A stretch of DNA of 55,469 bases, from IMG/VR virus record IMGVR_UViG_3300050121_000180, positions 1 to 55,469 of that record. One strand, 5' to 3'. Numbering within the stretch: the first letter of the stretch is position 1; each line of letters opens with the position of its first letter. A program made the translations under genes and the position numbers. Shown here piece by piece: positions 1 to 55,469 of the stretch. The stretch is from a virus. Lineage: Duplodnaviria > Caudoviricetes. The notes under the pieces were generated by a model. That model was given only the letters and a program-made list of their open reading frames with translations. It searched no databases and had not been told where the DNA came from.

Positions 1-127
1 ACGGGTTATTACGTTATTTTCTTTGTGAAAGGGTAATTAAGATGAAGTTATCTAAAATGGATAAATTGAAAATCCGTGCAATATTTATGAGCTTAATTGC
101 TCTTGGTGTTTTAGTTCTAACATTTGC
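1..127. repeat. Terminal direct repeat, identical to 55343-55469 (circular assembly overlap)
   Basis: First 127 nt are identical to the last 127 nt; 127 is a common assembler k-mer size, and an ORF runs through the junction. Confidence 0.95.
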
Positions 128-149
128 TAAATACATTGACGGAGTATAA
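42..149 (+). CDS. Small membrane protein (35 aa)
   Basis: Hand-translated MKLSKMDKLKIRAIFMSLIALGVLVLTFAKYIDGV; one hydrophobic helix; tightly packed with neighbours. Confidence 0.55.
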   Translation: MKLSKMDKLKIRAIFMSLIALGVLVLTFAKYIDGV

Positions 150-150
150 A

Positions 151-297
151 ATGAACCGTAAGCTCAAAGTAAAATTAGCTAGGCTTACACATAAGGAATC
201 ATGCGCTCATATACGTGCAAGACTAAAACGGGAGCTTCATAAGTTAGCTGGGGCGGGAAGGGCGTATAACTTGTTTTCCCAAGGTAACGGCTATTAA
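151..297 (+). CDS. Small basic hypothetical protein (48 aa)
   Basis: GGAG RBS at 141-144; MNRKLKVKLARLTHKESCAHIRARLKRELHK...; followed by a terminator. Confidence 0.55.
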   Translation: MNRKLKVKLARLTHKESCAHIRARLKRELHKLAGAGRAYNLFSQGNGY

Positions 298-320
298 CAT
301 TATGCAGCTTGTTTTAACGT

Positions 321-341
321 GGAGCCTTAGGGCTCCTTTTT
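321..341 (+). terminator. Rho-independent terminator
   Basis: GGAGCC-TTAG-GGCTCC followed by TTTTT. Confidence 0.8.
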
Positions 342-467
342 ATTGACCAAAATGTGGTCTAATTAGTTAAAGTTATGCGGGGTAACGTACAGAACTGTTT
401 TAGCTCAAAAGTTAAAGTTGCATATCGATTGCAATAATGCAGTCAACTTAAATACTGGAGAACTAAA

Positions 468-731
468 ATGAGTTATTTATTAATTAATAACAGCACTAAC
501 AAAACGGTTAAGGTTTCAGCCCACAAATTAACTAAGGAACTTCTGAAGCTTGTTTCCCCTGCTGCAAAGCCCGTTTCAACTGTTCAAAAATGCAAAGCTA
601 TATTTGCTTCCATGGCTGGGGCAAGTAGGCAGGAAGTGTTGAAAGCAGCTAAGAAAGCGGGTATAAACCTTAATACAGCTTCAACGCAATTTTACAAATG
701 GGTTAAAGCGGAAGAAGGCGTTCATACTTAA
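468..731 (+). CDS. Putative DNA-binding protein, paralog family member 1
   Basis: CTGGAGAA RBS; C-terminal SRQEVLKAAKKAGINLNTASTQFYKW matches ORFs 16273, 16943 and 17649. Confidence 0.8.
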   Translation: MSYLLINNSTNKTVKVSAHKLTKELLKLVSPAAKPVSTVQKCKAIFASMAGASRQEVLKAAKKAGINLNTASTQFYKWVKAEEGVHT

Positions 732-733
732 CT

Positions 734-810
734 AAAAAAAACAGCCTACGCTGGAGAAGGACGTAGGCTGTTGAAATAAACCATTCAGAGGGGAGATGAA
801 TGGTTTATTT
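734..810. terminator. Back-to-back hairpins terminating convergent genes, with purine-rich (+) / C-U-rich (-) loops
   Basis: Stem 740-750/762-772 with loop CTGGAGAAGGA and A-run 734-741 (U-tail on -); stem 774-787/797-810 with loop GAGGGGAGA. Confidence 0.8.
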
Positions 811-1188
811 AATTGTCACAATACCCTTCACAAACGCTTCAATCTTTGCAACCAAGTCTTTTGGTAAATCATAATTGGAGCCCATGTGGACAGCCCCGTT
901 CATAAACGTCACGTCAAATAAACCAAAAGCTTTTGCTTCAGGGAACTTAGCTAACACTTTCGAAAGGCTGATTGATTCGGAAGCGTCAGAAGTATAAGCC
1001 TTAGAACGCTTCTGCAATTCTGCGAGTAAACTTGCTAACTGAGCATCGCTTTTACCAGCAAATTTTTCTTTTGTGTAACCTAATTCAAGCTGCTTGCTAA
1101 TCTTTAAGATTTGGTCAATTTGTTGAGAGCTGTCTTTCGTCTTCCCAGCTTGCCTTGCATTTAAATGAATATGAATTACTTTTGCCAT
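805..1188 (-). CDS. Hypothetical protein with N-terminal IHIHLN..KTKD motif; candidate internal head protein
   Basis: AGGGG RBS and extended -10 (TGTTATACT) upstream; motif shared with the scaffold and ORF 41465. Confidence 0.75.
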   Translation of the reverse strand: MAKVIHIHLNARQAGKTKDSSQQIDQILKISKQLELGYTKEKFAGKSDAQLASLLAELQKRSKAYTSDASESISLSKVLAKFPEAKAFGLFDVTFMNGAVHMGSNYDLPKDLVAKIEAFVKGIVTIK

Positions 1189-1246
1189 TTTTAACCCCTT
1201 TAGAGTTATTGTTTAGTTTGATTAGTATAACATAGTTTTCTAATTT

Positions 1247-2614
1247 TTATTTTGTGTAATCGACCCAGCCATCGGTTACAGACCAACCGCCCGCTACAGT
1301 TAATTGCAAGTTATTCTTTCCCGCTGTGCCAATTAATTGTAGTTCTACTGTAGCAGGAGACCCACCAATTGTGTACCCCGTAGCAGTAAACCTGCTTATA
1401 CCATTAGTAAATGTTGTTTCATAATGTAACAGTTTTGATACACTGCTACCTGCTGTTAGTGCGGCTGGTAGTGTCGCTCCAAAATACGTCCGATAAACAG
1501 TGCCATATATACCCCCATACTGCTCTGGAGATACCTCTTCCAAGTTAATAACACTTCTAGGCGCTAACCTAGGTAACGCTAGTACCGCCACATTAGGATG
1601 CACCCGATTGTTAGAAGCTGCGCCAGTTGCATACGGCAGGAATGTAACAGAGTCCATGTACACGTAAGCCAAACCCGTAGCAGGGCCTTCAATTGCATAT
1701 CCTAGTGACCACAACCCCGTTGCTATAGATGTACCTGAAGGAGTGCCTACCAGCGTTGCTGTAACAACCGTAGAACTTGTAAACGCTGTTATAGCCGCAT
1801 AGGCATACATACCGGCTGCACCGTTAGATGGTAAGCAAAACGTACGGCCAACGTCGGTAGATTTGAATCCTGCTCCAGTTCCGCCCGTAACGGTTACACT
1901 ACCAGTTGTTCCAGATAATGTAAGCGCTACAGCACCGAGTGGAATCTGAAAGTTTGTTTCACCAATAATAGCAACCGCACCGCTATCTAATCTGATACCA
2001 GAACTATTAACTGCGATATTAGTAACCTGACTCTGTGCAATTGCTAGTGAACCAGTAGAGGCCACGTGAATTGCTTCATCGCCATTTGCGTCAATTTCAG
2101 ACTCGCCTCCAATTGTTAGTGAGGCTCCTGCGCTAACTCGTGCAACTTGCCCTTGTGCGTTAACAGAAGTCTCCATGTCAGAGATATGTACGGCACCATT
2201 AGTTACATCAATGCAGTAGTTATCACCAGTGCTTGCTGTCTGAGCTATATGCAGCCCATCAATCTCTATGTATGACCCCGTACCAGTATTGTCCGCTAAT
2301 AATGCCGCTACTCCGGCTCCTGCGCTAGATAGCCACATATCAGATAAAAATAGTCTTTGTGGATTAGCGCCAGTGAACTGTACTGCATTATTCGCACCAC
2401 CTGAGATTGACAGTGACTTCAATGAAAAGTGATTGTTAGTTAACGCGCTTCCGCTAGCATCTGCACCGTTAAAGGTAAATTTACCAGATACAACAAGAGG
2501 AGAATGTGTGCCTGAACTGTTATTTCCAGTGATAAATAAACCACCTTGAGTCATAGCTACAGTTTCACTCATAGGGCTGTTAATTCCCGCCCATGCTGGG
2601 ATTGGGATAGGCAT
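1247..2614 (-). CDS. Beta-helix (pectin-lyase-like) tailspike- or adhesin-like protein
   Basis: 455 aa rich in G/S/T/A/N with beta-strand repeats; own promoter; visibly more GC-rich than its neighbours. Confidence 0.6.
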   Translation of the reverse strand: MPIPIPAWAGINSPMSETVAMTQGGLFITGNNSSGTHSPLVVSGKFTFNGADASGSALTNNHFSLKSLSISGGANNAVQFTGANPQRLFLSDMWLSSAGAGVAALLADNTGTGSYIEIDGLHIAQTASTGDNYCIDVTNGAVHISDMETSVNAQGQVARVSAGASLTIGGESEIDANGDEAIHVASTGSLAIAQSQVTNIAVNSSGIRLDSGAVAIIGETNFQIPLGAVALTLSGTTGSVTVTGGTGAGFKSTDVGRTFCLPSNGAAGMYAYAAITAFTSSTVVTATLVGTPSGTSIATGLWSLGYAIEGPATGLAYVYMDSVTFLPYATGAASNNRVHPNVAVLALPRLAPRSVINLEEVSPEQYGGIYGTVYRTYFGATLPAALTAGSSVSKLLHYETTFTNGISRFTATGYTIGGSPATVELQLIGTAGKNNLQLTVAGGWSVTDGWVDYTK

Positions 2615-2647
2615 AGCGTGAATCCTAATGTATTGAAATTAGAAAAA

Positions 2648-2676
2648 AGCATACGCTAAGAAAAGCTGCAAAGCAA
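2648..2676 (-). promoter_or_regulatory. sigma70-type promoter for ORF 2614
   Basis: TTGCTT-17 bp-TATGCT on the - strand. Confidence 0.6.
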
Positions 2677-2687
2677 ATGATGTTTTA

Positions 2688-3041
2688 CAAAGAAAAGCGC
2701 CCTAAACGGGGAGGGCGAATAGGGCGCTTTGATGCCTTCCGCCAGCTCTATGAACAAACGCGAAAGGACTTAATAAAACCAAGATAAGTAACCTTTAGGA
2801 GAAACTCAACTTGGAAACAGATGGGCTAATGATAGTCCCTGTTTTTATAATTGGTGCCTACGCATCGAAAGAATTTTTAACGACTAGCGTTGCGTAGGGC
2901 TTTGTTTAGTTTCCCTGTTACCAGTTAAACCACAGTAGGTTACCAATCTCCTACCATTTTAACCTTCGAAATTAAGCGAAGGTTGGGTGCGGGTCACTAA
3001 TCCCCATTACGCTCCAAGACTTTACGTCATTTGCGAAGTGA
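2688..3041 (-). ncRNA. Candidate ~350-nt structured non-coding RNA
   Basis: Only very short ORFs seen; promoter at 3048-3076; series of hairpins; ends in hairpin 2694-2730 followed by UUUUCUUU. Confidence 0.6.
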
Positions 3042-3047
3042 AATTGC

Positions 3048-3076
3048 ATATTACATTAAGATTGTTTATTGGGCAA
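3048..3076 (-). promoter_or_regulatory. sigma70-type promoter driving the candidate ncRNA
   Basis: TTGCCC-17 bp-TAATAT on the - strand. Confidence 0.65.
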
Positions 3077-3090
3077 ATATTTTATTGACC

Positions 3091-3283
3091 CTATGGAAGT
3101 TTCCTTGCATCCCTGCATCGCCCGCAAGCTTTATTGACAAGGCGGGAAAAGGTTTCTCCACAATAAAAACATTCACCCACTTCCCCCAATTGGAATCTTG
3201 CTTGCTGCATCCCTAAGGTTTTGAACGGTTGTATCCCGTTGCAAGCTTTCATTCATTTCAGCTATATCTAATTCATCAGGCAT
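3091..3283 (-). pseudogene. TraR/DksA-like C4 zinc-finger gene with a 1-nt frameshift in a G5 run
   Basis: Removing one G from the run at 3183-3187 gives MPDELDIAEMNESLQRDTTVQNLRDAASKIPIGEVGECFYCGETFSRLVNKACGRCRDARKLP (D-x-x-D-x-A N-terminus, CxxC...CxxC). Confidence 0.7.
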
Positions 3284-3316
3284 GTGAGCTTTCGTTGTTA
3301 GGTTTGGGGGAGTATA

Positions 3317-3544
3317 TTAAACTTTGCTAGTTTGTGCAAGTTCCGCAATGGTTGTGGTTGGCAGGGTTGATAGAAAGTTTAAGTACCTTAAAGACCAAAG
3401 TTTCATTCTGTCCATCATCAGTGCATCCTCAATATTTGAAAATGTCATAGGGTATAGTTTGTAATATGCAAAGCTAACTAAGTCAGTTAAATATTGTTTT
3501 TCAAACTGCAATTCTTCAATCTGAGCGTCAATTGCTTTTTTCAT
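3317..3544 (-). CDS. Hypothetical protein
   Basis: Start/stop overlap with the upstream ORF in a packed - strand operon. Confidence 0.65.
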   Translation of the reverse strand: MKKAIDAQIEELQFEKQYLTDLVSFAYYKLYPMTFSNIEDALMMDRMKLWSLRYLNFLSTLPTTTIAELAQTSKV

Positions 3545-3786
3545 ACCGTTTCCTTATCATTCTGTGGTGTGGGGAGTGCTGGTAATGGTTGCCAGTGTGT
3601 GACAAAATGCTTATATACAAATATATTCATTCCATTATCATGCCAATCCCATTCTTCTGAAAAATTAGACTTTTTTCGGTTATATATTCGTATTGGATTT
3701 ACCTTAGTTCCAACCTTACATAAAACTAACTCAAGCATATCTGGCAACCTATCATCCACACTAATCCAAGCCTGTTTACTTTTCAT
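3541..3786 (-). CDS. DUF551-like phage protein
   Basis: WISVDDRLP...VTHWQPLPALP signature. Confidence 0.8.
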   Translation of the reverse strand: MKSKQAWISVDDRLPDMLELVLCKVGTKVNPIRIYNRKKSNFSEEWDWHDNGMNIFVYKHFVTHWQPLPALPTPQNDKETV

Positions 3787-4012
3787 TATGTTCCCTTACA
3801 GGTCGTTTAATAAGCTCAACAATTGAATAATGACAATCATGGTCTTTCATAAATTTAACAGTTTTATTTGCACCTTCAATAGTTTCTTCTACAGATACAA
3901 TTGTGCCCATATCTTCCAATCCGTATATTACCTGTAAATCATAAATATCTGCCAATTCATCCAGCAGCTCGGCAATCTTTTGGTCACGTTCTTGAAGTAT
4001 TTTCAACATCAT
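3776..4012 (-). CDS. Hypothetical protein
   Basis: Packed operon, AAGGA RBS. Confidence 0.65.
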   Translation of the reverse strand: MMLKILQERDQKIAELLDELADIYDLQVIYGLEDMGTIVSVEETIEGANKTVKFMKDHDCHYSIVELIKRPVREHNEK

Positions 4013-4173
4013 TTGTCCTTATGATACATTTTAGCATTTTCGCACTTGATACAAATATTCTTACAATTCATGTTTGAAGTATGCCTAAATTTGTTTAACG
4101 GTTTGTCTATATGGCAATTAGAGCATGTTTTTCTAGTTGCCACAACTATTTGATTGACCAACTGACTAAGCAT
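4009..4173 (-). CDS. Small zinc-ribbon protein (54 aa)
   Basis: Hand-translated ...KTCSNCHIDKPLNKF...NICIKCEN...; fills a gap in the operon. Confidence 0.6.
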   Translation of the reverse strand: MLSQLVNQIVVATRKTCSNCHIDKPLNKFRHTSNMNCKNICIKCENAKMYHKDK

Positions 4174-4339
4174 TTTGGATTCTTTCGTATTTTACATAAA
4201 CGCCACGTTTGCCCCAGTATTCAAACTTATCCCAATCAGGTTCTAATCCAAACTTTGCAGCGCATTCAATTCCAAACAGGTAAGCTCTAAACCACCTGTG
4301 ATAGTGAACTGTGAATTTAATTTTTAGTTTTTCTGTCAT
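4166..4339 (-). CDS. Hypothetical protein (57 aa)
   Basis: Hand-translated MTEKLKIKFTVHYHRWFRAYLFG...; overlaps both neighbours. Confidence 0.55.
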   Translation of the reverse strand: MTEKLKIKFTVHYHRWFRAYLFGIECAAKFGLEPDWDKFEYWGKRGVYVKYERIQNA

Positions 4340-4581
4340 TATACAACCCTTAATTCAAACAGCATATTATTTTCATCATAGTCCACAATAAAGTCTGCTT
4401 CGCAAACAGGGCATTCAACGTCACAGTTTGTATTCGCAGGCAGCTTGTTTTCTTTTGCTTCAAGCCTCTTGCAAAGTTCCATGATAATTTCAGAGCTTTG
4501 CGCTTTTTCCTCAAAAAGGGAAATAAGTTCCGTATCGCTGAAGTGATTATATTTTGTCTGTAACATTTCCAAATCTCCCAT
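4339..4581 (-). CDS. Hypothetical protein with CPVC zinc knuckle
   Basis: VECPVCEADF motif. Confidence 0.65.
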   Translation of the reverse strand: MGDLEMLQTKYNHFSDTELISLFEEKAQSSEIIMELCKRLEAKENKLPANTNCDVECPVCEADFIVDYDENNMLFELRVV

Positions 4582-4846
4582 AAGCAGAACTCAATCTTAA
4601 TTTAAGCATTGCTTTATCACTTTCAAAGGAATGAGTAAATAGTTGCTCTTTCCGTAAACATACTTGAGCAGCTAAACCTTCATAGCGTACAACGTTTATT
4701 AAATCCAAGTGACGAAGGATTGAAAAACGCAATTCACGTACACGACTTATTTCAGCTGCGAAGCATTCGTCACGAGCATTTAGAATTGACGGAGATAAGT
4801 TGTGATGCCAAGGTGTTTGAGTTTGACTTAATTTTTCAAAAGGCAT
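4547..4846 (-). CDS. Hypothetical protein
   Basis: Packed operon. Confidence 0.6.
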   Translation of the reverse strand: MPFEKLSQTQTPWHHNLSPSILNARDECFAAEISRVRELRFSILRHLDLINVVRYEGLAAQVCLRKEQLFTHSFESDKAMLKLRLSSAYGRFGNVTDKI

Positions 4847-4986
4847 TATTTAAAATCCTTCCATAAATCTAAGAGTACGCGGCAGGCTATCCCAAAAGTT
4901 AAATATGCTAGAATTGCTGACCAAATAAATGGGACAAGTATAAATCTAATAAACTTTGGAACAAAACGTTTGTAGTATGTTTTCAT
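4846..4986 (-). CDS. Small membrane protein (46 aa)
   Basis: Hand-translated MKTYYKRFVPKFIRFILVPFIWSAILAYLTFGIACRVLLDLWKDFK. Confidence 0.5.
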   Translation of the reverse strand: MKTYYKRFVPKFIRFILVPFIWSAILAYLTFGIACRVLLDLWKDFK

Positions 4987-4991
4987 AAAAT

Positions 4992-5483
4992 CTAATCCTT
5001 AGGTGGAGCAGGGGGCCAGCGTTTAATTTCTATGCCTTGCTGTTTTGATTTAATCAATAACATAGTTTCTACTTTGTTTGCAAACCAGTCAAGGAAATCT
5101 TCGATGTTAAAATCAACTCTTATGATACTGTGGCCACTGGCGATATCGTTGCCGTAAATTAGAGCGCCGTGTGTTTGGCATCTCCATTTCCTCCCGTTCT
5201 GCCTATACAACAAAATAGTTGTTTGCCCTTTTTTTGTAGCTGCTCTACTCTGTTCCCACCATTTATCTAAATCTAAAGTCTCTTGACGTTTGATTTCGAG
5301 CGCCATCCATTCAAGTCCAGCTATATCACTTCCACCTTTATTACATTGCAGCGTATTCCGCTCTAACAATGGTATTTCCTCCATATCATAAACCTTATAG
5401 ATTTTGTCCACAATAGGTTGCAGCATTCGAACAATTTCCCGTTCGGCGTTTGCTCCCTTGTTACGTGATTGGTTACCCGCCAT
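4992..5483 (-). CDS. Holliday-junction resolvase-like PD-(D/E)XK nuclease
   Basis: SRNKGANAERE N-terminus, GSDI...ALEIKRQE catalytic motif, WWEQ. Confidence 0.85.
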   Translation of the reverse strand: MAGNQSRNKGANAEREIVRMLQPIVDKIYKVYDMEEIPLLERNTLQCNKGGSDIAGLEWMALEIKRQETLDLDKWWEQSRAATKKGQTTILLYRQNGRKWRCQTHGALIYGNDIASGHSIIRVDFNIEDFLDWFANKVETMLLIKSKQQGIEIKRWPPAPPKD

Positions 5484-5748
5484 AATTTGTCACCTCGTAT
5501 AAATCATTTGCTAATCGTAATCTTATTCTAACTTTAACTTCAGGGTTTTCAATCCCTATTTCTAATTTCCTTTTGTTAGCCCATTCAAAACATTGTTGCA
5601 GTGATAACTTTACAACTAAGTCTGAATCATTACTTCCATAATTTACTTGCCCGTTAGAATAATGTCTTTCTCTTGTAAACTTATTAAATCCGCCCATCCC
5701 ATCTCTTGCAAATATATCTAAAACAACTAAATCAACACTTGGCAACAT
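5473..5748 (-). CDS. Hypothetical protein
   Basis: AAGGA RBS; first gene left of the origin-like region. Confidence 0.65.
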   Translation of the reverse strand: MLPSVDLVVLDIFARDGMGGFNKFTRERHYSNGQVNYGSNDSDLVVKLSLQQCFEWANKRKLEIGIENPEVKVRIRLRLANDLYEVTNYGG

Positions 5749-5777
5749 AATAATATCCTTAAATTAGAGCTTTCACT

Positions 5778-6018
5778 TAGTAACATAATAGTAACGTAAA
5801 ATATATATATAAAACAACATAGTAACGTAAGTAACGTAGTAACGTAATGGTATAAAATTATTTATGTGTACGTAAGAATTTAACACTTAATCTACTCCAT
5901 TATTTTTATACTGTTATTTACTACTATATACCGTTCCTTCGTTACTAACCACTTTATCGTTTAAAAACAACAACTTAACCCCGTTCCTAAGCGTTACTAA
6001 AGGAACGCTTAGGTAACA
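5778..6018. repeat. Putative replication origin: AGTAACGTA iterons, AT-rich core, inverted copies and hairpin
   Basis: AGTAACGTA at 5790, 5821, 5830 and 5838 (AGTAACATA at 5779); inverted CGTTACT at 5940 and 5992; stem CCTAAGCGTT 5986-5995 / AACGCTTAGG 6004-6013; directly downstream of prim-pol. Confidence 0.7.
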
Positions 6019-6021
6019 ATT

Positions 6022-8283
6022 TCACTTAAAACTTCCAATTGCATAAGCAATTCCTGTAAAATTGAAAGTATTCTTCAAAGTTATTTTATCAATTTCCACT
6101 AACATTCCACTTTCTACCATTACTTTCAAAGTACGGTCTAAAATTGCTACAGCCCCGCCCCCTGATTTATCATTCTTAAAAGCTGCTCTATTATTAACCC
6201 TTCTTGTGTAATATAATTTTGGAATAATTTTAGCTTCAAATAGATTTTCTTTCACGTTATACGTTTCCAATTGTTTTGCAGTTGAATTTAAATATTCTTT
6301 CGTTATTTTTTCTAAATCAAACAAATGTTTGGAAGCGCCTTCGCCAATATCCCCTGTCTTAAATTTTTGCGTAACAATAGCAACGTCATTCTCCGCAAAG
6401 CGTATGCCCCAAGCAGCTTCTTCCGCGTTAATTACAGGCGCATAAGGGTTTATGCCTATTGCAATAAGTGAAGCTGTTTTTTTAGCTTTAATATGCGAAC
6501 GATTCCATAACTCCGCAACATAACCTTCCGGGTTTTCGTTAACAATTTTATCAATTTTAGAACTAAACTCCCTAAACAGTTTTTCAGCTGCTTCACTAAT
6601 AGTTACATTATTAACCGTTTTGTTAACTGAATTAGTAAGCGCAATTGAAAGCAGACTTCCAATCTTAGCTAATAATTCTTTAGGCGGGGGTTGGCCTGCG
6701 TTTGGGTTATCGGGAACCCGAATCCCTTCATATTGAATAATTGAAAAACGAGGGATAAGCCCGTCAGCGATTTGCTGTTCGTCTAAGTTGTTATAAAATA
6801 TTTCGGGCGTACTTTCGCCTAATATTGTTAAAGCTGGAGATTGTACTTCAGCAGTATTTTTTTCGGAATCGCTATACGCGGAAGTTCCTAGCCAATCATT
6901 AGCGCCAGACTTACCGTATAAATCTAATAAGGAACGTTTAAGCGACTTGCTTGCAGAATTTGCACGTGCGTCATTCATTTCCTGCAATGTATAACCAATT
7001 TCCCCCATGATTGAGAATACGCAGGGTTTTGTGGACAAAGAACGAATTAATGCAGGACCTGAACTAAAAACTACAGGGCCGACAAATTGAGTTATTAATG
7101 GAATAGTTGGGCGTAACGCTGAAACTATACGGTTAATACCTGCGGTTGCCCCATCTTTGCCTCGACCTGTTCCAGCTAACAAAACAATATACAAATTTAA
7201 ACCTTGGCTGGATACATTAAAAGCGCGTCCTGCAATTCCAGCCATAAACGCCATTGCTCCAGCTAATGCAATTTCATGTACAGGTTTAAAAGATGTTTCA
7301 AATATATAATTTGTTAATTCACCTAATAACCCTTGGGGTGTTGTATAAGTGGAACTATGAGGGGTTAGTTTCGTTGGTTTTAAATTAGAAGTTGGAGCAG
7401 GCATTAAAGGCTCTGGCTTTTTCATAATAGCTTCAGCATTCCGCTTAACAGCGTCGAAGTCAATTGGGGCGGGCTCGTTAGCGCGAATTTTGTTTAACAT
7501 TCCGTACTTGCCTATAAAATAAGAATCGCGTTGCGCTTTATCTCTTTTGCCTAACTTACTCATACGGAATAGCCGTATAACTTGCTCGTTGTCTTTTGAA
7601 TAAAATGCGATTATTGAAAGTAATGCAAAGTCAGCTTCACTTTGGCTGGGATAAATGCCTTGCCATTCTCCGTTGCAAAGCGTGATATACTTTTCACCGT
7701 TAACTGCATTGGAAGCACGTTCACAAATTTCAATATCGGAATAGTCCCCGTCAATTTGTTCCAAGTCGACAATGTTAACAGGTTGCATTTCCACATACAT
7801 TACGTCTAATAACTCTTGGCGCTCTTCAATTGGAATATTCCGAATAGCATTGCCAGTGCAAATCATGTACCGGCCTTCGGAATAAATTTCCACATGCGAG
7901 CGGTGAACGCCGCGGGGAATTTTGCCTTTTACAATAATGTGAACACCACGACCAGAAGTGGATAATTCTGTATAGCTATTGAAAGCATTTATGATTTGCC
8001 CAAAGCGTACTTTATCTTCATCGCTTGCTGGATTAGATAGTTTGTCATCCAAGTCGATGAATGTATAAGGGTCGTCTTTAGTAATTACGAAGCCGATTGC
8101 AGGGCTACCTGTTTTTACTGCTTCTTCAAAGCTACCCCATGTTGCTGGATTAGTTACATCGGCAAATTGCCCGGTGCGGGGATTTAATGGAAACTTCTTT
8201 GGCTCGCCTGCTTCGTTCAATGTCATGTCTGCGACAATCCATTGGTTAAGCTGCCTAAGCTCTATTGGAAAATTATTAAGCAT
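6022..8283 (-). CDS. Primase-polymerase (AEP) fused to a DUF3987-like helicase/NTPase
   Basis: FIDLDD, YTELSTSGRGVHIIV, EIYSEGRY and SQSEADFAL primase motifs; Walker A LAGTGRGKD. Confidence 0.9.
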   Translation of the reverse strand: MLNNFPIELRQLNQWIVADMTLNEAGEPKKFPLNPRTGQFADVTNPATWGSFEEAVKTGSPAIGFVITKDDPYTFIDLDDKLSNPASDEDKVRFGQIINAFNSYTELSTSGRGVHIIVKGKIPRGVHRSHVEIYSEGRYMICTGNAIRNIPIEERQELLDVMYVEMQPVNIVDLEQIDGDYSDIEICERASNAVNGEKYITLCNGEWQGIYPSQSEADFALLSIIAFYSKDNEQVIRLFRMSKLGKRDKAQRDSYFIGKYGMLNKIRANEPAPIDFDAVKRNAEAIMKKPEPLMPAPTSNLKPTKLTPHSSTYTTPQGLLGELTNYIFETSFKPVHEIALAGAMAFMAGIAGRAFNVSSQGLNLYIVLLAGTGRGKDGATAGINRIVSALRPTIPLITQFVGPVVFSSGPALIRSLSTKPCVFSIMGEIGYTLQEMNDARANSASKSLKRSLLDLYGKSGANDWLGTSAYSDSEKNTAEVQSPALTILGESTPEIFYNNLDEQQIADGLIPRFSIIQYEGIRVPDNPNAGQPPPKELLAKIGSLLSIALTNSVNKTVNNVTISEAAEKLFREFSSKIDKIVNENPEGYVAELWNRSHIKAKKTASLIAIGINPYAPVINAEEAAWGIRFAENDVAIVTQKFKTGDIGEGASKHLFDLEKITKEYLNSTAKQLETYNVKENLFEAKIIPKLYYTRRVNNRAAFKNDKSGGGAVAILDRTLKVMVESGMLVEIDKITLKNTFNFTGIAYAIGSFK

Positions 8284-8294
8284 TTAGGCTGCCT

Positions 8295-8516
8295 TTATTG
8301 TAAGTTTAAGTTTTTACCGCTTAAATGCTCATACAAAAATTCCACACGATTAACTGAAGGGTTCTTCATCATGTGGGCGCTAAAGCGTTGCAGCCAAAAG
8401 AATGTAATACCCGTATCAATACTTATTTCCGCAATGGAGCGTTCGTCATTTTTTAACAGCTTGTGAGTTTGTTGCATTAGCGCACCCGGACTGTCGAAGA
8501 TTTTTATTTTTGCCAT
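8295..8516 (-). CDS. HTH transcriptional regulator (XRE/Cro-like)
   Basis: SIAEISIDTGITFFWLQRF...NPSVNRVEFLY; next to divergent promoters. Confidence 0.75.
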   Translation of the reverse strand: MAKIKIFDSPGALMQQTHKLLKNDERSIAEISIDTGITFFWLQRFSAHMMKNPSVNRVEFLYEHLSGKNLNLQ

Positions 8517-8556
8517 GTGATTTCCTTAACGTTTAAATATTACTTACAAGGCGTTT

Positions 8557-8640
8557 AATATAATGTTAAAATTTAATATATGCAAGAGATATAATAGAAT
8601 CAATAAACTTATTGCGCGGTGTAAAGATAGGCTTTAATAT
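8557..8640. promoter_or_regulatory. Divergent sigma70 promoter pair
   Basis: - strand TTGCAT-17-TATATT (8585-8557); + strand TTGCGC-17-TAATAT (8612-8640). Confidence 0.6.
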
Positions 8641-8673
8641 CTGTTTACTGTTTAATTTTATAGGGAGTTAAAA

Positions 8674-9240
8674 ATGAGTGCTAAAGAAAAAAATGCTGAC
8701 GATTGTATTGACGTTGGTATTGTGGTACAGGATTATGAAAAGTTTGTTAAAGGGTTGTTTAAAACAAATAACGAAGCGCCGTATCCTAATTCTTTTATTT
8801 GGAACTTAACCCATGCTGCCTTAGGTATCGGCGGTGAAGCGGATGAAGTTGTTGACTTAGTTAAAAAGACATTTGCAAACAACCGAACCTTGGACGGGGA
8901 TAAGCTTGTAAAAGAGTTGGGAGATTTAATGTTTTACATTCAAGCAATGTGCAACACTATCAACATTCCTTTAATAACTGTCCTGCAAGCTAACGTTGTA
9001 AAACTTACCGCACGTTTCCCCGAAGGTTATTCAAATGAAGCTGCAATTGCACGAGCAGATGAAAACCAACCTGAACCTGAACCTGAATCTGAAGTTTACG
9101 GCGAAATCCCCCGCGGATATAAAATGTCTACAAAGTCATTAGGTAAACCTTTTAAAAACTTCATGGATGCGGGTTGGACTCGCGAACAAATGGTTGAATT
9201 TGGGTATATTGAACTTATTATTCCGGAATTAGCAGGATAG
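8674..9240 (+). CDS. mazG: MazG-like nucleotide pyrophosphohydrolase with an extra C-terminal GWT domain
   Basis: HAALGIGGEADEVVDLVKK...KELGDLMFY...NVVKLTARFPEGY. Confidence 0.88.
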   Translation: MSAKEKNADDCIDVGIVVQDYEKFVKGLFKTNNEAPYPNSFIWNLTHAALGIGGEADEVVDLVKKTFANNRTLDGDKLVKELGDLMFYIQAMCNTINIPLITVLQANVVKLTARFPEGYSNEAAIARADENQPEPEPESEVYGEIPRGYKMSTKSLGKPFKNFMDAGWTREQMVEFGYIELIIPELAG

Positions 9241-9241
9241 T

Positions 9242-9436
9242 ATGATAGCCGTTCAAACTCCGAGCGGTTTAGTTGCGTGGTGCCACATACCACGCCAAAT
9301 CCCCGTATACATTGCAATGCTGTATAATTCAGCTCCCCCGCAAATCATCCCTGATACAATGTTAAGCAAGGTTGAAATGTTGGAATACAACGAATTACAA
9401 AGTCAAAATATTGACGGAAGGTTTTTAGAAAAATGA
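9242..9436 (+). CDS. Hypothetical protein
   Basis: AGGA RBS; abuts both neighbours. Confidence 0.6.
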   Translation: MIAVQTPSGLVAWCHIPRQIPVYIAMLYNSAPPQIIPDTMLSKVEMLEYNELQSQNIDGRFLEK

Positions 9437-10173
9437 CTGATAAAATTAAAGTATTGGACCACGGATTTATTCTTCTCCACAATATGGCTGGGCCAACTAG
9501 ACGAATTTATGAAGAAACTGATGAGGGTTTAACTGTTGAACGCGATTTCGATGCAGACGATACTGACCCGGCAAACTCAGCACGTATGTCATTCAATCAA
9601 ATGGATGCGGGGCGTACACGTGAACAGGATTTCAAGCTTGCTGAATATTTAATGAAAAACCAACACTGGACTCCGTTTGAGTCTATTGAAGTTTGGATTG
9701 AAATGAAATTGCCTATATTTGTAGCTCGGCAATTTGTGCGTCATCGTACAGCAAGCTTAAATGAAGTATCAGGCCGTTATGTTACTTTGCCTGAAGAATG
9801 GTATATCCCTGAAAATGTTGGGGCAGCTCCAAAAGATAAGAAGCAAGGGCAAGCTGAAGGCTTAGATGATATTTTACAAAAACAATTTAAGTATGATTTA
9901 GATAAACAATGCGGTATTTCCTATAACTTATATTTACATCACATTGCTCAAGGCGTTGCGCCGGAACATGCTAGAATGTTTCTACATTTAAACCATTATA
10001 CTCATTGGTTATGGAAACAAGACTTGCGAAACCTTTTGGACTTTTTACGCCTGCGCGACCACGGACATGCACAGATTGAAGCGCAAATGTACGCCAAAGC
10101 AATTGATGCAGCTATTCGTCAATACCTCCCTGAAACAATGAAACTTTATGATAACTATGTAAGGATGCAATAA
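9433..10173 (+). CDS. thyX: Flavin-dependent thymidylate synthase
   Basis: HWTPFE, RQFVRHRTASLNEVSGRY (RHRx7SxR), HAQIEAQ. Confidence 0.95.
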   Translation: MTDKIKVLDHGFILLHNMAGPTRRIYEETDEGLTVERDFDADDTDPANSARMSFNQMDAGRTREQDFKLAEYLMKNQHWTPFESIEVWIEMKLPIFVARQFVRHRTASLNEVSGRYVTLPEEWYIPENVGAAPKDKKQGQAEGLDDILQKQFKYDLDKQCGISYNLYLHHIAQGVAPEHARMFLHLNHYTHWLWKQDLRNLLDFLRLRDHGHAQIEAQMYAKAIDAAIRQYLPETMKLYDNYVRMQ

Positions 10174-10607
10174 TGTTAGAAAACCCGGAATTCCTAGCCA
10201 AACTAAAAGCTTGGCAAACTGCCGCTCAACAGGCAAAAACTGCAACGGAGCTTGAAAGCAAACTTCGAGATGAAGTGTTTAAAGAAGCTTTTCCAGTTGA
10301 AGGGGCGAAGCAAGATAGCAAGGGGACTTTTTACGAAGACTTACCAAACGGCTGGCGCTTGCAAGCTGTTACTAAACTCACAGCAAAATTGGACGAAGCT
10401 GCTGTTCCTGCAATTAAAGAAAAACTTTTGGAAATGAAAGTAATCGGTGTGGACACACTATTTAAATATAAACCTTCGCTTGTTGCTGCGGAATATAAAA
10501 AATTAACAGTTGAATCCAAAGCTGTAGTTGACGAAGCAATTAAAGAAACCCCTGCAAAAGTTGTGTTGGAATTGCTTGCTCCAAAACCTGCGGAATTAGA
10601 CGTTTAA
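10173..10607 (+). CDS. Recombination-module protein (Gp157/Gam-like position)
   Basis: Helical N-terminus, LFKYKPSLVAAEYKKL; sits just before the AAA ATPase-SSB genes. Confidence 0.55.
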   Translation: MLENPEFLAKLKAWQTAAQQAKTATELESKLRDEVFKEAFPVEGAKQDSKGTFYEDLPNGWRLQAVTKLTAKLDEAAVPAIKEKLLEMKVIGVDTLFKYKPSLVAAEYKKLTVESKAVVDEAIKETPAKVVLELLAPKPAELDV

Positions 10608-10622
10608 TCATCACTAAACTAT

Positions 10623-10651
10623 TTGTTTTCAACGCGTTAAATTGCGATAAT
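10623..10651 (+). promoter_or_regulatory. sigma70-type promoter
   Basis: TTGTTT-17-GATAAT with TG extension. Confidence 0.5.
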
Positions 10652-10676
10652 ACTATCTAGTTAATTAGGAATAAAT

Positions 10677-11516
10677 ATGAGTTTATTACAAACGATTTCG
10701 AGTTCGGGCTCTGTAGCAAGTACCGAGGGCGTGAGAATAGTTTTGGCTGGAATTGAGAAAGCTGGGAAAACCACGTTGGCTTGCTCTGCGCCTAAAACTT
10801 TACTTATTCCATTGGAAAATGGATATGGGGGCATTGTTGTTCAAAAGACTAATACGCCTTCAAGTTTTGAAGAAGTATTACAATTGATGGATGAAGTTAT
10901 TAAATACGCGCAAGCCGGTACATTTCCTTATAAAACGTTAGTCTTTGATAGTGCCACCGCTTTGGAACGGTTAATTCACGATTTTACATTGCGAACTGAC
11001 CCGACTTATGCAGTAGGTAACAAAAAAGCTTTGACCATGGAATCCGCATTGGGCGGGTTTGGTCGGGCTTATACTTTCGCTAATGAAAAGTTCGCGGAAT
11101 TCTTAGCAAAATGCGATTTGCTTGCAAAATACGGTAAAATTAATATTGTATTAACTTGCCATGTATTTGCTGCTCAAGTTGTTGACCCTGTCAACGGCGA
11201 ATACGATTCTTGGGATTTATTACTACATTCTCCCAAGAATAGCAAAACTTATGGAAAACGGGAAATCTTGACTCAATGGGCGGACATGATTGGATTCTTG
11301 CATGAACCTATGTTCATACTTGAGGGTGAAAATGTTAATCGTGGGATGAGTAGTAATAAAGGTCGTGTGCTTGGGATGAGTCGTATGCCAAGCTACGTTG
11401 CTGGGAATCGTTATGGTGTTATTGGCGAAATTCCTATCCCAAAAGAAAAGGGCTGGAATAGTATTGCCAATGCAATCTATACAAGTTGTAAAGTAGATAT
11501 TTTTAACAGGGATTAA
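10677..11516 (+). CDS. AAA_24 / Sak4-like ATPase (annealase)
   Basis: Walker A GIEKAGKTT, Walker B LVFDSATALE, LTCH, QWADMIGF. Confidence 0.85.
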   Translation: MSLLQTISSSGSVASTEGVRIVLAGIEKAGKTTLACSAPKTLLIPLENGYGGIVVQKTNTPSSFEEVLQLMDEVIKYAQAGTFPYKTLVFDSATALERLIHDFTLRTDPTYAVGNKKALTMESALGGFGRAYTFANEKFAEFLAKCDLLAKYGKINIVLTCHVFAAQVVDPVNGEYDSWDLLLHSPKNSKTYGKREILTQWADMIGFLHEPMFILEGENVNRGMSSNKGRVLGMSRMPSYVAGNRYGVIGEIPIPKEKGWNSIANAIYTSCKVDIFNRD

Positions 11517-11579
11517 TTTTAAGTTTTAACGGAGAACACGGCTGCCGTAAAAGTCGGACTTTAAATTTAGGAGATTTAC

Positions 11580-12398
11580 ATGAAATTACCACAAAGTTTT
11601 AATGCTGCAACCGTTGCACCGTCAGCGCCTATTGAAGTGATTCCAGTTGGTTGGTATCCAATGACAATTACTGCAAGTGAAAACAAAGAAACCAGCAAGA
11701 AAAACGGTTCAATGTTAGCTTTAGAATTCACAATTATTGACGGGCAATACAAAGGACGTAAGTTCTTTTCTAACCTTAACTTGGTTAATCCAAACGCTCA
11801 AGCAGTTGAAATTGCTTACGCTGAACTATCTGCAATTTGCCATGCAACGGGTGTTATGATTGTGGAAGACAGCTCACAACTTCATAATATTCCATTGGAT
11901 GTTAAAGTTGGAATGCGTAAACCTGATGCGGCTTATCCAGACCCAGCTAATGAAATTAAAGGTTATAAACGCCTTGAAGGTGTTGGTGCTGCAAATGCTA
12001 CAGGCGCTCCGCCACCTTTACCTGCTGCAATTCCACCTGCTGCAACGGCTGCTCCTGCTGCGGCTGGGGTAATGCCTTGGGCTACAGCTGAAACGGTTGC
12101 TGCCCCTGCTGCGGCTGCTCCAGCTCCAGTGGCTGAAGTTGCTCCTCCTGTAGTTCCACCAGTAGTTGAAGCGCCAGCGCCGGCACCTGTTCCAACTCCA
12201 GCACCTGCCCCAGTTATCCCAGCGGAACCAGTTAAAACAATGACTGAAAAAGCTGCTGGTGCAACGTACGAAGCGTTTATTGCAAACGGTTGGACAGACG
12301 CAAAAATGATTGAAGCAGGTTATATGGTTTTAGTAGTTCCTGAAGTTGCTGCTCCAGCTCCAGCGGCAAATGGTGTAAACCCACCTTGGGCTAATTAA
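11580..12398 (+). CDS. DUF669-family ssDNA-binding protein with a Pro/Ala linker and C-terminal GWT domain
   Basis: IPVGWY, GQYKGRKFFSNLNL, LSAICHATG, NEIKGYK; follows the Sak4-like ATPase. Confidence 0.85.
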   Translation: MKLPQSFNAATVAPSAPIEVIPVGWYPMTITASENKETSKKNGSMLALEFTIIDGQYKGRKFFSNLNLVNPNAQAVEIAYAELSAICHATGVMIVEDSSQLHNIPLDVKVGMRKPDAAYPDPANEIKGYKRLEGVGAANATGAPPPLPAAIPPAATAAPAAAGVMPWATAETVAAPAAAAPAPVAEVAPPVVPPVVEAPAPAPVPTPAPAPVIPAEPVKTMTEKAAGATYEAFIANGWTDAKMIEAGYMVLVVPEVAAPAPAANGVNPPWAN

Positions 12399-12415
12399 TA
12401 GTTTTAAATTCTAAG

Positions 12416-12570
12416 CGTCGCCATGCCCGAATGCCTATATGGTCAAGACATGGCGCGGTCGTCTGATGGAAACAAATGCCGTAAGGTTAAGCTCTAATTA
12501 AAGCTTAGTGTTGTGAGTTCACCGGTAACTACCAAAGTCAGCGAGAGGGTGCAAAGCCCCCATTTTTTTT
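12416..12570 (+). ncRNA. Candidate structured intergenic RNA ending in a terminator-like hairpin and U-run
   Basis: Hairpins CGCCATG/CATGGCG, GCC-GTAA-GGT and TAAGCT/AGCTTA; long-range CTGA/TCAG pairing; T-run at 12563-12570. Confidence 0.35.
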
Positions 12571-12589
12571 ATTTTTAATGGAGTATAAA

Positions 12590-12928
12590 ATGTCAGAATT
12601 TCCTGTAGCTCCCCCAAAACAACATATAAGAACCCGAAACCTTGAAGAAGATTTTAAAGTTGATGTAAACGCTGTTCTTGCAGAATTAGGCGAAATGCTT
12701 GTTGCTAAAAACCGCAAGTATGGGGATGCAGCATTAAACCCAAAACAAACATTTTCCAAGTCTAGCGCAATTGAATTAATTAATGTTAGAATTGACGATA
12801 AACTTTCCCGTATTGCAAATGCTCAAACGGATGAAGACGAAGACCCTGAATGGGATTTGTTGGGCTATCTTGTGTTAAAACGGATTGCTATTTTGCGTCA
12901 AAAAGCAAGAGATGAAAGCGATTTATGA
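12590..12928 (+). CDS. Nucleotide-modification-associated domain 1 (DUF1599-like) protein
   Basis: KNRKYGD...RIDDKLSRI...DLLGYL; GGAG RBS favours the start at 12590. Confidence 0.7.
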   Translation: MSEFPVAPPKQHIRTRNLEEDFKVDVNAVLAELGEMLVAKNRKYGDAALNPKQTFSKSSAIELINVRIDDKLSRIANAQTDEDEDPEWDLLGYLVLKRIAILRQKARDESDL

Positions 12929-13338
12929 ATATTACAATTTACGCCAAACCCGTGTTCAAGTTTACGTTAACGCGTGATATTTTGAACGCTTTGATTTATT
13001 TATCCCAGCAACATTATGACTGGAAATGTAAGTCTGCTTCTGCTAAAGTAATGGATTCTGTTAATTCAATTAATGGTTTTCTGACTATCTGGCAATTCCA
13101 TTTTCCTTTCGTAGAAGGGCAAGCTGAATGCGATGCTGAAGAAGGTGAAATTACAGGCGTTACTTGGGGTGAACTGGATACGGTTCTTAAAATCTGCGAA
13201 AACAGGGGCAGTTGGCTTGATGATAATTTAAACAAGAAACTTGGCAAATTTGTCAAGGAAATTTATAAAGCTATGGATTTGTCTAATAAAACCGCAATGG
13301 GTTGGACAATTACTTCAGTGGCAGAATTCGAATTATGA
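12925..13338 (+). CDS. Hypothetical protein
   Basis: ATGA overlaps at both ends. Confidence 0.7.
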   Translation: MNITIYAKPVFKFTLTRDILNALIYLSQQHYDWKCKSASAKVMDSVNSINGFLTIWQFHFPFVEGQAECDAEEGEITGVTWGELDTVLKICENRGSWLDDNLNKKLGKFVKEIYKAMDLSNKTAMGWTITSVAEFEL

Positions 13339-14258
13339 TACTTGCTGCCCAAACAATGCAAGCAATTGAAGATGCTTTAGTTAAAGACCAAGGTGCTGCA
13401 TTTCGAGGGAATTTGGAAAAGCTCATTCCACTAGCAGAAGACGCATATTCAACAAGCCAAGTTCCGTTCCGTAAGCACTTAGGCGCTTCGCTTATTGGTA
13501 GGGAATGCTCGCGCGAATTATGGTATAGCTGGCATTGGTGTAAAGCTCCAAAGTTTGGCGGTAGAATATTAAGACTATTTAATCGCGGGCATCTTGAAGA
13601 ACCTAGATTCGTAGCTTTACTTCAAATGATTGGTTGCACAGTTTATCAGTTTGATAAAAACGGTAAACAATTTCGCATTGACGGGCATGGAGGTCATTAC
13701 GGTGGAGGTTTAGATGGTGTTGCAGTAGGTATTCCTGAATATCCAAATGACCCGGGCTTAACTGAATTTAAAACACATAATGATAAATCTTTTAATACTG
13801 TGGTTAAAGAAGGTGTACAGGCTGCCAAACCCGAGCATTTCCATCAAATGCAACAATACATGGGTTATCATAAACTTCGCTTTGCACTCTACATGGCTGT
13901 GAATAAGAATACGGATGAAATACATGCGGAAATTATTTTGTTCGACCCTATATACTTTCATCAATATTTTGAACGTGCGGGTAACATTGTAAAATCCAAA
14001 ATACCGCTTCCAAAGATTAGCAATAATGCTAAATTTTTTAAATGCAGCTTTTGTGATTTTAAACCTATTTGTCATGGCAAAGACGTACCTGACTTAAACT
14101 GCCGCACATGCGTTTACAGCGAAGCATCATTGGAAAATGATAACGGCGAATGGATTTGTACCAATCCTTTAAACAGTTTAAATCTAATAAGCTTTGAGCA
14201 ACAATTAAAAGGATGTGATAATTACCTTGTTAATCCACATATAAAAGAACCTTTGTAA
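13335..14258 (+). CDS. Cas4-like PD-(D/E)XK exonuclease
   Basis: HLGASLIGRECSRELWY, GGLDG, TEFKTH, QMQQYM, C-terminal CxxC clusters. Confidence 0.88.
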   Translation: MILAAQTMQAIEDALVKDQGAAFRGNLEKLIPLAEDAYSTSQVPFRKHLGASLIGRECSRELWYSWHWCKAPKFGGRILRLFNRGHLEEPRFVALLQMIGCTVYQFDKNGKQFRIDGHGGHYGGGLDGVAVGIPEYPNDPGLTEFKTHNDKSFNTVVKEGVQAAKPEHFHQMQQYMGYHKLRFALYMAVNKNTDEIHAEIILFDPIYFHQYFERAGNIVKSKIPLPKISNNAKFFKCSFCDFKPICHGKDVPDLNCRTCVYSEASLENDNGEWICTNPLNSLNLISFEQQLKGCDNYLVNPHIKEPL

Positions 14259-15935
14259 ATGGCAATTATCCCGCGTGACTACCAAGAAACTGCTATTGAA
14301 GCGCCGTTTAAATATTTTGAAAATGGGGGTGTAGGCAATCCTTTAGTATTAGCTCCGCAGGGAACTGGGAAAAGTGTCATAATTGGTGAATTTGTTAGAC
14401 GCGCAATTACTCGTTATCCGGGTACTCGAATTCTTATGCTTACACATGTTAAAGAATTAATTTCACAGAATATGGCAAAACTTTTAGATATTTGGCCTAA
14501 CGCCCCTGTAGGAATTTATTCAGCAGGGCTTGGAGCTAAAGATGCTTTTTATCCTATTACTTACGGCGGAGTAAGCTCGGTTGCTAAATGCAAAAATATT
14601 GCAATCTTTGGTAAAATAGATTTACTGCTTATTGACGAATGCCATTTAGTAAGCCCGAATGATGCAACGGAATATAATCGTGTTATTAAACAATTGAAAA
14701 AATTAAATCCCCATTTAAAAGTAATAGGCTATACGGCAACGGACTTCAGGTTGGGGCATGGTCGCTTAACTGAAAACGACCATTTATTCACGGATGTTGC
14801 GATTAATATGTGTACCTTGGAAGGCTTTAATTGGTTCTTTGACCAAGGGTATTTAGCACGGTTGGTTCCTAAACGAACCAAGATGCAAATTGACAGCTCC
14901 AAGATTCACATGAAGCAAGGTGAGTTCGTAGAAAGCGAAGCTCAAGCTGTAATGGATAAGCATGAAGTAAGTTGGCAAGCAATTCATGAAATGATGGAAG
15001 AAGGGGTTAATCGCAAGTGTTGGTTAGTATTTGCTCAAGGTGTTAACCATACGGAACACGTTTGGCAAATGATGTTGGACTTAGGAATCAATGCAACCTA
15101 CGTGCATTCTAAAATGCCTAAAAAACAACGTGACGCTAACATTGCAGATTTCAAAGCGGGTAAATATTTAGCAATGGTCAACTCAGGAATCTTAACTACT
15201 GGCTTCGACTGTCCACAAATTGACTTGCTTGCCGTATTACGTTTGACGCAATCGCCAGGTCTATGGACACAAATCCTAGGTAGAGCAACTCGTCCTGATT
15301 ATGCTGAAGGGTTTGATTTGTCCACACAATCAGGGCGTTTGGCTGCCATTGCTGCGAGTGATAAACCTAACGCGCTAGTGTTAGACTTTGCTGGAAATAC
15401 TAAACGCCTTGGGCCAATTAACGACCCTGTAATTCCAAAATATAAAGGTGCGGGAGGCGGGGGAGTTGCTCCAGTTAAAGTCTGCGAAGTTTGCATGACA
15501 TACAACCACGCTTCAGTTCGTTATTGCACTCAATGCGGAACGGAATTTATTGCAGCCGTTAAGATTACAAATTATGCAGGAACGGATGAATTAATTGCTA
15601 GTAACGAAGTTAAAGAATTAGAGTCAACAATATTTACAGTTGATAAAGTTACTTATAAAAGGCACAAAGGCCGCAATAGCGCAATAGATAGTTTGAAAGT
15701 TTCCTATTATTGTGGAATCCGTATGTTTAGCGAATACATCTGCCTTGAACATGCTGTAGGAAATTACGCTAATAATAGAGCGCGTAATTGGTGGCGTGAT
15801 GCTACAGGAAAAACAATGAAGCCTCCGCTTACAATTGCTGAAGCTTTAGAACGTCTAAACGAAGTTAGGCAAGCTAGGCGGATTCGTGTATTAGTAAAAG
15901 AAACAAATTCGGAGATTATTAATTATGAATACTAA
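14259..15935 (+). CDS. Superfamily 2 helicase (RadD/YejH-like) with zinc finger
   Basis: PQGTGKS, LLIDECH, YTAT, LTTGFD, QILGRATR, CEVC..CTQC. Confidence 0.92.
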   Translation: MAIIPRDYQETAIEAPFKYFENGGVGNPLVLAPQGTGKSVIIGEFVRRAITRYPGTRILMLTHVKELISQNMAKLLDIWPNAPVGIYSAGLGAKDAFYPITYGGVSSVAKCKNIAIFGKIDLLLIDECHLVSPNDATEYNRVIKQLKKLNPHLKVIGYTATDFRLGHGRLTENDHLFTDVAINMCTLEGFNWFFDQGYLARLVPKRTKMQIDSSKIHMKQGEFVESEAQAVMDKHEVSWQAIHEMMEEGVNRKCWLVFAQGVNHTEHVWQMMLDLGINATYVHSKMPKKQRDANIADFKAGKYLAMVNSGILTTGFDCPQIDLLAVLRLTQSPGLWTQILGRATRPDYAEGFDLSTQSGRLAAIAASDKPNALVLDFAGNTKRLGPINDPVIPKYKGAGGGGVAPVKVCEVCMTYNHASVRYCTQCGTEFIAAVKITNYAGTDELIASNEVKELESTIFTVDKVTYKRHKGRNSAIDSLKVSYYCGIRMFSEYICLEHAVGNYANNRARNWWRDATGKTMKPPLTIAEALERLNEVRQARRIRVLVKETNSEIINYEY

Positions 15936-16146
15936 AGTTAAACGCACTGATCATTGGGCTGAAGTTTGTGCTTCTAAACGTGCATTGTTTGAACGCTGTT
16001 TAGAAGTAGATACTTTTCATAGTTGTATAAACTGTGAAAACTTTGATGTGAAGAACGATGTTTGCAGTTTGGTTGGAACTAGGCCGCCAACAGACGTGAT
16101 AGTGTTTTCATGTGGGAAAGCATGGGTTGGGTTCTTGCCTTTTTAA
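15925..16146 (+). CDS. Small Cys-rich protein
   Basis: SCINCENF...C...RPP...C..W, ends FLPF; GGAG RBS. Confidence 0.7.
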   Translation: MNTKVKRTDHWAEVCASKRALFERCLEVDTFHSCINCENFDVKNDVCSLVGTRPPTDVIVFSCGKAWVGFLPF

Positions 16147-16159
16147 ATGTCATCAATTA

Positions 16160-16222
16160 AATTGAAAATAAATCAAAAAGGGTTGATTAATATTTGTAAA
16201 TCATTATAATGAATACATCGAG
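16160..16222 (+). promoter_or_regulatory. Early-type promoter (TACATCG family)
   Basis: A-rich UP element, TTGATT-16-TATAAT, then TACATCGAG. Confidence 0.75.
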
Positions 16223-16272
16223 CAAGCATTACCGCGAAGCCGATACTCTAACAGCTAAAATGGAGAATTAAA

Positions 16273-16743
16273 ATGACACATACAACTACAGAAGTTAAAA
16301 CTTATACAAACAAATCAAATGCTAAACGTGCAATCAAAGCAGCGGGTGAATATGCTGCTGCCGTATCTAATCAATTTATCACTACAGTTCAAGGTGGTTT
16401 TATTGTAGACTTAAACGAAGTTAGTGAATACGAAAAAAATGCTCGCGCTAACTATGCAGCGCAAGAAGCTCAACGTGCTTTGGAACTTGCAAAAGTAGTT
16501 CAAGCACCAAAAGCAAAACCAGTTAAAGCAGCAAAAGTTTATACTGAAAAGTCACACGAATCTACAATTGTTCGCCCTTGCAAACAAGTTTGGCACATTG
16601 CAGATTCAATGAAAGGTTCAAGCCGCAAAGAAGTTATCGCTGCTTGCGAAGCCGCAGGTATTGCTTTTTATACAGCCCGCACTCAATATCAAGCCTGGAA
16701 AGCTTGCGAAAACGAAATGGCGGCTCGTACTGCGGCTAAATAA
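16273..16743 (+). CDS. Putative DNA-binding protein, paralog family member 2
   Basis: TGGAGAA RBS; K/P/A linker then VWHIADSMKGSSRKEVIAACEAAGIAFYTARTQYQAWK. Confidence 0.8.
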   Translation: MTHTTTEVKTYTNKSNAKRAIKAAGEYAAAVSNQFITTVQGGFIVDLNEVSEYEKNARANYAAQEAQRALELAKVVQAPKAKPVKAAKVYTEKSHESTIVRPCKQVWHIADSMKGSSRKEVIAACEAAGIAFYTARTQYQAWKACENEMAARTAAK

Positions 16744-16942
16744 TTAATAATAGCGAGCCAAGGCGCTTAGTCCTTGGACTTGAAGGGTCAAGATGCTGAG
16801 ATAAAAACAGCTACGTGAACGAGCTATTTGAACTGGCAAGTATAGCAAGGAACCCTAATACTGAGCGCAGGAGGGAAAAATGCCCGTCCCGTCTTATAGG
16901 ACTTATAAGAGCTAACGGCAAACTTATTTTTGGAGAATTAAA

Positions 16943-17554
16943 ATGGCTAAAGAAAAACTTGAACCAATCTTGTATATGGTTGTTGATGTTACAACTATTG
17001 AATCAACTAAAATTCGATTCGTTACAAATAACGAACGCGCTTTATTACTGGGTCAAACTTATATGAATGACCATCCAGGCCGCAAGTGTATTGCACCCAT
17101 GGTTGAAGCTCGTAGCTTTTCAAAATTAGATAAGCTTGCATTACAATATTTATTCTGGAATACATTTGCAGAAAAACCAAACGAAGATTATGCGCAACTA
17201 TTGCAGGATTGCTTAACACGTACATTAAAACTTGAAGTTGACACTAGCGAAATTGGTGCTTTGCAAGCCTTAAAGGATTTGTCCACAACAAACAATCCTG
17301 TAACTGTTGACGGGGTGCCAAAAGCTCCCAAAGTTAAAAAAGAACCAACTGCAAATGCTGTTCCGAAAACAACTTCAACATGTGGGTTAGTTTGGGATTT
17401 ATGCGCTAAAGTGTTTAAAGATTCAGGACTTGCGTTGGACGCTAAAGCTTTGCGGGGACTTGTTATGGCTGCTTGCGAAGAAGAAGGCGTTAATAAATCA
17501 ACTGCTGCTGTTCAATGGGGCAAGTGGAAAGCGAGTGTTCAAGTTAGTGCGTAA
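16943..17554 (+). CDS. Putative DNA-binding protein, paralog family member 3
   Basis: TGGAGAA RBS; VWDLC...RGLVMAACEEEGVNKSTAAVQWGKWK. Confidence 0.8.
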   Translation: MAKEKLEPILYMVVDVTTIESTKIRFVTNNERALLLGQTYMNDHPGRKCIAPMVEARSFSKLDKLALQYLFWNTFAEKPNEDYAQLLQDCLTRTLKLEVDTSEIGALQALKDLSTTNNPVTVDGVPKAPKVKKEPTANAVPKTTSTCGLVWDLCAKVFKDSGLALDAKALRGLVMAACEEEGVNKSTAAVQWGKWKASVQVSA

Positions 17555-17648
17555 TTAAGATAGACAAGCCTCTTCAAACACTATAAAGTCTAGGCTAGAT
17601 ACAAAAATTTATAGTGTTTAATTTAATTAATTTTTATGGAGATTTATA

Positions 17649-18152
17649 ATGTCAGACGATAAAGAAATAAAACCTGCTAAAGCCGAAAAACCAGCAAAAG
17701 AACCAAAACCTGTTATTACTAAAATTGAAGCAAACGGTATCATCCGTCCAAACGAAGGTACTGCAACGGGTAATGTTTGGGCAATTGCTGACCGCATTTC
17801 AGGTGAGAAAAAAGCTCCAGCTGAACGTGGCGAAGTTGTTAAGCAATGCGTTAGCGAAGGTATTAACGAATCAACTGCTGCAACTCAGTACGGTCGCTGG
17901 AGAAAATTCTTTGGTGTTGTAACAGTTAAGAAAATCAAATTGAGCGACGAAGAAAAAGCTGCTGAACGCGCTGCGAATAAAGCCGCAAAAGCTGCTGAAA
18001 AAGAAGCGGCTGCCAAAGTAAAAGCAGACGAAAAGGCTGCAAAAGCTGCGACTGAAGCTGCGACTAAAGCTGCTGAAAAAGCTGCTGCTGAAAAAGCTAA
18101 GGCTGAAGTTGTTGCTGCTTCTGTTGTTGCTGGCGAACCACAAACTGCATAA
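17649..18152 (+). CDS. Putative DNA-binding protein, paralog family member 4, with a histone-H1-like AKE tail
   Basis: VWAIAD...RGEVVKQCVSEGINESTAATQYGRWRK, then KAAAEKAKAE repeats. Confidence 0.8.
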   Translation: MSDDKEIKPAKAEKPAKEPKPVITKIEANGIIRPNEGTATGNVWAIADRISGEKKAPAERGEVVKQCVSEGINESTAATQYGRWRKFFGVVTVKKIKLSDEEKAAERAANKAAKAAEKEAAAKVKADEKAAKAATEAATKAAEKAAAEKAKAEVVAASVVAGEPQTA

Positions 18153-18193
18153 AAACTTAGCAATAAACCTTTCTAGCTGTTAGGTTGAAAGCG

Positions 18194-18230
18194 AAATGCC
18201 CCCTTTATCGATATTGGGGGCATTTTTATT
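18194..18230 (+). terminator. Rho-independent terminator
   Basis: AAATGCCCCC...GGGGGCATTT followed by TTATT. Confidence 0.75.
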
Positions 18231-18247
18231 TATGTTCTAACTTTCAT

Positions 18248-18276
18248 TTGCTGTAACTTGCAATCTATCCTATAAT
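18248..18276 (+). promoter_or_regulatory. sigma70 promoter of the 7-deazaguanine cluster
   Basis: TTGCTG-17-TATAAT. Confidence 0.7.
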
Positions 18277-18296
18277 TACTACTCATTAACAAAAGG

Positions 18297-19016
18297 ATGA
18301 AACCCTTGAAAAACAACCAACCCGCCGAGAAGCCTTCGCTTCTTCATTCCGGCGAACTCGAAATTAACTCTATCTTTTATACAATTCAAGGCGAAGGACC
18401 TTTTGCAGGTCGACGAGCTTTGTTTATTAGACTCGCTGGCTGCAACCTTCAATGTTCAGGTTGTGACACTGAATACTCTAATCGAACCTTTATGAATCTT
18501 GGTGTAATCCATCGTAAGTTTACGCAAGCATATAAAAACCAAAAAATAGTTCAGAACCCTTACACAGATTCAAAAATGTTAGTGGTCATCACTGGGGGCG
18601 AGCCGTTCCGCCAAAATATTGCGCCGCTTATTGAAATGTTATTGGACGAGGATTGCGATGTTCAAATTGAAACAAACGGAACATTGTACCAAGAACTCCC
18701 GTTTCATAATATTACAATTGTTTGCAGCCCAAAAACGGGCCGTATTAATGAAAAACTTTATCCGCACATTGACGCGTTCAAATACGTAATTACAGCGGGG
18801 CAAGTTGATAAGGATGGTTTACCTCTAAGCGTTCTAGGGCATCCTGTTAAAAATGCGGTTGCAAAACCACGTCCAGGTTCTAAGATTTATGTTCAAGCTG
18901 CTGACGAACAGGACATCAAGTTAAACAAAGCGAACTTGATGCAAACGATTGAAAGTGTAAAGACTTTTGAATATACTTTGTGTGTACAACTTCATAAAAT
19001 TGCGGGTTTAGATTAA
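18297..19016 (+). CDS. queE: 7-carboxy-7-deazaguanine synthase (radical SAM)
   Basis: IFYTIQGEG, FIRLAGCNLQCSGCDT (CxxxCxxC), ITGGEP, IETNGT, CSPK, QLHK. Confidence 0.95.
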   Translation: MKPLKNNQPAEKPSLLHSGELEINSIFYTIQGEGPFAGRRALFIRLAGCNLQCSGCDTEYSNRTFMNLGVIHRKFTQAYKNQKIVQNPYTDSKMLVVITGGEPFRQNIAPLIEMLLDEDCDVQIETNGTLYQELPFHNITIVCSPKTGRINEKLYPHIDAFKYVITAGQVDKDGLPLSVLGHPVKNAVAKPRPGSKIYVQAADEQDIKLNKANLMQTIESVKTFEYTLCVQLHKIAGLD

Positions 19017-19027
19017 GGGGATTTAAA

Positions 19028-19810
19028 ATGGAAGAAAGAAATAAAACTAAGGTTCTAGTTGTGGCTTCAGGCGGCCAAGACTCAACCACTTGTCTTTTTT
19101 GGGCAAAACAACGTTTCGACGAAGTCTTTGCTGTAACTTATAATTATGGTCAACGTCATGTAATTGAGATAGAAGCTGCAAAAGAAGTTGCTATTCTTGC
19201 AGGCGTTAGAAAACATTTTATCGTAAATGTTGGCCCTATTCTTGTGGGTAGCTCGCCTTTAGTAAGTTCAAACAATTTGGAGCAGTACAAAGACATGCAC
19301 TCACTGCCGGGCGGGCTAGAGAAAACGTTTGTTCCAGGCCGTAATTTGCTGTTCCTAACGTTAGCTGCAAACTTAGCTTACACGCTAGGAATAACGGATG
19401 TTGTAACGGGCGTATGTGAAGAAGATTCTGGCGGGTATCCTGATTGCCGTCAAGCATTTATTGATTCAGCACAAAAAGCAATTATTGAAGGTTTTTCGTA
19501 TAACAGCGAAGATGATTTTACAAAGTTTAAAATTCATACACCTTTGATGTATCTAACAAAAGCTCAAACTGTTGAACTCGCTGTTGAACTAGGTCAAGAC
19601 TGCTGGGACGCATTAGCCCACACTCACACCTCATATGACGGTAAATATCCGCCTACTGGAAACGACCATGCAACTTTGCTTCGCGCCAAAGGGTTCTTTG
19701 AAGCAGGTCGTCCAGACCCGTTAGTCCTTCGCGCTGTAATGGAAGGATTGATGGAATTGCCTGAAACAGATAATTATAAACCTGCTCCAGCACCTTTTCA
19801 GCTGTATTAA
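19028..19810 (+). CDS. queC: 7-cyano-7-deazaguanine synthase (variant lacking the zinc cysteines)
   Basis: SGGQDSTT, YGQRH, TFVPGRN, GYPDCR, TPLMYLTK. Confidence 0.93.
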   Translation: MEERNKTKVLVVASGGQDSTTCLFWAKQRFDEVFAVTYNYGQRHVIEIEAAKEVAILAGVRKHFIVNVGPILVGSSPLVSSNNLEQYKDMHSLPGGLEKTFVPGRNLLFLTLAANLAYTLGITDVVTGVCEEDSGGYPDCRQAFIDSAQKAIIEGFSYNSEDDFTKFKIHTPLMYLTKAQTVELAVELGQDCWDALAHTHTSYDGKYPPTGNDHATLLRAKGFFEAGRPDPLVLRAVMEGLMELPETDNYKPAPAPFQLY

Positions 19811-19815
19811 AGAAT

Positions 19816-19844
19816 TTGCTTTTTCTTATTTATATGTTTATACT
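19816..19844 (+). promoter_or_regulatory. sigma70 promoter upstream of the HNH gene
   Basis: TTGCTT-17-TATACT. Confidence 0.6.
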
Positions 19845-19877
19845 TACACGGTACAACGTGAAAAGGTAAACATATAA

Positions 19878-20405
19878 ATGGCAACTTTATTATTTCGGGA
19901 TTTAATTGATGTAGCTCCTGCTCCTATTCGTGATTATGAATTTAAAGATATACGAATTAAAAATAATTTATTTCGTATATATACGGATGGGGCAGTTTGG
20001 GATATTTCGTATTCGAGATGGCGTGAACCTGACATTGATAAGGACGGGTATAGAATCCACCATCTTGGAAGTAAAACTGTTAAATTACATAGACTAATAT
20101 TAATGGTTTATAGTCGACCACCTAGGCAAAGTGAACAAGGTAGACATCTAGATGGGGACCCTTCTAACAATGATAAGTCAAATTTAGAATGGGGAACAGG
20201 AAAACAAAATTGGATAGACAGACGTTTGCACGGCAGGGAAAGTGCTGAATGGCGAAGGCTCCTTACTAACGAGCAAGCTTTAGCAATCTATAACGATCCT
20301 CGACCTGAAAACGATATTGCAAAAGCATATGATATTTCACGAAATAGTATTATGGCAATTAAAGAAAAATTAACATATAAGGATATTCATAATGAAACCC
20401 TCTAA
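19878..20405 (+). mobile_element. Free-standing HNH homing endonuclease with C-terminal HTH
   Basis: LHRLI...RHLDGDPSNNDKSNLEWGT; inserted between queC and queD. Confidence 0.88.
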
Positions 20406-20832
20406 TAAAATAACAGCGGACAGGTATCATGACTTTTCATACGGGCATCGTGTATATCAACATGAGTCATCTTGTTCACATTTGCACGGTCACAACGGGA
20501 GAGTTCACTTTACAATTACAGCCCCAGCATTGGACACAATTGGGCGAGTTTTGGACTTTTCCGTTATCAAAAGTTTATTATGCTCGTTCTTAGAAGATGA
20601 ATGGGACCACAAATTTTTGGTTTGGGAAAAAGACCCTTGGGCTCCAATTTTAAAAGAGCTTGACCCTGAAGGAACAGTAATTGTTACTTTCAATCCAACC
20701 GCTGAACAACTCGCGCAATACCTTGTTGAAGTTGTTGGCCCGAAAAGATTAGTTGGAACCGGAGCTGTTTTAATAAGTGCAAGATTTGAAGAAACTCGCA
20801 AATGTGCCGCATCATTCATTAAAGGGGAATAA
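20392..20832 (+). CDS. queD: 6-carboxytetrahydropterin synthase
   Basis: GHR...CSHLHGHN, VLDF, WDH, NPTAE, ET. Confidence 0.93.
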   Translation: MKPSNKITADRYHDFSYGHRVYQHESSCSHLHGHNGRVHFTITAPALDTIGRVLDFSVIKSLLCSFLEDEWDHKFLVWEKDPWAPILKELDPEGTVIVTFNPTAEQLAQYLVEVVGPKRLVGTGAVLISARFEETRKCAASFIKGE

Positions 20833-20833
20833 A

Positions 20834-21766
20834 GTGAGCAATAAGTTACATCTAACAAATTTCAATATTAATCAATTGGCAGTATTGCTCAACGAACATA
20901 TTTTATCTTTACACTTGAGCCAGCCTGGTAAATTTGGGCTTAACATTTATGCAGTTCCACGCGGGGGAATTCCGGCAGCCTACGCGCTAAAAGCAGTTAA
21001 CCAAGATTATTATCATATTGTGGACGACCCTAAACAAGCGGATATTGCAGTTGACGATATTATTGATAGTGGTGAAACTGCGAAACGCATGATGTCCGAG
21101 CACTTACTTCCAACTTATGCACTGATTGATAAGGCTGGGGTTAGCGGAGCTGTATTTACATTGGGCGATATTACAAAATGGATTGTTTGGCCATGGGAAA
21201 CGTCTAACGAACAAACAGAAGGCGTTGAAGCAAACGTTACTCGCATCCTTCAGTATATTGGGGAAGATGCTGGGCGCGAAGGTTTGTTGGAAACGCCAAG
21301 ACGTTTTAACAAAGCTCTAGGGCAATGGTTTAGCGGTTATGGTAAAGACCCAAAAGACATTTTAAAAGTGTTTGAGGATGGGGCTGAAAGCTATGACCAA
21401 ATGGTTATTGTTAAAGATATCCCAATTTACTCAAAATGCGAACATCATATTGCTGATATCTTCGGTACTGCTACAATCGCCTACATTCCGAACGGTAAAA
21501 TAGTTGGCCTTAGTAAGTTGTCACGTCTTGCGGATATTTTTGCTAGACGTTTACAAGTGCAAGAGCGTTTAACCCAGCAAATCGCGGATGCCCTTGAAGA
21601 ACATTTAGCGCCTAAAGGCGTAGGTGTTTTGATTAAAGCTAGGCACATGTGCATGGAATCACGTGGTCTATGCCAACAAGGACATTATACTATTACATGC
21701 GCTTTGCACGGAGTTTTGAAAAATGATGTTGCAGCTCGTGCTGAGTTTATGGCTTTGGCAAAATAA
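20834..21766 (+). CDS. folE: Phosphoribosyltransferase - GTP cyclohydrolase I fusion
   Basis: GTG start after queD; PRTase motifs VPRGG, VDDIIDSGET, WIVWPWE; FolE motifs REGLLETPRR, SKCEHH, GLSKLSR, LQVQERLT, HMCMESRG. Confidence 0.92.
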   Translation: MSNKLHLTNFNINQLAVLLNEHILSLHLSQPGKFGLNIYAVPRGGIPAAYALKAVNQDYYHIVDDPKQADIAVDDIIDSGETAKRMMSEHLLPTYALIDKAGVSGAVFTLGDITKWIVWPWETSNEQTEGVEANVTRILQYIGEDAGREGLLETPRRFNKALGQWFSGYGKDPKDILKVFEDGAESYDQMVIVKDIPIYSKCEHHIADIFGTATIAYIPNGKIVGLSKLSRLADIFARRLQVQERLTQQIADALEEHLAPKGVGVLIKARHMCMESRGLCQQGHYTITCALHGVLKNDVAARAEFMALAK

Positions 21767-21767
21767 G

Positions 21768-22325
21768 ATGAAATTTTGCAAGGTTTGTAATAAAGACTTA
21801 CCTTCAAGTTTATTCAAAATTAAAGGTAAGGTTGGAACTTGCATTCCTTGCATGAAACTTCGAAAATCGAATTATTACTTTGATAATAAAGAAGAGATTT
21901 CAAAGAAGCAATCTGAATACCAAAAGAACAGTTTGAAAGTGAAAGCATATCAGGCTGCTTATTTTCAGAAAAATAAAGAGGTAAATGCTAGGGCAACTAA
22001 GAAATGGAGAGATAATCATCCTTTACAGCATCAACAAATTACAAAACAAGATTATTTAAAAAGAAAGAATTCTTGGCCGGATTATGTTGCAACAAGACGA
22101 GCGAAATTACTTCAAGCAATTCCAAAATGGGCGAACAAAGAGAAAGTAAAATCCATATACTTAAAAGCGGCACAATTAACGCTTGAAACCGGAATCCAAC
22201 ATCATGTTGACCACATAGTACCTCTAAATTCAAAGTTAGTTTGTGGGCTACATTGGGAAGGTAACTTAGAACCTTTGCCCGCTTTAGAGAATATGTTAAA
22301 GGGTAATAGATATGAAACTGAGTAA
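21768..22325 (+). mobile_element. Free-standing HNH endonuclease with N-terminal zinc finger
   Basis: MKFCKVC...C..C; HHVDHIVPL...VCGLHWEGNL...N..K.N. Confidence 0.88.
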
Positions 22326-22340
22326 CAAGAGAGCGCAACG

Positions 22341-23273
22341 ATGAATCTTTTTGTCGCTGCTGTTTACAGAAACGGATACCGAGCGGGGGGCGAAGAAAAA
22401 GGCCGCTATGCAAAGTTAACTGACCACGAAAAAGAATGTGTTAATGCAAGTAAGAATCTGCTGGAGTCGTTTCACTATGTTGAAGGGCAAATGTATGTTG
22501 ACGCAATGCGTTTGGATGGGGCGAAGGTCTTTCTTGACTCGGGGGCTTTCTCCGCATTCACATTAGGCGCAACAATCGACCTTCCCCATTATTGTGACTA
22601 CATTAAAAAGAACGAGGATATCATTCGGAAAGAAGATGGAGTTGTCATGGCATCTGTTTTGGATGGTATTGGCGACCCGTTAAAGACTTATCAAAATCAG
22701 CTTGCAATGGAAGAACTAGGTGCGAAACCTTTGCCCTGCTTTCACTATGGTGAAGACGAGCGTTATTTGGAATGGTATGTTAAGAATTATGACTATATTA
22801 CATTAGGCGGGATGGTTGGACGAAGTGCTGTAGTTTTGATGCAGTGGCTTGACCGTATTTGGGAAAAGTATCTAACAGACGGAACTGGCAAACCCCGTTT
22901 AAAAGTTCACGCTTTTGGTATTACTGCAATAAGAATTATGGAGCGATATCCATGGTTTTCGGTTGACTCTAGCTCGTGGATTCAGACCGCAGCGTTTGGT
23001 TCAATTGTAACTCCAAAACACGGAACAATTAGTGTATCATCCCAATCACCTGCTCGCCATGTAGCTGGTCAACATGCTACAACATTGAGCCCTATTGAAC
23101 AAGATTGTGTTTTCAAAATGTTGGAGGATGCAGGCTTTACATATGAGCGTTTGTCCACAGTATATGAAAGTCGAGCAGCGTTTAATATTCACAGTTACGG
23201 GTTGATTGCTGCAATGATTAACGCAAATAAAAATCTAACTTTTAAAGCGCATGTGCAAGAATTATTTGATTAG
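22341..23273 (+). CDS. dpdA: DNA 7-deazaguanine transglycosylase (TGT-like)
   Basis: FLDSGAFS, LDGIGD, PCFHYGE, LGGMVG, VHAFG, SVDSSSW; lies within the preQ0 cluster. Confidence 0.85.
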   Translation: MNLFVAAVYRNGYRAGGEEKGRYAKLTDHEKECVNASKNLLESFHYVEGQMYVDAMRLDGAKVFLDSGAFSAFTLGATIDLPHYCDYIKKNEDIIRKEDGVVMASVLDGIGDPLKTYQNQLAMEELGAKPLPCFHYGEDERYLEWYVKNYDYITLGGMVGRSAVVLMQWLDRIWEKYLTDGTGKPRLKVHAFGITAIRIMERYPWFSVDSSSWIQTAAFGSIVTPKHGTISVSSQSPARHVAGQHATTLSPIEQDCVFKMLEDAGFTYERLSTVYESRAAFNIHSYGLIAAMINANKNLTFKAHVQELFD

Positions 23274-23282
23274 GAGTAAATT

Positions 23283-23402
23283 ATGTTAACGCAAATGTTA
23301 ATTGGTGCGGGATGGATAATAGTTGCCTTTCTTTGTGTATGGGCATCCGTAGATATTACACAACGTTTACTTAGAATATTAGTAAGAGCTTACACATGCT
23401 AA
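23283..23402 (+). CDS. Small membrane protein (39 aa)
   Basis: AGGAG RBS; MLTQMLIGAGWIIVAFLCVWASV... Confidence 0.55.
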   Translation: MLTQMLIGAGWIIVAFLCVWASVDITQRLLRILVRAYTC

Positions 23403-24352
23403 AATCACTTAAATTTGTTTCAGGCGCTATTAATAAAAAAGATTATGTGCAAGCATTATCGCATTTTCGAATTGAAAATAAGATTGTAAGGGGTTTCAGC
23501 GGAGTTATTGGGATTTCCTGCCCCATTGCTTTAGACTTGGATATTACGCCTAATGCGGAACAGTTTACAAAAGCAATTCAAACTTGCCAAGATACAATTG
23601 GGATGCACGTTACAAAAAACGGTAAATTATCCATTAAGTCTGGTAACTTTAAAGCACTTGTAAACTGTATCGAAAAAGAGTCTTTTCCTGAAATATTGCC
23701 GGATGGGGAATTCATAACTTTAAATGGGGGCTTCTTAGCAACCATTAAAAGACTTGCTCCGTTTATTGGGGACGATGCTTCACGTAGCTGGGCGCGGGGA
23801 ATATTGTTCAGGGGGCAAAGTGCGTTTGCAACTAACAATATTATTCTAGTTGAATCATGGCTAGGATATAAGTTCCCTGTGACAGTTAATATCCCAAAAG
23901 CAGCTATTGTGGAATTACTCCGTATCAATGAAGAACCTGAACGTTTGCAAGTTAGCGCGAACAGAATTAGTTTTCACTTTAGTGGTGACCGTTGGTTATG
24001 TAGCCAAACCTATAGCACGGAATGGCCTGACTTATCCCGTGTTTTAAATAATGAAAGTAATGCTCAACCTATGCCTGAAGGTATGTTCGAAGCTGTTGAA
24101 TCGCTTGCGCCTTTTACAGACCAAATGGAACGAGTATTCTTTTCCACTGAAGGTAAAATATCAACTGTTTTGGGGGATGAAGACGGGGCTTCAATGCTAG
24201 TGGAAGCGATTAAGTTTGAAGGATGTTATAATTACAAACACTTAATGCTTCTTAAAAACATTGCTCAGAAGATGGACTTTACTTTGTATCCAGGCCCTTG
24301 TCTTTTCTTTGGGGATAAGATACGCGGGGCGTTGATTGGTTTGAGATTGTAA
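23396..24352 (+). CDS. DNA polymerase sliding clamp (beta-subunit-like)
   Basis: 318 aa; FPEI...DASRSWARGILF...FATNN and WPDLSRVL resemble DnaN repeats; lies upstream of the polymerase. Confidence 0.75.
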   Translation: MLKSLKFVSGAINKKDYVQALSHFRIENKIVRGFSGVIGISCPIALDLDITPNAEQFTKAIQTCQDTIGMHVTKNGKLSIKSGNFKALVNCIEKESFPEILPDGEFITLNGGFLATIKRLAPFIGDDASRSWARGILFRGQSAFATNNIILVESWLGYKFPVTVNIPKAAIVELLRINEEPERLQVSANRISFHFSGDRWLCSQTYSTEWPDLSRVLNNESNAQPMPEGMFEAVESLAPFTDQMERVFFSTEGKISTVLGDEDGASMLVEAIKFEGCYNYKHLMLLKNIAQKMDFTLYPGPCLFFGDKIRGALIGLRL

Positions 24353-24420
24353 TAAACGTTTTAAAATATGCGCTACGGACCGCAATATGTCCTCTTAAAG
24401 TTTTAAAGAAAGATTAAAAT

Positions 24421-26556
24421 ATGGCTCGACATGACTCGCTGGGCATGTTCTGGATGGACATCCCTGAAGTAAAAGTTCTAAAAGTTAAACCTGAACGTCA
24501 CCCACCTAGGCGCACATGGGAAGAAGATGGTTACCTTCCCAACCTTGCGGAAGCATTAGAATTCAAAGTAAACCTGTTTACAGATTATTCTTTAACTCAA
24601 TCTTACATGCAGCGTGAAAAGCTAGTATATGACATTGAGTGTTATGAAAATTATTTTCTAATCGCTTTTATGGGGATAGATACGAAGCAAGTTGTCTATT
24701 TTGAATTTGATTATGATGGGTTATTAATCTCGGAATTTTGGTCAATTCAAAAACTTAGCTGGGTAATGCACAACTTTGAGCTTATAAGCTTCAACGGTAT
24801 TCATTATGACTTGCCCATTGCAGCCCTTGCGATTGCAGGGAAGTCCACAAAAGAATTAAAGCAAGCAACTAACGAAATCATTATGTACGGGATGCGGGGA
24901 AGCGATGTTTTAAGGCAGCATAAAGTTAAAACTCTAAAGCTTAACCATGTGGACATCATTGAAGTTGCACCTTTACAAGCTTCCCTAAAAATTTATTCAG
25001 GGCGTATACATGCCCCGCGTATGCAGGATTTGCCGTTTAAGCATAACAGCTATTTATCATTAGAACAAATTGCAATCGTTCGCTGGTATTGTATTAATGA
25101 CTTAAATAATACATTGTTACTTTACAATACTCTCAAACCTGATATTATACTTCGTTCTGAAATGAGCGAGGGGCGTTTTGACTTACGTTCCAAATCCGAT
25201 GCCCAAATCGCTGAAGCTGTTATTAGCAGGGAAATTGAACAGATTAGCGGTATTCGCCCAAAGACTCCTGAAATTGAATTCGGGGCAACTCATAAATATC
25301 AAATCCCTGCTTACATTAAGTATTCAACACCTATGATGAATAGGATGTTAGACACTGTAAGAAATGCAGACTTTTTTGTAGCTGAGTCTGGCGGTATTGG
25401 GATGCCTAAAGAATTGAGCGATTTAGATATTATAATTGGCAGCTCAACTTATCGCATGGGTATTGGTGGGCTGCATAGTAGCGAAAAGACTGTTTCATAT
25501 ATTGCCAATGAAAATTATAGTCTTGTGGACAGGGACGTTGAATCGTATTATCCACGGATTATATTAAACCTTAGACTTTACCCAAAACAATTGGGCGTTA
25601 ACTTTCTAACTGTTTATGAGCGAATTGTTAATAGACGTTTGGCAGCCAAAGCCGCTGAAGACAATAGAACGTCAAATAGTTTAAAGATTGTTATTAACGG
25701 GAGCTTCGGTAAACTGGGAAGTATGTATTCAGTTCTATATGCACCTGATTTATTTATCCAAGTTACTGTAACAGGCCAGCTATCTTTGCTTATGCTAATT
25801 GAACGTTTGGAGCTTGCTGGGATTAAAGTTGTTTCTGGTAATACGGACGGGGTTGTAGCATACCTTGGCAAGCAACAAGAAACACTGTTTTCCACAATAA
25901 TAGCGCAATGGGAAAGTGACACTAACTTCAAAACGGAGGAAACGCGCTATAAGGCGTTATTTAGTAAAGACGTAAACAATTATATCGCAATCTATGACAA
26001 GCCTAAGAAGGGTAAACACGCTAAAACAAAAGGCGCGTATGCACCAACTGGCCTAAGCAAAAACCCAACAAACTGGATTTGCGTTGAAGCAGTAATTGAG
26101 TTCTTAACTAAAGGTGTTCCAATTACTGCTTCAATAAGAAGTTGTAGAGATATCACTAAATTTGTATCCGTGCGAACAGTTAAAGGCGGAGCAGTTAAAC
26201 CTGACAGTTTTGAACTTGTTGACGATTGGGTTGAAGTTTCAAAAACACATTGGGTTCATGATTGGCAAGTTAAAGATGGTATTTACAATTTACAAGATAT
26301 AAGAATTTCACCAACTAAACCTCCAGCATTTGAAATTGCAGTTGGCGGCACATATTTAGGAAAGTCGATTAGGTGGTATTATTCAGAAGGCGAAACGGGG
26401 CATATTGTTAACGCGCTAAACGGACATCAAGTTCCAAAGAGTGAGGGTGCAAAACCGTTGATGGATTTACCAACGGAATTCCCTTCAGATGTTAACTTTG
26501 ATTGGTACGAAACTGAAGCATACCGTATTTTAAAAGATATTGCATATGAGTTATAA
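24421..26556 (+). CDS. B-family DNA polymerase with 3'-5' exonuclease
   Basis: Exo motifs YDIECY, SFNGIHYD, YCIND; pol motifs DVESYYP, KIVINGSFGK, GNTDG. Confidence 0.93.
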   Translation: MARHDSLGMFWMDIPEVKVLKVKPERHPPRRTWEEDGYLPNLAEALEFKVNLFTDYSLTQSYMQREKLVYDIECYENYFLIAFMGIDTKQVVYFEFDYDGLLISEFWSIQKLSWVMHNFELISFNGIHYDLPIAALAIAGKSTKELKQATNEIIMYGMRGSDVLRQHKVKTLKLNHVDIIEVAPLQASLKIYSGRIHAPRMQDLPFKHNSYLSLEQIAIVRWYCINDLNNTLLLYNTLKPDIILRSEMSEGRFDLRSKSDAQIAEAVISREIEQISGIRPKTPEIEFGATHKYQIPAYIKYSTPMMNRMLDTVRNADFFVAESGGIGMPKELSDLDIIIGSSTYRMGIGGLHSSEKTVSYIANENYSLVDRDVESYYPRIILNLRLYPKQLGVNFLTVYERIVNRRLAAKAAEDNRTSNSLKIVINGSFGKLGSMYSVLYAPDLFIQVTVTGQLSLLMLIERLELAGIKVVSGNTDGVVAYLGKQQETLFSTIIAQWESDTNFKTEETRYKALFSKDVNNYIAIYDKPKKGKHAKTKGAYAPTGLSKNPTNWICVEAVIEFLTKGVPITASIRSCRDITKFVSVRTVKGGAVKPDSFELVDDWVEVSKTHWVHDWQVKDGIYNLQDIRISPTKPPAFEIAVGGTYLGKSIRWYYSEGETGHIVNALNGHQVPKSEGAKPLMDLPTEFPSDVNFDWYETEAYRILKDIAYEL

Positions 26557-26612
26557 ATTAATCGAAATAATGCTTGACCGTTAGATTGAATAAGTAGATT
26601 ATTACTACATCA
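26555..26612 (+). promoter_or_regulatory. Early-type promoter (TACATCG family)
   Basis: ATCGAAATAA UP element, TTGACC-17-GATTAT, then TACATCA. Confidence 0.65.
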
Positions 26613-26629
26613 ACAACGGGAGAACGAAA

Positions 26630-26884
26630 ATGGGAACAGCAACTTTTACAAATACAAATTCAAAAACAATTGAACAAGCTGCAAAACGTGCGGGAATACC
26701 TATTGAGCTATGTAATAACAAATATGGCTATTCAAAAGAAGCGATTAGGATTTTCGAAGAGAAACATGAAATACATAAATTCATAACAATTACAGTAACA
26801 GGTTCTAAATCTATGCTAATGCGATTGATCGGTTCTTTAGCTGACGATGGCGATGACTCTTTAATTTCTTTTGTTGGGATTTAA
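26630..26884 (+). CDS. Hypothetical protein
   Basis: GGGAGAA RBS after the promoter. Confidence 0.75.
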   Translation: MGTATFTNTNSKTIEQAAKRAGIPIELCNNKYGYSKEAIRIFEEKHEIHKFITITVTGSKSMLMRLIGSLADDGDDSLISFVGI

Positions 26885-26885
26885 A

Positions 26886-27173
26886 ATGAAAACTTTTCTA
26901 ATTGCATTATGTATCTTTGTTTCAGCAGTTTGGTATTTAGACCAACTTGCGAAAGAAGATGCTATTGAAAAAGTTAGCCGAGCTGAACAACAAGCTAAAG
27001 AAAAAGCTATGGACGAAAAGATTGGGAAGTTGCTATTTCCGGGCCAAGCAGACCCAGCTGAAATTCAAAAAGATGTTAAGTGGTGTACTAGCCAAGGATT
27101 GGCTTCAGATGTTTTAGGTGGGCATGATGATGGAGCACAACACGTTATTTGTTTACCGGTAAAGGCTGATTAA
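26886..27173 (+). CDS. Membrane-anchored hypothetical protein
   Basis: MKTFLIALCIFVSAVWYL N-terminal anchor; two Cys in the soluble domain. Confidence 0.7.
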   Translation: MKTFLIALCIFVSAVWYLDQLAKEDAIEKVSRAEQQAKEKAMDEKIGKLLFPGQADPAEIQKDVKWCTSQGLASDVLGGHDDGAQHVICLPVKAD

Positions 27174-27197
27174 ATAACGTGTTGGTTTAAAGCTGTA

Positions 27198-27566
27198 TTA
27201 TTTTGCTGCTGAAGCAGGATTCAAAGTTGAACTTAAGGCATCCGCAACTTGAGTTGCAGCTTCAACTTTCGCTTGAATAGCTGTAACATTACCCGCAACT
27301 TTAGCAGTTAGAACGCCTTCAGCTTGCGCGACTGCAACCATTGAATTAATAATGGGTGTTAACGCTGCCCATAAATGTTCAAACTCAATTACAGCATGGT
27401 CAAATTGTGCAAACGCACCTTGGAGCATAACTTTCACGGCTGCCAGTTTAGTTGCACCTGGTGCATTTGGGATTAAACTGTCAATCGTTGTGATACCTGT
27501 TTTTGCTACTGGTAACAAAGCATTAAAGATTTGAATGAACTGCAAGATTTGTAATAATGAACCCAT
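27198..27566 (-). CDS. Lysis-module amphipathic protein (holin-accessory-like)
   Basis: GGAGA RBS; GATKLAAVK motif; last gene of the lysis cassette. Confidence 0.55.
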   Translation of the reverse strand: MGSLLQILQFIQIFNALLPVAKTGITTIDSLIPNAPGATKLAAVKVMLQGAFAQFDHAVIEFEHLWAALTPIINSMVAVAQAEGVLTAKVAGNVTAIQAKVEAATQVADALSSTLNPASAAK

Positions 27567-27636
27567 GATAATTCTCCATATTGATTAAAATTTACACGTA
27601 CTATAAAAAAAGACACCTATTGGTTTTGCCCATTCC

Positions 27637-28098
27637 TCAGGACGGCTCGCCTGTAAGAGGGGAGATTGGCCTTGCGGGCACTTCTGCCCTGTTAGGCTGC
27701 ATTCCCCCAATGTCAGGACTCGCATTGACGGAAGACAAGTTTGTTTGTTCTGCCAATTGCCCATTTTCTCCCAAACTGTTATCCTTGGCAATGGGTTGTA
27801 TTGAACCTGCGGTTCCTGTATCGGGGACAACTTTAAATGGGTTAAGGGTGACTGCTTTTGTGGTTGTGGCTTTAGTGAGGTACATGTTGGCAACACCAGC
27901 AAAAGAAACAATCCCAGCAACAAGTTGAGGAACCATATCAACACTGATTCCATATTTTGCCGGTATAAACGTAACAACAAAAATAAGAATCGTTGTGAGC
28001 GCATTTCCAAGTAATTGAGCACTTTTCCAAGTTTCTGCATTTTGTAATGACTCCCCCGCTTTAAGAACGTTAAATCCTTTGGATATCATTTCAAACAT
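27637..28098 (-). CDS. Putative holin (2 TM)
   Basis: AAGGAG RBS; two hydrophobic segments; downstream of the endolysin. Confidence 0.55.
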   Translation of the reverse strand: MFEMISKGFNVLKAGESLQNAETWKSAQLLGNALTTILIFVVTFIPAKYGISVDMVPQLVAGIVSFAGVANMYLTKATTTKAVTLNPFKVVPDTGTAGSIQPIAKDNSLGENGQLAEQTNLSSVNASPDIGGMQPNRAEVPARPISPLTGEPS

Positions 28099-28109
28099 AA
28101 TTAACTCCT

Positions 28110-28616
28110 TTAAAAATTACATCCTTTAACATCAACATATTTAGAATATGCTTGAATCCAATTTGTGGATATAGCAAGTTGGGCAGCTTGAACGGACATG
28201 TTATTTCCACAAATTAATTTATGAAACTTGTTTTCAAGTGCATCTTTTTGATGTGCGTTACATGGGCCGAAGTATGGTTGTGGCCAAAGGTTCTTAACAT
28301 CGTTACTGCCCCCTAGTTCTAAACTAATTAAATGGTCTACTTCGCATCCACCTGAACCCTTGCAATAACCTGTATAATTAGCTTGTAATCCATATTGTGA
28401 GTACACAACTTCTTTTTCTGAACTGGGTACATTACGAACTAATGAAGTGCTAGTTGTGCAAAGTGTTTTAACATCAACAATACGGGTTGCGCCGGGCGTT
28501 AGTTTTGCATCAGGTAATGTTGCAGATAAAGCACATCCGCCCCAAAACGATAAACTAACAATTAGTGCAATAATAAACAAACCTAGATAAGGCGGATTTT
28601 TTGTAAATATACTCAT
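28110..28616 (-). CDS. Signal-peptide-bearing HNH-like nuclease
   Basis: N-terminal hydrophobic signal; CEVDHLISLELGGSNDVKNLWPQ...KDALEN. Confidence 0.75.
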   Translation of the reverse strand: MSIFTKNPPYLGLFIIALIVSLSFWGGCALSATLPDAKLTPGATRIVDVKTLCTTSTSLVRNVPSSEKEVVYSQYGLQANYTGYCKGSGGCEVDHLISLELGGSNDVKNLWPQPYFGPCNAHQKDALENKFHKLICGNNMSVQAAQLAISTNWIQAYSKYVDVKGCNF

Positions 28617-28630
28617 TTTGTATTTCCTTG

Positions 28631-29107
28631 TTATGTTAGTGTTCCACCAAAATTAGAATATGCAGTCTGCAAATCTGCAAGTTTATTAACATGTTGATTA
28701 TACTGAGCACCGGGTAAACTTGCCCAAATATGAGCGCATTTTTCAATAGCTGCTGCAAAGTTTCCTGAATCAATATATGCTAAAGCATGGCACTCTAAAA
28801 GATATTGAATTGCAATTTTGTCCTGACTGTCTTTACCAAAATCCGGCAAATTTAATTGTTTTTTATAAGCATCAAAATAACGTGCTAATATTTGATAACG
28901 TCCTGCTGCCGTAGATTTAACAATTGCGTCGTGAATAACTAAAGGGACAATTATTCTAGGATGGTCAACATAGCTTGCAAACTTTACCAGCTTTTGCGGA
29001 GTTGAGCCCACAATAACATTATACCCGTTGTCCGAAAGCGCAAGCACTTCTTTACCCAATTCGCTAAAGGCAATTGTATCTAAAAATGCTTTACGATTCA
29101 CATTCAT
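28631..29107 (-). CDS. Endolysin, lambda-R-type lytic transglycosylase
   Basis: RKAFLDTIAFSE, GYNVIVG, STAAGRYQ, WASLPGA. Confidence 0.93.
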   Translation of the reverse strand: MNVNRKAFLDTIAFSELGKEVLALSDNGYNVIVGSTPQKLVKFASYVDHPRIIVPLVIHDAIVKSTAAGRYQILARYFDAYKKQLNLPDFGKDSQDKIAIQYLLECHALAYIDSGNFAAAIEKCAHIWASLPGAQYNQHVNKLADLQTAYSNFGGTLT

Positions 29108-29382
29108 TATTTTTTCTCCAATTTATCACTAAGTTTCTCGACTGCATGTTTTAAGTCTGCAAGCGAATCCGCGATATGCTGACCTTGGCTATTTAATTGC
29201 ATGTCTTGGTTTTGGTCACGCAATTCCTGAACTTTTGTACCTTGCTCCAAGATGATAACGCGTTTGTCCATGGTTTGCCATGCAAGAAACCCGGTAATTA
29301 TAAAACCAATAAAGGTTATAATATGCCCTAAGTTTATTGTCGCATCGAACTTAATACCTTTTGGATTTTCTTGGAGTGCCAT
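29107..29382 (-). CDS. Single-TM coiled-coil protein (holin/antiholin-like)
   Basis: INLGHIITFIGFIITGFLAW then a coiled coil; immediately upstream of the endolysin. Confidence 0.6.
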   Translation of the reverse strand: MALQENPKGIKFDATINLGHIITFIGFIITGFLAWQTMDKRVIILEQGTKVQELRDQNQDMQLNSQGQHIADSLADLKHAVEKLSDKLEKK

Positions 29383-29415
29383 TTAAGAGCCTTTATTATT
29401 AGTTAGTTTATAGGG

Positions 29416-29898
29416 TTACCAAACAATTGCTTGAACGGCTGCGGTTGTTGTTGCTGCTTGAACTTGGTTTTTGAGTGTTCTTAACTTATCAAATGCAGTT
29501 TGGCCTTGGACTAGCATTGCTAAACCAAGCCCTTGTAACTGTGCATAAGTCATTGTGACTCTCACATTGTTAATATCTAGCCAGTAAAAACCAGCAGGTA
29601 CGGAACCTGGCGCTAGGCTTTGGGTTAGGATAATTCGGCTATCGTTATCCGCTTGGAATGTTGTTGACATATAAGCAACGTCCATTTGAATTGCATCGTT
29701 GTAATTTGAATCTAATGCAATTAGTTTGTCAGTCTGAGATTGGATAAGTGTTGGAAGTGGTAATGCAGGCGAAGTAAAAATACCACCTGCATAACTATCC
29801 CCGATATTAGCTGTATCAGATTGAATTAGTCCTGCTGATACTGCATCAACTTCAAGTACATTAACAACTTTACCTTTATCTATTTGAGCTACTCTCAT
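29416..29898 (-). CDS. Tail fibre assembly protein (DUF4376-like)
   Basis: ANIGDSY, FQAD..SR, WLDINN, ends AVQAIVW; follows the fibre gene. Confidence 0.8.
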   Translation of the reverse strand: MRVAQIDKGKVVNVLEVDAVSAGLIQSDTANIGDSYAGGIFTSPALPLPTLIQSQTDKLIALDSNYNDAIQMDVAYMSTTFQADNDSRIILTQSLAPGSVPAGFYWLDINNVRVTMTYAQLQGLGLAMLVQGQTAFDKLRTLKNQVQAATTTAAVQAIVW

Positions 29899-29906
29899 AA
29901 TTTTCC

Positions 29907-31076
29907 TTATGCTATCCAACGTGCTTCAAATAAACCAGGTACGCCTGCGCCACCACCACCACCACCAACACCACCACCACCACCAACACCATAACCAGCA
30001 CCAGCACCACCTGTACCTGTTCCGCTCCTACCTCCAAATCCTGCTGTTCCGAACGGTAATGATGCGCCATTACTGCCAGAATAACTGCTAGATATAGTTG
30101 TCCCAGAGGCTGAATTTGTTTGATAAATAACTTCATTAGGAAGTGCTGTAATTGATGCTGACGCCGCCCCTTGAATATTATTAATATTTGACCCAGTTGC
30201 GGTCGTTGTTCCGGGTCCACTTGCTCCGCCAGTACATGAGTAAACTGTACCGTTTATGGTTATTTGTGTAGTACCACCAACACCACCACCAGCACCAGTA
30301 ACATCAGCAGTACCAGCAGCACCAATAACAACGGCATAGGCAGTACTTGGTAAAAGACCAGATATTAAGAATTTAACAGCACCACCAGCACCGCCGCCGC
30401 CAGCTACGCCATTTATAACGGTTGCAGCACCGCCACCGCCACCGCCAGCAACCAGTGTTAGTTCAAATACGGTGGAAGTAGATATATTGGCGGGAGTTGT
30501 GAAGTTTCCGCTGGTAGTTAATTTTTGGAATTGTAATTGTGGGAATGAGGTTGAAAATTGCATATTAGCACCATCTGAAAATATTTCAAGGTTAGTACCT
30601 TGTGGAATATTTAAGATTGCGCCTGTTCCATGTTTTACGTTTAATGCAAACGCTCCAGTGGTACTATTTTTAACTGTCCATTGGCCTGAACGTTGAGGAA
30701 AAATAACATTAATATTTCCAGTTAGAACCCCAGTAAAATCTAACATCGGATAATTGGCTTCAAGGGTTGGGCTCAATGTAACGTCGACCGCGCCCGCAAC
30801 ACTTTTATCTAAATATGCGTTTAAACCTGCTTCAATTTCAGCAATTAATGCTGTTAAATTTCCATCATCCGGAACACTGATTCCACGATTAACTAACATG
30901 TTAGCAACACCCGCTGCAATAAATGCACTCTGCCGCCAGACTTTATTTAGCTTTAAAGAGCTTGCTGTTCCAGATGTAAAGCCTGTTCCAGTTGAGGGGT
31001 CAGCTGCATAAGTTGCTTGTGGTTCAACATTAGCTCCTCCGCCCGTTGCAAATGGTAAAATCTCAGTTGTTGCCAT
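29907..31076 (-). CDS. Tail fibre protein with Gly-rich C-terminal domain
   Basis: N-terminal FATGGGANV...LNKVWRQ baseplate anchor; GGGGGG repeats. Confidence 0.85.
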   Translation of the reverse strand: MATTEILPFATGGGANVEPQATYAADPSTGTGFTSGTASSLKLNKVWRQSAFIAAGVANMLVNRGISVPDDGNLTALIAEIEAGLNAYLDKSVAGAVDVTLSPTLEANYPMLDFTGVLTGNINVIFPQRSGQWTVKNSTTGAFALNVKHGTGAILNIPQGTNLEIFSDGANMQFSTSFPQLQFQKLTTSGNFTTPANISTSTVFELTLVAGGGGGGAATVINGVAGGGGAGGAVKFLISGLLPSTAYAVVIGAAGTADVTGAGGGVGGTTQITINGTVYSCTGGASGPGTTTATGSNINNIQGAASASITALPNEVIYQTNSASGTTISSSYSGSNGASLPFGTAGFGGRSGTGTGGAGAGYGVGGGGGVGGGGGGAGVPGLFEARWIA

Positions 31077-31088
31077 TATCTAATCCTT

Positions 31089-31766
31089 TTAATTTGCTGT
31101 TACTTTTGCCCAAGTACCTAAATCAAATCCGCTGAACTTTACGCCATCGTTTAAATCAAAAGCGAAAAGCGGGCCTGGTGTAAATTGGGTAAAATAACTA
31201 GAGATATGCACTCCAGCAGGTTTGATGTTTAAATATCCACCTGTGAATAACGCTAATGTTAAAGCATCTGGAGCACCTTGGCCAACTAACCCTAAATTCA
31301 TTGTTAAGTTACTAGGGTCTTCAATAAATAAAGAGTACCCAAAAATCTGAAAAACGCTATTTGCTAAAGTATAAGCATGGTCAGTCGTGCCGTTCCAAAC
31401 ATTATTTAAAATAGTTGCTTTAATAAGTATTCTATAATGCGTATCAGGCAATTGAACAAGCCCAGTATCAGGGTCATAAGGGCCTTGCCATATACCTTGG
31501 TCAAACCCTACATTAGCAGTATCAAACGCAAAATAAATTCCTGCAATAGATAATTTTAAATTACGTGTAACACCTACCCATTGCCCAATAATATCAAGTT
31601 GTTCACCTACAGCATTGTCCACATCATACAATAAAGGGATTTGATTTTCTAATGCTGTAATATCCGCCCAACCTTGAACCGATGCTGTAACAGTCGCAAC
31701 AAACTTGGACTTATCCGCATGTTCAGAAGTAATTAGATTTGTATATTGGGTTACAGGGGCATTCAT
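31089..31766 (-). CDS. Baseplate wedge protein (DUF2612-like)
   Basis: AVGEQLDIIGQWVGVTR, YRILIKA, KPAGV. Confidence 0.85.
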   Translation of the reverse strand: MNAPVTQYTNLITSEHADKSKFVATVTASVQGWADITALENQIPLLYDVDNAVGEQLDIIGQWVGVTRNLKLSIAGIYFAFDTANVGFDQGIWQGPYDPDTGLVQLPDTHYRILIKATILNNVWNGTTDHAYTLANSVFQIFGYSLFIEDPSNLTMNLGLVGQGAPDALTLALFTGGYLNIKPAGVHISSYFTQFTPGPLFAFDLNDGVKFSGFDLGTWAKVTAN

Positions 31767-31767
31767 A

Positions 31768-32955
31768 TTAAGTCACTGTTAAAACAACATGGGTACTTAG
31801 TGTAGAAACCGCAGCTTGATTAAAAGCAATTGCGATTAATGTTGTACCTGTTGGAGCTGGGGCAGTTCCTAAAGTCAACGCTGTGATATAAAATGTACTT
31901 TCTAACCCTGAACCTGGAAGTGATGCAACGGCTTGAGCGTTTGCTGGGTATACGCTTTGCCCAATTGAAAGTGCATTTAAATAAGCTTGTATCGATGCAA
32001 TTATTAAAACGCCTGTTGTTGCAACATAACCGGGCAAAGCTTTAATGGTCAATGAAATATAAATTTCAATATTGCCAAGGATAAAATAATTTATTGTAAC
32101 AGGTAAGCCTGCTGAGTCGTAAACGATAACAGGTGTTGTACCATATGTTTGAATTCCAGGCGGTTTTTTTAAACGTATTGCGTTGCCTATATCCACAGAA
32201 GCGCCCCCGCTAACGACTGCGGATAGTGAGTGCGCCGGAATACCATTAACATCTGTTATACCCGTATCGTTTTCGTAAACATGGAACCGTTGAACGCCTG
32301 TTACGTTTCCAATTGAACCTGCAATCGATTTAACAATAGTTTGAGCAGGTAAAGCAGTTGAAACGCCTTGTCGTTGTCTTAGAGTTGCATCACTTTCAAT
32401 AGGTGCGCCTACAGTTGCATCTACAGTTGAAACAAATGTCTGCCAGCCTAATTGCGGATTAAAGATACTATTTATCGTTCCACTTGGCGCAAATATTGCA
32501 CCTTTATTTTGAGCGGTAACTGTTACAGATATTGAGCCTGAAATTGGGATGGTTACTGTAGCAGGTAGATTCCAAAGGTTGCCGTTTACGTCAGCAACTA
32601 CGCCGTTTGTAATTATACTGCCAACTTGTCCAACAACATTACCTTGGCTTTGTGAGTTTGTAGCGACTAATCTTGCAAGCCCGTTTAGCTTAACTTGAGA
32701 AGATAAACCCGCGCCTTGAGCATATAAAGGAGAGTAACTTTGAAATACTGCAATCGCAGCTTGGTTACTATCATTGATAGCTTTGGCAATAACTGCTAAC
32801 CATTGACCGTCTTGACTATCCGCTGAAATATAAATATCAGTTCCATAGATAGTTTGAAAACTTGCAATTAAAGATTGATAAATATCGCTATATTGCGGCG
32901 CAGATATACCTGTTGAATTAATTGTTGGGGCTAAAGTTGCAAGAGGGTATATCAT
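31768..32955 (-). CDS. Baseplate J-like protein
   Basis: DSQDGQ, ESDATLRQR, YENDTG, PAHS, KKPPG. Confidence 0.9.
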   Translation of the reverse strand: MIYPLATLAPTINSTGISAPQYSDIYQSLIASFQTIYGTDIYISADSQDGQWLAVIAKAINDSNQAAIAVFQSYSPLYAQGAGLSSQVKLNGLARLVATNSQSQGNVVGQVGSIITNGVVADVNGNLWNLPATVTIPISGSISVTVTAQNKGAIFAPSGTINSIFNPQLGWQTFVSTVDATVGAPIESDATLRQRQGVSTALPAQTIVKSIAGSIGNVTGVQRFHVYENDTGITDVNGIPAHSLSAVVSGGASVDIGNAIRLKKPPGIQTYGTTPVIVYDSAGLPVTINYFILGNIEIYISLTIKALPGYVATTGVLIIASIQAYLNALSIGQSVYPANAQAVASLPGSGLESTFYITALTLGTAPAPTGTTLIAIAFNQAAVSTLSTHVVLTVT

Positions 32956-33305
32956 AAGTTCGTACTCAAGGTAACTGAACCGTAAAGCGTATCTAGGGTA
33001 ACTGAAACCCGAGCTTGCCTTGTTGATGGATTATAATTGCTAGAGTATTGTATAATTTTTGTAACCCCTTGCGTATTCATAATCACTTCTTGAATAGCCG
33101 CATCATATGTTGAAATATGACCTGCTCCTAATATTTTGGAATTATAAGGTGTTCCCAATGTGGTGTCAAGGAACCATTCGCCTTCAATTAAGCCTAATTG
33201 TGTTTTAACAGCTTGAGCAACGGCTGCTGGCGTATTCACATAAAAATTGCCAGCACCTTGCCCAAATGTAAAATCGCCATTAATGTCTAATTTGCGGTAT
33301 CTCAT
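32952..33305 (-). CDS. Baseplate wedge / sheath initiator (gp25/W-like)
   Basis: MRYRKLD..GD, GEWFLDT..GTPY, TLYG. Confidence 0.85.
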   Translation of the reverse strand: MRYRKLDINGDFTFGQGAGNFYVNTPAAVAQAVKTQLGLIEGEWFLDTTLGTPYNSKILGAGHISTYDAAIQEVIMNTQGVTKIIQYSSNYNPSTRQARVSVTLDTLYGSVTLSTNL

Positions 33306-33310
33306 ATAAA

Positions 33311-34042
33311 TTATCCAGTCGGTTGGCCAGTTGAACCACCTTGAGGGTCAGGATGCACATGATGCCCAACGGAATGACCGTTAAATGTACCTTCACCCGG
33401 AAAGCTTGAATTGCCTACGCCCATTGTTCCTGTTCCTGTAATGTCGCCCTTTACAGTTGTTGTGGGCGTTGCAAGTATAACAGAAGAACTAGCGTTCATT
33501 GTTATTGTGGGGGCAGTAAAGTTTAATCCTCCAGGCGCTACAACATTGACAACATGCCCGGCAGCTATTTCAACATAAGCAAGCGAATCATCGGAACGTA
33601 GTTGAACGCTACTTGTTGAAACATTTGGCAGCATTCTTGGAATTGAACGTGCTCCAACGATTGCAAATCCGTCTGAAATATCGTGCATTCGAAGTTCAGC
33701 TTGTTGGCTAACTTTACCCGTAGTCCACCAAGCATCGATACAGCGTGATGAGAAAACAAGTAAACACTCATCACCTTGTTTTACAGGAAAGGTTAAAGTA
33801 AATCCTCCACCCGCTGGAAATATTACAGGGATATCCACAACAATTGATATTGTCACCCATTGTTTTGTATTGTCCGGATTTGTCACCAACATTTGCAAAC
33901 AAGGTTGAGCAGTGCATGTTTGTGTTAAAGGGTCAAAACTTTGGATAATTGCAGGCATTGCAGTTTGTATGTCTGCTTGTAACCCTTGCAAAGCCGCAGC
34001 CATTGCATTATAAGGGTCGTCAGTTCGTTCTTCACGTCTCAT
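33311..34042 (-). CDS. Baseplate central spike (Gp138-like)
   Basis: PVKQGDECLLVF..RCIDAWW, RMHDISD, C-terminal HxH metal site. Confidence 0.9.
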   Translation of the reverse strand: MRREERTDDPYNAMAAALQGLQADIQTAMPAIIQSFDPLTQTCTAQPCLQMLVTNPDNTKQWVTISIVVDIPVIFPAGGGFTLTFPVKQGDECLLVFSSRCIDAWWTTGKVSQQAELRMHDISDGFAIVGARSIPRMLPNVSTSSVQLRSDDSLAYVEIAAGHVVNVVAPGGLNFTAPTITMNASSSVILATPTTTVKGDITGTGTMGVGNSSFPGEGTFNGHSVGHHVHPDPQGGSTGQPTG

Positions 34043-35004
34043 GGCTTTACCGACCCAATCACGGTTCCTGAAATGCTAGTTGCTAATAATGTCAAATGCG
34101 TATACCATTCATGCCCACGTGAATCACCTTCATGCTCAACCGCATAAACACGATAATATCCGTCACCTTTTGAATTTACGGGCGCTAAAGGAGTATTCAA
34201 TTGAAAACCTACGCGTTGATTATAGGGAGTTGGGTTAGAAAGGTCTTTCTGTTCCAATTGTGTAATTTCAGCATTATTTAAACGAACTAATCCGCCAATT
34301 CTTATTTTGCTATTAAGAAGACAAGTTGCAGTTATCCCAGCGTCTGTTTGTTCAGGAGTTCCAATTAATCCAGTTGCAGAATTAATTTTAACAGCTTCAC
34401 CGGGCCTATAGCCTGTGATTGGGATAGGCAATATTTTACCATTTTCAATTGACCATGAATAATCCAAAGTATTCATTACTGTACGAATTCTATTCCTTGC
34501 CATCCCAAGCATTGTCTTACCGCGTAAAAGTTTATTTACATTTGGAGTATGACCTTGGGTTGCATAAATATCTTGAAATCCATCATCAATACTTATGCCC
34601 GGCATTGCGGATGTTAAAGCTTTCATTTGCGCTTGAGCAGTTGCGCCTTTTTGTAATGTTGTATTTGCATAGCCGAAATTAAAACCTAAGTCCCCATCCG
34701 CTGCAAAAATATCCAAGTAATTATCTTTATTATTTTCACGTCCAGTTCGATACTGTTTAGTGTTACCTTGAAAGATAATCCCATAATTGCCTTGCTCGTA
34801 ACCTGCGTTCAAAGTGACATCTTGGAACTCTTTTAAAACTTGGATTGTTTCAGCTGTTAAATTGTAAACTCTAACTGCAAGGGTACCCGGACTTTCAAAA
34901 TCAGAATTGCTTACATTAAATCGAATGCGAAATTTAGATAAATCAATTCCCTTGCTTCCAGTAGAAAGCACCAAGGAAACTTTTCGTCCAAATTGATTAC
35001 TCAT
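34039..35004 (-). CDS. Baseplate hub protein
   Basis: VYNL, LNAGY, IFQG, AADGD, TGLIGTPE, GDSRG..WYT. Confidence 0.85.
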   Translation of the reverse strand: MSNQFGRKVSLVLSTGSKGIDLSKFRIRFNVSNSDFESPGTLAVRVYNLTAETIQVLKEFQDVTLNAGYEQGNYGIIFQGNTKQYRTGRENNKDNYLDIFAADGDLGFNFGYANTTLQKGATAQAQMKALTSAMPGISIDDGFQDIYATQGHTPNVNKLLRGKTMLGMARNRIRTVMNTLDYSWSIENGKILPIPITGYRPGEAVKINSATGLIGTPEQTDAGITATCLLNSKIRIGGLVRLNNAEITQLEQKDLSNPTPYNQRVGFQLNTPLAPVNSKGDGYYRVYAVEHEGDSRGHEWYTHLTLLATSISGTVIGSVKP

Positions 35005-35315
35005 GGGGTTGTTATCCACAATAAGTGGCTAGTTAAACCCATGTTATCGTAAGTCGGGATAGCGTTGATATCATGGTCAGTTTGTGCAACCAAGCTTCCA
35101 CCAAAATTCAAATATTTATAAGGTTGCAGTAAGTCCACCCCTGTGACAAGCGGAATGCCTGTAAGTATGTTTACCCCGTTAACATCTTGGATATCAATCT
35201 TCCAGCAGTTAGCTGGGTCACACCATTGTAAAAGAATAGTATATTGAATGTTATTCAACGCAATTGAAAACGTTTGTGGCATTGGAGCTAATGGGATTTC
35301 GTAAGGGGTCGTCAT
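35001..35315 (-). CDS. Baseplate-associated virion protein
   Basis: GIPLVTGVDLL.PY.YL; position in the module. Confidence 0.75.
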   Translation of the reverse strand: MTTPYEIPLAPMPQTFSIALNNIQYTILLQWCDPANCWKIDIQDVNGVNILTGIPLVTGVDLLQPYKYLNFGGSLVAQTDHDINAIPTYDNMGLTSHLLWITTP

Positions 35316-35998
35316 AGCGGAATTGGATTATAGTTTGGGAAAGTTTGCACAGATTTTCCGCCTTCTTGTGACATTGGAACAGTTACTTTTGAAGCTTGAT
35401 TAGCACGTTGCAATAAAACACTTTCTGTGTTCACAATAATAACTTGTCGGCAGTCGACACTAATGAATAAAGCATTTTCAGACTTGCTATCATTTAAGAC
35501 AGAAAGCCCTTTAAGCAACATATTATGATAAGTTCTGCGACCTGCGAAAATACTTACTAAAGTTCGGCTAGATTGTAAAGCCAAAAGATTTGCATAAATA
35601 GCGTTTACTTGATTTGGATTTGCTCCAGTCATAGCTGACTGAATATTTGCGCCAATTTCAACCGCGTTTGCAATCGCATTTACAACGGGGGAAGAAGCGG
35701 CTGCCGCACTAATTGCGGCGTTAATTAATCCGCTATTTGAAGGACTATTTGAGAACCCCATTTTAATAGTGATTTCAGAAGGACGCATGAAAGCATGGTC
35801 TGAAATATTAGAGCCTAATTGAATAGGGTGCTCCGTTATCTCAAGCTCGTCAGTATGGTGTTCTTCGATAGTTGCATGAGGAATAATAATGGGTTCATAT
35901 GGGCCAAGGTTTGTATAAATGCCGCGCTTAGGCTTTACAATTAAAGACTCTAATCCTAATTGTAAAGCAGCACTTGCAAAGCCTACAAAGTTAGCCAT
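35312..35998 (-). CDS. Tail tube initiator / Dit-like baseplate protein
   Basis: EEHHTDELEITEHPIQ.G..ISDHA...P, Y.NMLL. Confidence 0.8.
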   Translation of the reverse strand: MANFVGFASAALQLGLESLIVKPKRGIYTNLGPYEPIIIPHATIEEHHTDELEITEHPIQLGSNISDHAFMRPSEITIKMGFSNSPSNSGLINAAISAAAASSPVVNAIANAVEIGANIQSAMTGANPNQVNAIYANLLALQSSRTLVSIFAGRRTYHNMLLKGLSVLNDSKSENALFISVDCRQVIIVNTESVLLQRANQASKVTVPMSQEGGKSVQTFPNYNPIPL

Positions 35999-37569
35999 TA
36001 TTGAACAGCCCCTTTAAATCCACGGGTTAAATCAGCATTCATACGGCCTAAGCCAGCTTCGATTGACCTGCTTGTTGATTGCGAATCTGTGCCTGCAATA
36101 TTAAAATTGTTTTCTTGATGAATTGTCACAGTATTTCCTCCACCCGCTGCCGCGCCTAATTTTGTATTGTCAAGCCCTCCAAGCACATTGGCAACATAAT
36201 CTTGTGTTTCTTTAAATGGGGGCATTCCGTGGTATTTGTCCACATTACCTGTTCCGCCGTTGTAAGCTGCTAAAGCTAAACCAAGGCTACCGTGTTTCTT
36301 AACAAGTGCTGCCAAGTATGCAGCTGAATGGCTTGCGTCTTGGTTGTTTGTTGTATCCAGTTGATTCCAACCTGATAAACCAAAACCCGGGCTTGATGCA
36401 GTAGCAGGCATTACTTGAAATCTACCCTTTGCGCCTTTAGGTGAAATAGCATTAGGGTTACCTGTAGATTCTACTCGCATCATTGAACGCATTGTGCCTG
36501 ACGGAAACCCGTATTGTTTATCAATATCTTCAAGCGTATTGGACGCTGAAACCCTTGCTGGTGCTGGGCCAATACGAGCTGGAGCCGCGCCCCCGTTTTT
36601 CTTACGCCATTCCGCAGTAGCAGCATCACTGTGAAAATAAGGGTAAAGACTTTTCATCCAGTCAGTTGTTCTTTTACCGTAATCGATATGTCTACGGTAA
36701 TCAGGGTCTTGGTGTTTAGGCGTTACTGAATTTGGCCTAAATTTTCCATTTACAATAACTCCCCCATCTTTACCTATTGGAATTAGCTTATCACCTTTTT
36801 TAACAACGTCATCTTTGGTAGATAAAAATTTTGTTAAACTATCAAGACCTGTAGTTAATGCCCCGTTAAGCCATTGGAACGCAGGCTGTAAATCTTTCAT
36901 CATTACCGCGCCAAGAGTTTCAAATCTGTTTTCTAAGACACGAAGTTGGGTATTATATTCTACAGCCCGTTTACCTTCTTCTTCCCAGTCCAGGCCATAA
37001 GCCGCGTACATTGCTTTTAGATTTTTTTGAGCATCTCCAACTTTATCCAATGCGCCTGGTGTTGCAACAAGTAAATGATAAGTATCTGCATCCATACCAA
37101 ATAGTTGGTTTGCCCATTGTGCGCCCAACCATTCAGGTTGACGACTAAGAGCTTTCATTGTATCAATTGCAACATCACTAACGTCACGCCCTGTAACTTT
37201 AACGCCGAAGCTTTCAATAAGTTGTTGCATACCCGGATTCAAGCGGATTGCGGCTGCCATATTGTGGACAGCATCGCCAATTTGGTCACCCATAACACCC
37301 ACAGATTTACCTGCTTGCCCTAATGATTTCAGATTAGTTATTGAGCTGCCTGAAAGTTTAGATGCGTAGTACATCTTTTCCATTTGGCTTGAAAAGATGC
37401 CAATTGCCGCTTCAGCAGTAACAGCCATTCCCATTACTGCTGAACCCACACCAAGGGCTTTTTTACTTATTGCGCCTAGAGCACCGTCCATCTTTTTAAC
37501 GCCAATAGCATCGGTGACAAAACCAAGACGAACTAGATATTCCTGCAATATTTCAGCACTTCCACTCAA
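35998..37569 (-). CDS. Tape measure protein with C-terminal SLT lytic transglycosylase
   Basis: TTG start with AGGAG RBS; EYLVRLGF N-terminus; VESTGNPNAISPKGAKGRFQVMP...ALAAYNGG...ETQDYV. Confidence 0.9.
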   Translation of the reverse strand: MSGSAEILQEYLVRLGFVTDAIGVKKMDGALGAISKKALGVGSAVMGMAVTAEAAIGIFSSQMEKMYYASKLSGSSITNLKSLGQAGKSVGVMGDQIGDAVHNMAAAIRLNPGMQQLIESFGVKVTGRDVSDVAIDTMKALSRQPEWLGAQWANQLFGMDADTYHLLVATPGALDKVGDAQKNLKAMYAAYGLDWEEEGKRAVEYNTQLRVLENRFETLGAVMMKDLQPAFQWLNGALTTGLDSLTKFLSTKDDVVKKGDKLIPIGKDGGVIVNGKFRPNSVTPKHQDPDYRRHIDYGKRTTDWMKSLYPYFHSDAATAEWRKKNGGAAPARIGPAPARVSASNTLEDIDKQYGFPSGTMRSMMRVESTGNPNAISPKGAKGRFQVMPATASSPGFGLSGWNQLDTTNNQDASHSAAYLAALVKKHGSLGLALAAYNGGTGNVDKYHGMPPFKETQDYVANVLGGLDNTKLGAAAGGGNTVTIHQENNFNIAGTDSQSTSRSIEAGLGRMNADLTRGFKGAVQ

Positions 37570-37570
37570 T

Positions 37571-37732
37571 CTAGTTCTCCTTTTGTGAACGTCTTTGGTT
37601 TTCTTGTTCTACGTCTAAAGCTTCATTTAAACGCGCAATATCCAATAATCCTAAAGTACCGTCTAGCAGCGATTCATATTTACAAAGTTGACGAAGAACT
37701 GGCCGCATTAGCCAGTCTTCATTGTTTAGCAT
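37571..37732 (-). CDS. Second tail-assembly-chaperone segment (gpT-like), reached by a -1 frameshift
   Basis: Hand-translated MLNNEDWLMRPVLRQLCKYESLLDGTLGLLDIARLNEALDVEQENQRRSQKEN; in the -1 frame of the T7 run at 37789-37795. Confidence 0.8.
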   Translation of the reverse strand: MLNNEDWLMRPVLRQLCKYESLLDGTLGLLDIARLNEALDVEQENQRRSQKEN

Positions 37733-37743
37733 GCTGACGTAGA

Positions 37744-38151
37744 TTATGCCGGAGCTGTTTCCTTGCCCAAAATCGCGGGGCTTGTAGGAAAAAAACTAGC
37801 TATATCCTTCAAGATAACTTCCCATGTTAGTTTCAACATTGTAGGCATTGTAATATCATCAAACATTAAACCACCGGAACTTTGAACTTTTGCCCATCCG
37901 CCAGCTTGTTTACGAGTAACAGTAGCCAAACATTCATGCAAAATGTAATTTGTATCCGCGTCAGAAAGCGTTGAGATTAATCCCATTAAAGGATAGAACA
38001 AGTCTAAGAGCTGCCGTTCTTCTTTTGGCTTTTCTAGATACGCCAAAATTGTTGGAGCTAAAGGGCCTAAACGTCTAACAACGTGAAATTGGGTAAAAAC
38101 ATCCATTCTCCCAATTGCGTAAACTTGCCCTTCAATTTCAATCTCGTCCAT
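37744..38151 (-). CDS. Tail assembly chaperone (gpG-like)
   Basis: QFHVVRRLGP, LMFDDI, ends SFFP at the slippery site; between tube and TMP. Confidence 0.85.
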   Translation of the reverse strand: MDEIEIEGQVYAIGRMDVFTQFHVVRRLGPLAPTILAYLEKPKEERQLLDLFYPLMGLISTLSDADTNYILHECLATVTRKQAGGWAKVQSSGGLMFDDITMPTMLKLTWEVILKDIASFFPTSPAILGKETAPA

Positions 38152-38192
38152 GTTCAATCCTTAAAATAAGCTAAAAAATTAATTATAGCTTA

Positions 38193-38639
38193 TTAAAGCG
38201 AACCAAGTGCGCGGTCAATGATGCCCGCATCAAAAGTCCATTCATTTGTACCAGCTTCTTTAGCAAATGTTAGTGAAGGAACTTTCTCAAAAGCAACCAC
38301 TTGACAGGTAACAACGTCACCACTCAAGCTATTCGCCAGCGTTATTGTATTTTGCCCGTGGTTTGCACCCGCTGAAGTTTGGAATGCGTACATCTGTGAA
38401 AGACGTGCGTTAACGGGGGATGTTTTCAGTAAACGTACTGTAACTTTACCAGACTTGTTTGCATGAAGTGAGTGCATGGGCGTACCATCAGCACCAATTG
38501 TCATTGTATTGATGCCTTCAGTTGGTTCAATTGTAATACCTTCTTCCGCAGCTCCAGCACCCGCAGCCAGATTAATTGAACCGCCCGGCCCAACGATTGC
38601 AGCATGTGTGTCTAAAAACGAATATGTACTATGTGACAT
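38193..38639 (-). CDS. Tail tube protein (DUF3277-like)
   Basis: TYSFLD, AEEGITI, MTIGADG, LLKTSP.N, WTF. Confidence 0.9.
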   Translation of the reverse strand: MSHSTYSFLDTHAAIVGPGGSINLAAGAGAAEEGITIEPTEGINTMTIGADGTPMHSLHANKSGKVTVRLLKTSPVNARLSQMYAFQTSAGANHGQNTITLANSLSGDVVTCQVVAFEKVPSLTFAKEAGTNEWTFDAGIIDRALGSL

Positions 38640-38679
38640 AACTTACTCCTTAAATTTGTTTAAACAGATTTTAAATGTA

Positions 38680-40494
38680 TCATCTATTAACATTGATTTG
38701 AACATCAATCGTATGAATCGCTCCAGCAAGTTTAACAGCCACTTGAATTGGTGGGGATTTACGAGCAGCGCGGTCAGCTGGGTTTTGTAGAGCTACTGGA
38801 GCCACGTAAACATAGAAACCTTTAGGTAAAAAGTCACCTTGGGCTAAGTTACCAAAACCACCTGAGCTCCAAACACCCGGTGCAAGTAAACCATTAATTA
38901 CACCTTGTGAGCAAGCTGACTCAACGGTAGTTACAAGCAAATGAGTTCCAATATCTGTTTGAGGAATCTTTGTTGTGCTAGTGTAAAGTAAGTTATAAAG
39001 CAATGTTTGAATGTCTAATGCAAGCCAGTCCGTACCTGTAATGATGTCCACAAAATTACCTGAAGAACAAACGCCTTTTTCAATGATTGCCGTATTGTTA
39101 TTGTATGCTACAAACACGTTCGCATTTTTTGCTTCTAATGCTGCAATTTGAGTCGCATTTAATGTTTCAGCAACGATACCGGGTTCTTGTTTATACATCA
39201 AAGTGATTACAGTATTGTTACCGTTATAATCTGTTGTCAAGATGCGAGCAAGAAGTGAGCAAACTGAATAAAGGTTAGAACTTGAATACTGAACAACGGT
39301 TCTGTTGTAAAGTAGTTGTGATAACAAATATGCAATATCCGTCACGCTAACAGACGAAAGGACACCCGCCGCAGTTGTAGAAACACCATAAAGATGCTTA
39401 TTAGTAGCAGCTTCAATGTAAGGTGCAATTGCTAAATGGTCGGAATCAGCCGCACCTGTAACAGTTAAACCATACCAGTTTTGGCCAAAGTTTTGGTCGA
39501 ATATTGTAACAGCTTGAACCGCAGTTTCCGCAGCGATACCGTTTGCAACATACGCGCCGGAGTTTGTAACTGAATTACCAAACAAACCATAAAGGTTTGT
39601 ACCTGTTCCGCCAGCTAACGTTGCTCCTGAAAGTGTGATTGCAGTTGACACTTTTGCAAGTGTGTAAGCATTGCCCGCTGTTCCTGTAAGAACGGAAACA
39701 ACATACAATGTTGAGCCTACTACACTGTAAGTCATTTTGACTAATTGTACGTCCACTGAAGCAGACAAGAAAGACAAAAGGCTTGCAAGGGTGATTGCTA
39801 AAGTTCCGCCAATTTGTACTTGGTTACCAACCGGAGTTGTTGAAACAAATGTTATTACAGTTCCGTTGATAGTTAAAGTATCCGCAGCAGTAGGGTTCGC
39901 ACTGAATACAGCATTGCCCAAAGCAGTTGGAGCATTGAAGAATGAAACGCTAGAAGTTGCGCCTGTTGTGCCTGAAGTTACTTCAAATCGTGAAAAAACA
40001 GCATTCCAAACTACAGTTGAACCTGTTGAGAGAGCTGCAATTGCAGTTTGAAGGATTTGGGCAACTCCATTTAAGTTTGTTGCCGCAGCAAAGTTTAAAC
40101 CTGTTACAGCTAAAGGAATGCTGTCAACTGTAACTTGAACAGTTCCGCTTGTAATTGCAGTAAACAAGGATAAAGCTTGTTGGGCTGCTGACAATGTTGC
40201 GCCTATTAATTGGCCACCAACGGCTGTTTTAGCCCAACGACCAATTGAAAGGCTTGTTGGTTGAGGGCTTTGTTCAAACCACAATACCGCAGCTAAGTAT
40301 TCAGGGGAAGTTGTACCAAAATCCAAAGCTACTTGGGCGATACTTTGATAATTACGAATACGAGAAACAACATCAATGACGCTAGACGAACCTAGGATTA
40401 GCAATGTTGAAATGTTTTGAAATTGCGCTGGATTAGGCGACAGATTAACTGACGTTGAAATCAAGCGGCTAATTGAAAGTGCGTTACCAGCCAT
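38680..40494 (-). CDS. Contractile tail sheath (DUF3383-like)
   Basis: DFGTTSPEYLAA..WF.Q.P.P, YKQEPG, KIPQTD.G, R.ARKSPPI, AGAIH. Confidence 0.92.
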   Translation of the reverse strand: MAGNALSISRLISTSVNLSPNPAQFQNISTLLILGSSSVIDVVSRIRNYQSIAQVALDFGTTSPEYLAAVLWFEQSPQPTSLSIGRWAKTAVGGQLIGATLSAAQQALSLFTAITSGTVQVTVDSIPLAVTGLNFAAATNLNGVAQILQTAIAALSTGSTVVWNAVFSRFEVTSGTTGATSSVSFFNAPTALGNAVFSANPTAADTLTINGTVITFVSTTPVGNQVQIGGTLAITLASLLSFLSASVDVQLVKMTYSVVGSTLYVVSVLTGTAGNAYTLAKVSTAITLSGATLAGGTGTNLYGLFGNSVTNSGAYVANGIAAETAVQAVTIFDQNFGQNWYGLTVTGAADSDHLAIAPYIEAATNKHLYGVSTTAAGVLSSVSVTDIAYLLSQLLYNRTVVQYSSSNLYSVCSLLARILTTDYNGNNTVITLMYKQEPGIVAETLNATQIAALEAKNANVFVAYNNNTAIIEKGVCSSGNFVDIITGTDWLALDIQTLLYNLLYTSTTKIPQTDIGTHLLVTTVESACSQGVINGLLAPGVWSSGGFGNLAQGDFLPKGFYVYVAPVALQNPADRAARKSPPIQVAVKLAGAIHTIDVQINVNR

Positions 40495-40505
40495 TATAGT
40501 TCTCC

Positions 40506-41087
40506 TTATGGAACATTGATTGTTTCTATATAATGCTCATTATTAAGCAGCGTTTGAGCAGACGTAATTGACAACACATTGTAATCTCTAATAATTTGTC
40601 GTCTAATAATAAAGCTTAAATCAAATCTTTTTAACCAACGCTCTTTTATTAATTCAGGCATTGGAGTAATATTACCTGCGGAAACTAAACCCATTGCGTT
40701 TACGCTTAAAATTTCTCTATTTTGCGAAGCTTGCATATTGTCACTAAGTAAGGACGCATAACTTGCTGAGTTTGGGCCGTAAAAAGAAACCATACAAGTC
40801 ACTTCTTCGTTCAAACGTACTTCATTATACCCGTTCCCAGTTGCGAAGTGTAGCTCCGCTGCAAAAGTTTCTTTATCATACAAAGTTATCCCAAAGGCGC
40901 ACCAATCCACTCCAAATGCTGGAATGTTTGCTGGAGCAGGTTGCCAACGAGGGCGCACCATTGTTGGGTCAATTCCGCAAAGGCTAACAACCCAAGCTTG
41001 CAGAAAGTCATCAAGCGCATCGCCCTGAATTAAACCCGGACTTGAGGTTGGTAGAAGTGCTCCGCCAGTTGCTGAAGAGTTTGGCAT
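40506..41087 (-). CDS. Tail completion / neck protein
   Basis: NSSATGG, VRPRWQ, FYGP, W..R.D. Confidence 0.75.
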   Translation of the reverse strand: MPNSSATGGALLPTSSPGLIQGDALDDFLQAWVVSLCGIDPTMVRPRWQPAPANIPAFGVDWCAFGITLYDKETFAAELHFATGNGYNEVRLNEEVTCMVSFYGPNSASYASLLSDNMQASQNREILSVNAMGLVSAGNITPMPELIKERWLKRFDLSFIIRRQIIRDYNVLSITSAQTLLNNEHYIETINVP

Positions 41088-41464
41088 TAAATAGCTACAT
41101 CCATTAAATCAATTGAAGCTGCAATAGCTTGATAAAAACCTTGCCCATATTGTGGATAAGGGTCTAATGCTTTTACAACATAATTATCACCGCGCCAAAT
41201 AATAATATCAGGCTGGGCTCCATTTACTGCACTTTGCAATCTTGTCTTTGTAACAATGCTCAAAACTCGTTCAAGCATTTGCAATTCAGGATAACGTTTT
41301 AAATCAGCTCCGTTTGCCATTGTAACAACTCCAAAAGATGCAGTTGTTGTTGGTGTAGTTGTAGAACGCCCGTGAATGTCCACAGTTTCAACATTTCGCT
41401 GAATAGAATAGTTATCCGTAAATTCAGGCGATAATAAAACATCAGAAACGTCAAGGGTTGCCAT
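41087..41464 (-). CDS. Head closure protein
   Basis: LDVSDVL..P.F, PDIIIWRG..Y.V. Confidence 0.75.
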   Translation of the reverse strand: MATLDVSDVLLSPEFTDNYSIQRNVETVDIHGRSTTTPTTTASFGVVTMANGADLKRYPELQMLERVLSIVTKTRLQSAVNGAQPDIIIWRGDNYVVKALDPYPQYGQGFYQAIAASIDLMDVAI

Positions 41465-41683
41465 TTAAGTCTTCGTCATTCGTGTTGCTGAAAATGTTTC
41501 TTTAAAAACAAATCCGTTTAAATTAACTTGACAGCTATAACCATTTGGCGTTTTGCGTAAAACTTTACCTTCATATGTCATATTAGGATATGCTTGAGGT
41601 TTAATTAAAACTTTGTCGCCGGGTTGAAATACATCGCCTTCAGCATCCTTAACTTTATTATGTATATGAATATGAATACTCAT
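41465..41683 (-). CDS. Small SH3/KOW-like protein with N-terminal IHIHIHN..VKD motif
   Basis: MSIHIHIHNKVKDAEGDVFQPGDKVLI...EGKV; GGGAGA RBS. Confidence 0.7.
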   Translation of the reverse strand: MSIHIHIHNKVKDAEGDVFQPGDKVLIKPQAYPNMTYEGKVLRKTPNGYSCQVNLNGFVFKETFSATRMTKT

Positions 41684-42246
41684 TATTTATCTTCCCTTAT
41701 AACGTATCTAATTGAATTTCGTAAAGCGCCCGTATCAACCAAAGTCTTAGCTAAATCTCCGCCTTCATTTGGTTCCATTCCAGCAGCACGATTGGCCAAT
41801 TCTTGCATTGCGCCTTTACGTCCACGTCTTGCGCGAGCTTTTAAAGTAGCTTCGGAAAGTGCGGGCTGTATGTTGCTGTTAATAGCATTCTTAATATAGT
41901 TTTCTGCTACTTGCCCCGCAAGCCCCAAGCCTCGTTCAATTTCAGCGGAATCGTTGCTTTTGAGCATACGCTTCGCAGCATTCTCTAATTGTTTAGTTGC
42001 GGGCTCTTTTGCCCCGTCCATTCCAATAGTCATAAAAGGACGGGCAGGGATATTTTGAGCGGGTGACCCATTTTGCATCAAATACGCAATCGTTGCATTA
42101 TTGATTGGGCCAACATTACTCATATCTTCACGGATGTTTGTTGTTTCACTTGGAACACCCACAAAGACTGCACGAGCAGTCATTTTCGCCAAGTTTGCTT
42201 TAAGCTTTGGCAAATTATCTACAGTCTTTTTGACTCCGCTAACCAT
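41683..42246 (-). CDS. Neck / tail-completion protein
   Basis: VFVGVP, IPARPF, PALSEATLKAR, LVDTGALRNSI; start placed at MVSG. Confidence 0.8.
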   Translation of the reverse strand: MVSGVKKTVDNLPKLKANLAKMTARAVFVGVPSETTNIREDMSNVGPINNATIAYLMQNGSPAQNIPARPFMTIGMDGAKEPATKQLENAAKRMLKSNDSAEIERGLGLAGQVAENYIKNAINSNIQPALSEATLKARARRGRKGAMQELANRAAGMEPNEGGDLAKTLVDTGALRNSIRYVIREDK

Positions 42247-42247
42247 A

Positions 42248-42697
42248 TTAATTATTGTAAGGCATGACAACACCAGGCCAAGCAGAATCAAAAGGGGATG
42301 CGCCAATACCTACTTGAAGTGGTCCAGCGCCAAACATTTTCATAAGGCGGAAATAGCGTTGCCCGTAAATAGTTAAATTCCATTGCCCCGCATCTTTTTC
42401 AGCAGCGGAGTTCGTGTCGTAACTTATAGACACTTTATCAACGGATTTAGAAGAAACAATTCCAGAACTTAAACCCGGCGGAGCGCCGTTTGCAGCACTT
42501 GCTTTCGCTTGCTGCTCTAAGACCAAATTGTGGGCAATGAATAGGGAAGTTCCCAAATCCAGCATTGACTTCCAACGGTTTGCATTTAGAAGTAATCCTG
42601 CATAAGTAAGCCAAAACTGAACGTCTGCATCAGGATAGATAGTTGCACTTGTAAATTCAGTAAAGCTTGTTCTAAAAGTTGCCACTGTAACAGTCAT
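42248..42697 (-). CDS. Head-tail adaptor (DUF4054-like)
   Basis: FR..F.EF, AHNL, SKSVDKVSISYD, WNLT.YG. Confidence 0.88.
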   Translation of the reverse strand: MTVTVATFRTSFTEFTSATIYPDADVQFWLTYAGLLLNANRWKSMLDLGTSLFIAHNLVLEQQAKASAANGAPPGLSSGIVSSKSVDKVSISYDTNSAAEKDAGQWNLTIYGQRYFRLMKMFGAGPLQVGIGASPFDSAWPGVVMPYNN

Positions 42698-42739
42698 AAC
42701 AAGCCTTTCCAGATTTTAAGAGGGTTTAACGATACAAAT

Positions 42740-43207
42740 TTAAACTGAAGGAATGTAAGGTTTTACACCATTTGCTTTTGAATACCAATGGTCCGCTTCG
42801 TCAGGTTCCATTTCAGTAATCCCTGCTTTGAAATGTTTAGTTTGCTCGTGTGAAATTGTCAAATCAAAAGCTTGCGGAATAACAACCGTAACAGTTGATT
42901 TATTGGTTTGTTCAACTGGGGCAGCTTCAGGAGTTTCTTCTGGAGTTTCGTCAACTTTAGGAATGTCCACAATTGAGGCAGCATCTACTTCAGCAGTTTT
43001 TTCAACGGCTTCTACTTCAGCAGTAGGCGCAATAAATTCGTCAGTTATAGCAGGAGTTTCAGCAGGTGCTTCTTGCACTAAAGGAGCTTCCGTTTCTGCG
43101 TTTGCAGTAGGAGTTTCCCAAGGTTGTTGAATTGCAGCAGCGGGCACTTCTGGCGCTGGTGCGGGTACAGGTGGAACAATTGCTTCAGGAGTTTCTTTAT
43201 TAGCCAT
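42740..43207 (-). CDS. Acidic Pro/Ala/Glu-rich virion-associated protein
   Basis: AGGAG RBS before MANKET; C-terminal F.AG..EM....ADHWY..ANGV. Confidence 0.7.
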   Translation of the reverse strand: MANKETPEAIVPPVPAPAPEVPAAAIQQPWETPTANAETEAPLVQEAPAETPAITDEFIAPTAEVEAVEKTAEVDAASIVDIPKVDETPEETPEAAPVEQTNKSTVTVVIPQAFDLTISHEQTKHFKAGITEMEPDEADHWYSKANGVKPYIPSV

Positions 43208-43235
43208 GTTAGGCTCCTTAAATAAGATAAATTTA

Positions 43236-43267
43236 AAACATAGCCCCAAATTAACGGGGCTATGTTT
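43236..43267 (-). terminator. Terminator after the major capsid gene
   Basis: AAACATAGCCCC / GGGGCTATGTTT inverted repeat. Confidence 0.75.
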
Positions 43268-43278
43268 AGTTGCCTAAA

Positions 43279-44388
43279 TTATAGGCCGTCAAAGTAGCCT
43301 ATGCACTCGGCGTATACAACTTCAGTCACACCTAAACGGCAGAAGTATGTAGTTTTATGATAAATACTATCATATTGGATTGGGGTGCGTTGTAACAATG
43401 TCATTGGGTAACGAACACGTTGGCGGTCCTTAACATAAATTACAGCACGGTCAATACCAACGGTTCCAATTGTACCACCTACACCAGCCCCGATGCACCA
43501 TTTTAGTGGAAGGATAGTTAAATCACCTTGGCCTGAAGCTTTAAGAATGTTGTTATCCAAAATATATTTAAGGATAGAAACTTGGGCAGCAGTACCAATC
43601 TTTTGAGTGCTGATATAACCAAATTGAGCTGGAGGTAACAACAAACGGTTTGGCATTACAGCCCAACCAGTGCGAGCCCAAGTTGTTGTAATCATAGCGT
43701 TAACGTCTGCTAAGATTTCGTCAGGTGTCTTTTTAGTCCAAGCTGAGAAGCCTGAAACACCATTTGGGAAGTTTGCAGCAGTTACGCCAGCATTGTTAAT
43801 CAAACCTTTTACACCACTTGAAACGTCACCGATGTAAACTTGTTCATCGATATCCATTTGGTGTTTGAGTTGCAATGCTTCAAATTTCTGAGCATCTACA
43901 GGACGGCCTAATTTAGCAGCTGATTCAAGCTCTAAAATAGTATATTTCAGTTCCAAGCCCCATGGTGTTAATGGATTTGGGATTTTACCAATGTCCACAG
44001 ATACGCCTGCGATTTGGTCTGAGTTTTTACCAATCCATGCTTTACCGTTACCAATACCGTTGCCAGTACCTAGTGAACCGCTTGAAGCAAAGTTGCTTAA
44101 TGTGAAGCTTGACACTTCATCCGCAATCGTTACGTCTTCACGTAAATCGATATCGCGGCCATAAGTTACAGCAGCAAGAGGAGCATGTAAAGTAAGGTCT
44201 AAGCGTTCAAGCTCGCCTACTAAGAATGCACCAGTTGAGTCGACTGTACGACCATCATAAGTTTTAACTGCATAACCCAACGATTTGCCTGCTTGATTAC
44301 CAGCTGCATCCAATGTGCGAAAGCCTGAATCAAATGTTTGCATGTCACGGGTCTTCATGCGTACTGGAAGAATTAAATTACTTTTCAT
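43279..44388 (-). CDS. Major capsid protein (DUF2184-like, HK97 fold)
   Basis: GAFLVGELERLD, YTILELE.A..GRP.D, DEQVYIGD, TPDEILAD.N, YFDGL. Confidence 0.93.
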   Translation of the reverse strand: MKSNLILPVRMKTRDMQTFDSGFRTLDAAGNQAGKSLGYAVKTYDGRTVDSTGAFLVGELERLDLTLHAPLAAVTYGRDIDLREDVTIADEVSSFTLSNFASSGSLGTGNGIGNGKAWIGKNSDQIAGVSVDIGKIPNPLTPWGLELKYTILELESAAKLGRPVDAQKFEALQLKHQMDIDEQVYIGDVSSGVKGLINNAGVTAANFPNGVSGFSAWTKKTPDEILADVNAMITTTWARTGWAVMPNRLLLPPAQFGYISTQKIGTAAQVSILKYILDNNILKASGQGDLTILPLKWCIGAGVGGTIGTVGIDRAVIYVKDRQRVRYPMTLLQRTPIQYDSIYHKTTYFCRLGVTEVVYAECIGYFDGL

Positions 44389-44421
44389 TTTGGTTTCCTT
44401 TTCTTTTTTTCAGTTAAGCGA

Positions 44422-44979
44422 TTAGATGTTGAAAGCTAATTCAACAACACCGCTCGCATCTGCCGTGCCGTTAAAAGTGTATAACGATGTGTCAAGAGCG
44501 ATTGTGCTGCCGCCTGTTGCTGTATCTTCAAAAGCACCTTGAACATGGTTACCACTTGAAGCCGCAATCCACACAAATACTGCTGAACCTTTTTTAGCAT
44601 TAGGCCAAGCATTGTTTCCAAGCTGAACCATAATGTAACCTGAACGCAATACGTCCATAACACCTGAAACAGGTGGAACAGCTGAACCCAAAGCCGCAGC
44701 GCCGTAGTTAGTGCCTGAGCTTTGTTGTGTTGGGAATGCGCGAACAGTTACACCGTAAACTTTAGTTAATGCTGAATCACCTGCAACTAAAGGGCGAACG
44801 CCTTGAGTTGTTGGGTCAACAACTACAGCTTCACCAAATAACAAAGGTGGAGCAGATGCGTCAATCAATACTGGTTCAATTGAAGCTGGGTGAGTACGAT
44901 TCACATCACCTGTAAAGCCAGCACCCATTCGAAATGTAAAAGCCACATCGCGGGTTTTCATACGTGTTGTTAATTTCAT
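44422..44979 (-). CDS. Head decoration / cement protein
   Basis: Beta-rich; RMGAGFTGDV, VLRSGYIMV, ELAFNI; upstream of MCP. Confidence 0.8.
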   Translation of the reverse strand: MKLTTRMKTRDVAFTFRMGAGFTGDVNRTHPASIEPVLIDASAPPLLFGEAVVVDPTTQGVRPLVAGDSALTKVYGVTVRAFPTQQSSGTNYGAAALGSAVPPVSGVMDVLRSGYIMVQLGNNAWPNAKKGSAVFVWIAASSGNHVQGAFEDTATGGSTIALDTSLYTFNGTADASGVVELAFNI

Positions 44980-45020
44980 TTGAAGCTCCTTAAAATTTAA
45001 AGTTTTGGTTAAGTCAATAA

Positions 45021-45800
45021 TTAATGCTGTTTAGCGTAATACTCAGCATTAGCTTTGTTTAGTTCAGCGATTGACTTAACGCCGCGAGTTTGTGTTTTTT
45101 CCATATCACTGACAGAAAAACTGCCGTTGTTATTTGCTGCTTTTTTCAATGCGCCTACTGAACGGAATAATGTGCGAACTGCATCACAGGTCATGTTCTT
45201 TGTGTCCAAAGTTTTACCAGCAAGCAAGTCGTCAATCATTCCGCGAGTTGCAGCTTGAGCATAAGCTAGGTCTAAAGATGTACTGCGAAGATTACAAATT
45301 GCCTTCAACGAGTGAGCTGGTTTCATTGCGCGGTCAAATGTTGGAACACGGATGCCCGGCGCAATAATTTCAGCCATTGAAACTGTTTCTTGAAAGCTAT
45401 CTTCTAAGAACGCTGAGTCTTTAGCTTTACGCACTGAATCTTTTGTAACATTGGCTGGAGCTTCTTCTTCAAGCTCGTCCATAACTTTTTCTTCTTCAGC
45501 TTCGCCTTCGGCATCACCTGTCCGAGCAGCTTCCAAAGCATCCAAACGGGCTTCAATTGCAGCAAAGCGAGCGTCATAATCGTCATCGTTAGTTGGGTCA
45601 ACAAGTGGGTCTTCATCTAGCGCAGCAGCCGGAGCAGCAACTTCGCCGTTATGAATGTGAATATGTGTATCGCCTTCACCCGAACCTTCAACTTCAGCAT
45701 CCGCAACTTCTTTTGCAATCTCTTCAACTTCTTGCGAGTCTTTGGCTTTAAAAGCTCGCATTAAAGCATCTACAAGTTTATTCGTTTGTTTCTTAGCCAT
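45021..45800 (-). CDS. Nested in-frame scaffold protein
   Basis: AAGGAG RBS (45807-45812) 6 nt before MAKKQTNK, right after the protease domain. Confidence 0.65.
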   Translation of the reverse strand: MAKKQTNKLVDALMRAFKAKDSQEVEEIAKEVADAEVEGSGEGDTHIHIHNGEVAAPAAALDEDPLVDPTNDDDYDARFAAIEARLDALEAARTGDAEGEAEEEKVMDELEEEAPANVTKDSVRKAKDSAFLEDSFQETVSMAEIIAPGIRVPTFDRAMKPAHSLKAICNLRSTSLDLAYAQAATRGMIDDLLAGKTLDTKNMTCDAVRTLFRSVGALKKAANNNGSFSVSDMEKTQTRGVKSIAELNKANAEYYAKQH

Positions 45801-46364
45801 AATGGGCTCCTTATTTGTTTGAGTGTTTTGGTCGCCGATTGCACAGCGAGGGCCGCAGCGACCAGATTCAACCAACGCTATATGATTAATAATAATGTTT
45901 GACTGATGGCCTGTTCCAGGTTCGTCTTCCGTATAGTCCGCTTCATACCCTAAACTGATTTCACGTAAGCCTTCTTGGACAGCTTTAATTTCTTCAGGGA
46001 GTGTAATTAACAAATCCCCAATCATTAAGTCGTCGTAAGCACCTTCGCCGCGGCGAGGATTTAAGCAAATGCCTCTTGCTAATTCTTTCCAGTTTTCAGG
46101 CGTAACATCTTCATCAGGATGCTCGTTGACTACAGGTTTTCCATTTGCGCTTGCTAAAGTAATGTCGTTGAACACTTCTTTATCATCGCGGAAAATACGG
46201 ACTAGCCCGTCTTTACCTGCTGAGATTGGAGTTTCGTTTGGCCCGTAAATCATCATTCCAGTTCTTGCTAATGGAACGTCAAGGCACAAAAGAAAGCCTT
46301 CGGGCGTTAGGCTCTGTTTAGGGCCTAACTTTTCTGTAGTATGGAATTGAACTTTAGAAGCCAT
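45021..46364 (-). CDS. Prohead protease-scaffold (DUF2213-like)
   Basis: TPEGFLLC..VPLARTG, GKPVVNEHP, EISLGY, NHIALV..GRCGPRCAIGD; acidic scaffold tail; start placed at MASKV. Confidence 0.9.
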   Translation of the reverse strand: MASKVQFHTTEKLGPKQSLTPEGFLLCLDVPLARTGMMIYGPNETPISAGKDGLVRIFRDDKEVFNDITLASANGKPVVNEHPDEDVTPENWKELARGICLNPRRGEGAYDDLMIGDLLITLPEEIKAVQEGLREISLGYEADYTEDEPGTGHQSNIIINHIALVESGRCGPRCAIGDQNTQTNKEPIMAKKQTNKLVDALMRAFKAKDSQEVEEIAKEVADAEVEGSGEGDTHIHIHNGEVAAPAAALDEDPLVDPTNDDDYDARFAAIEARLDALEAARTGDAEGEAEEEKVMDELEEEAPANVTKDSVRKAKDSAFLEDSFQETVSMAEIIAPGIRVPTFDRAMKPAHSLKAICNLRSTSLDLAYAQAATRGMIDDLLAGKTLDTKNMTCDAVRTLFRSVGALKKAANNNGSFSVSDMEKTQTRGVKSIAELNKANAEYYAKQH

Positions 46365-46374
46365 GTTGTTATAC

Positions 46375-46833
46375 TTAGAACTGAGTACCGTTAAAACTAC
46401 CGCCCGGTGTACCCACAATTGCGACTGTACATGTGGCAGTTAAAGCGGTAATATTAAAGTCAAGATTGGTGAAGCCTACTGTATTGGCTTTCCAGAAACC
46501 TACAGCACCGACGGAAGCAACGGCAGTTGGTGCGACTGTACCTGTTGCAATTGGGTATAAATTGATTGCAGTAAAGTTCGTGTTATCGTTACTGGCTTTC
46601 AATGTTGCAGCTAATGAAGTACACGTACCTGAAACTCGAAGAGTTACTGTGCCAACACCGTTTGTTGTAAACAAGTAGTCAGCAGGAGCAGTATACGCAA
46701 TTGGCGCTGAAACTGCATTTGGAATATAAACTGGAGTTTGGTACGGATAAACTGCGTCAGCATTTGCTAAAGACGCGCACATCAAAAGAACGAAGGTTAC
46801 TGCTAGCGTGATAAAATTATTTGAAATCTTCAT
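46375..46833 (-). CDS. Beta-rich protein with a Sec-type signal peptide
   Basis: MKISNNFITLAVTFVLLMCASLANA-DAV (AxA cleavage site); AAGGA RBS. Confidence 0.75.
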   Translation of the reverse strand: MKISNNFITLAVTFVLLMCASLANADAVYPYQTPVYIPNAVSAPIAYTAPADYLFTTNGVGTVTLRVSGTCTSLAATLKASNDNTNFTAINLYPIATGTVAPTAVASVGAVGFWKANTVGFTNLDFNITALTATCTVAIVGTPGGSFNGTQF

Positions 46834-46886
46834 AATAGTTCCTTTAAATTAATCAAACGAATAAATTGTTTTAAACTGATGCTGGT

Positions 46887-46915
46887 ATTGTGCAAGTTGT
46901 TTTTCTTGAAGGCAA
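46887..46915 (-). promoter_or_regulatory. sigma70-type promoter upstream of the head genes
   Basis: TTGCCT-17-CACAAT with TG extension. Confidence 0.5.
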
Positions 46916-46949
46916 ATGATTTTTATTTGGAAATTAAATGCAAAATAAT

Positions 46950-47011
46950 TGAAAATAAATCGAAATAACGCTTGATTAACTTTTAAATAGATTGATAATA
47001 ACTACATCGAG
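46950..47011 (+). promoter_or_regulatory. Early-type promoter (TACATCG family)
   Basis: AAATAAATCGAAATAA UP element, TTGATT-16-GATAAT, then TACATCGAG. Confidence 0.75.
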
Positions 47012-47039
47012 CAAGTAAACATAAATAAGGAGATTTAAA

Positions 47040-47315
47040 ATGACATTCCCAAAAGTAACAGATTTTAAAGAATTAGCTAAACAAGACACAATTAGAATTC
47101 GCAAAGCAATAAATTTAGAAGAAGGCCGTCCGTATAGTGAAAACCGTTCATACGGTCGTCGTGTTAAATTTTGGTGTGTTTGTAGATGTTCAAAAGCTGA
47201 AATTGAACGCCGCACGGAACTTCTTAAAGCTGAATTTGGCAACCGTTTTATTGAATGCAATCTTTTACGCCAAGAACGCTTAACATGTTTCGAAGTAAAG
47301 CTAGAAGGCTTTTAA
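47040..47315 (+). CDS. Moron-like hypothetical protein inserted antisense in the head module
   Basis: Own promoter and AAGGAG RBS; opposite strand to its neighbours. Confidence 0.8.
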   Translation: MTFPKVTDFKELAKQDTIRIRKAINLEEGRPYSENRSYGRRVKFWCVCRCSKAEIERRTELLKAEFGNRFIECNLLRQERLTCFEVKLEGF

Positions 47316-48100
47316 TCTTCCGGAATAATTGGTTCTGGATAACAACGGCAGTTATAAATCTGCCCCGCATGAGTCACGCTGCCATCGCTCAAAGTTGGCG
47401 GCGTATCCCATGCAATAACTTTCCCGTCCATTTCTTTATGGGAATGTCGTACATCGGAATCCCCGCTTGTCCGCCATATATAATGTGTTATGCCCAAATG
47501 CGAGGAACGCGCTTCTGTAAGCTTTGAAGCTGTACGTGATACCTCAGTTCGCGCAATGCAAGTCGCGCGGGACTTAGTAACTTCGCCCGTTTTCATTATT
47601 TCAGCAGCAATCTCTTTTGGACGCGCGGAAGTTATCAAAGCTTCACTTGTTAATTTGTGGACACGTTGAGCAGCTTCAAGCGGCAAGCTAGTTATGAGTA
47701 TAACTTGCTCGTTTAACAGTTGATTGAATAATTGCCCAGTTGATGAAGTTTCTAATTCTTTACGAAGCGAACGTCCAAAGTTATTGCCCACAGTATTCCA
47801 AGCAAGAACATTCTTTTCGGATATTTCAGTTATCATTTTGTTCGCAAGAACTCGCGCCCAAGGGCTTATGAGCTGGGCATACTGTTGAAGCATTTGTTCA
47901 ATCTGTCTTGGGTTTTGCGGAATGCCGCGCGGGGACATCCCTTTAATAATATTGTCAATCTGTTTTACAACTTGTTTCAAAGAACGCAAGTAATCATTTT
48001 CCATCCGCTTTGCAGCTCTAAAACGTTCTTTGGCAAAACGTTTCATCTCGCGAGGGGTTGCGTCTTTTGTTGTTGCCATTAGATTTTCGAAGGCTGACAT
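47312..48100 (-). CDS. Minor head protein (Mu gpF / SPP1 gp7 family)
   Basis: RA..IARTE, YIWRTSGDSDVRHSH, GQIYNCRC. Confidence 0.92.
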   Translation of the reverse strand: MSAFENLMATTKDATPREMKRFAKERFRAAKRMENDYLRSLKQVVKQIDNIIKGMSPRGIPQNPRQIEQMLQQYAQLISPWARVLANKMITEISEKNVLAWNTVGNNFGRSLRKELETSSTGQLFNQLLNEQVILITSLPLEAAQRVHKLTSEALITSARPKEIAAEIMKTGEVTKSRATCIARTEVSRTASKLTEARSSHLGITHYIWRTSGDSDVRHSHKEMDGKVIAWDTPPTLSDGSVTHAGQIYNCRCYPEPIIPED

Positions 48101-49567
48101 TTAGCTTCCCTCTGAAACCTTACTTGGTAAAGTTTCCCCGCTACCATTGGCTAATAGTTCTTCAGCGTTAGGAGGCGGAGCATCTTCAGCGTCATCAATT
48201 TCTTCGTCAGTAATATTACTAAAGATGCCTGTGATTTTAGAAGACTGCCTTAATTCAGTTAAAGCAGTCTTACGGCTAATTGTACCGTTATCTTCAGCAG
48301 CAAGAACGCAACGAGCAGTTCCTTCAGCAATGTTAGTCTTTTCAACTTCAGTTAATTGTTTCAAGTGGTTAAACTCAATCTTAAACCCATCAGGTAAAAC
48401 AATTCCCTCCGATGCTGCAATAGCGCGGTAAATTTTTGTAACACCCACTTTTAAATCTTTATTTTGTTTAGAGTTAATCCCGTCATAATATGTATTAGTT
48501 GAACTGTCTCCGCTATCAAATCCTGAAGGGGATTGGCCAAACAAACGGGATAAAGGTATTTGCAAAGCGCCTGAAATTTGCTGCCCGAATTGTTGCAAAG
48601 CATCCGCTAATCCGCCAAATGCAGAATGGGAATCTGCTTGAACTTCATCTTCCACGTCAATTAAAGTGATGCCTTCAATACCTTGGAAACGGCGCATCAT
48701 ATCAACGTACTGAATTAAACCTGCTTGAGCATCCCCACCAGCAGCCACAATTTCCCGCATCCCTGCAATCTTGTATGTTCGCATATATGATTTATAAACC
48801 AATTGGGCCGCGCCTGTGGTTGCACTATCAAAAGCAATCATCCTGTCATATAGCCGTTCGATAACAGATATTCCCCAAAGATTTTCAGTTATCTTTTGCC
48901 AATACGGAAGTTCAATTCCTTCTAAACGAATACAACGTGAGTGGTGAATCTTTTGGCCTGATAAAGCAGGCGCTTGAGCCGTAACGCGATAAAATTTAGG
49001 CATTCCTAAACTTGGGCCAAGGTCAGTAACTAAATCGTTCAAGCTGGGTTCAACCATCCAGCGGTCAAGTGAAAGTAAACCGCAGAACTGATTTTTACGA
49101 ATTGTGTTTAAACGGAGCGGGGTGCTTACGTCCTGCCCATCCACCAACATGACTGCAATTGCTCCGCCATATAAGCGTGACCATTTAATTGTGTCTGAAA
49201 GTTTAGTCCAAATATTCAAGGTTGTTGCAGTTTCTTCAATTATATTAATATCATCCGGGCCAACCTTACCTTCAAGTTTAATACCCGCTTTAGTCATATC
49301 TTCTGCAACTAAATCAACAGCGACTCCACCAAGCCAAGAACCACGGTGAATCCATTCTAGCATTACGCGGTTACGGGTAACAGGATTAAAACCGTAAGAA
49401 CTTCCAGACATCGGGTTGTCCGTGCCTATACCCATATTCATCGCAAAGTTAATAAACGAGTCACCCGTTTTCTTTTGCTGGTGTTGTTTCAAATCGCGGA
49501 TTCGTTCTTTACGGTCTGCATTTGTTGCAGTTGTTGCGATACGAACTATGGTTTTTTTAACTGCCAT
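48101..49567 (-). CDS. Portal protein (DUF1073-like)
   Basis: WSRLYGGA, IHHSR, WGISV, IPLSRLFGQSPSG, YYD; follows TerL. Confidence 0.9.
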   Translation of the reverse strand: MAVKKTIVRIATTATNADRKERIRDLKQHQQKKTGDSFINFAMNMGIGTDNPMSGSSYGFNPVTRNRVMLEWIHRGSWLGGVAVDLVAEDMTKAGIKLEGKVGPDDINIIEETATTLNIWTKLSDTIKWSRLYGGAIAVMLVDGQDVSTPLRLNTIRKNQFCGLLSLDRWMVEPSLNDLVTDLGPSLGMPKFYRVTAQAPALSGQKIHHSRCIRLEGIELPYWQKITENLWGISVIERLYDRMIAFDSATTGAAQLVYKSYMRTYKIAGMREIVAAGGDAQAGLIQYVDMMRRFQGIEGITLIDVEDEVQADSHSAFGGLADALQQFGQQISGALQIPLSRLFGQSPSGFDSGDSSTNTYYDGINSKQNKDLKVGVTKIYRAIAASEGIVLPDGFKIEFNHLKQLTEVEKTNIAEGTARCVLAAEDNGTISRKTALTELRQSSKITGIFSNITDEEIDDAEDAPPPNAEELLANGSGETLPSKVSEGS

Positions 49568-49579
49568 GATATTTAATCC

Positions 49580-50980
49580 TTAATTAGCTTTACCCAATTT
49601 TGCCCACATTAATAGCTTGTCAACTCCGCTTATCATATCAAAAGCTCCCGAGCCCGCATCCACTTGGTCATCGTGAACACCTTTTGACGGGAACTGTTCA
49701 TATTCAGAAAACAAAACATCGTTCCATGCCCCTCGCAAAATATCAACGTTCCCATTTTGCCATTGAGCTGCAAACGGTTCCGCGCGAGTTACTTTGTCGC
49801 CTGTTTCCCTAGATACTTCAACTTTAAATCCTGCCAAATCATTTACATAAGTTTCAGCTTGGTCTTTCCCTGCTTGACCCGGGTCTTGCGAGATGCCAAT
49901 ACGGACTTTTTTACCATCGTTATTTGCTGTTCGTAAAACAAGCTCCCGAACCTTAGCAGCCCTAAATCTTTCACGTATAACATCGCCAACAACGAAGCGC
50001 CCATTCTTGCGTCTGCCCATTAAAAGCCCGACTGTATAATCAGGATTTGGATTGCCTTCAGCGGGTTCTGTAGCAGCCAAATCCCAGCGACGAACCCAGC
50101 TTACAACATCTTCAGCTGATTCCACAATAGTAACTTCGCTTTTTTTAAAGTAAAGCCCGGCAGCAGGTTTAATTTTCCAGTTACCTTCAAGCAATCTTGC
50201 ACGTTCTACGCGGGACAAAGCTTTAAGGTTGGCCATGTAACCTGGGTCAGAAGCCATCAAAGCTTTATTGTCAGTAAGCTTTGATAAGATGAAGGTTAAC
50301 GATTTAGGCTGGGGTTGTTCCGTATGGTCGTCCGGTAAATCATGATTCTTATGCGCTTGAAATAATTCATCGCTACTATCGCCCCAAACAATTTCATCAT
50401 CAATCCGTAAGAACCAACGGATAACTCCGCATCGTTCTTCAATTGCAAAACCTGTGTTTGGCTCAATCCACCAATCAATTAATTCTGCAACCCATGATTC
50501 AGCGTCAGGGTTTGTAGTTGCTCTAACGTATCCTTTAACTCCAGACATAGAACGATTACGGGAAAGCATGTAGAAAAATTGGGTCTTTGTAAAGTGTGTT
50601 AATTCATCAAAAAGAATAAGAGGGATTTCAGCGCCTTGCCAATCCAATACACTGGATTCATTTTCCAAGTGAGCGAACTTAACGCGCCCGCCTTTTGGCC
50701 AGCGCCATTCCATAGGTTGCTGAACTGGGATGCCCCCGCATTGTGGATACATATTCATTGACGCATCCCATAATCCGCCTGGATTTCGAACTTGGGTTGC
50801 ATTACGCCTAAACGCTACAGCATTAAATCTTCTGTTAGTTGTAACATGCCTGAGTGGCTCAAGTAAAATCGAGAACGACTTGCCCCCACCAGCCGCACCG
50901 CCGAAAATAATGATATCAGCTGAGTTAGAAAGGAAAGCTTCTTGTGGCCCAGCTTGAGGGCGTAAACTTTCACCAGCCAT
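49580..50980 (-). CDS. terL: Terminase large subunit
   Basis: GGAAGGGKS, LFDELTHF, ATTNPD, RWDLAAT, QDPGQAG, HDDQVDA. Confidence 0.95.
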   Translation of the reverse strand: MAGESLRPQAGPQEAFLSNSADIIIFGGAAGGGKSFSILLEPLRHVTTNRRFNAVAFRRNATQVRNPGGLWDASMNMYPQCGGIPVQQPMEWRWPKGGRVKFAHLENESSVLDWQGAEIPLILFDELTHFTKTQFFYMLSRNRSMSGVKGYVRATTNPDAESWVAELIDWWIEPNTGFAIEERCGVIRWFLRIDDEIVWGDSSDELFQAHKNHDLPDDHTEQPQPKSLTFILSKLTDNKALMASDPGYMANLKALSRVERARLLEGNWKIKPAAGLYFKKSEVTIVESAEDVVSWVRRWDLAATEPAEGNPNPDYTVGLLMGRRKNGRFVVGDVIRERFRAAKVRELVLRTANNDGKKVRIGISQDPGQAGKDQAETYVNDLAGFKVEVSRETGDKVTRAEPFAAQWQNGNVDILRGAWNDVLFSEYEQFPSKGVHDDQVDAGSGAFDMISGVDKLLMWAKLGKAN

Positions 50981-51579
50981 TACATGCGCTCTACAGGGGA
51001 GTTATCATAAAGCAATTCAGATAAGTCGTCATCATCCCCATCGTCAAATTCTAAGTCGTCATTTATGACGTTTAATACGGGGGAAACAATCTCACCGTTT
51101 TCAATAGTCAAACCTGAAGGTAAATCGCGTCCGTTGTGTGGGATATAAACTTGGACTGAACTTCCAATATTAAAGTCGCCGCTAATTTCAGCCTTAACAG
51201 GTTTGTCTAAACCTAGGAATCGTGCTCTACGCTCCATTATTTTAATAGCCGTATCCGTTGCTTCTTTGTTGAATATCGGGTTGCCGTCTTTGTCTGTTTG
51301 AGTAGCTGCTAAGAAAGCTGGAAGGAATATGGCATCTAAACGAGCAGTTTCAATTTTTACTAACTCTTGAAAAGACTCTTCAATGATTTCGCGAAGTGCT
51401 TTACGAACAAGCTTTTCAGCATATGAACGGGAGCAGCCTATTGTGGTTGCAATGTGGGGATATCCGTGGCCTTCTTTACGCATGTTTGCAGCAGCAACCA
51501 TTTTCTGCCGAGTTTCAAATACGGAAGCTTGCGTTTCTTCTTCTCTATTTCGTTTAACAATATGATTTGGCGCGGCCAT
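50980..51579 (-). CDS. terS: Terminase small subunit
   Basis: N-terminal HTH (G.GY..IA..IG.S), RLD, MERRARFLGLD.P; abuts TerL. Confidence 0.8.
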   Translation of the reverse strand: MAAPNHIVKRNREEETQASVFETRQKMVAAANMRKEGHGYPHIATTIGCSRSYAEKLVRKALREIIEESFQELVKIETARLDAIFLPAFLAATQTDKDGNPIFNKEATDTAIKIMERRARFLGLDKPVKAEISGDFNIGSSVQVYIPHNGRDLPSGLTIENGEIVSPVLNVINDDLEFDDGDDDDLSELLYDNSPVERM

Positions 51580-51630
51580 GAAGATGCTTAAAGTTATTAG
51601 TTAAGCATCACAATACAGGAAACAGGCTAA

Positions 51631-51957
51631 TCAATGCAAGGTATTCAGCATAAAAGGGTCTTTATTTATAGTAGAATGGACAATATTTGAACGTTCTTCA
51701 ACTTCAACATAATCACGAAATACTTGATTAGCAGCTATAAACAATAAACCATCTATAGCTGTTTCCACAATAAATTCGCTATCGTTTGGGATTTCTTTGT
51801 AAAGCAATTTAAAATCATCAACGCACCTATTAATTCGTTCTTGTAATTCCGTCATTAACATTGAACGCCCTGTTAAGCGTGTCATTGTATTAACTTGCCT
51901 GCAACAAATCTCAATAGCTGTTACAAGCTCCAGAACAATAGGTTGGTTATTCTTCAT
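51631..51957 (-). CDS. Hypothetical protein
   Basis: Packed operon. Confidence 0.65.
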   Translation of the reverse strand: MKNNQPIVLELVTAIEICCRQVNTMTRLTGRSMLMTELQERINRCVDDFKLLYKEIPNDSEFIVETAIDGLLFIAANQVFRDYVEVEERSNIVHSTINKDPFMLNTLH

Positions 51958-52594
51958 TGTTAGCCTTAAAGGTTTTAAAGTAATCTTTATATGAAATAAT
52001 GTTACTTGGATGAGTCAAAAAGCCCCATTTACGTTTCTTTGGCCCTGTAATAAATAAAGTCCAAACAGGTAAGAATTGAGTATGACAATTCCCAACGACT
52101 GTTTTATCAGCAAGTTTCAACCGGTGCATTTGCGAATCGTTCCGAAACAGAATTGAGCCTTGCGGGCAATAAGTTTCTAATTCCCCTACATAAAAATTAT
52201 TCTTATCATAGTTAGGCGTTACTTCATAATAGTTGCTCATTAATATCACGCTAACAAAGTTCCAAGGGTGATTATGAAAGTCTCTGCCTATGTCGCTTCT
52301 CAGTATTTTATGCACCCTAACAGCTATTCCTAAACTTTGCAACACCCAAGCAATAGGGCGTTTAAGGAAACTTACTTTGCCGCAGCCAATAGCTGTTTCC
52401 GAACCTTCCATTTTATAGGGAACAAGCCAATAGCGTTCCATATATCCCTCAAGATGGAAGTAAGGCGTTTTGATTGCACGTTGAATTAAATATTCAGCAA
52501 TACGTTCAAAGATATCCCAGCGAAGAAGCCATAGTAATAATAAAAGATTTAACGCAATTATAATTGCAGAAGTCCAAATAAAATAATATACCAT
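51947..52594 (-). CDS. Cupin-fold protein with N-terminal TM
   Basis: VHKILRSD..RDFHNHPW.F.S.IL...Y.E, HRL, WTLFITGP...WGF. Confidence 0.7.
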   Translation of the reverse strand: MVYYFIWTSAIIIALNLLLLLWLLRWDIFERIAEYLIQRAIKTPYFHLEGYMERYWLVPYKMEGSETAIGCGKVSFLKRPIAWVLQSLGIAVRVHKILRSDIGRDFHNHPWNFVSVILMSNYYEVTPNYDKNNFYVGELETYCPQGSILFRNDSQMHRLKLADKTVVGNCHTQFLPVWTLFITGPKKRKWGFLTHPSNIISYKDYFKTFKANNEE

Positions 52595-52595
52595 A

Positions 52596-52784
52596 CTAAC
52601 CTTCGAAGTTTTTATTAAAGATTTTCAAAACAGTTTCAACTTGCTTACTAGACAAATCTGAAACTTTACGCCCTGTATCTGTTAGTTCAACAATTCTGTC
52701 CACAAAATCATGTTCCCAAGTAGACAGGTCGTTTGTTCCAAGTAAGCCTGAAAGCTGCTTAACCATTGTGTTAACTGATGCCAT
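52596..52784 (-). CDS. Hypothetical protein
   Basis: MASVNTMVKQLSGLLGTNDLSTWEHDFV...LSSKQ. Confidence 0.7.
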   Translation of the reverse strand: MASVNTMVKQLSGLLGTNDLSTWEHDFVDRIVELTDTGRKVSDLSSKQVETVLKIFNKNFEG

Positions 52785-53058
52785 TTTGTCTGCTTTCATG
52801 TTCGTCAATAAGTTTAAGAAGTTTTTCCATGTGCAAAACGCTTTCAGTGATTTCAGAATGAACAGCTTCTTCACGAGCTTTAATCTGCTCGTTGGCTTTG
52901 CGATGTCCGTCTGAAGATGAAACTAGGAATTTATTGGAAGTTGTGATTTCAACTGTAATGCGAGCAAGCTTATCCAATTCAGTATTCGCGCTATGAAAAT
53001 CACGTTCCTGAATATGCTGGCGGACATTTGAAATGATTTTGTCAATACGGGCTTGCAT
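52771..53058 (-). CDS. Hypothetical protein
   Basis: AGGA RBS before MQARIDK. Confidence 0.65.
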   Translation of the reverse strand: MQARIDKIISNVRQHIQERDFHSANTELDKLARITVEITTSNKFLVSSSDGHRKANEQIKAREEAVHSEITESVLHMEKLLKLIDEHESRQNGIS

Positions 53059-53066
53059 AATAATTC

Positions 53067-53237
53067 CTATTCTATAAACGCCCATATTAAAGCAAGTACC
53101 CAACCCAAGCCAGTCCAGCCAAGAAGAAAGTTGAGGACGAATATTGCAGTGGTATTTTTACGTTTATAACTGGATGCAATTAATGCAGGTAAAAAGTAGA
53201 AAAAGAATGCAAGTGCTGCAACGATAATAATTCCCAT
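53067..53237 (-). CDS. imm: Superinfection immunity protein (T4 Imm-like)
   Basis: YFLPALIA...N...IFVLNFLLGWTGLGWVLALIWA signature. Confidence 0.88.
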   Translation of the reverse strand: MGIIIVAALAFFFYFLPALIASSYKRKNTTAIFVLNFLLGWTGLGWVLALIWAFIE

Positions 53238-53425
53238 TATAATTCCTTTCGTGGACATTCTAATGCTGGATAAAATTGCGCCAATTTAACTATTGCTTCA
53301 GGCATAGTAATATTTGGAATATCAATACTCACAACCATAAAATCAGTATTTAAAATTGCAATTAGCTCTTTATTTAGCATTGATTTTTTAAATCGTTCAA
53401 TATTATTATAACCATAAATTTTCAT
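53237..53425 (-). CDS. Hypothetical protein
   Basis: Packed operon. Confidence 0.6.
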   Translation of the reverse strand: MKIYGYNNIERFKKSMLNKELIAILNTDFMVVSIDIPNITMPEAIVKLAQFYPALECPRKEL

Positions 53426-53646
53426 TACGGATTCTCCCTTAAAAATAAATCAACAGCATTACGAACTTCATTTTCAGTACGGTCAACCCAAGAAAACTTT
53501 GCATTGCGTAACGTCACAAGCTTTGCACGGAATACGGGTAGCAGGGGAATTTCAGGCGCGTCAATTTTGTACTGGCAGCAAATAGCAAAATGCTTTACAA
53601 GTTGATTAAATTCTTTTCCGCGGTTCATATTACCCCCTATTATCAA
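53425..53646 (-). CDS. Hypothetical protein
   Basis: Packed operon; the start may be the internal MNRGK. Confidence 0.6.
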   Translation of the reverse strand: MIIGGNMNRGKEFNQLVKHFAICCQYKIDAPEIPLLPVFRAKLVTLRNAKFSWVDRTENEVRNAVDLFLRENP

Positions 53647-53851
53647 AAGTTTTAATCAAAGCATCTTTAGCTTGCTCAAGAAACATAAACGTTCCAATAG
53701 ATGCAGCACCGTAATAACTTGCTTTAAAAAGTGCTTCATCTGTTAAGTCAATTTGCCCAAGAACTCTACCATAGCCATCATGAAGAAAAGTCTTAATATC
53801 GCTAACGGAATACCATTCGCGTTCTTGGGCTTGTAAGTCTGCATCTGCCAT
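53630..53851 (-). CDS. Hypothetical protein
   Basis: AGGA RBS, packed operon. Confidence 0.65.
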   Translation of the reverse strand: MADADLQAQEREWYSVSDIKTFLHDGYGRVLGQIDLTDEALFKASYYGAASIGTFMFLEQAKDALIKTFDNRG

Positions 53852-53856
53852 TTTAT

Positions 53857-54069
53857 TTATCCTAATAATCTAACAAACCCTGTACAACTTTTAACAAGTT
53901 TACGGTCATTAAAGGCGATTGTTTTCTTTTCAATATTTGTGCATAAGTCACTTGTAAATGCACAGTCTTTACAAAGGGTGTTGTGCATTTGTTGCCTCAT
54001 CCCTGCATTAGCGGGAATGGGTTCTTTATTTTCCCTTGAACTTGGCAAACCTGTTAAAGTGTTGCTCAT
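53857..54069 (-). CDS. Small Cys-containing protein
   Basis: LCKDC...C...C; GAGGA RBS. Confidence 0.65.
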   Translation of the reverse strand: MSNTLTGLPSSRENKEPIPANAGMRQQMHNTLCKDCAFTSDLCTNIEKKTIAFNDRKLVKSCTGFVRLLG

Positions 54070-54070
54070 T

Positions 54071-54769
54071 TTATTTAATCCTCAATTGGTCTTTGTTTAC
54101 AATTTGACCGTTTAAATTAATTCGATTTCCAAATTCTTTGCCTGCTTTGTAATGTTCCATATTAACAGTCTGTGCTTTAGCTTTAGAACTTGTTAAACTT
54201 GTTCCAGAACTTTTAATAAACATTTCGTTAGCATCCAATTCAGTTTTATAAATGTTGTGTAATACTACCGCATTTTCTGCTGAAATACCGTCTATTTTAG
54301 ATTCTTCCAGCATTTCCTTGACGCGCTCGCTAAGTCTATCCGCTGCTCCGATACTAAATGAGCGGGATTGAGGTGCTAAGTTATGCGCCCAATTTTTACG
54401 GCATTCTTTAAGAATGGAATTAATAACGTATGTGGAAATCAGAGTTGCGGTAATAACGTTGGATTGTTTGCCCACAAAATAATGTTTACCTTTAGTTGCG
54501 TTTAACTTTTCGCTTGAATAATATTTACAGAAGAATAGTTTTGCAATTGAGTTGCAAGTTTGTTTACACCAAACCATGTGAAATGTTTCGATAATATGTT
54601 TTTCACGATTTTCCATTGCTTCGTGATGTTGAGCGTCCTGCATTGTAAGGTTATGCCTTGCTAGAAACCCGTGAGCCATACGAAGCGCGTTATCGCGTTC
54701 CCCTTCAGTGGCTGCCGCGTTGTTTGCAAGTGCAAGAAGCTTTTTAACTTTGTCTAGAATCTTTTCCAT
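54071..54769 (-). CDS. DUF2786-domain protein
   Basis: ILDKVKKLLALA....TEGE...A...A...L.RHNL N-terminus. Confidence 0.85.
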   Translation of the reverse strand: MEKILDKVKKLLALANNAAATEGERDNALRMAHGFLARHNLTMQDAQHHEAMENREKHIIETFHMVWCKQTCNSIAKLFFCKYYSSEKLNATKGKHYFVGKQSNVITATLISTYVINSILKECRKNWAHNLAPQSRSFSIGAADRLSERVKEMLEESKIDGISAENAVVLHNIYKTELDANEMFIKSSGTSLTSSKAKAQTVNMEHYKAGKEFGNRINLNGQIVNKDQLRIK

Positions 54770-54796
54770 TTTATTTCTCCGTTTTGTTAATGCGTT

Positions 54797-54956
54797 GTCG
54801 ATGTATGTATATTCAATCTATTCGTTCTGTTAGTCAACAACTATTTTAAAATAAAGTGAAAATAAATCTACATATATAAGGAATAAAAATAAATACAAAA
54901 TAGTCGAAATAGTTGTTGACGAGTTAATCAAATAGATTTAATATAACTATATCGCA
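54797..54956. promoter_or_regulatory. Divergent pair of early-type promoters (TACATCG family)
   Basis: - strand TTGACT(54837)-17-GAATAT..TACATCG; + strand TTGACG(54916)-17-TAATAT..TATATCG; both have AATAGATT in the spacer. Confidence 0.8.
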
Positions 54957-54983
54957 GCACATTACTTAACTAGGAGATTTAAA

Positions 54984-55244
54984 ATGCTAACAGTTCAACA
55001 AATTACCGATTATACTGAAATTCAAATTAAACAATTAAGTTTAAAAAATCGTATTGATTTACAAGATGATTTAACACGTGATAATAACCATACCGCAGTC
55101 ATTCTAATTGACGCTGTAGTTCAATCAAACCAAACCGTAATTGATTTGATTTGCGCTATCTATACATTACAAACTGAACTTGGTTATTTGCCAATAGAAC
55201 TTGCAACGTGCCGTAATTTTTTATCAACATTATTAACTAAATAA
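54984..55244 (+). CDS. Hypothetical early protein
   Basis: AGGAG RBS after the early promoter. Confidence 0.75.
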   Translation: MLTVQQITDYTEIQIKQLSLKNRIDLQDDLTRDNNHTAVILIDAVVQSNQTVIDLICAIYTLQTELGYLPIELATCRNFLSTLLTK

Positions 55245-55342
55245 TCAAACGGGGCTCCAGCCCCAATTTAAAGGAACAAATCATGCCACGTTCAAAACTA
55301 GAAAATCAAATCATCAATATTCTATTCACTGTAATAACAATT

Positions 55343-55469
55343 ACGGGTTATTACGTTATTTTCTTTGTGAAAGGGTAATTAAGATGAAGTTATCTAAAAT
55401 GGATAAATTGAAAATCCGTGCAATATTTATGAGCTTAATTGCTCTTGGTGTTTTAGTTCTAACATTTGC
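55343..55469. repeat. Terminal direct repeat, copy of 1-127
   Basis: Identical sequence. Confidence 0.95.

Follow-up and report, generated by a model that had tools for sequence, protein, structure and literature searches.

A selected, genome-wide octamer in a phage genome as a probable template site recognised by the phage primase

The window analysed here, a stretch of 55,469 bp, is a complete phage genome and contains 19 copies of the octamer TGTCCACA/TGTGGACA, which raises the question of whether the repetition goes beyond what the encoded proteins and their codons impose and, if so, what reads it. An earlier reading made from the sequence alone had listed these 19 sites and proposed that they form a genome-wide binding code, and every one of them was confirmed at its position. 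Read as TGTGGACA, the octamer lies on the plus strand at 885..892, 7030..7037 (within the primase gene), 10448..10455, 24948..24955, 25524..25531, 37263..37270 and 47656..47663, and on the minus strand at 5405..5412, 15210..15217, 15319..15326, 17280..17287, 23152..23159 (within the DpdA gene), 31616..31623, 36237..36244, 39045..39052, 41377..41384, 42964..42971, 43992..43999 and 52697..52704. All 19 sites are located inside open reading frames, where the coding strand reads TGTCCACA at 8 sites and TGTGGACA at 11, and they are translated as Val-Asp (11 sites), Leu-Ser-Thr (4), Val-His (3) or Cys-Pro-Gln (1). The use of several reading frames and of both coding-strand orientations therefore indicates a signal at the DNA level.

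The octamer was counted against the codon-shuffled and Markov nulls that the sequence-only reading had proposed, and was found to be the top outlier, with 19 copies against about 1.3-1.4 expected. Dinucleotide-preserving shuffles (n=100) averaged 1.26 copies and never exceeded 4, and shuffles that fix the protein sequences together with the codon usage of each gene (n=1000) gave 1.44 ± 1.11 and a maximum of 6. With the latter null it ranks first among the 1,994 octamers present in at least six copies (z = 15.9), and it is also the top octamer with order-2 and order-3 Markov models. Neither the encoded proteins nor codon bias can account for this enrichment; the repeated octamer is real and selected. 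None of its 24 one-mismatch neighbours is clearly enriched, and those altered at positions 1-5 total 9 copies against about 21 expected. Another word built over this core, TATTGTGGA/TCCACAATA, is enriched as well and had been missed earlier; it occurs 13 times against 1.35 expected, with TATTGTGGA on the plus strand at 15708..15716, 21016..21024, 23905..23913, 37260..37268 and 41148..41156, and on the minus strand at 3157..3165, 4382..4390, 5407..5415, 9476..9484, 25891..25899, 35015..35023, 50121..50129 and 51764..51772. The copy at 5407 overlaps the octamer at 5405, and the copy at 37260 forms TATTGTGGACA together with the octamer at 37263.

The relative G001 encodes the same amino acids as the window phage at several octamer sites (LST twice, SVDI and RVHK) with different codons and without the octamer, and the sites in the window therefore arise by synonymous choice. 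Together with the shuffle null and the rank, this comparison supports a selected genome-wide recognition code embedded in coding sequence. The individual sites, whose conservation in relatives the sequence-only reading had suggested checking, are not conserved: none of the 12 alignable sites is retained in G001, and in a 90-97% identical relative from run X4 both covered sites are altered, by G>A at 10451 in the site at 10448 and by three changed letters in the site at 24948.

The octamer belongs to a family, T-GTGG-N-Y-A, that related phages of many hosts carry in slightly varying spellings, whose expected counts were obtained with an order-3 Markov model. The spellings are TGTGGTTA in CAjan (47 copies vs 2.6 expected) and in HD01 (27, in addition to 16 of TGTGGTCA); TGTGGTCA in JenK1 (37), PaMx25 (36), Achromobacter phage ART (38) and Baskent (13 vs 1.6); TGTGGCCA (21) and TGTGGTCA (22) in VpKK5; TGTGGGCA in Halfdan (20 vs 0.2), Acinetobacter phage D0 (24), Pseudomonas phage 73 (19) and RcThunderbird (17); TTGTGGGT in birk (29 vs 1.5); and TGTGGACA itself in G001 (7 vs 1.0). 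The hosts of these phages include Escherichia, Acinetobacter, Pseudomonas, Vibrio, Rhodobacter, Achromobacter and Salmonella. Across 10 phages, 355 of 388 GTGGNYA sites are directly preceded by T, and, judged from these spellings, the conserved element is TGTGG and not a DnaA box. No previous description of a code of this kind, spread over whole genomes, was found.

The family word follows a phage gene. It is the top octamer in 12 of the 14 phages with a homologue of the window's primase-helicase (the window phage included); in the remaining two, Baskent and G001, it ranks second and fourth. It is not at the top of the list in any of the seven genomes or contigs without such a homologue, namely Pseudoalteromonas phage AL, which keeps PolB (40% identity) and has a different primase; Moraxella Mcat31 and Rhizobium 16-3, in which both the SF2 helicase (29-31%) and the Cas4 nuclease (38-41%) are retained; Listeria B025, which has the N-terminal AEP part alone; and G002, G003 and G004, which have only structural genes in common with the window phage. 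Mcat31, 16-3 and B025 are all temperate, so lifestyle is a confound in this comparison, and the trees of the primase, SF2 helicase, Cas4 and clamp have identical topology, so covariation cannot pinpoint the reader among them. The deazaguanine system was ruled out as the reader, because five motif-bearing phages (Halfdan, RcThunderbird, D0, 73 and birk) lack deazaguanine genes, DpdA included.

The sites of the relatives are spaced much more evenly than expected by chance when each strand is taken separately, with coefficients of variation of the gaps on the two strands of 0.26 and 0.29 in VpKK5, 0.38 and 0.17 in Halfdan, 0.53 and 0.42 in CAjan, and 0.45 and 0.50 in HD01 (each P <= 0.008), and with mean per-strand gaps of 1.6-10.5 kb. 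The octamer density of the window phage is low (gaps average 4.6 kb on one strand and 7.9 kb on the other, and 2.9 and 5.0 kb when the second word is counted too); its evenness is not significant on either strand (P = 0.12 and 0.20) and its octamers do not alternate in orientation, while merging the strands gives a coefficient of 0.62 (P = 0.02) and a largest gap of 6,092 bp (P = 0.01). Phage ART has 48 sites in the 46-95 kb half of its record and 2 in the other half; if this record represents the true genome, replication can proceed without sites across 46 kb.

The primase-helicase gene itself (6022..8283, minus strand, 753 aa), the proposed reader, encodes an archaeo-eukaryotic-type (AEP) prim-pol domain, a helix-bundle domain of the NrS-1 type and a DUF3987 helicase. 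Its Pfam matches are PF22763 (the NrS-1 helix-bundle domain, residues 214-246) and PF13148; residues 25-270 match the PDB 'Primase' chains 7rr4, 7rr3, 6k9a and 6a9w, the solved fragment of NrS-1 prim-pol, with E ~1e-22, and residues 9-247 share 29% identity with the NrS-1 primase gene product (E = 2e-25). By these matches its N-terminus is homologous to NrS-1 prim-pol. Pfam detected no DNA-binding domain in the protein besides the helix-bundle and helicase parts.

Taken with the established findings, namely the enrichment, its DNA-level nature, the primase homology, the joint occurrence of motif family and primase in the phages compared and the regular per-strand spacing seen in relatives, this points to the octamer as probably the template site that the phage primase recognises when it primes the lagging strand. 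In this model 5'-TGTGGACA-3' would be the initiation site for the phage's own primase-helicase, whose helix-bundle domain would read GTGG and the next three bases (ACA here) on the unwound single-stranded template, and the primer would begin opposite the T immediately 5' of GTGG. The near-constant T is compatible with a fixed initiating nucleotide, and the weaker companion word TATTGTGGA may mirror the preferred template for the initial primer bases. Selection would have placed the sites on both strands via synonymous codons, allowing lagging-strand priming every few kb in either fork direction. We infer that the primase, specifically its helix-bundle domain, reads the octamer, that priming in vivo begins at these sites and that Okazaki-fragment priming is their purpose.

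The same enzyme might instead bind or load onto duplex DNA at the octamers, for example through a C-terminal DNA-binding part, as the alpha protein of satellite phage P4 does at its iterons, making them dispersed sites of replisome entry or restart and not primer starts. Such a role is unlikely, although the phyletic link to the primase-helicase serves it equally well. The octamer also exceeds the cores of 3-4 nt that suffice for priming by NrS-1 and by pRN1 (PMC8718748, PMC2965215), but the lack of a detected DNA-binding domain outside the helix-bundle and helicase parts speaks against duplex binding, and the match to the single-stranded templates of NrS-1 (GTGG, TTTGGTTA) and the near-invariant 5' T favour template reading. 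We also regard as improbable a Chi-like self-marker for the phage SF2 helicase and Cas4-family nuclease, by which DNA without the word, such as that of the host, would be degraded; the phage's own sites would tame the nuclease, for which they would have to occur closely spaced and in both orientations. All 14 motif-bearing phages carry the helicase and nuclease genes, and even spacing on two strands is what protection against ends arising anywhere requires. On the other hand, both genes persist in Mcat31 and 16-3 (29-41% identity) without such a word, which is not decisive because these two phages are temperate, and the pair has no known biochemical precedent tying it to a sequence, whereas the primase homologue has a matching one (PMC8718748).

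Motif-directed single-strand nicks, whether of the T5 type (suggested by the sequence-only reading) or like those of the tf/Rembedalsseter group, are very improbable, as is a role as binding sites of another small protein. Nick-associated 9-mers with about 13-fold enrichment and conservation within a group of phages have been documented, but the tf-like motifs lie mainly on a single strand toward one genome side (PMC11780129), while the window octamers occupy both strands of the whole genome. The window's HNH and EndoVII genes gave tblastn matches at E <= 1e-5 in none of CAjan, HD01 and G001-G004, and by this search the motif-bearing phages do not all share a nicking enzyme. The dimeric protein once envisaged on TGT-NN-ACA does not fit the family, since the dyad is limited to the spelling of the window phage and TGTGGTTA and TGTGGGCA lack it. 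The box-like and variant sites of the sequence-only reading, TTGTCCACA (7 copies), TTATCCACA (35012 and 41151), the six TATCCACA variants (one placed at 32189 lies at 32190) and the GTCCACA-only sites (4381, 21019 and 24843) were all recovered. Host DnaA titrated by a datA-like sink or recruited, or a host-derived signature (uptake sequence or host Chi), is hardly credible and, as regards DnaA, already contradicted by the cross-host comparison: for all the similarity of TTGTCCACA and the two TTATCCACA sites to the box, the 5' T of the 9-mer is present at only 7 of 19 octamers, the relatives' words TAACCACA, TGACCACA, TGCCCACA, TGGCCACA and AACCCACA violate TTWTNCACA and recur in phages of Alpha-, Beta- and Gammaproteobacteria, the word follows a phage gene rather than the host and is absent from phages sharing only structural genes with the window, and E. 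coli Chi occurs once per strand in CAjan.

The primase reading has a close counterpart in NrS-1 prim-pol, which has a homologous N-terminus, a helix-bundle domain of the same family and a common GTGG core. That enzyme recognises 5'-TTTGGTTA-3', and 5'-GTGG-3'/GTGA more efficiently, and its primer is said to begin with the base immediately 5' of the site (PMC8718748), the position of the near-invariant T here; TGTGGTTA of CAjan and HD01 is one letter off TTTGGTTA and includes GTGG. In keeping with this, the top hexamer of the NrS-1 genome is GTGGTT (31 vs 11). Unlike the present sites, those of NrS-1 were defined in vitro; in its genome TTTGGTTA occurs once and there is no evenly spaced octamer. 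NrS-1 is temperate and its prim-pol doubles as replicative polymerase, whereas the window phage has separate polymerase and clamp genes and a full 8-nt word under selection. The pRN1 ORF904 primase likewise combines an AEP primase, a helix-bundle domain and a helicase within a single protein and primes via the helix-bundle domain with strict GTG specificity, initiating 5' of the motif (PMC2965215), but it comes from an archaeal plasmid, its motif is a trinucleotide and genome-wide site placement is not described. T7 gp4 and bacterial DnaG also begin lagging-strand primers at specific sequences (trinucleotides GTC and CTG; PMC2965215), with an unrelated fold (Toprim and zinc finger) and sites of 3-5 nt that chance alone makes frequent and that have no known even placement. 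Chi resembles the word in being an asymmetric octamer that is over-represented and that an enzyme translocating along DNA reads on one strand, but is a property of the host oriented with replication, whereas the present word is specific to a phage lineage across many hosts. The motif TACTRTGAC of Pseudomonas phages tf and Rembedalsseter (PMC11780129) is likewise a long, strongly enriched word that is conserved within a group of phages and lies mostly inside genes; it is strand-biased, gathered at one genome side and tied to observed nicks, whereas the present word uses both strands evenly and follows the primase.

The octamer TGTCCACA, or its complement TGTGGACA, occurs 19 times in the window, which comprises an entire virus record (55,469 bp, approximately 40% G+C), and every copy was found where the sequence-only reading had placed it by eye (885, 5405, 7030, 10448, 15210, 15319, 17280, 23152, 24948, 25524, 31616, 36237, 37263, 39045, 41377, 42964, 43992, 47656 and 52697); the variant sites listed with it were also located correctly, except for one that was off by one base. 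Only 1.26 copies are expected from dinucleotide-preserving shuffles and 0.7-0.9 from order-2 and order-3 Markov models. The octamer is an outlier, as had been proposed, also when amino acids and per-gene codon usage are kept, since the codon-preserving shuffle yields 1.44 ± 1.11 copies and never more than 6 in any of 1000 shuffles. Against this null it is the strongest (z = 15.9) of the 1,994 octamers present in at least six copies, followed by overlapping words and by a second motif, the 9-mer TATTGTGG(A), with 13 copies against 1.35 expected. The octamer is a sharply defined word: clear enrichment is seen for none of the 24 words that differ from it by one letter, and those in which the change affects letters 1-5 tend, if anything, to be depleted (9 observed, about 21 expected). 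All 19 sites lie in ORFs, where they are read in four different contexts and point either with or against the gene; they are spread along the whole genome, with 7 on the plus and 12 on the minus strand. In four cases the IMG/VR contig G001, a whole-genome relative with about 50% amino-acid identity, encodes the same amino acids with different codons and without the octamer, from which it follows that the signal resides in the DNA and is made by synonymous choice.

The genome is a mosaic, with a Queuovirinae-like replication and modification part (1-27173) and a different structural part (27198-54769). In the former, PHROG and Pfam searches show a replication/recombination block comprising RusA, a 753-aa primase-helicase (6022-8283, minus strand), MazG, a ThyX-like thymidylate synthase, a Sak4-like protein, SSB, a Cas4-family exonuclease, an SF2 helicase, a sliding clamp and a family-B polymerase. 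Its nearest cultured relatives are Queuovirinae and allied siphophages (65-67% identity for DpdA, about 50% for PolB and 31-47% for the primase); homologues of the primase are present in 466 phage records. Within the block lies a 7-deazaguanine DNA-modification cluster (18297-23273), which consists of QueE (18297-19016), QueC (19028-19810), QueD (20392-20832), FolE with a long N-terminal extension (20777-21766) and DpdA (22341-23273), and is interrupted by genes for an HNH endonuclease (19878-20405) and an EndoVII-like protein (21723-22325); the proteins searched included none that is QueF-like. GATC occurs only three times (15949, 20295 and 26827), with about 107 copies expected under the codon-preserving null, and ATGCAT and CTGCAG are absent (20.8 and 19.5 expected under the order-3 Markov model), a pattern suggestive of restriction avoidance, here in combination with deazaguanine modification genes. 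GATC is also depleted in two relatives, the contig G003 (13 copies) and the Acinetobacter phage HD01 (47 copies). The structural half looks like a contractile-tail module; its baseplate and tail-fibre proteins resemble those of contractile-tailed phages, and the terminase is closest (about 50%) to those of Rhizobium phages and a Methanoculleus virus. In a tail-fibre-like gene (29907-31076), consecutive GGT/ACC triplets (words of the type CACCACCACC, 29951-29984 and 30281) encode a glycine run. Contigs of the phage were found in four metagenome runs, two of them holding identical copies. In the region 5400-25399, the contigs identical to the window come from two peat-metagenome runs other than its own, and a 90-97% identical relative comes from a freshwater-sediment run.

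In related genomes we ranked all octamers by their excess over the order-3 Markov expectation, and the phages that share the replication block were found each to have its own hugely enriched TGTGG-N-Y-A word. It is TGTGGTTA in Escherichia phage CAjan (47 copies, 2.6 expected) and in HD01 (27, along with 16 of TGTGGTCA), and TGTGGTCA in the 9g-like phage JenK1 (37, along with 18 of TGTGGTTA), in PaMx25 (36, 1.3 expected), in Achromobacter phage ART (38) and, at rank 2, in Pseudomonas phage Baskent_P4_1 (13, 1.6 expected). Vibrio phage VpKK5 has 21 copies of TGTGGCCA and 22 of TGTGGTCA. The spelling TGTGGGCA is used by Escherichia phage Halfdan, a Lokivirus (20, 0.2 expected), by Acinetobacter phage D0 (24), by Pseudomonas phage 73 (19, 0.26 expected) and by Rhodobacter phage RcThunderbird (17, along with 19 of TTGTGGGC); Salmonella phage birk has TTGTGGGT (29, 1.5 expected) and G001 has TGTGGACA itself (7, 1.0 expected, rank 4). 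TGTGG is the conserved part of the word family, and a T directly precedes GTGGNYA at 355 of 388 sites in ten phages. As the hosts of these phages span three proteobacterial classes, the word belongs to the phage lineage rather than to a host. In ART, 48 TGTGGTYA sites fall in 46-95 kb and only 2 in 1-46 kb, a lopsided distribution that could be due to a recent module exchange or to a chimeric record; the replication genes of this phage are all within 46-95 kb, and the G+C content of the halves is similar (0.54 and 0.56).

The presence of the word follows the primase-helicase. Among 14 phages with a homologue of this protein, the window included, a TGTGG word takes rank 1 in 12, rank 2 in one and rank 4 in one, and it is absent from all seven genomes without a homologue, three of which are temperate phages, a confounding factor. 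Other genes were considered and rejected as the one that the word follows. DpdA, suggested by the QueC/D/E, FolE and DpdA genes of the window, was discarded because five phages with the word family (Halfdan, RcThunderbird, D0, 73 and birk) have no match to it. PolB fails in both directions, as Pseudoalteromonas phage AL has it (40% identity), together with a different primase, and lacks the word, and no match to PolB is present in four phages that do carry the word (Baskent_P4_1, G001, VpKK5 and birk). The structural genes are all that the IMG/VR contigs G002-G004 have in common with the window, and these contigs are devoid of the word; their own enriched words are CCTCTTCA in G002 (22, 3.3 expected), AGCAGACC (9, 0.85 expected) and ACCTCGTGG (5, 0.05 expected) in G003, and CAAGATCG in the GATC-depleted G004 (15, 0.9 expected). 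The word is also absent from Moraxella phage Mcat31 and Rhizobium phage 16-3, which have the SF2 helicase and the Cas4 nuclease without the primase, and from Listeria phage B025, which has only the N-terminal AEP part. The full-length primase-helicase therefore remains the best correlate, with the caveat that Mcat31, 16-3 and B025 are all temperate. Gene trees labelled by motif spelling do not single out the reader, because primase, SF2 helicase, Cas4 nuclease and clamp (the latter in a quick version of the tree only) share one topology, with the groupings Halfdan+RcThunderbird, CAjan+JenK1, HD01+PaMx25 and window+G001+Baskent_P4_1.

The primase-helicase itself matches, with residues 25-270, solved chains named 'Primase' (7rr4, 7rr3, 6k9a and 6a9w; E about 1e-22), whose aligned residues are those of the primase gene product of Nitratiruptor phage NrS-1; direct comparison with this product gives 29% identity over residues 9-247 (E = 2e-25), and Pfam adds the NrS-1 helix-bundle domain (PF22763) and a helicase part (DUF3987). 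Among the hexamers of the NrS-1 genome, GTGGTT ranks first (31 copies, 11 expected), and there is no octamer spread genome-wide. A repeat AAGTGTAAC(C) present there in 11 copies is tightly clustered (gap CV 3.1) and probably represents an array of iterons or operators.

In the relatives, the gaps between sites are far more regular than under random placement on each strand alone (CV 0.17-0.56, P ≤ 0.008 in most), with per-strand CVs of 0.26 and 0.29 in VpKK5, 0.38 and 0.17 in Halfdan, 0.53 and 0.42 in CAjan, 0.45 and 0.50 in HD01, and 0.56 and 0.45 in the motif-rich half of ART. Mean gaps over this set range from 1.6 to 10.5 kb, and in CAjan and HD01 the orientation of sites alternates above chance (P about 1e-4). 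The window is a weaker case: evenness is seen with both strands merged (CV 0.62, P = 0.02; largest gap 6,092 bp, P = 0.01), is not significant for either strand alone (P = 0.12 and 0.20), and alternation of orientation is absent. Its gaps measure 3-8 kb, and the addition of the second word, TATTGTGGA, gives mean per-strand gaps of 2.9 and 5.0 kb. If forks can travel in either direction, a priming code would require a ruler of the kind seen in the relatives, on each strand and of about the length of a bacterial Okazaki fragment. In phage AL, the top heptamer is GCCAGTA (19, 3.1 expected), which is unevenly spaced (CV 0.92) and may serve a different enzyme in an analogous way.

Individual sites turn over. 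Conservation among related phages had been proposed as a check on selection, and none of the 12 alignable octamer sites of the window is kept in G001; in the 90-97% identical relative, known from sediment metagenome fragments, both covered sites are altered, one of them by three substitutions. Given these losses, conservation of single sites is the wrong test at such distances.

We consider it rather likely that the octamer is the recognition site of the phage's own primase, and we put it no higher because of the turnover of sites, the nearly empty half of ART and the absence of the genome-wide pattern from NrS-1. On this reading, the T that precedes GTGGNYA would template a fixed first nucleotide of the primer, and its near-invariance is as expected if it does so. 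A bolder and doubtful version, offered tentatively, is that a large and widespread set of virulent phages (among them Queuovirinae, Lokivirus, Septimatrevirus, Titanvirus, Rosemountvirus and the peat phage) write a T-GTGG-N-Y-A priming code on both strands at regular intervals, that the helix-bundle domain of the AEP primase-helicase reads it, so that sequence fixes the start of each Okazaki fragment, and that enzyme and final three letters evolve together; the code may even confine the replisome to phage DNA, as host DNA does not have the word at such density.

The main rivals to a primase site are three. The octamer might be a double-stranded DNA loading site for the same primase-helicase, the protein with which the word correlates best. 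It might also be a Chi-like self-marker for the helicase/nuclease pair; the word does not track this pair, as Mcat31 and 16-3 have homologues of both and no word, with the caveat that these two phages are temperate. Finally, it might mark nick sites of the kind known from T5 and the tf group, but its 7/12 strand split and genome-wide spread differ from the strand bias and regional concentration of nick motifs (cf. the relevant passages of PMC11780129). The dimeric protein that the sequence-only reading had imagined on a TGT-NN-ACA dyad is at odds with the spellings of relatives, which lack this dyad, and a datA-like sink or origin cluster with sites that are dispersed and more even than chance. 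The DnaA box TTWTNCACA fares no better: only 7 of the 19 sites have the 5' T, position 3 is G, the spellings of relatives break the consensus, and the whole window contains 8 matches to it. A host signature such as an uptake sequence or host Chi was rejected, the family being present in phages of Escherichia, Acinetobacter, Pseudomonas, Vibrio, Achromobacter, Rhodobacter and Salmonella; this occurrence across three proteobacterial classes removes the DnaA box as well.

In the main texts of open-access papers and preprints (supplements may hold motif tables) we found nothing on phages for TGTCCACA/TGTGGACA, TGTGGTTA/TAACCACA, or TGTGGTCA/TGTGGGCA/TGTGGCCA and their complements, nor any paper that describes primase words at even intervals along phage genomes; TTTGGTTA inside words returned, among the matches listed, only unrelated primer listings, and the nanopore and modification paper on CAjan (PMC7544227) contains none of the terms TGTGG, CCACA, 'enriched' and 'nick'. 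Whole genomes appear to be shaped around an 8-nt AEP-primase site that recurs at even intervals on either strand. If so, it provides a direct sequence-level handle on lagging-strand starts in vivo, and naturally occurring variants in specificity (ACA, TTA, TCA, GCA, CCA, GT-) for studying how helix-bundle domains read DNA. It would also account for the strong signal in the composition of many model phages and candidates for therapy (CAjan, 9g-like phages, PaMx25, 73, Halfdan), warn that large-scale recoding of such phages could delete functional sites, and correct the tempting DnaA-box reading.

Sequence-specific priming by helix-bundle AEP primases is known and has been established in vitro with short cores; what appears to be new is a selected, evenly spaced 8-nt version within the coding sequence of many phage genera, of which we found no example in print. 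According to passages of PMC8718748, the NrS-1 prim-pol recognizes 5'-TTTGGTTA-3' (attributed in that paper to Zhu et al. 2017), 5'-GTGG-3' and GTGA are recognized more efficiently, GTG is essential, and the site is bound by the helix-bundle domain (credited there to Boudet et al. 2019). The pRN1 primase, as described in part of PMC2965215, primes only on GTG templates, 5' of GTG, and requires its helix-bundle domain. The T-GTGG-ACA word of the window contains the same GTG(G) core as these sites of NrS-1 and pRN1; TGTGGTTA of CAjan and HD01 contains GTGG and is one letter off the NrS-1 site TTTGGTTA, and the window spelling TGTGGACA has the same T-GTGG head as TGTGGTTA.

Follow-up and report, generated by a model that had tools for sequence, protein, structure and literature searches.

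What does a phage whose genes are otherwise tightly packed keep in 476 nt without a gene? The question is raised by positions 3090-2615, on the minus strand, of an uncultured phage known from peat metagenomes. This stretch is the largest gap of the genome, bordered by an early gene ending at 3091 and by a 455-aa ORF starting at 2614, both on the minus strand. The window, meaning the whole stretch of DNA that was analysed, is the viral record itself, complete at 55,469 bp, with 127 bp repeated at both ends, a signature of circular assembly. A PHROG scan of 65 ORFs revealed the gene set of a contractile-tailed phage (myovirus), including sheath, baseplate, portal, large terminase and major head protein, together with a replication block of primase, DNA polymerase, helicase and Cas4-like nuclease. 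The phage is without a close cultured relative: a search of 50,697 phage records gave no primase closer than 47.5% identity, and the best IMG/VR matches of the large terminase, at 5 loci, are 50-64% identical. An earlier note on this DNA had proposed a standalone non-coding RNA of about 350 nt with its own promoter and terminator. We favour, tentatively and at slightly less than even confidence, the view that the leftward early operon ends here in a 3' tail that is structured and untranslated, and which would terminate early transcription and possibly yield a 3'-derived small RNA like DicF.

The stretch is non-coding. Its longest start-to-stop ORF measures 36 aa and its longest stop-to-stop frame 52 aa, and each of the six frames is closed by 9-12 stops per 158 codons, which bears out the earlier claim of about 350 nt holding very short ORFs only. 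Neither the stop-to-stop pieces nor the read-through frames gave a remnant of a protein family above the Pfam or PHROG cut-off. The best match of the read-through frames to PHROGs had an E of 0.22, and Pfam returned NinD only, at 17.3 bits under a cut-off of 35. A decayed gene was considered as well and rejected, tblastx and blastn against all loci collected for comparison giving nothing below E 0.03 except loci with chance 20-mers. The longer apparent gap of 574 nt at 21767-22340 is actually coding, being occupied by a 200-aa ORF (21723-22325, plus strand) of endonuclease VII/HNH-like type (phrog_26577, E 4.9e-23; phrog_1035, E 3.3e-15).

Read 5' to 3' on the minus strand, the MFE fold consists of a poorly structured segment, seven local hairpins (z -1.8 to -4.4) and a terminator, with A/U-rich single-stranded linkers separating the hairpins; z-scores of single hairpins are optimistic, since the segments were picked after folding. 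The consecutive stems listed in the earlier note are all present at their places. The 57 nt at the 5' end (2985-3041) are unstructured (z +0.77 against 200 shuffles). H1 is an 8-bp stem, AACCTTCG/CGAAGGTT (2984-2977/2968-2961), with a loop of 8 (z -4.36). H2 (2932-2957; z -1.95), GGTAGG/CCTACT with two G-U pairs and the core GTAGG/CCTAC at 2954-2950/2939-2935, is missing from the centroid structure; H3 follows at 2908-2931 (z -3.69). The long interrupted stem of H4 (2852-2900; z -3.45) contains CCTACGCA/TGCGTAGG (2898-2891/2864-2857) and then continues into C-ACCA (2856-2852), of which the ACCA is single-stranded and resembles a tRNA acceptor end. In H5 (2844-2815; z -1.79), AAACAG..CTGTTT lies around GGG(A)CTA/TAGCCC. 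H6 (2779-2814; z -2.88) pairs CCAAG with CTTGG (2814-2810/2783-2779), and H7 (2734-2769; z -3.27) pairs CCTTTCG with CGGAAGG (2767-2761/2741-2735, one G-U pair). Finally, the claimed 11-bp terminal stem with its UUUUCUUU tail was found at 2730-2688 (stem 2730-2720/2704-2694). Its letters are those of a genuine intrinsic (Rho-independent) terminator, predicted to act on the minus strand, and the scan lists it among the genome's best (-20.3 kcal/mol, z -6.72).

Considered as a whole, folding is moderately above chance. The 354 nt of the minus strand reach an MFE of -107.9 kcal/mol compared with -88.4 +/- 5.6 for shuffles (z -3.46), and 0 of 100 shuffles folded as well. When energies are corrected for GC, the minus strand ranks 4th among 312 equal-length windows of the genome (-2.07 SD) and the plus strand, which folds equally well against shuffles (z -3.58), ranks 12th (-1.74 SD). 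Three perfect stems of at least 8 bp were found in 3 of 274 genome windows, the stretch itself being one, and in 5 of 1000 dinucleotide shuffles; at a minimum of 7 bp the stem count is ordinary (27 of 274 windows, 45 of 500 shuffles).

The transcription of this structure is where our reading departs from the earlier one. We scanned the genome for sigma-70-type hexamers matching the consensus, which may differ from that used by the host, at 9 or more of 12 positions with a spacing of 16-18 nt. The hexamers claimed as the promoter of the stretch, TTGCCC-17-TAATAT (3048-3076, minus strand), are present as letters with a weak match of 8/12, and those claimed as a promoter belonging to the 455-aa gene itself, TTGCTT-17-TATGCT (2648-2676, minus strand), match the consensus at 7/12. 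Neither reaches the threshold of the scan, and promoter-like sites that do reach it occur genome-wide at chance frequency (counts of 45, 59 and 41, where 51.2, 53.3 and 37.7 were expected), so the site at 3076-3048 is weaker than sites of chance level. Terminator-like sites are not above shuffles either (20 against 19.6, 13 against 17.5 and 18 against 15.0). As signals of both kinds are matched at chance frequency, such matches carry little weight. The claim that the unit stands alone is not supported here, given the weak promoter match and the fact that no terminator separates the stretch from the early operon upstream.

That operon is a chain of minus-strand genes from about 8516 to 3091, comprising the primase gene, about 3 kb upstream of the gene-free stretch, a RusA-like gene, small ORFs and, as the last early gene, a DksA/TraR-like zinc-finger gene (3091-3283). 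The stretch lies directly behind this chain on the same strand, and the scan found no minus-strand terminator-like site between 3967 and 2717. In the absence of a terminator after the last early gene, early transcripts should run into the stretch. Polymerase starting from early promoters near 8.6 kb would find no terminator before 2730-2688, and the stretch would be carried along in the early RNA even if the weak internal promoter were silent. Transcription of the early genes would then stop at the strong terminator, which would insulate an accessory virion-type gene that lies in a hypervariable segment, while the hairpins upstream of the terminator would block 3'-to-5' decay and could be cut out as a stable, DicF-like small RNA derived from the 3' end. 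We infer this transcription from upstream, the stability and processing of the RNA, and any trans-acting role. The 8 sequencing runs listed for the phage include no RNA run, which speaks neither for nor against these inferences. The non-coding character of all six frames, the fold that ranks 4th of 312 windows and the rank of the terminator are consistent with such a tail. The equal folding of the plus strand argues in the other direction: the inverted repeats need not act in a minus-strand RNA.

The DksA/TraR-like gene is split by a +1 frameshift at a G5 run (3187-3183) into two overlapping ORFs, 3283-3173 (36 aa) and 3252-3091 (53 aa), neither of which has a PHROG or Pfam match. A single four-base step at GGGG restores 63 aa that match phrog_54, 'DksA-like zinc-finger protein' (E 3.3e-6), over nearly the full length of the profile (residues 1-58 against 1-62 of 75). 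Contigs from two runs, X2 and X3, are identical at this position, which indicates that the frameshift is real or at least reproducible. The gene could be a pseudogene or could be read by programmed slippage.

On the other side, the 455-aa ORF (1247-2614, minus strand) is unassigned to a family, having no PHROG, Pfam or PDB sequence match, and is a candidate for an accessory virion (late) gene. Its one relative in viral contigs, at 53% identity, is encoded downstream of a gene for a major head protein (phrog_247, E 2.8e-75), so that a virion-type accessory product is probable; that contig is without a comparable non-coding stretch before the gene. A search of genome contigs returned one remote match of 23% identity, and the AF2 model, all-beta, is of low confidence (pLDDT 42, alignment of 2 sequences), too uncertain to build on.

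The nearest complete relative (G001) shares, in translated comparison, the primase, the RusA-like gene, both terminase subunits and the DUF2786/phrog_421 gene. Between about 4990 and 54770, passing through the origin of the window, the two genomes differ throughout. The stretch thus sits in a variable accessory segment at the junction of early and late genes, a place that suits the tail of an early operon. The corresponding gap of G001 holds small ORFs and shows no excess of structure (z -0.30), which speaks against the structured tail. Alignable homologues were found nowhere among phage records, IMG/VR records, and viral and metagenome contigs. More specifically, blastn of the stretch against the 50,697 phage records gave no match, and a DNA search of 5 related IMG/VR records gave only chance matches of 17-21 nt. 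Searches of viral and metagenome contigs anchored on the primase, or on the 127-aa neighbour, returned 0 relatives, and anchoring on the 75-aa neighbour returned one contig that stops short of the region and one mosaic phage without it. An exact-pattern scan of viral contigs for the CCA hairpin had 0 matches, and a 20-mer from the conserved 3' part found 4 chance matches in metagenome contigs, alignable over 20-25 nt only.

The single relative that covers part of the stretch (X5) is known from assembled contigs of one freshwater-sediment run, in which H3-H4 are not covered. One contig (record 22, depth 8) aligns over 2595-2830 (236 nt) at about 97% identity, with 7 substitutions and one insertion. 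Among the four of these seven substitutions that are listed, 2698 C>T and 2726 G>A fall on the partners of one terminator pair. This compensatory change from C:G to T:A, one event in one contig, lends weak support to the terminator stem. The change at 2743 is unpaired, the one at 2748 breaks one pair in a weak inner helix of H7, and the 1-nt insertion lies inside the H6 stem, behind 2807. A second contig (depth 2), covering 2946-3099 at about 86% identity, carries five indels, three of them in H1 (two 1-nt insertions and a 2-nt deletion). Conservation in X5 therefore supports the terminator and none of the other hairpins, and the indels in H1 and H6 count against a structured tail in which the hairpins matter. 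Nearby coding pieces of X5 are 81% to 98.7% identical, most of them 87-96%, a comparison in which the 97% of the 3' part looks favourable to a function as operon end. However, one of these coding pieces reaches 98.7%, and the match to the contig breaks off suddenly at 2595; recent recombination, rather than selection, could explain why the 3' part is so similar. As a separate observation, X5 keeps the six initial codons of the 455-aa gene and its proposed promoter region. Its contigs then have 135-226 unlike letters in the interval 2524-2595, a sign that the N-terminal part of the protein may have been exchanged or extended in this relative.

The same data bear on the strongest competing explanation, a neutral spacer or recombination scar in a mosaic accessory segment, where the terminator alone would be functional and the hairpins would have no role. 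We consider this possible, and unlikely rather than improbable. It would account well for the lack of a homologue in the phage database, the 5 related IMG/VR records and the metagenome contigs, for a segment that differs from G001 all the way from about 4990 through the origin to 54770, and for the neighbouring genes, whose similarity to other phages is confined to mosaic patches of 60 nt. The frameshifted DksA-like gene next to the stretch and the X5 indels in the 5' hairpins fit it too, and the folding, at about -2 SD against genome windows with both strands equal and an ordinary number of stems of at least 7 bp, is not extreme. Against a mere spacer stand the z of -3.46 against shuffles and the three perfect stems of at least 8 bp, a combination that just 5 of 1000 shuffles reach and that only 2 further windows of the 274 share. 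In addition, this is the longest gap of a tightly packed genome, and the searches for a decayed gene in it came back empty. With respect to the mosaic patches, two of 60-64 nt (94-95% identity) join the window at 3352-3415 and 3541-3600 to positions 1702-1764 and 573-632 of an otherwise unrelated 36-kb viral contig (L017); they lie at gene ends and look like mosaic joints of the lambdoid type.

The standalone small RNA gene of the earlier note, in which a promoter at 3076-3048 would drive an RNA of about 350 nt acting in trans as a sponge, a decoy or a set of base-pairing sRNAs, is in our estimate improbable. Its attraction lies in the layout: two hexamers at 17-nt spacing just past the stop codon of the upstream gene, a U-tailed terminator about 350 nt downstream, and between them hairpins set apart by A/U-rich single-stranded linkers, with H4 ending in ACCA. 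The promoter, however, is an 8/12 match in a genome where better matches occur at the rate of chance, the first 57 nt of the supposed RNA are unstructured (z +0.77), and the 5' part is rich in indels in X5. The lone ACCA among eight hairpins was moreover noticed after the fact. Known families and repeats give this reading no help either. In a search of Rfam 15 (1201 nt searched), no family reached its gathering score; there were 9 matches at E<=10, the best with E 0.65 and 19.1 bits where the gathering score is 50, and the two best are confined to the terminator hairpin. The models for DicF (RF00039), STnc100 (RF02076), tRNA, tmRNA, c4 and GOLLD/ROOL all stayed below their gathering scores in the same release, and tRNA gave no match even at E<=10. 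ARAGORN called 0 tRNA or tmRNA genes in the whole window, and 0 in 2501-3200 with thresholds lowered to 80%. No repeated unit was found within the stretch, which has only three direct repeats of 8-9 nt in two copies, and a second copy in the genome was not found either, the best internal match being 13 nt (E 0.32).

A bolder reading would make the stretch a multi-hairpin RNA, standalone or processed, of a new family, in which the CCA-ended H4 (2900-2852) mimics the 3' end of a tRNA and is offered, as a decoy or a substrate, to a tRNA-directed enzyme of the host or to a defence system, with the other hairpins as separately released modules. We regard this as very unlikely. H4 shares with phage tRNAs and tRNA-like RNAs a long stem and a single-stranded ACCA, but it lacks the cloverleaf and the T-loop.

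Similarly little credence can be given to a late-gene leader. In phage lambda, transcription from the late promoter PR' gives the 6S RNA of about 194 nt, which ends at the terminator tR' unless Q antitermination intervenes; here a terminated short RNA would likewise give way to read-through into the downstream genes when a phage antiterminator permits it. The likeness is that a short terminated non-coding transcript would lie between nin-type genes and the late or virion genes: a promoter-like site, a leader of about 350 nt, a strong terminator and a virion-type gene follow each other in order on one strand, preceded, as is the case in lambdoid phages, by a RusA-like gene with small nin-like ORFs, and the upstream gene is of an RNA-polymerase-binding type (DksA/TraR-like). 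In contrast to the lambda leader, the stretch has no Q-like gene that we could find, a weak promoter, about twice the length, seven hairpins and two genes downstream. Scans of 65, 16 and 24 ORFs detected no Q-, N- or other antiterminator family, and the DksA-like gene carries a frameshift. Downstream of the stretch the strand changes after only two genes, and the main late operon begins at another place, near 54769.

Still less can be said for one or more small peptide genes, possibly a pair similar to type I toxin-antitoxin systems in which, for example, a plus-strand ORF at 2811-2897 would be faced by an antisense RNA from the minus strand. This ORF encodes a hydrophobic peptide of 28 aa, starts with TTG, has AGGAG 9 nt upstream and lies antisense to H4-H5; the plus strand also has a hairpin at 2857-2898 with a T-rich run behind it, as well as terminator-like sites at 2823-2838 and 2851-2868. 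The start codon is nevertheless TTG, there is no family match, the hydrophobic run extends over only about 15 residues, and X5 has an insertion between AGGAG and the start codon. Equally remote is a site acting at the DNA level through inverted repeats (replication origin, packaging site or cluster of operators), for which the equal folding of both strands and the primase gene about 3 kb upstream could be cited, but which has no iterons and only the three two-copy repeats of 8-9 nt, stands apart from both the cumulative GC-skew minimum at 7-8 kb and the terminase genes at 49.6-51.6 kb, and has stem spacers of 8-26 nt that are unlike those of operators.

The structured tail of the early operon can also be compared with described systems. 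The stretch lies outside every described family, and its kind, a folded non-coding cassette with a terminator in a phage early operon, is already known. In the part of PMC12197685 that deals with it, citing Faubladier 1990, DicF is released from the dicBF operon by termination and processing of the transcript. As far as that part describes it, the DicF cassette of the Qin prophage is like our stretch in comprising a few hundred folded non-coding nucleotides in an early operon, a terminator and an accessory gene next to it. The two differ in that there is no match of sequence or structure (no Rfam match to DicF or STnc100 at E<=10) and in that the peat phage lineage and its host are unrelated. 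The promoter-terminator stem-loop cassettes (PeSL) of T4-type phages, in the sections of PMC2839356 and PMC4122927 that present them, likewise are non-coding regulatory sequences that border variable accessory genes and take part in module exchange. The X5 relative offers a parallel, retaining 2595-2830 at about 97% identity and then changing sequence sharply at 2595. As presented there, PeSLs are short motifs in many copies per genome, whereas the stretch has 476 nt in a single copy and does not show the repetition that defines a PeSL.

If the chain of hairpins is a stable RNA, the known RNA elements would come to include one from a peat phage, of an environmental lineage without a cultured relative. 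To our knowledge, phage small RNAs known so far come almost all from enterobacterial prophages. At present the stretch serves chiefly as a boundary mark, with early transcription on one side and an exchangeable cassette of virion genes on the other, which is helpful for operon annotation and unsurprising.

Other features of the genome came to light during this work. The lowest GC-corrected folding energy on the minus strand belongs to 54726-55079 (-2.69 SD; third lowest on the plus strand, -2.3 SD), a very AT-rich divergent intergenic region (GC 0.257) between the DUF2786 gene (minus strand) and an 86-aa ORF (plus strand). The strongest folding outlier of the plus strand, 19680-20033 (-3.59 SD), lies at the junction of a QueC-like gene and an HNH endonuclease gene. 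A 7-deazaguanine gene set occupies 17649-23273 on the plus strand, with QueE-like, QueC-like and GTP cyclohydrolase genes and a queuine tRNA-ribosyltransferase homologue (TGT/DpdA-like). These synthesis and insertion genes suggest that the peat phage has modified DNA. The 200-aa endonuclease VII/HNH-like ORF in the apparent gap mentioned above overlaps the end of the GTP cyclohydrolase gene and has the queuine tRNA-ribosyltransferase homologue on its other side; it is possibly a homing-endonuclease insertion within this set.
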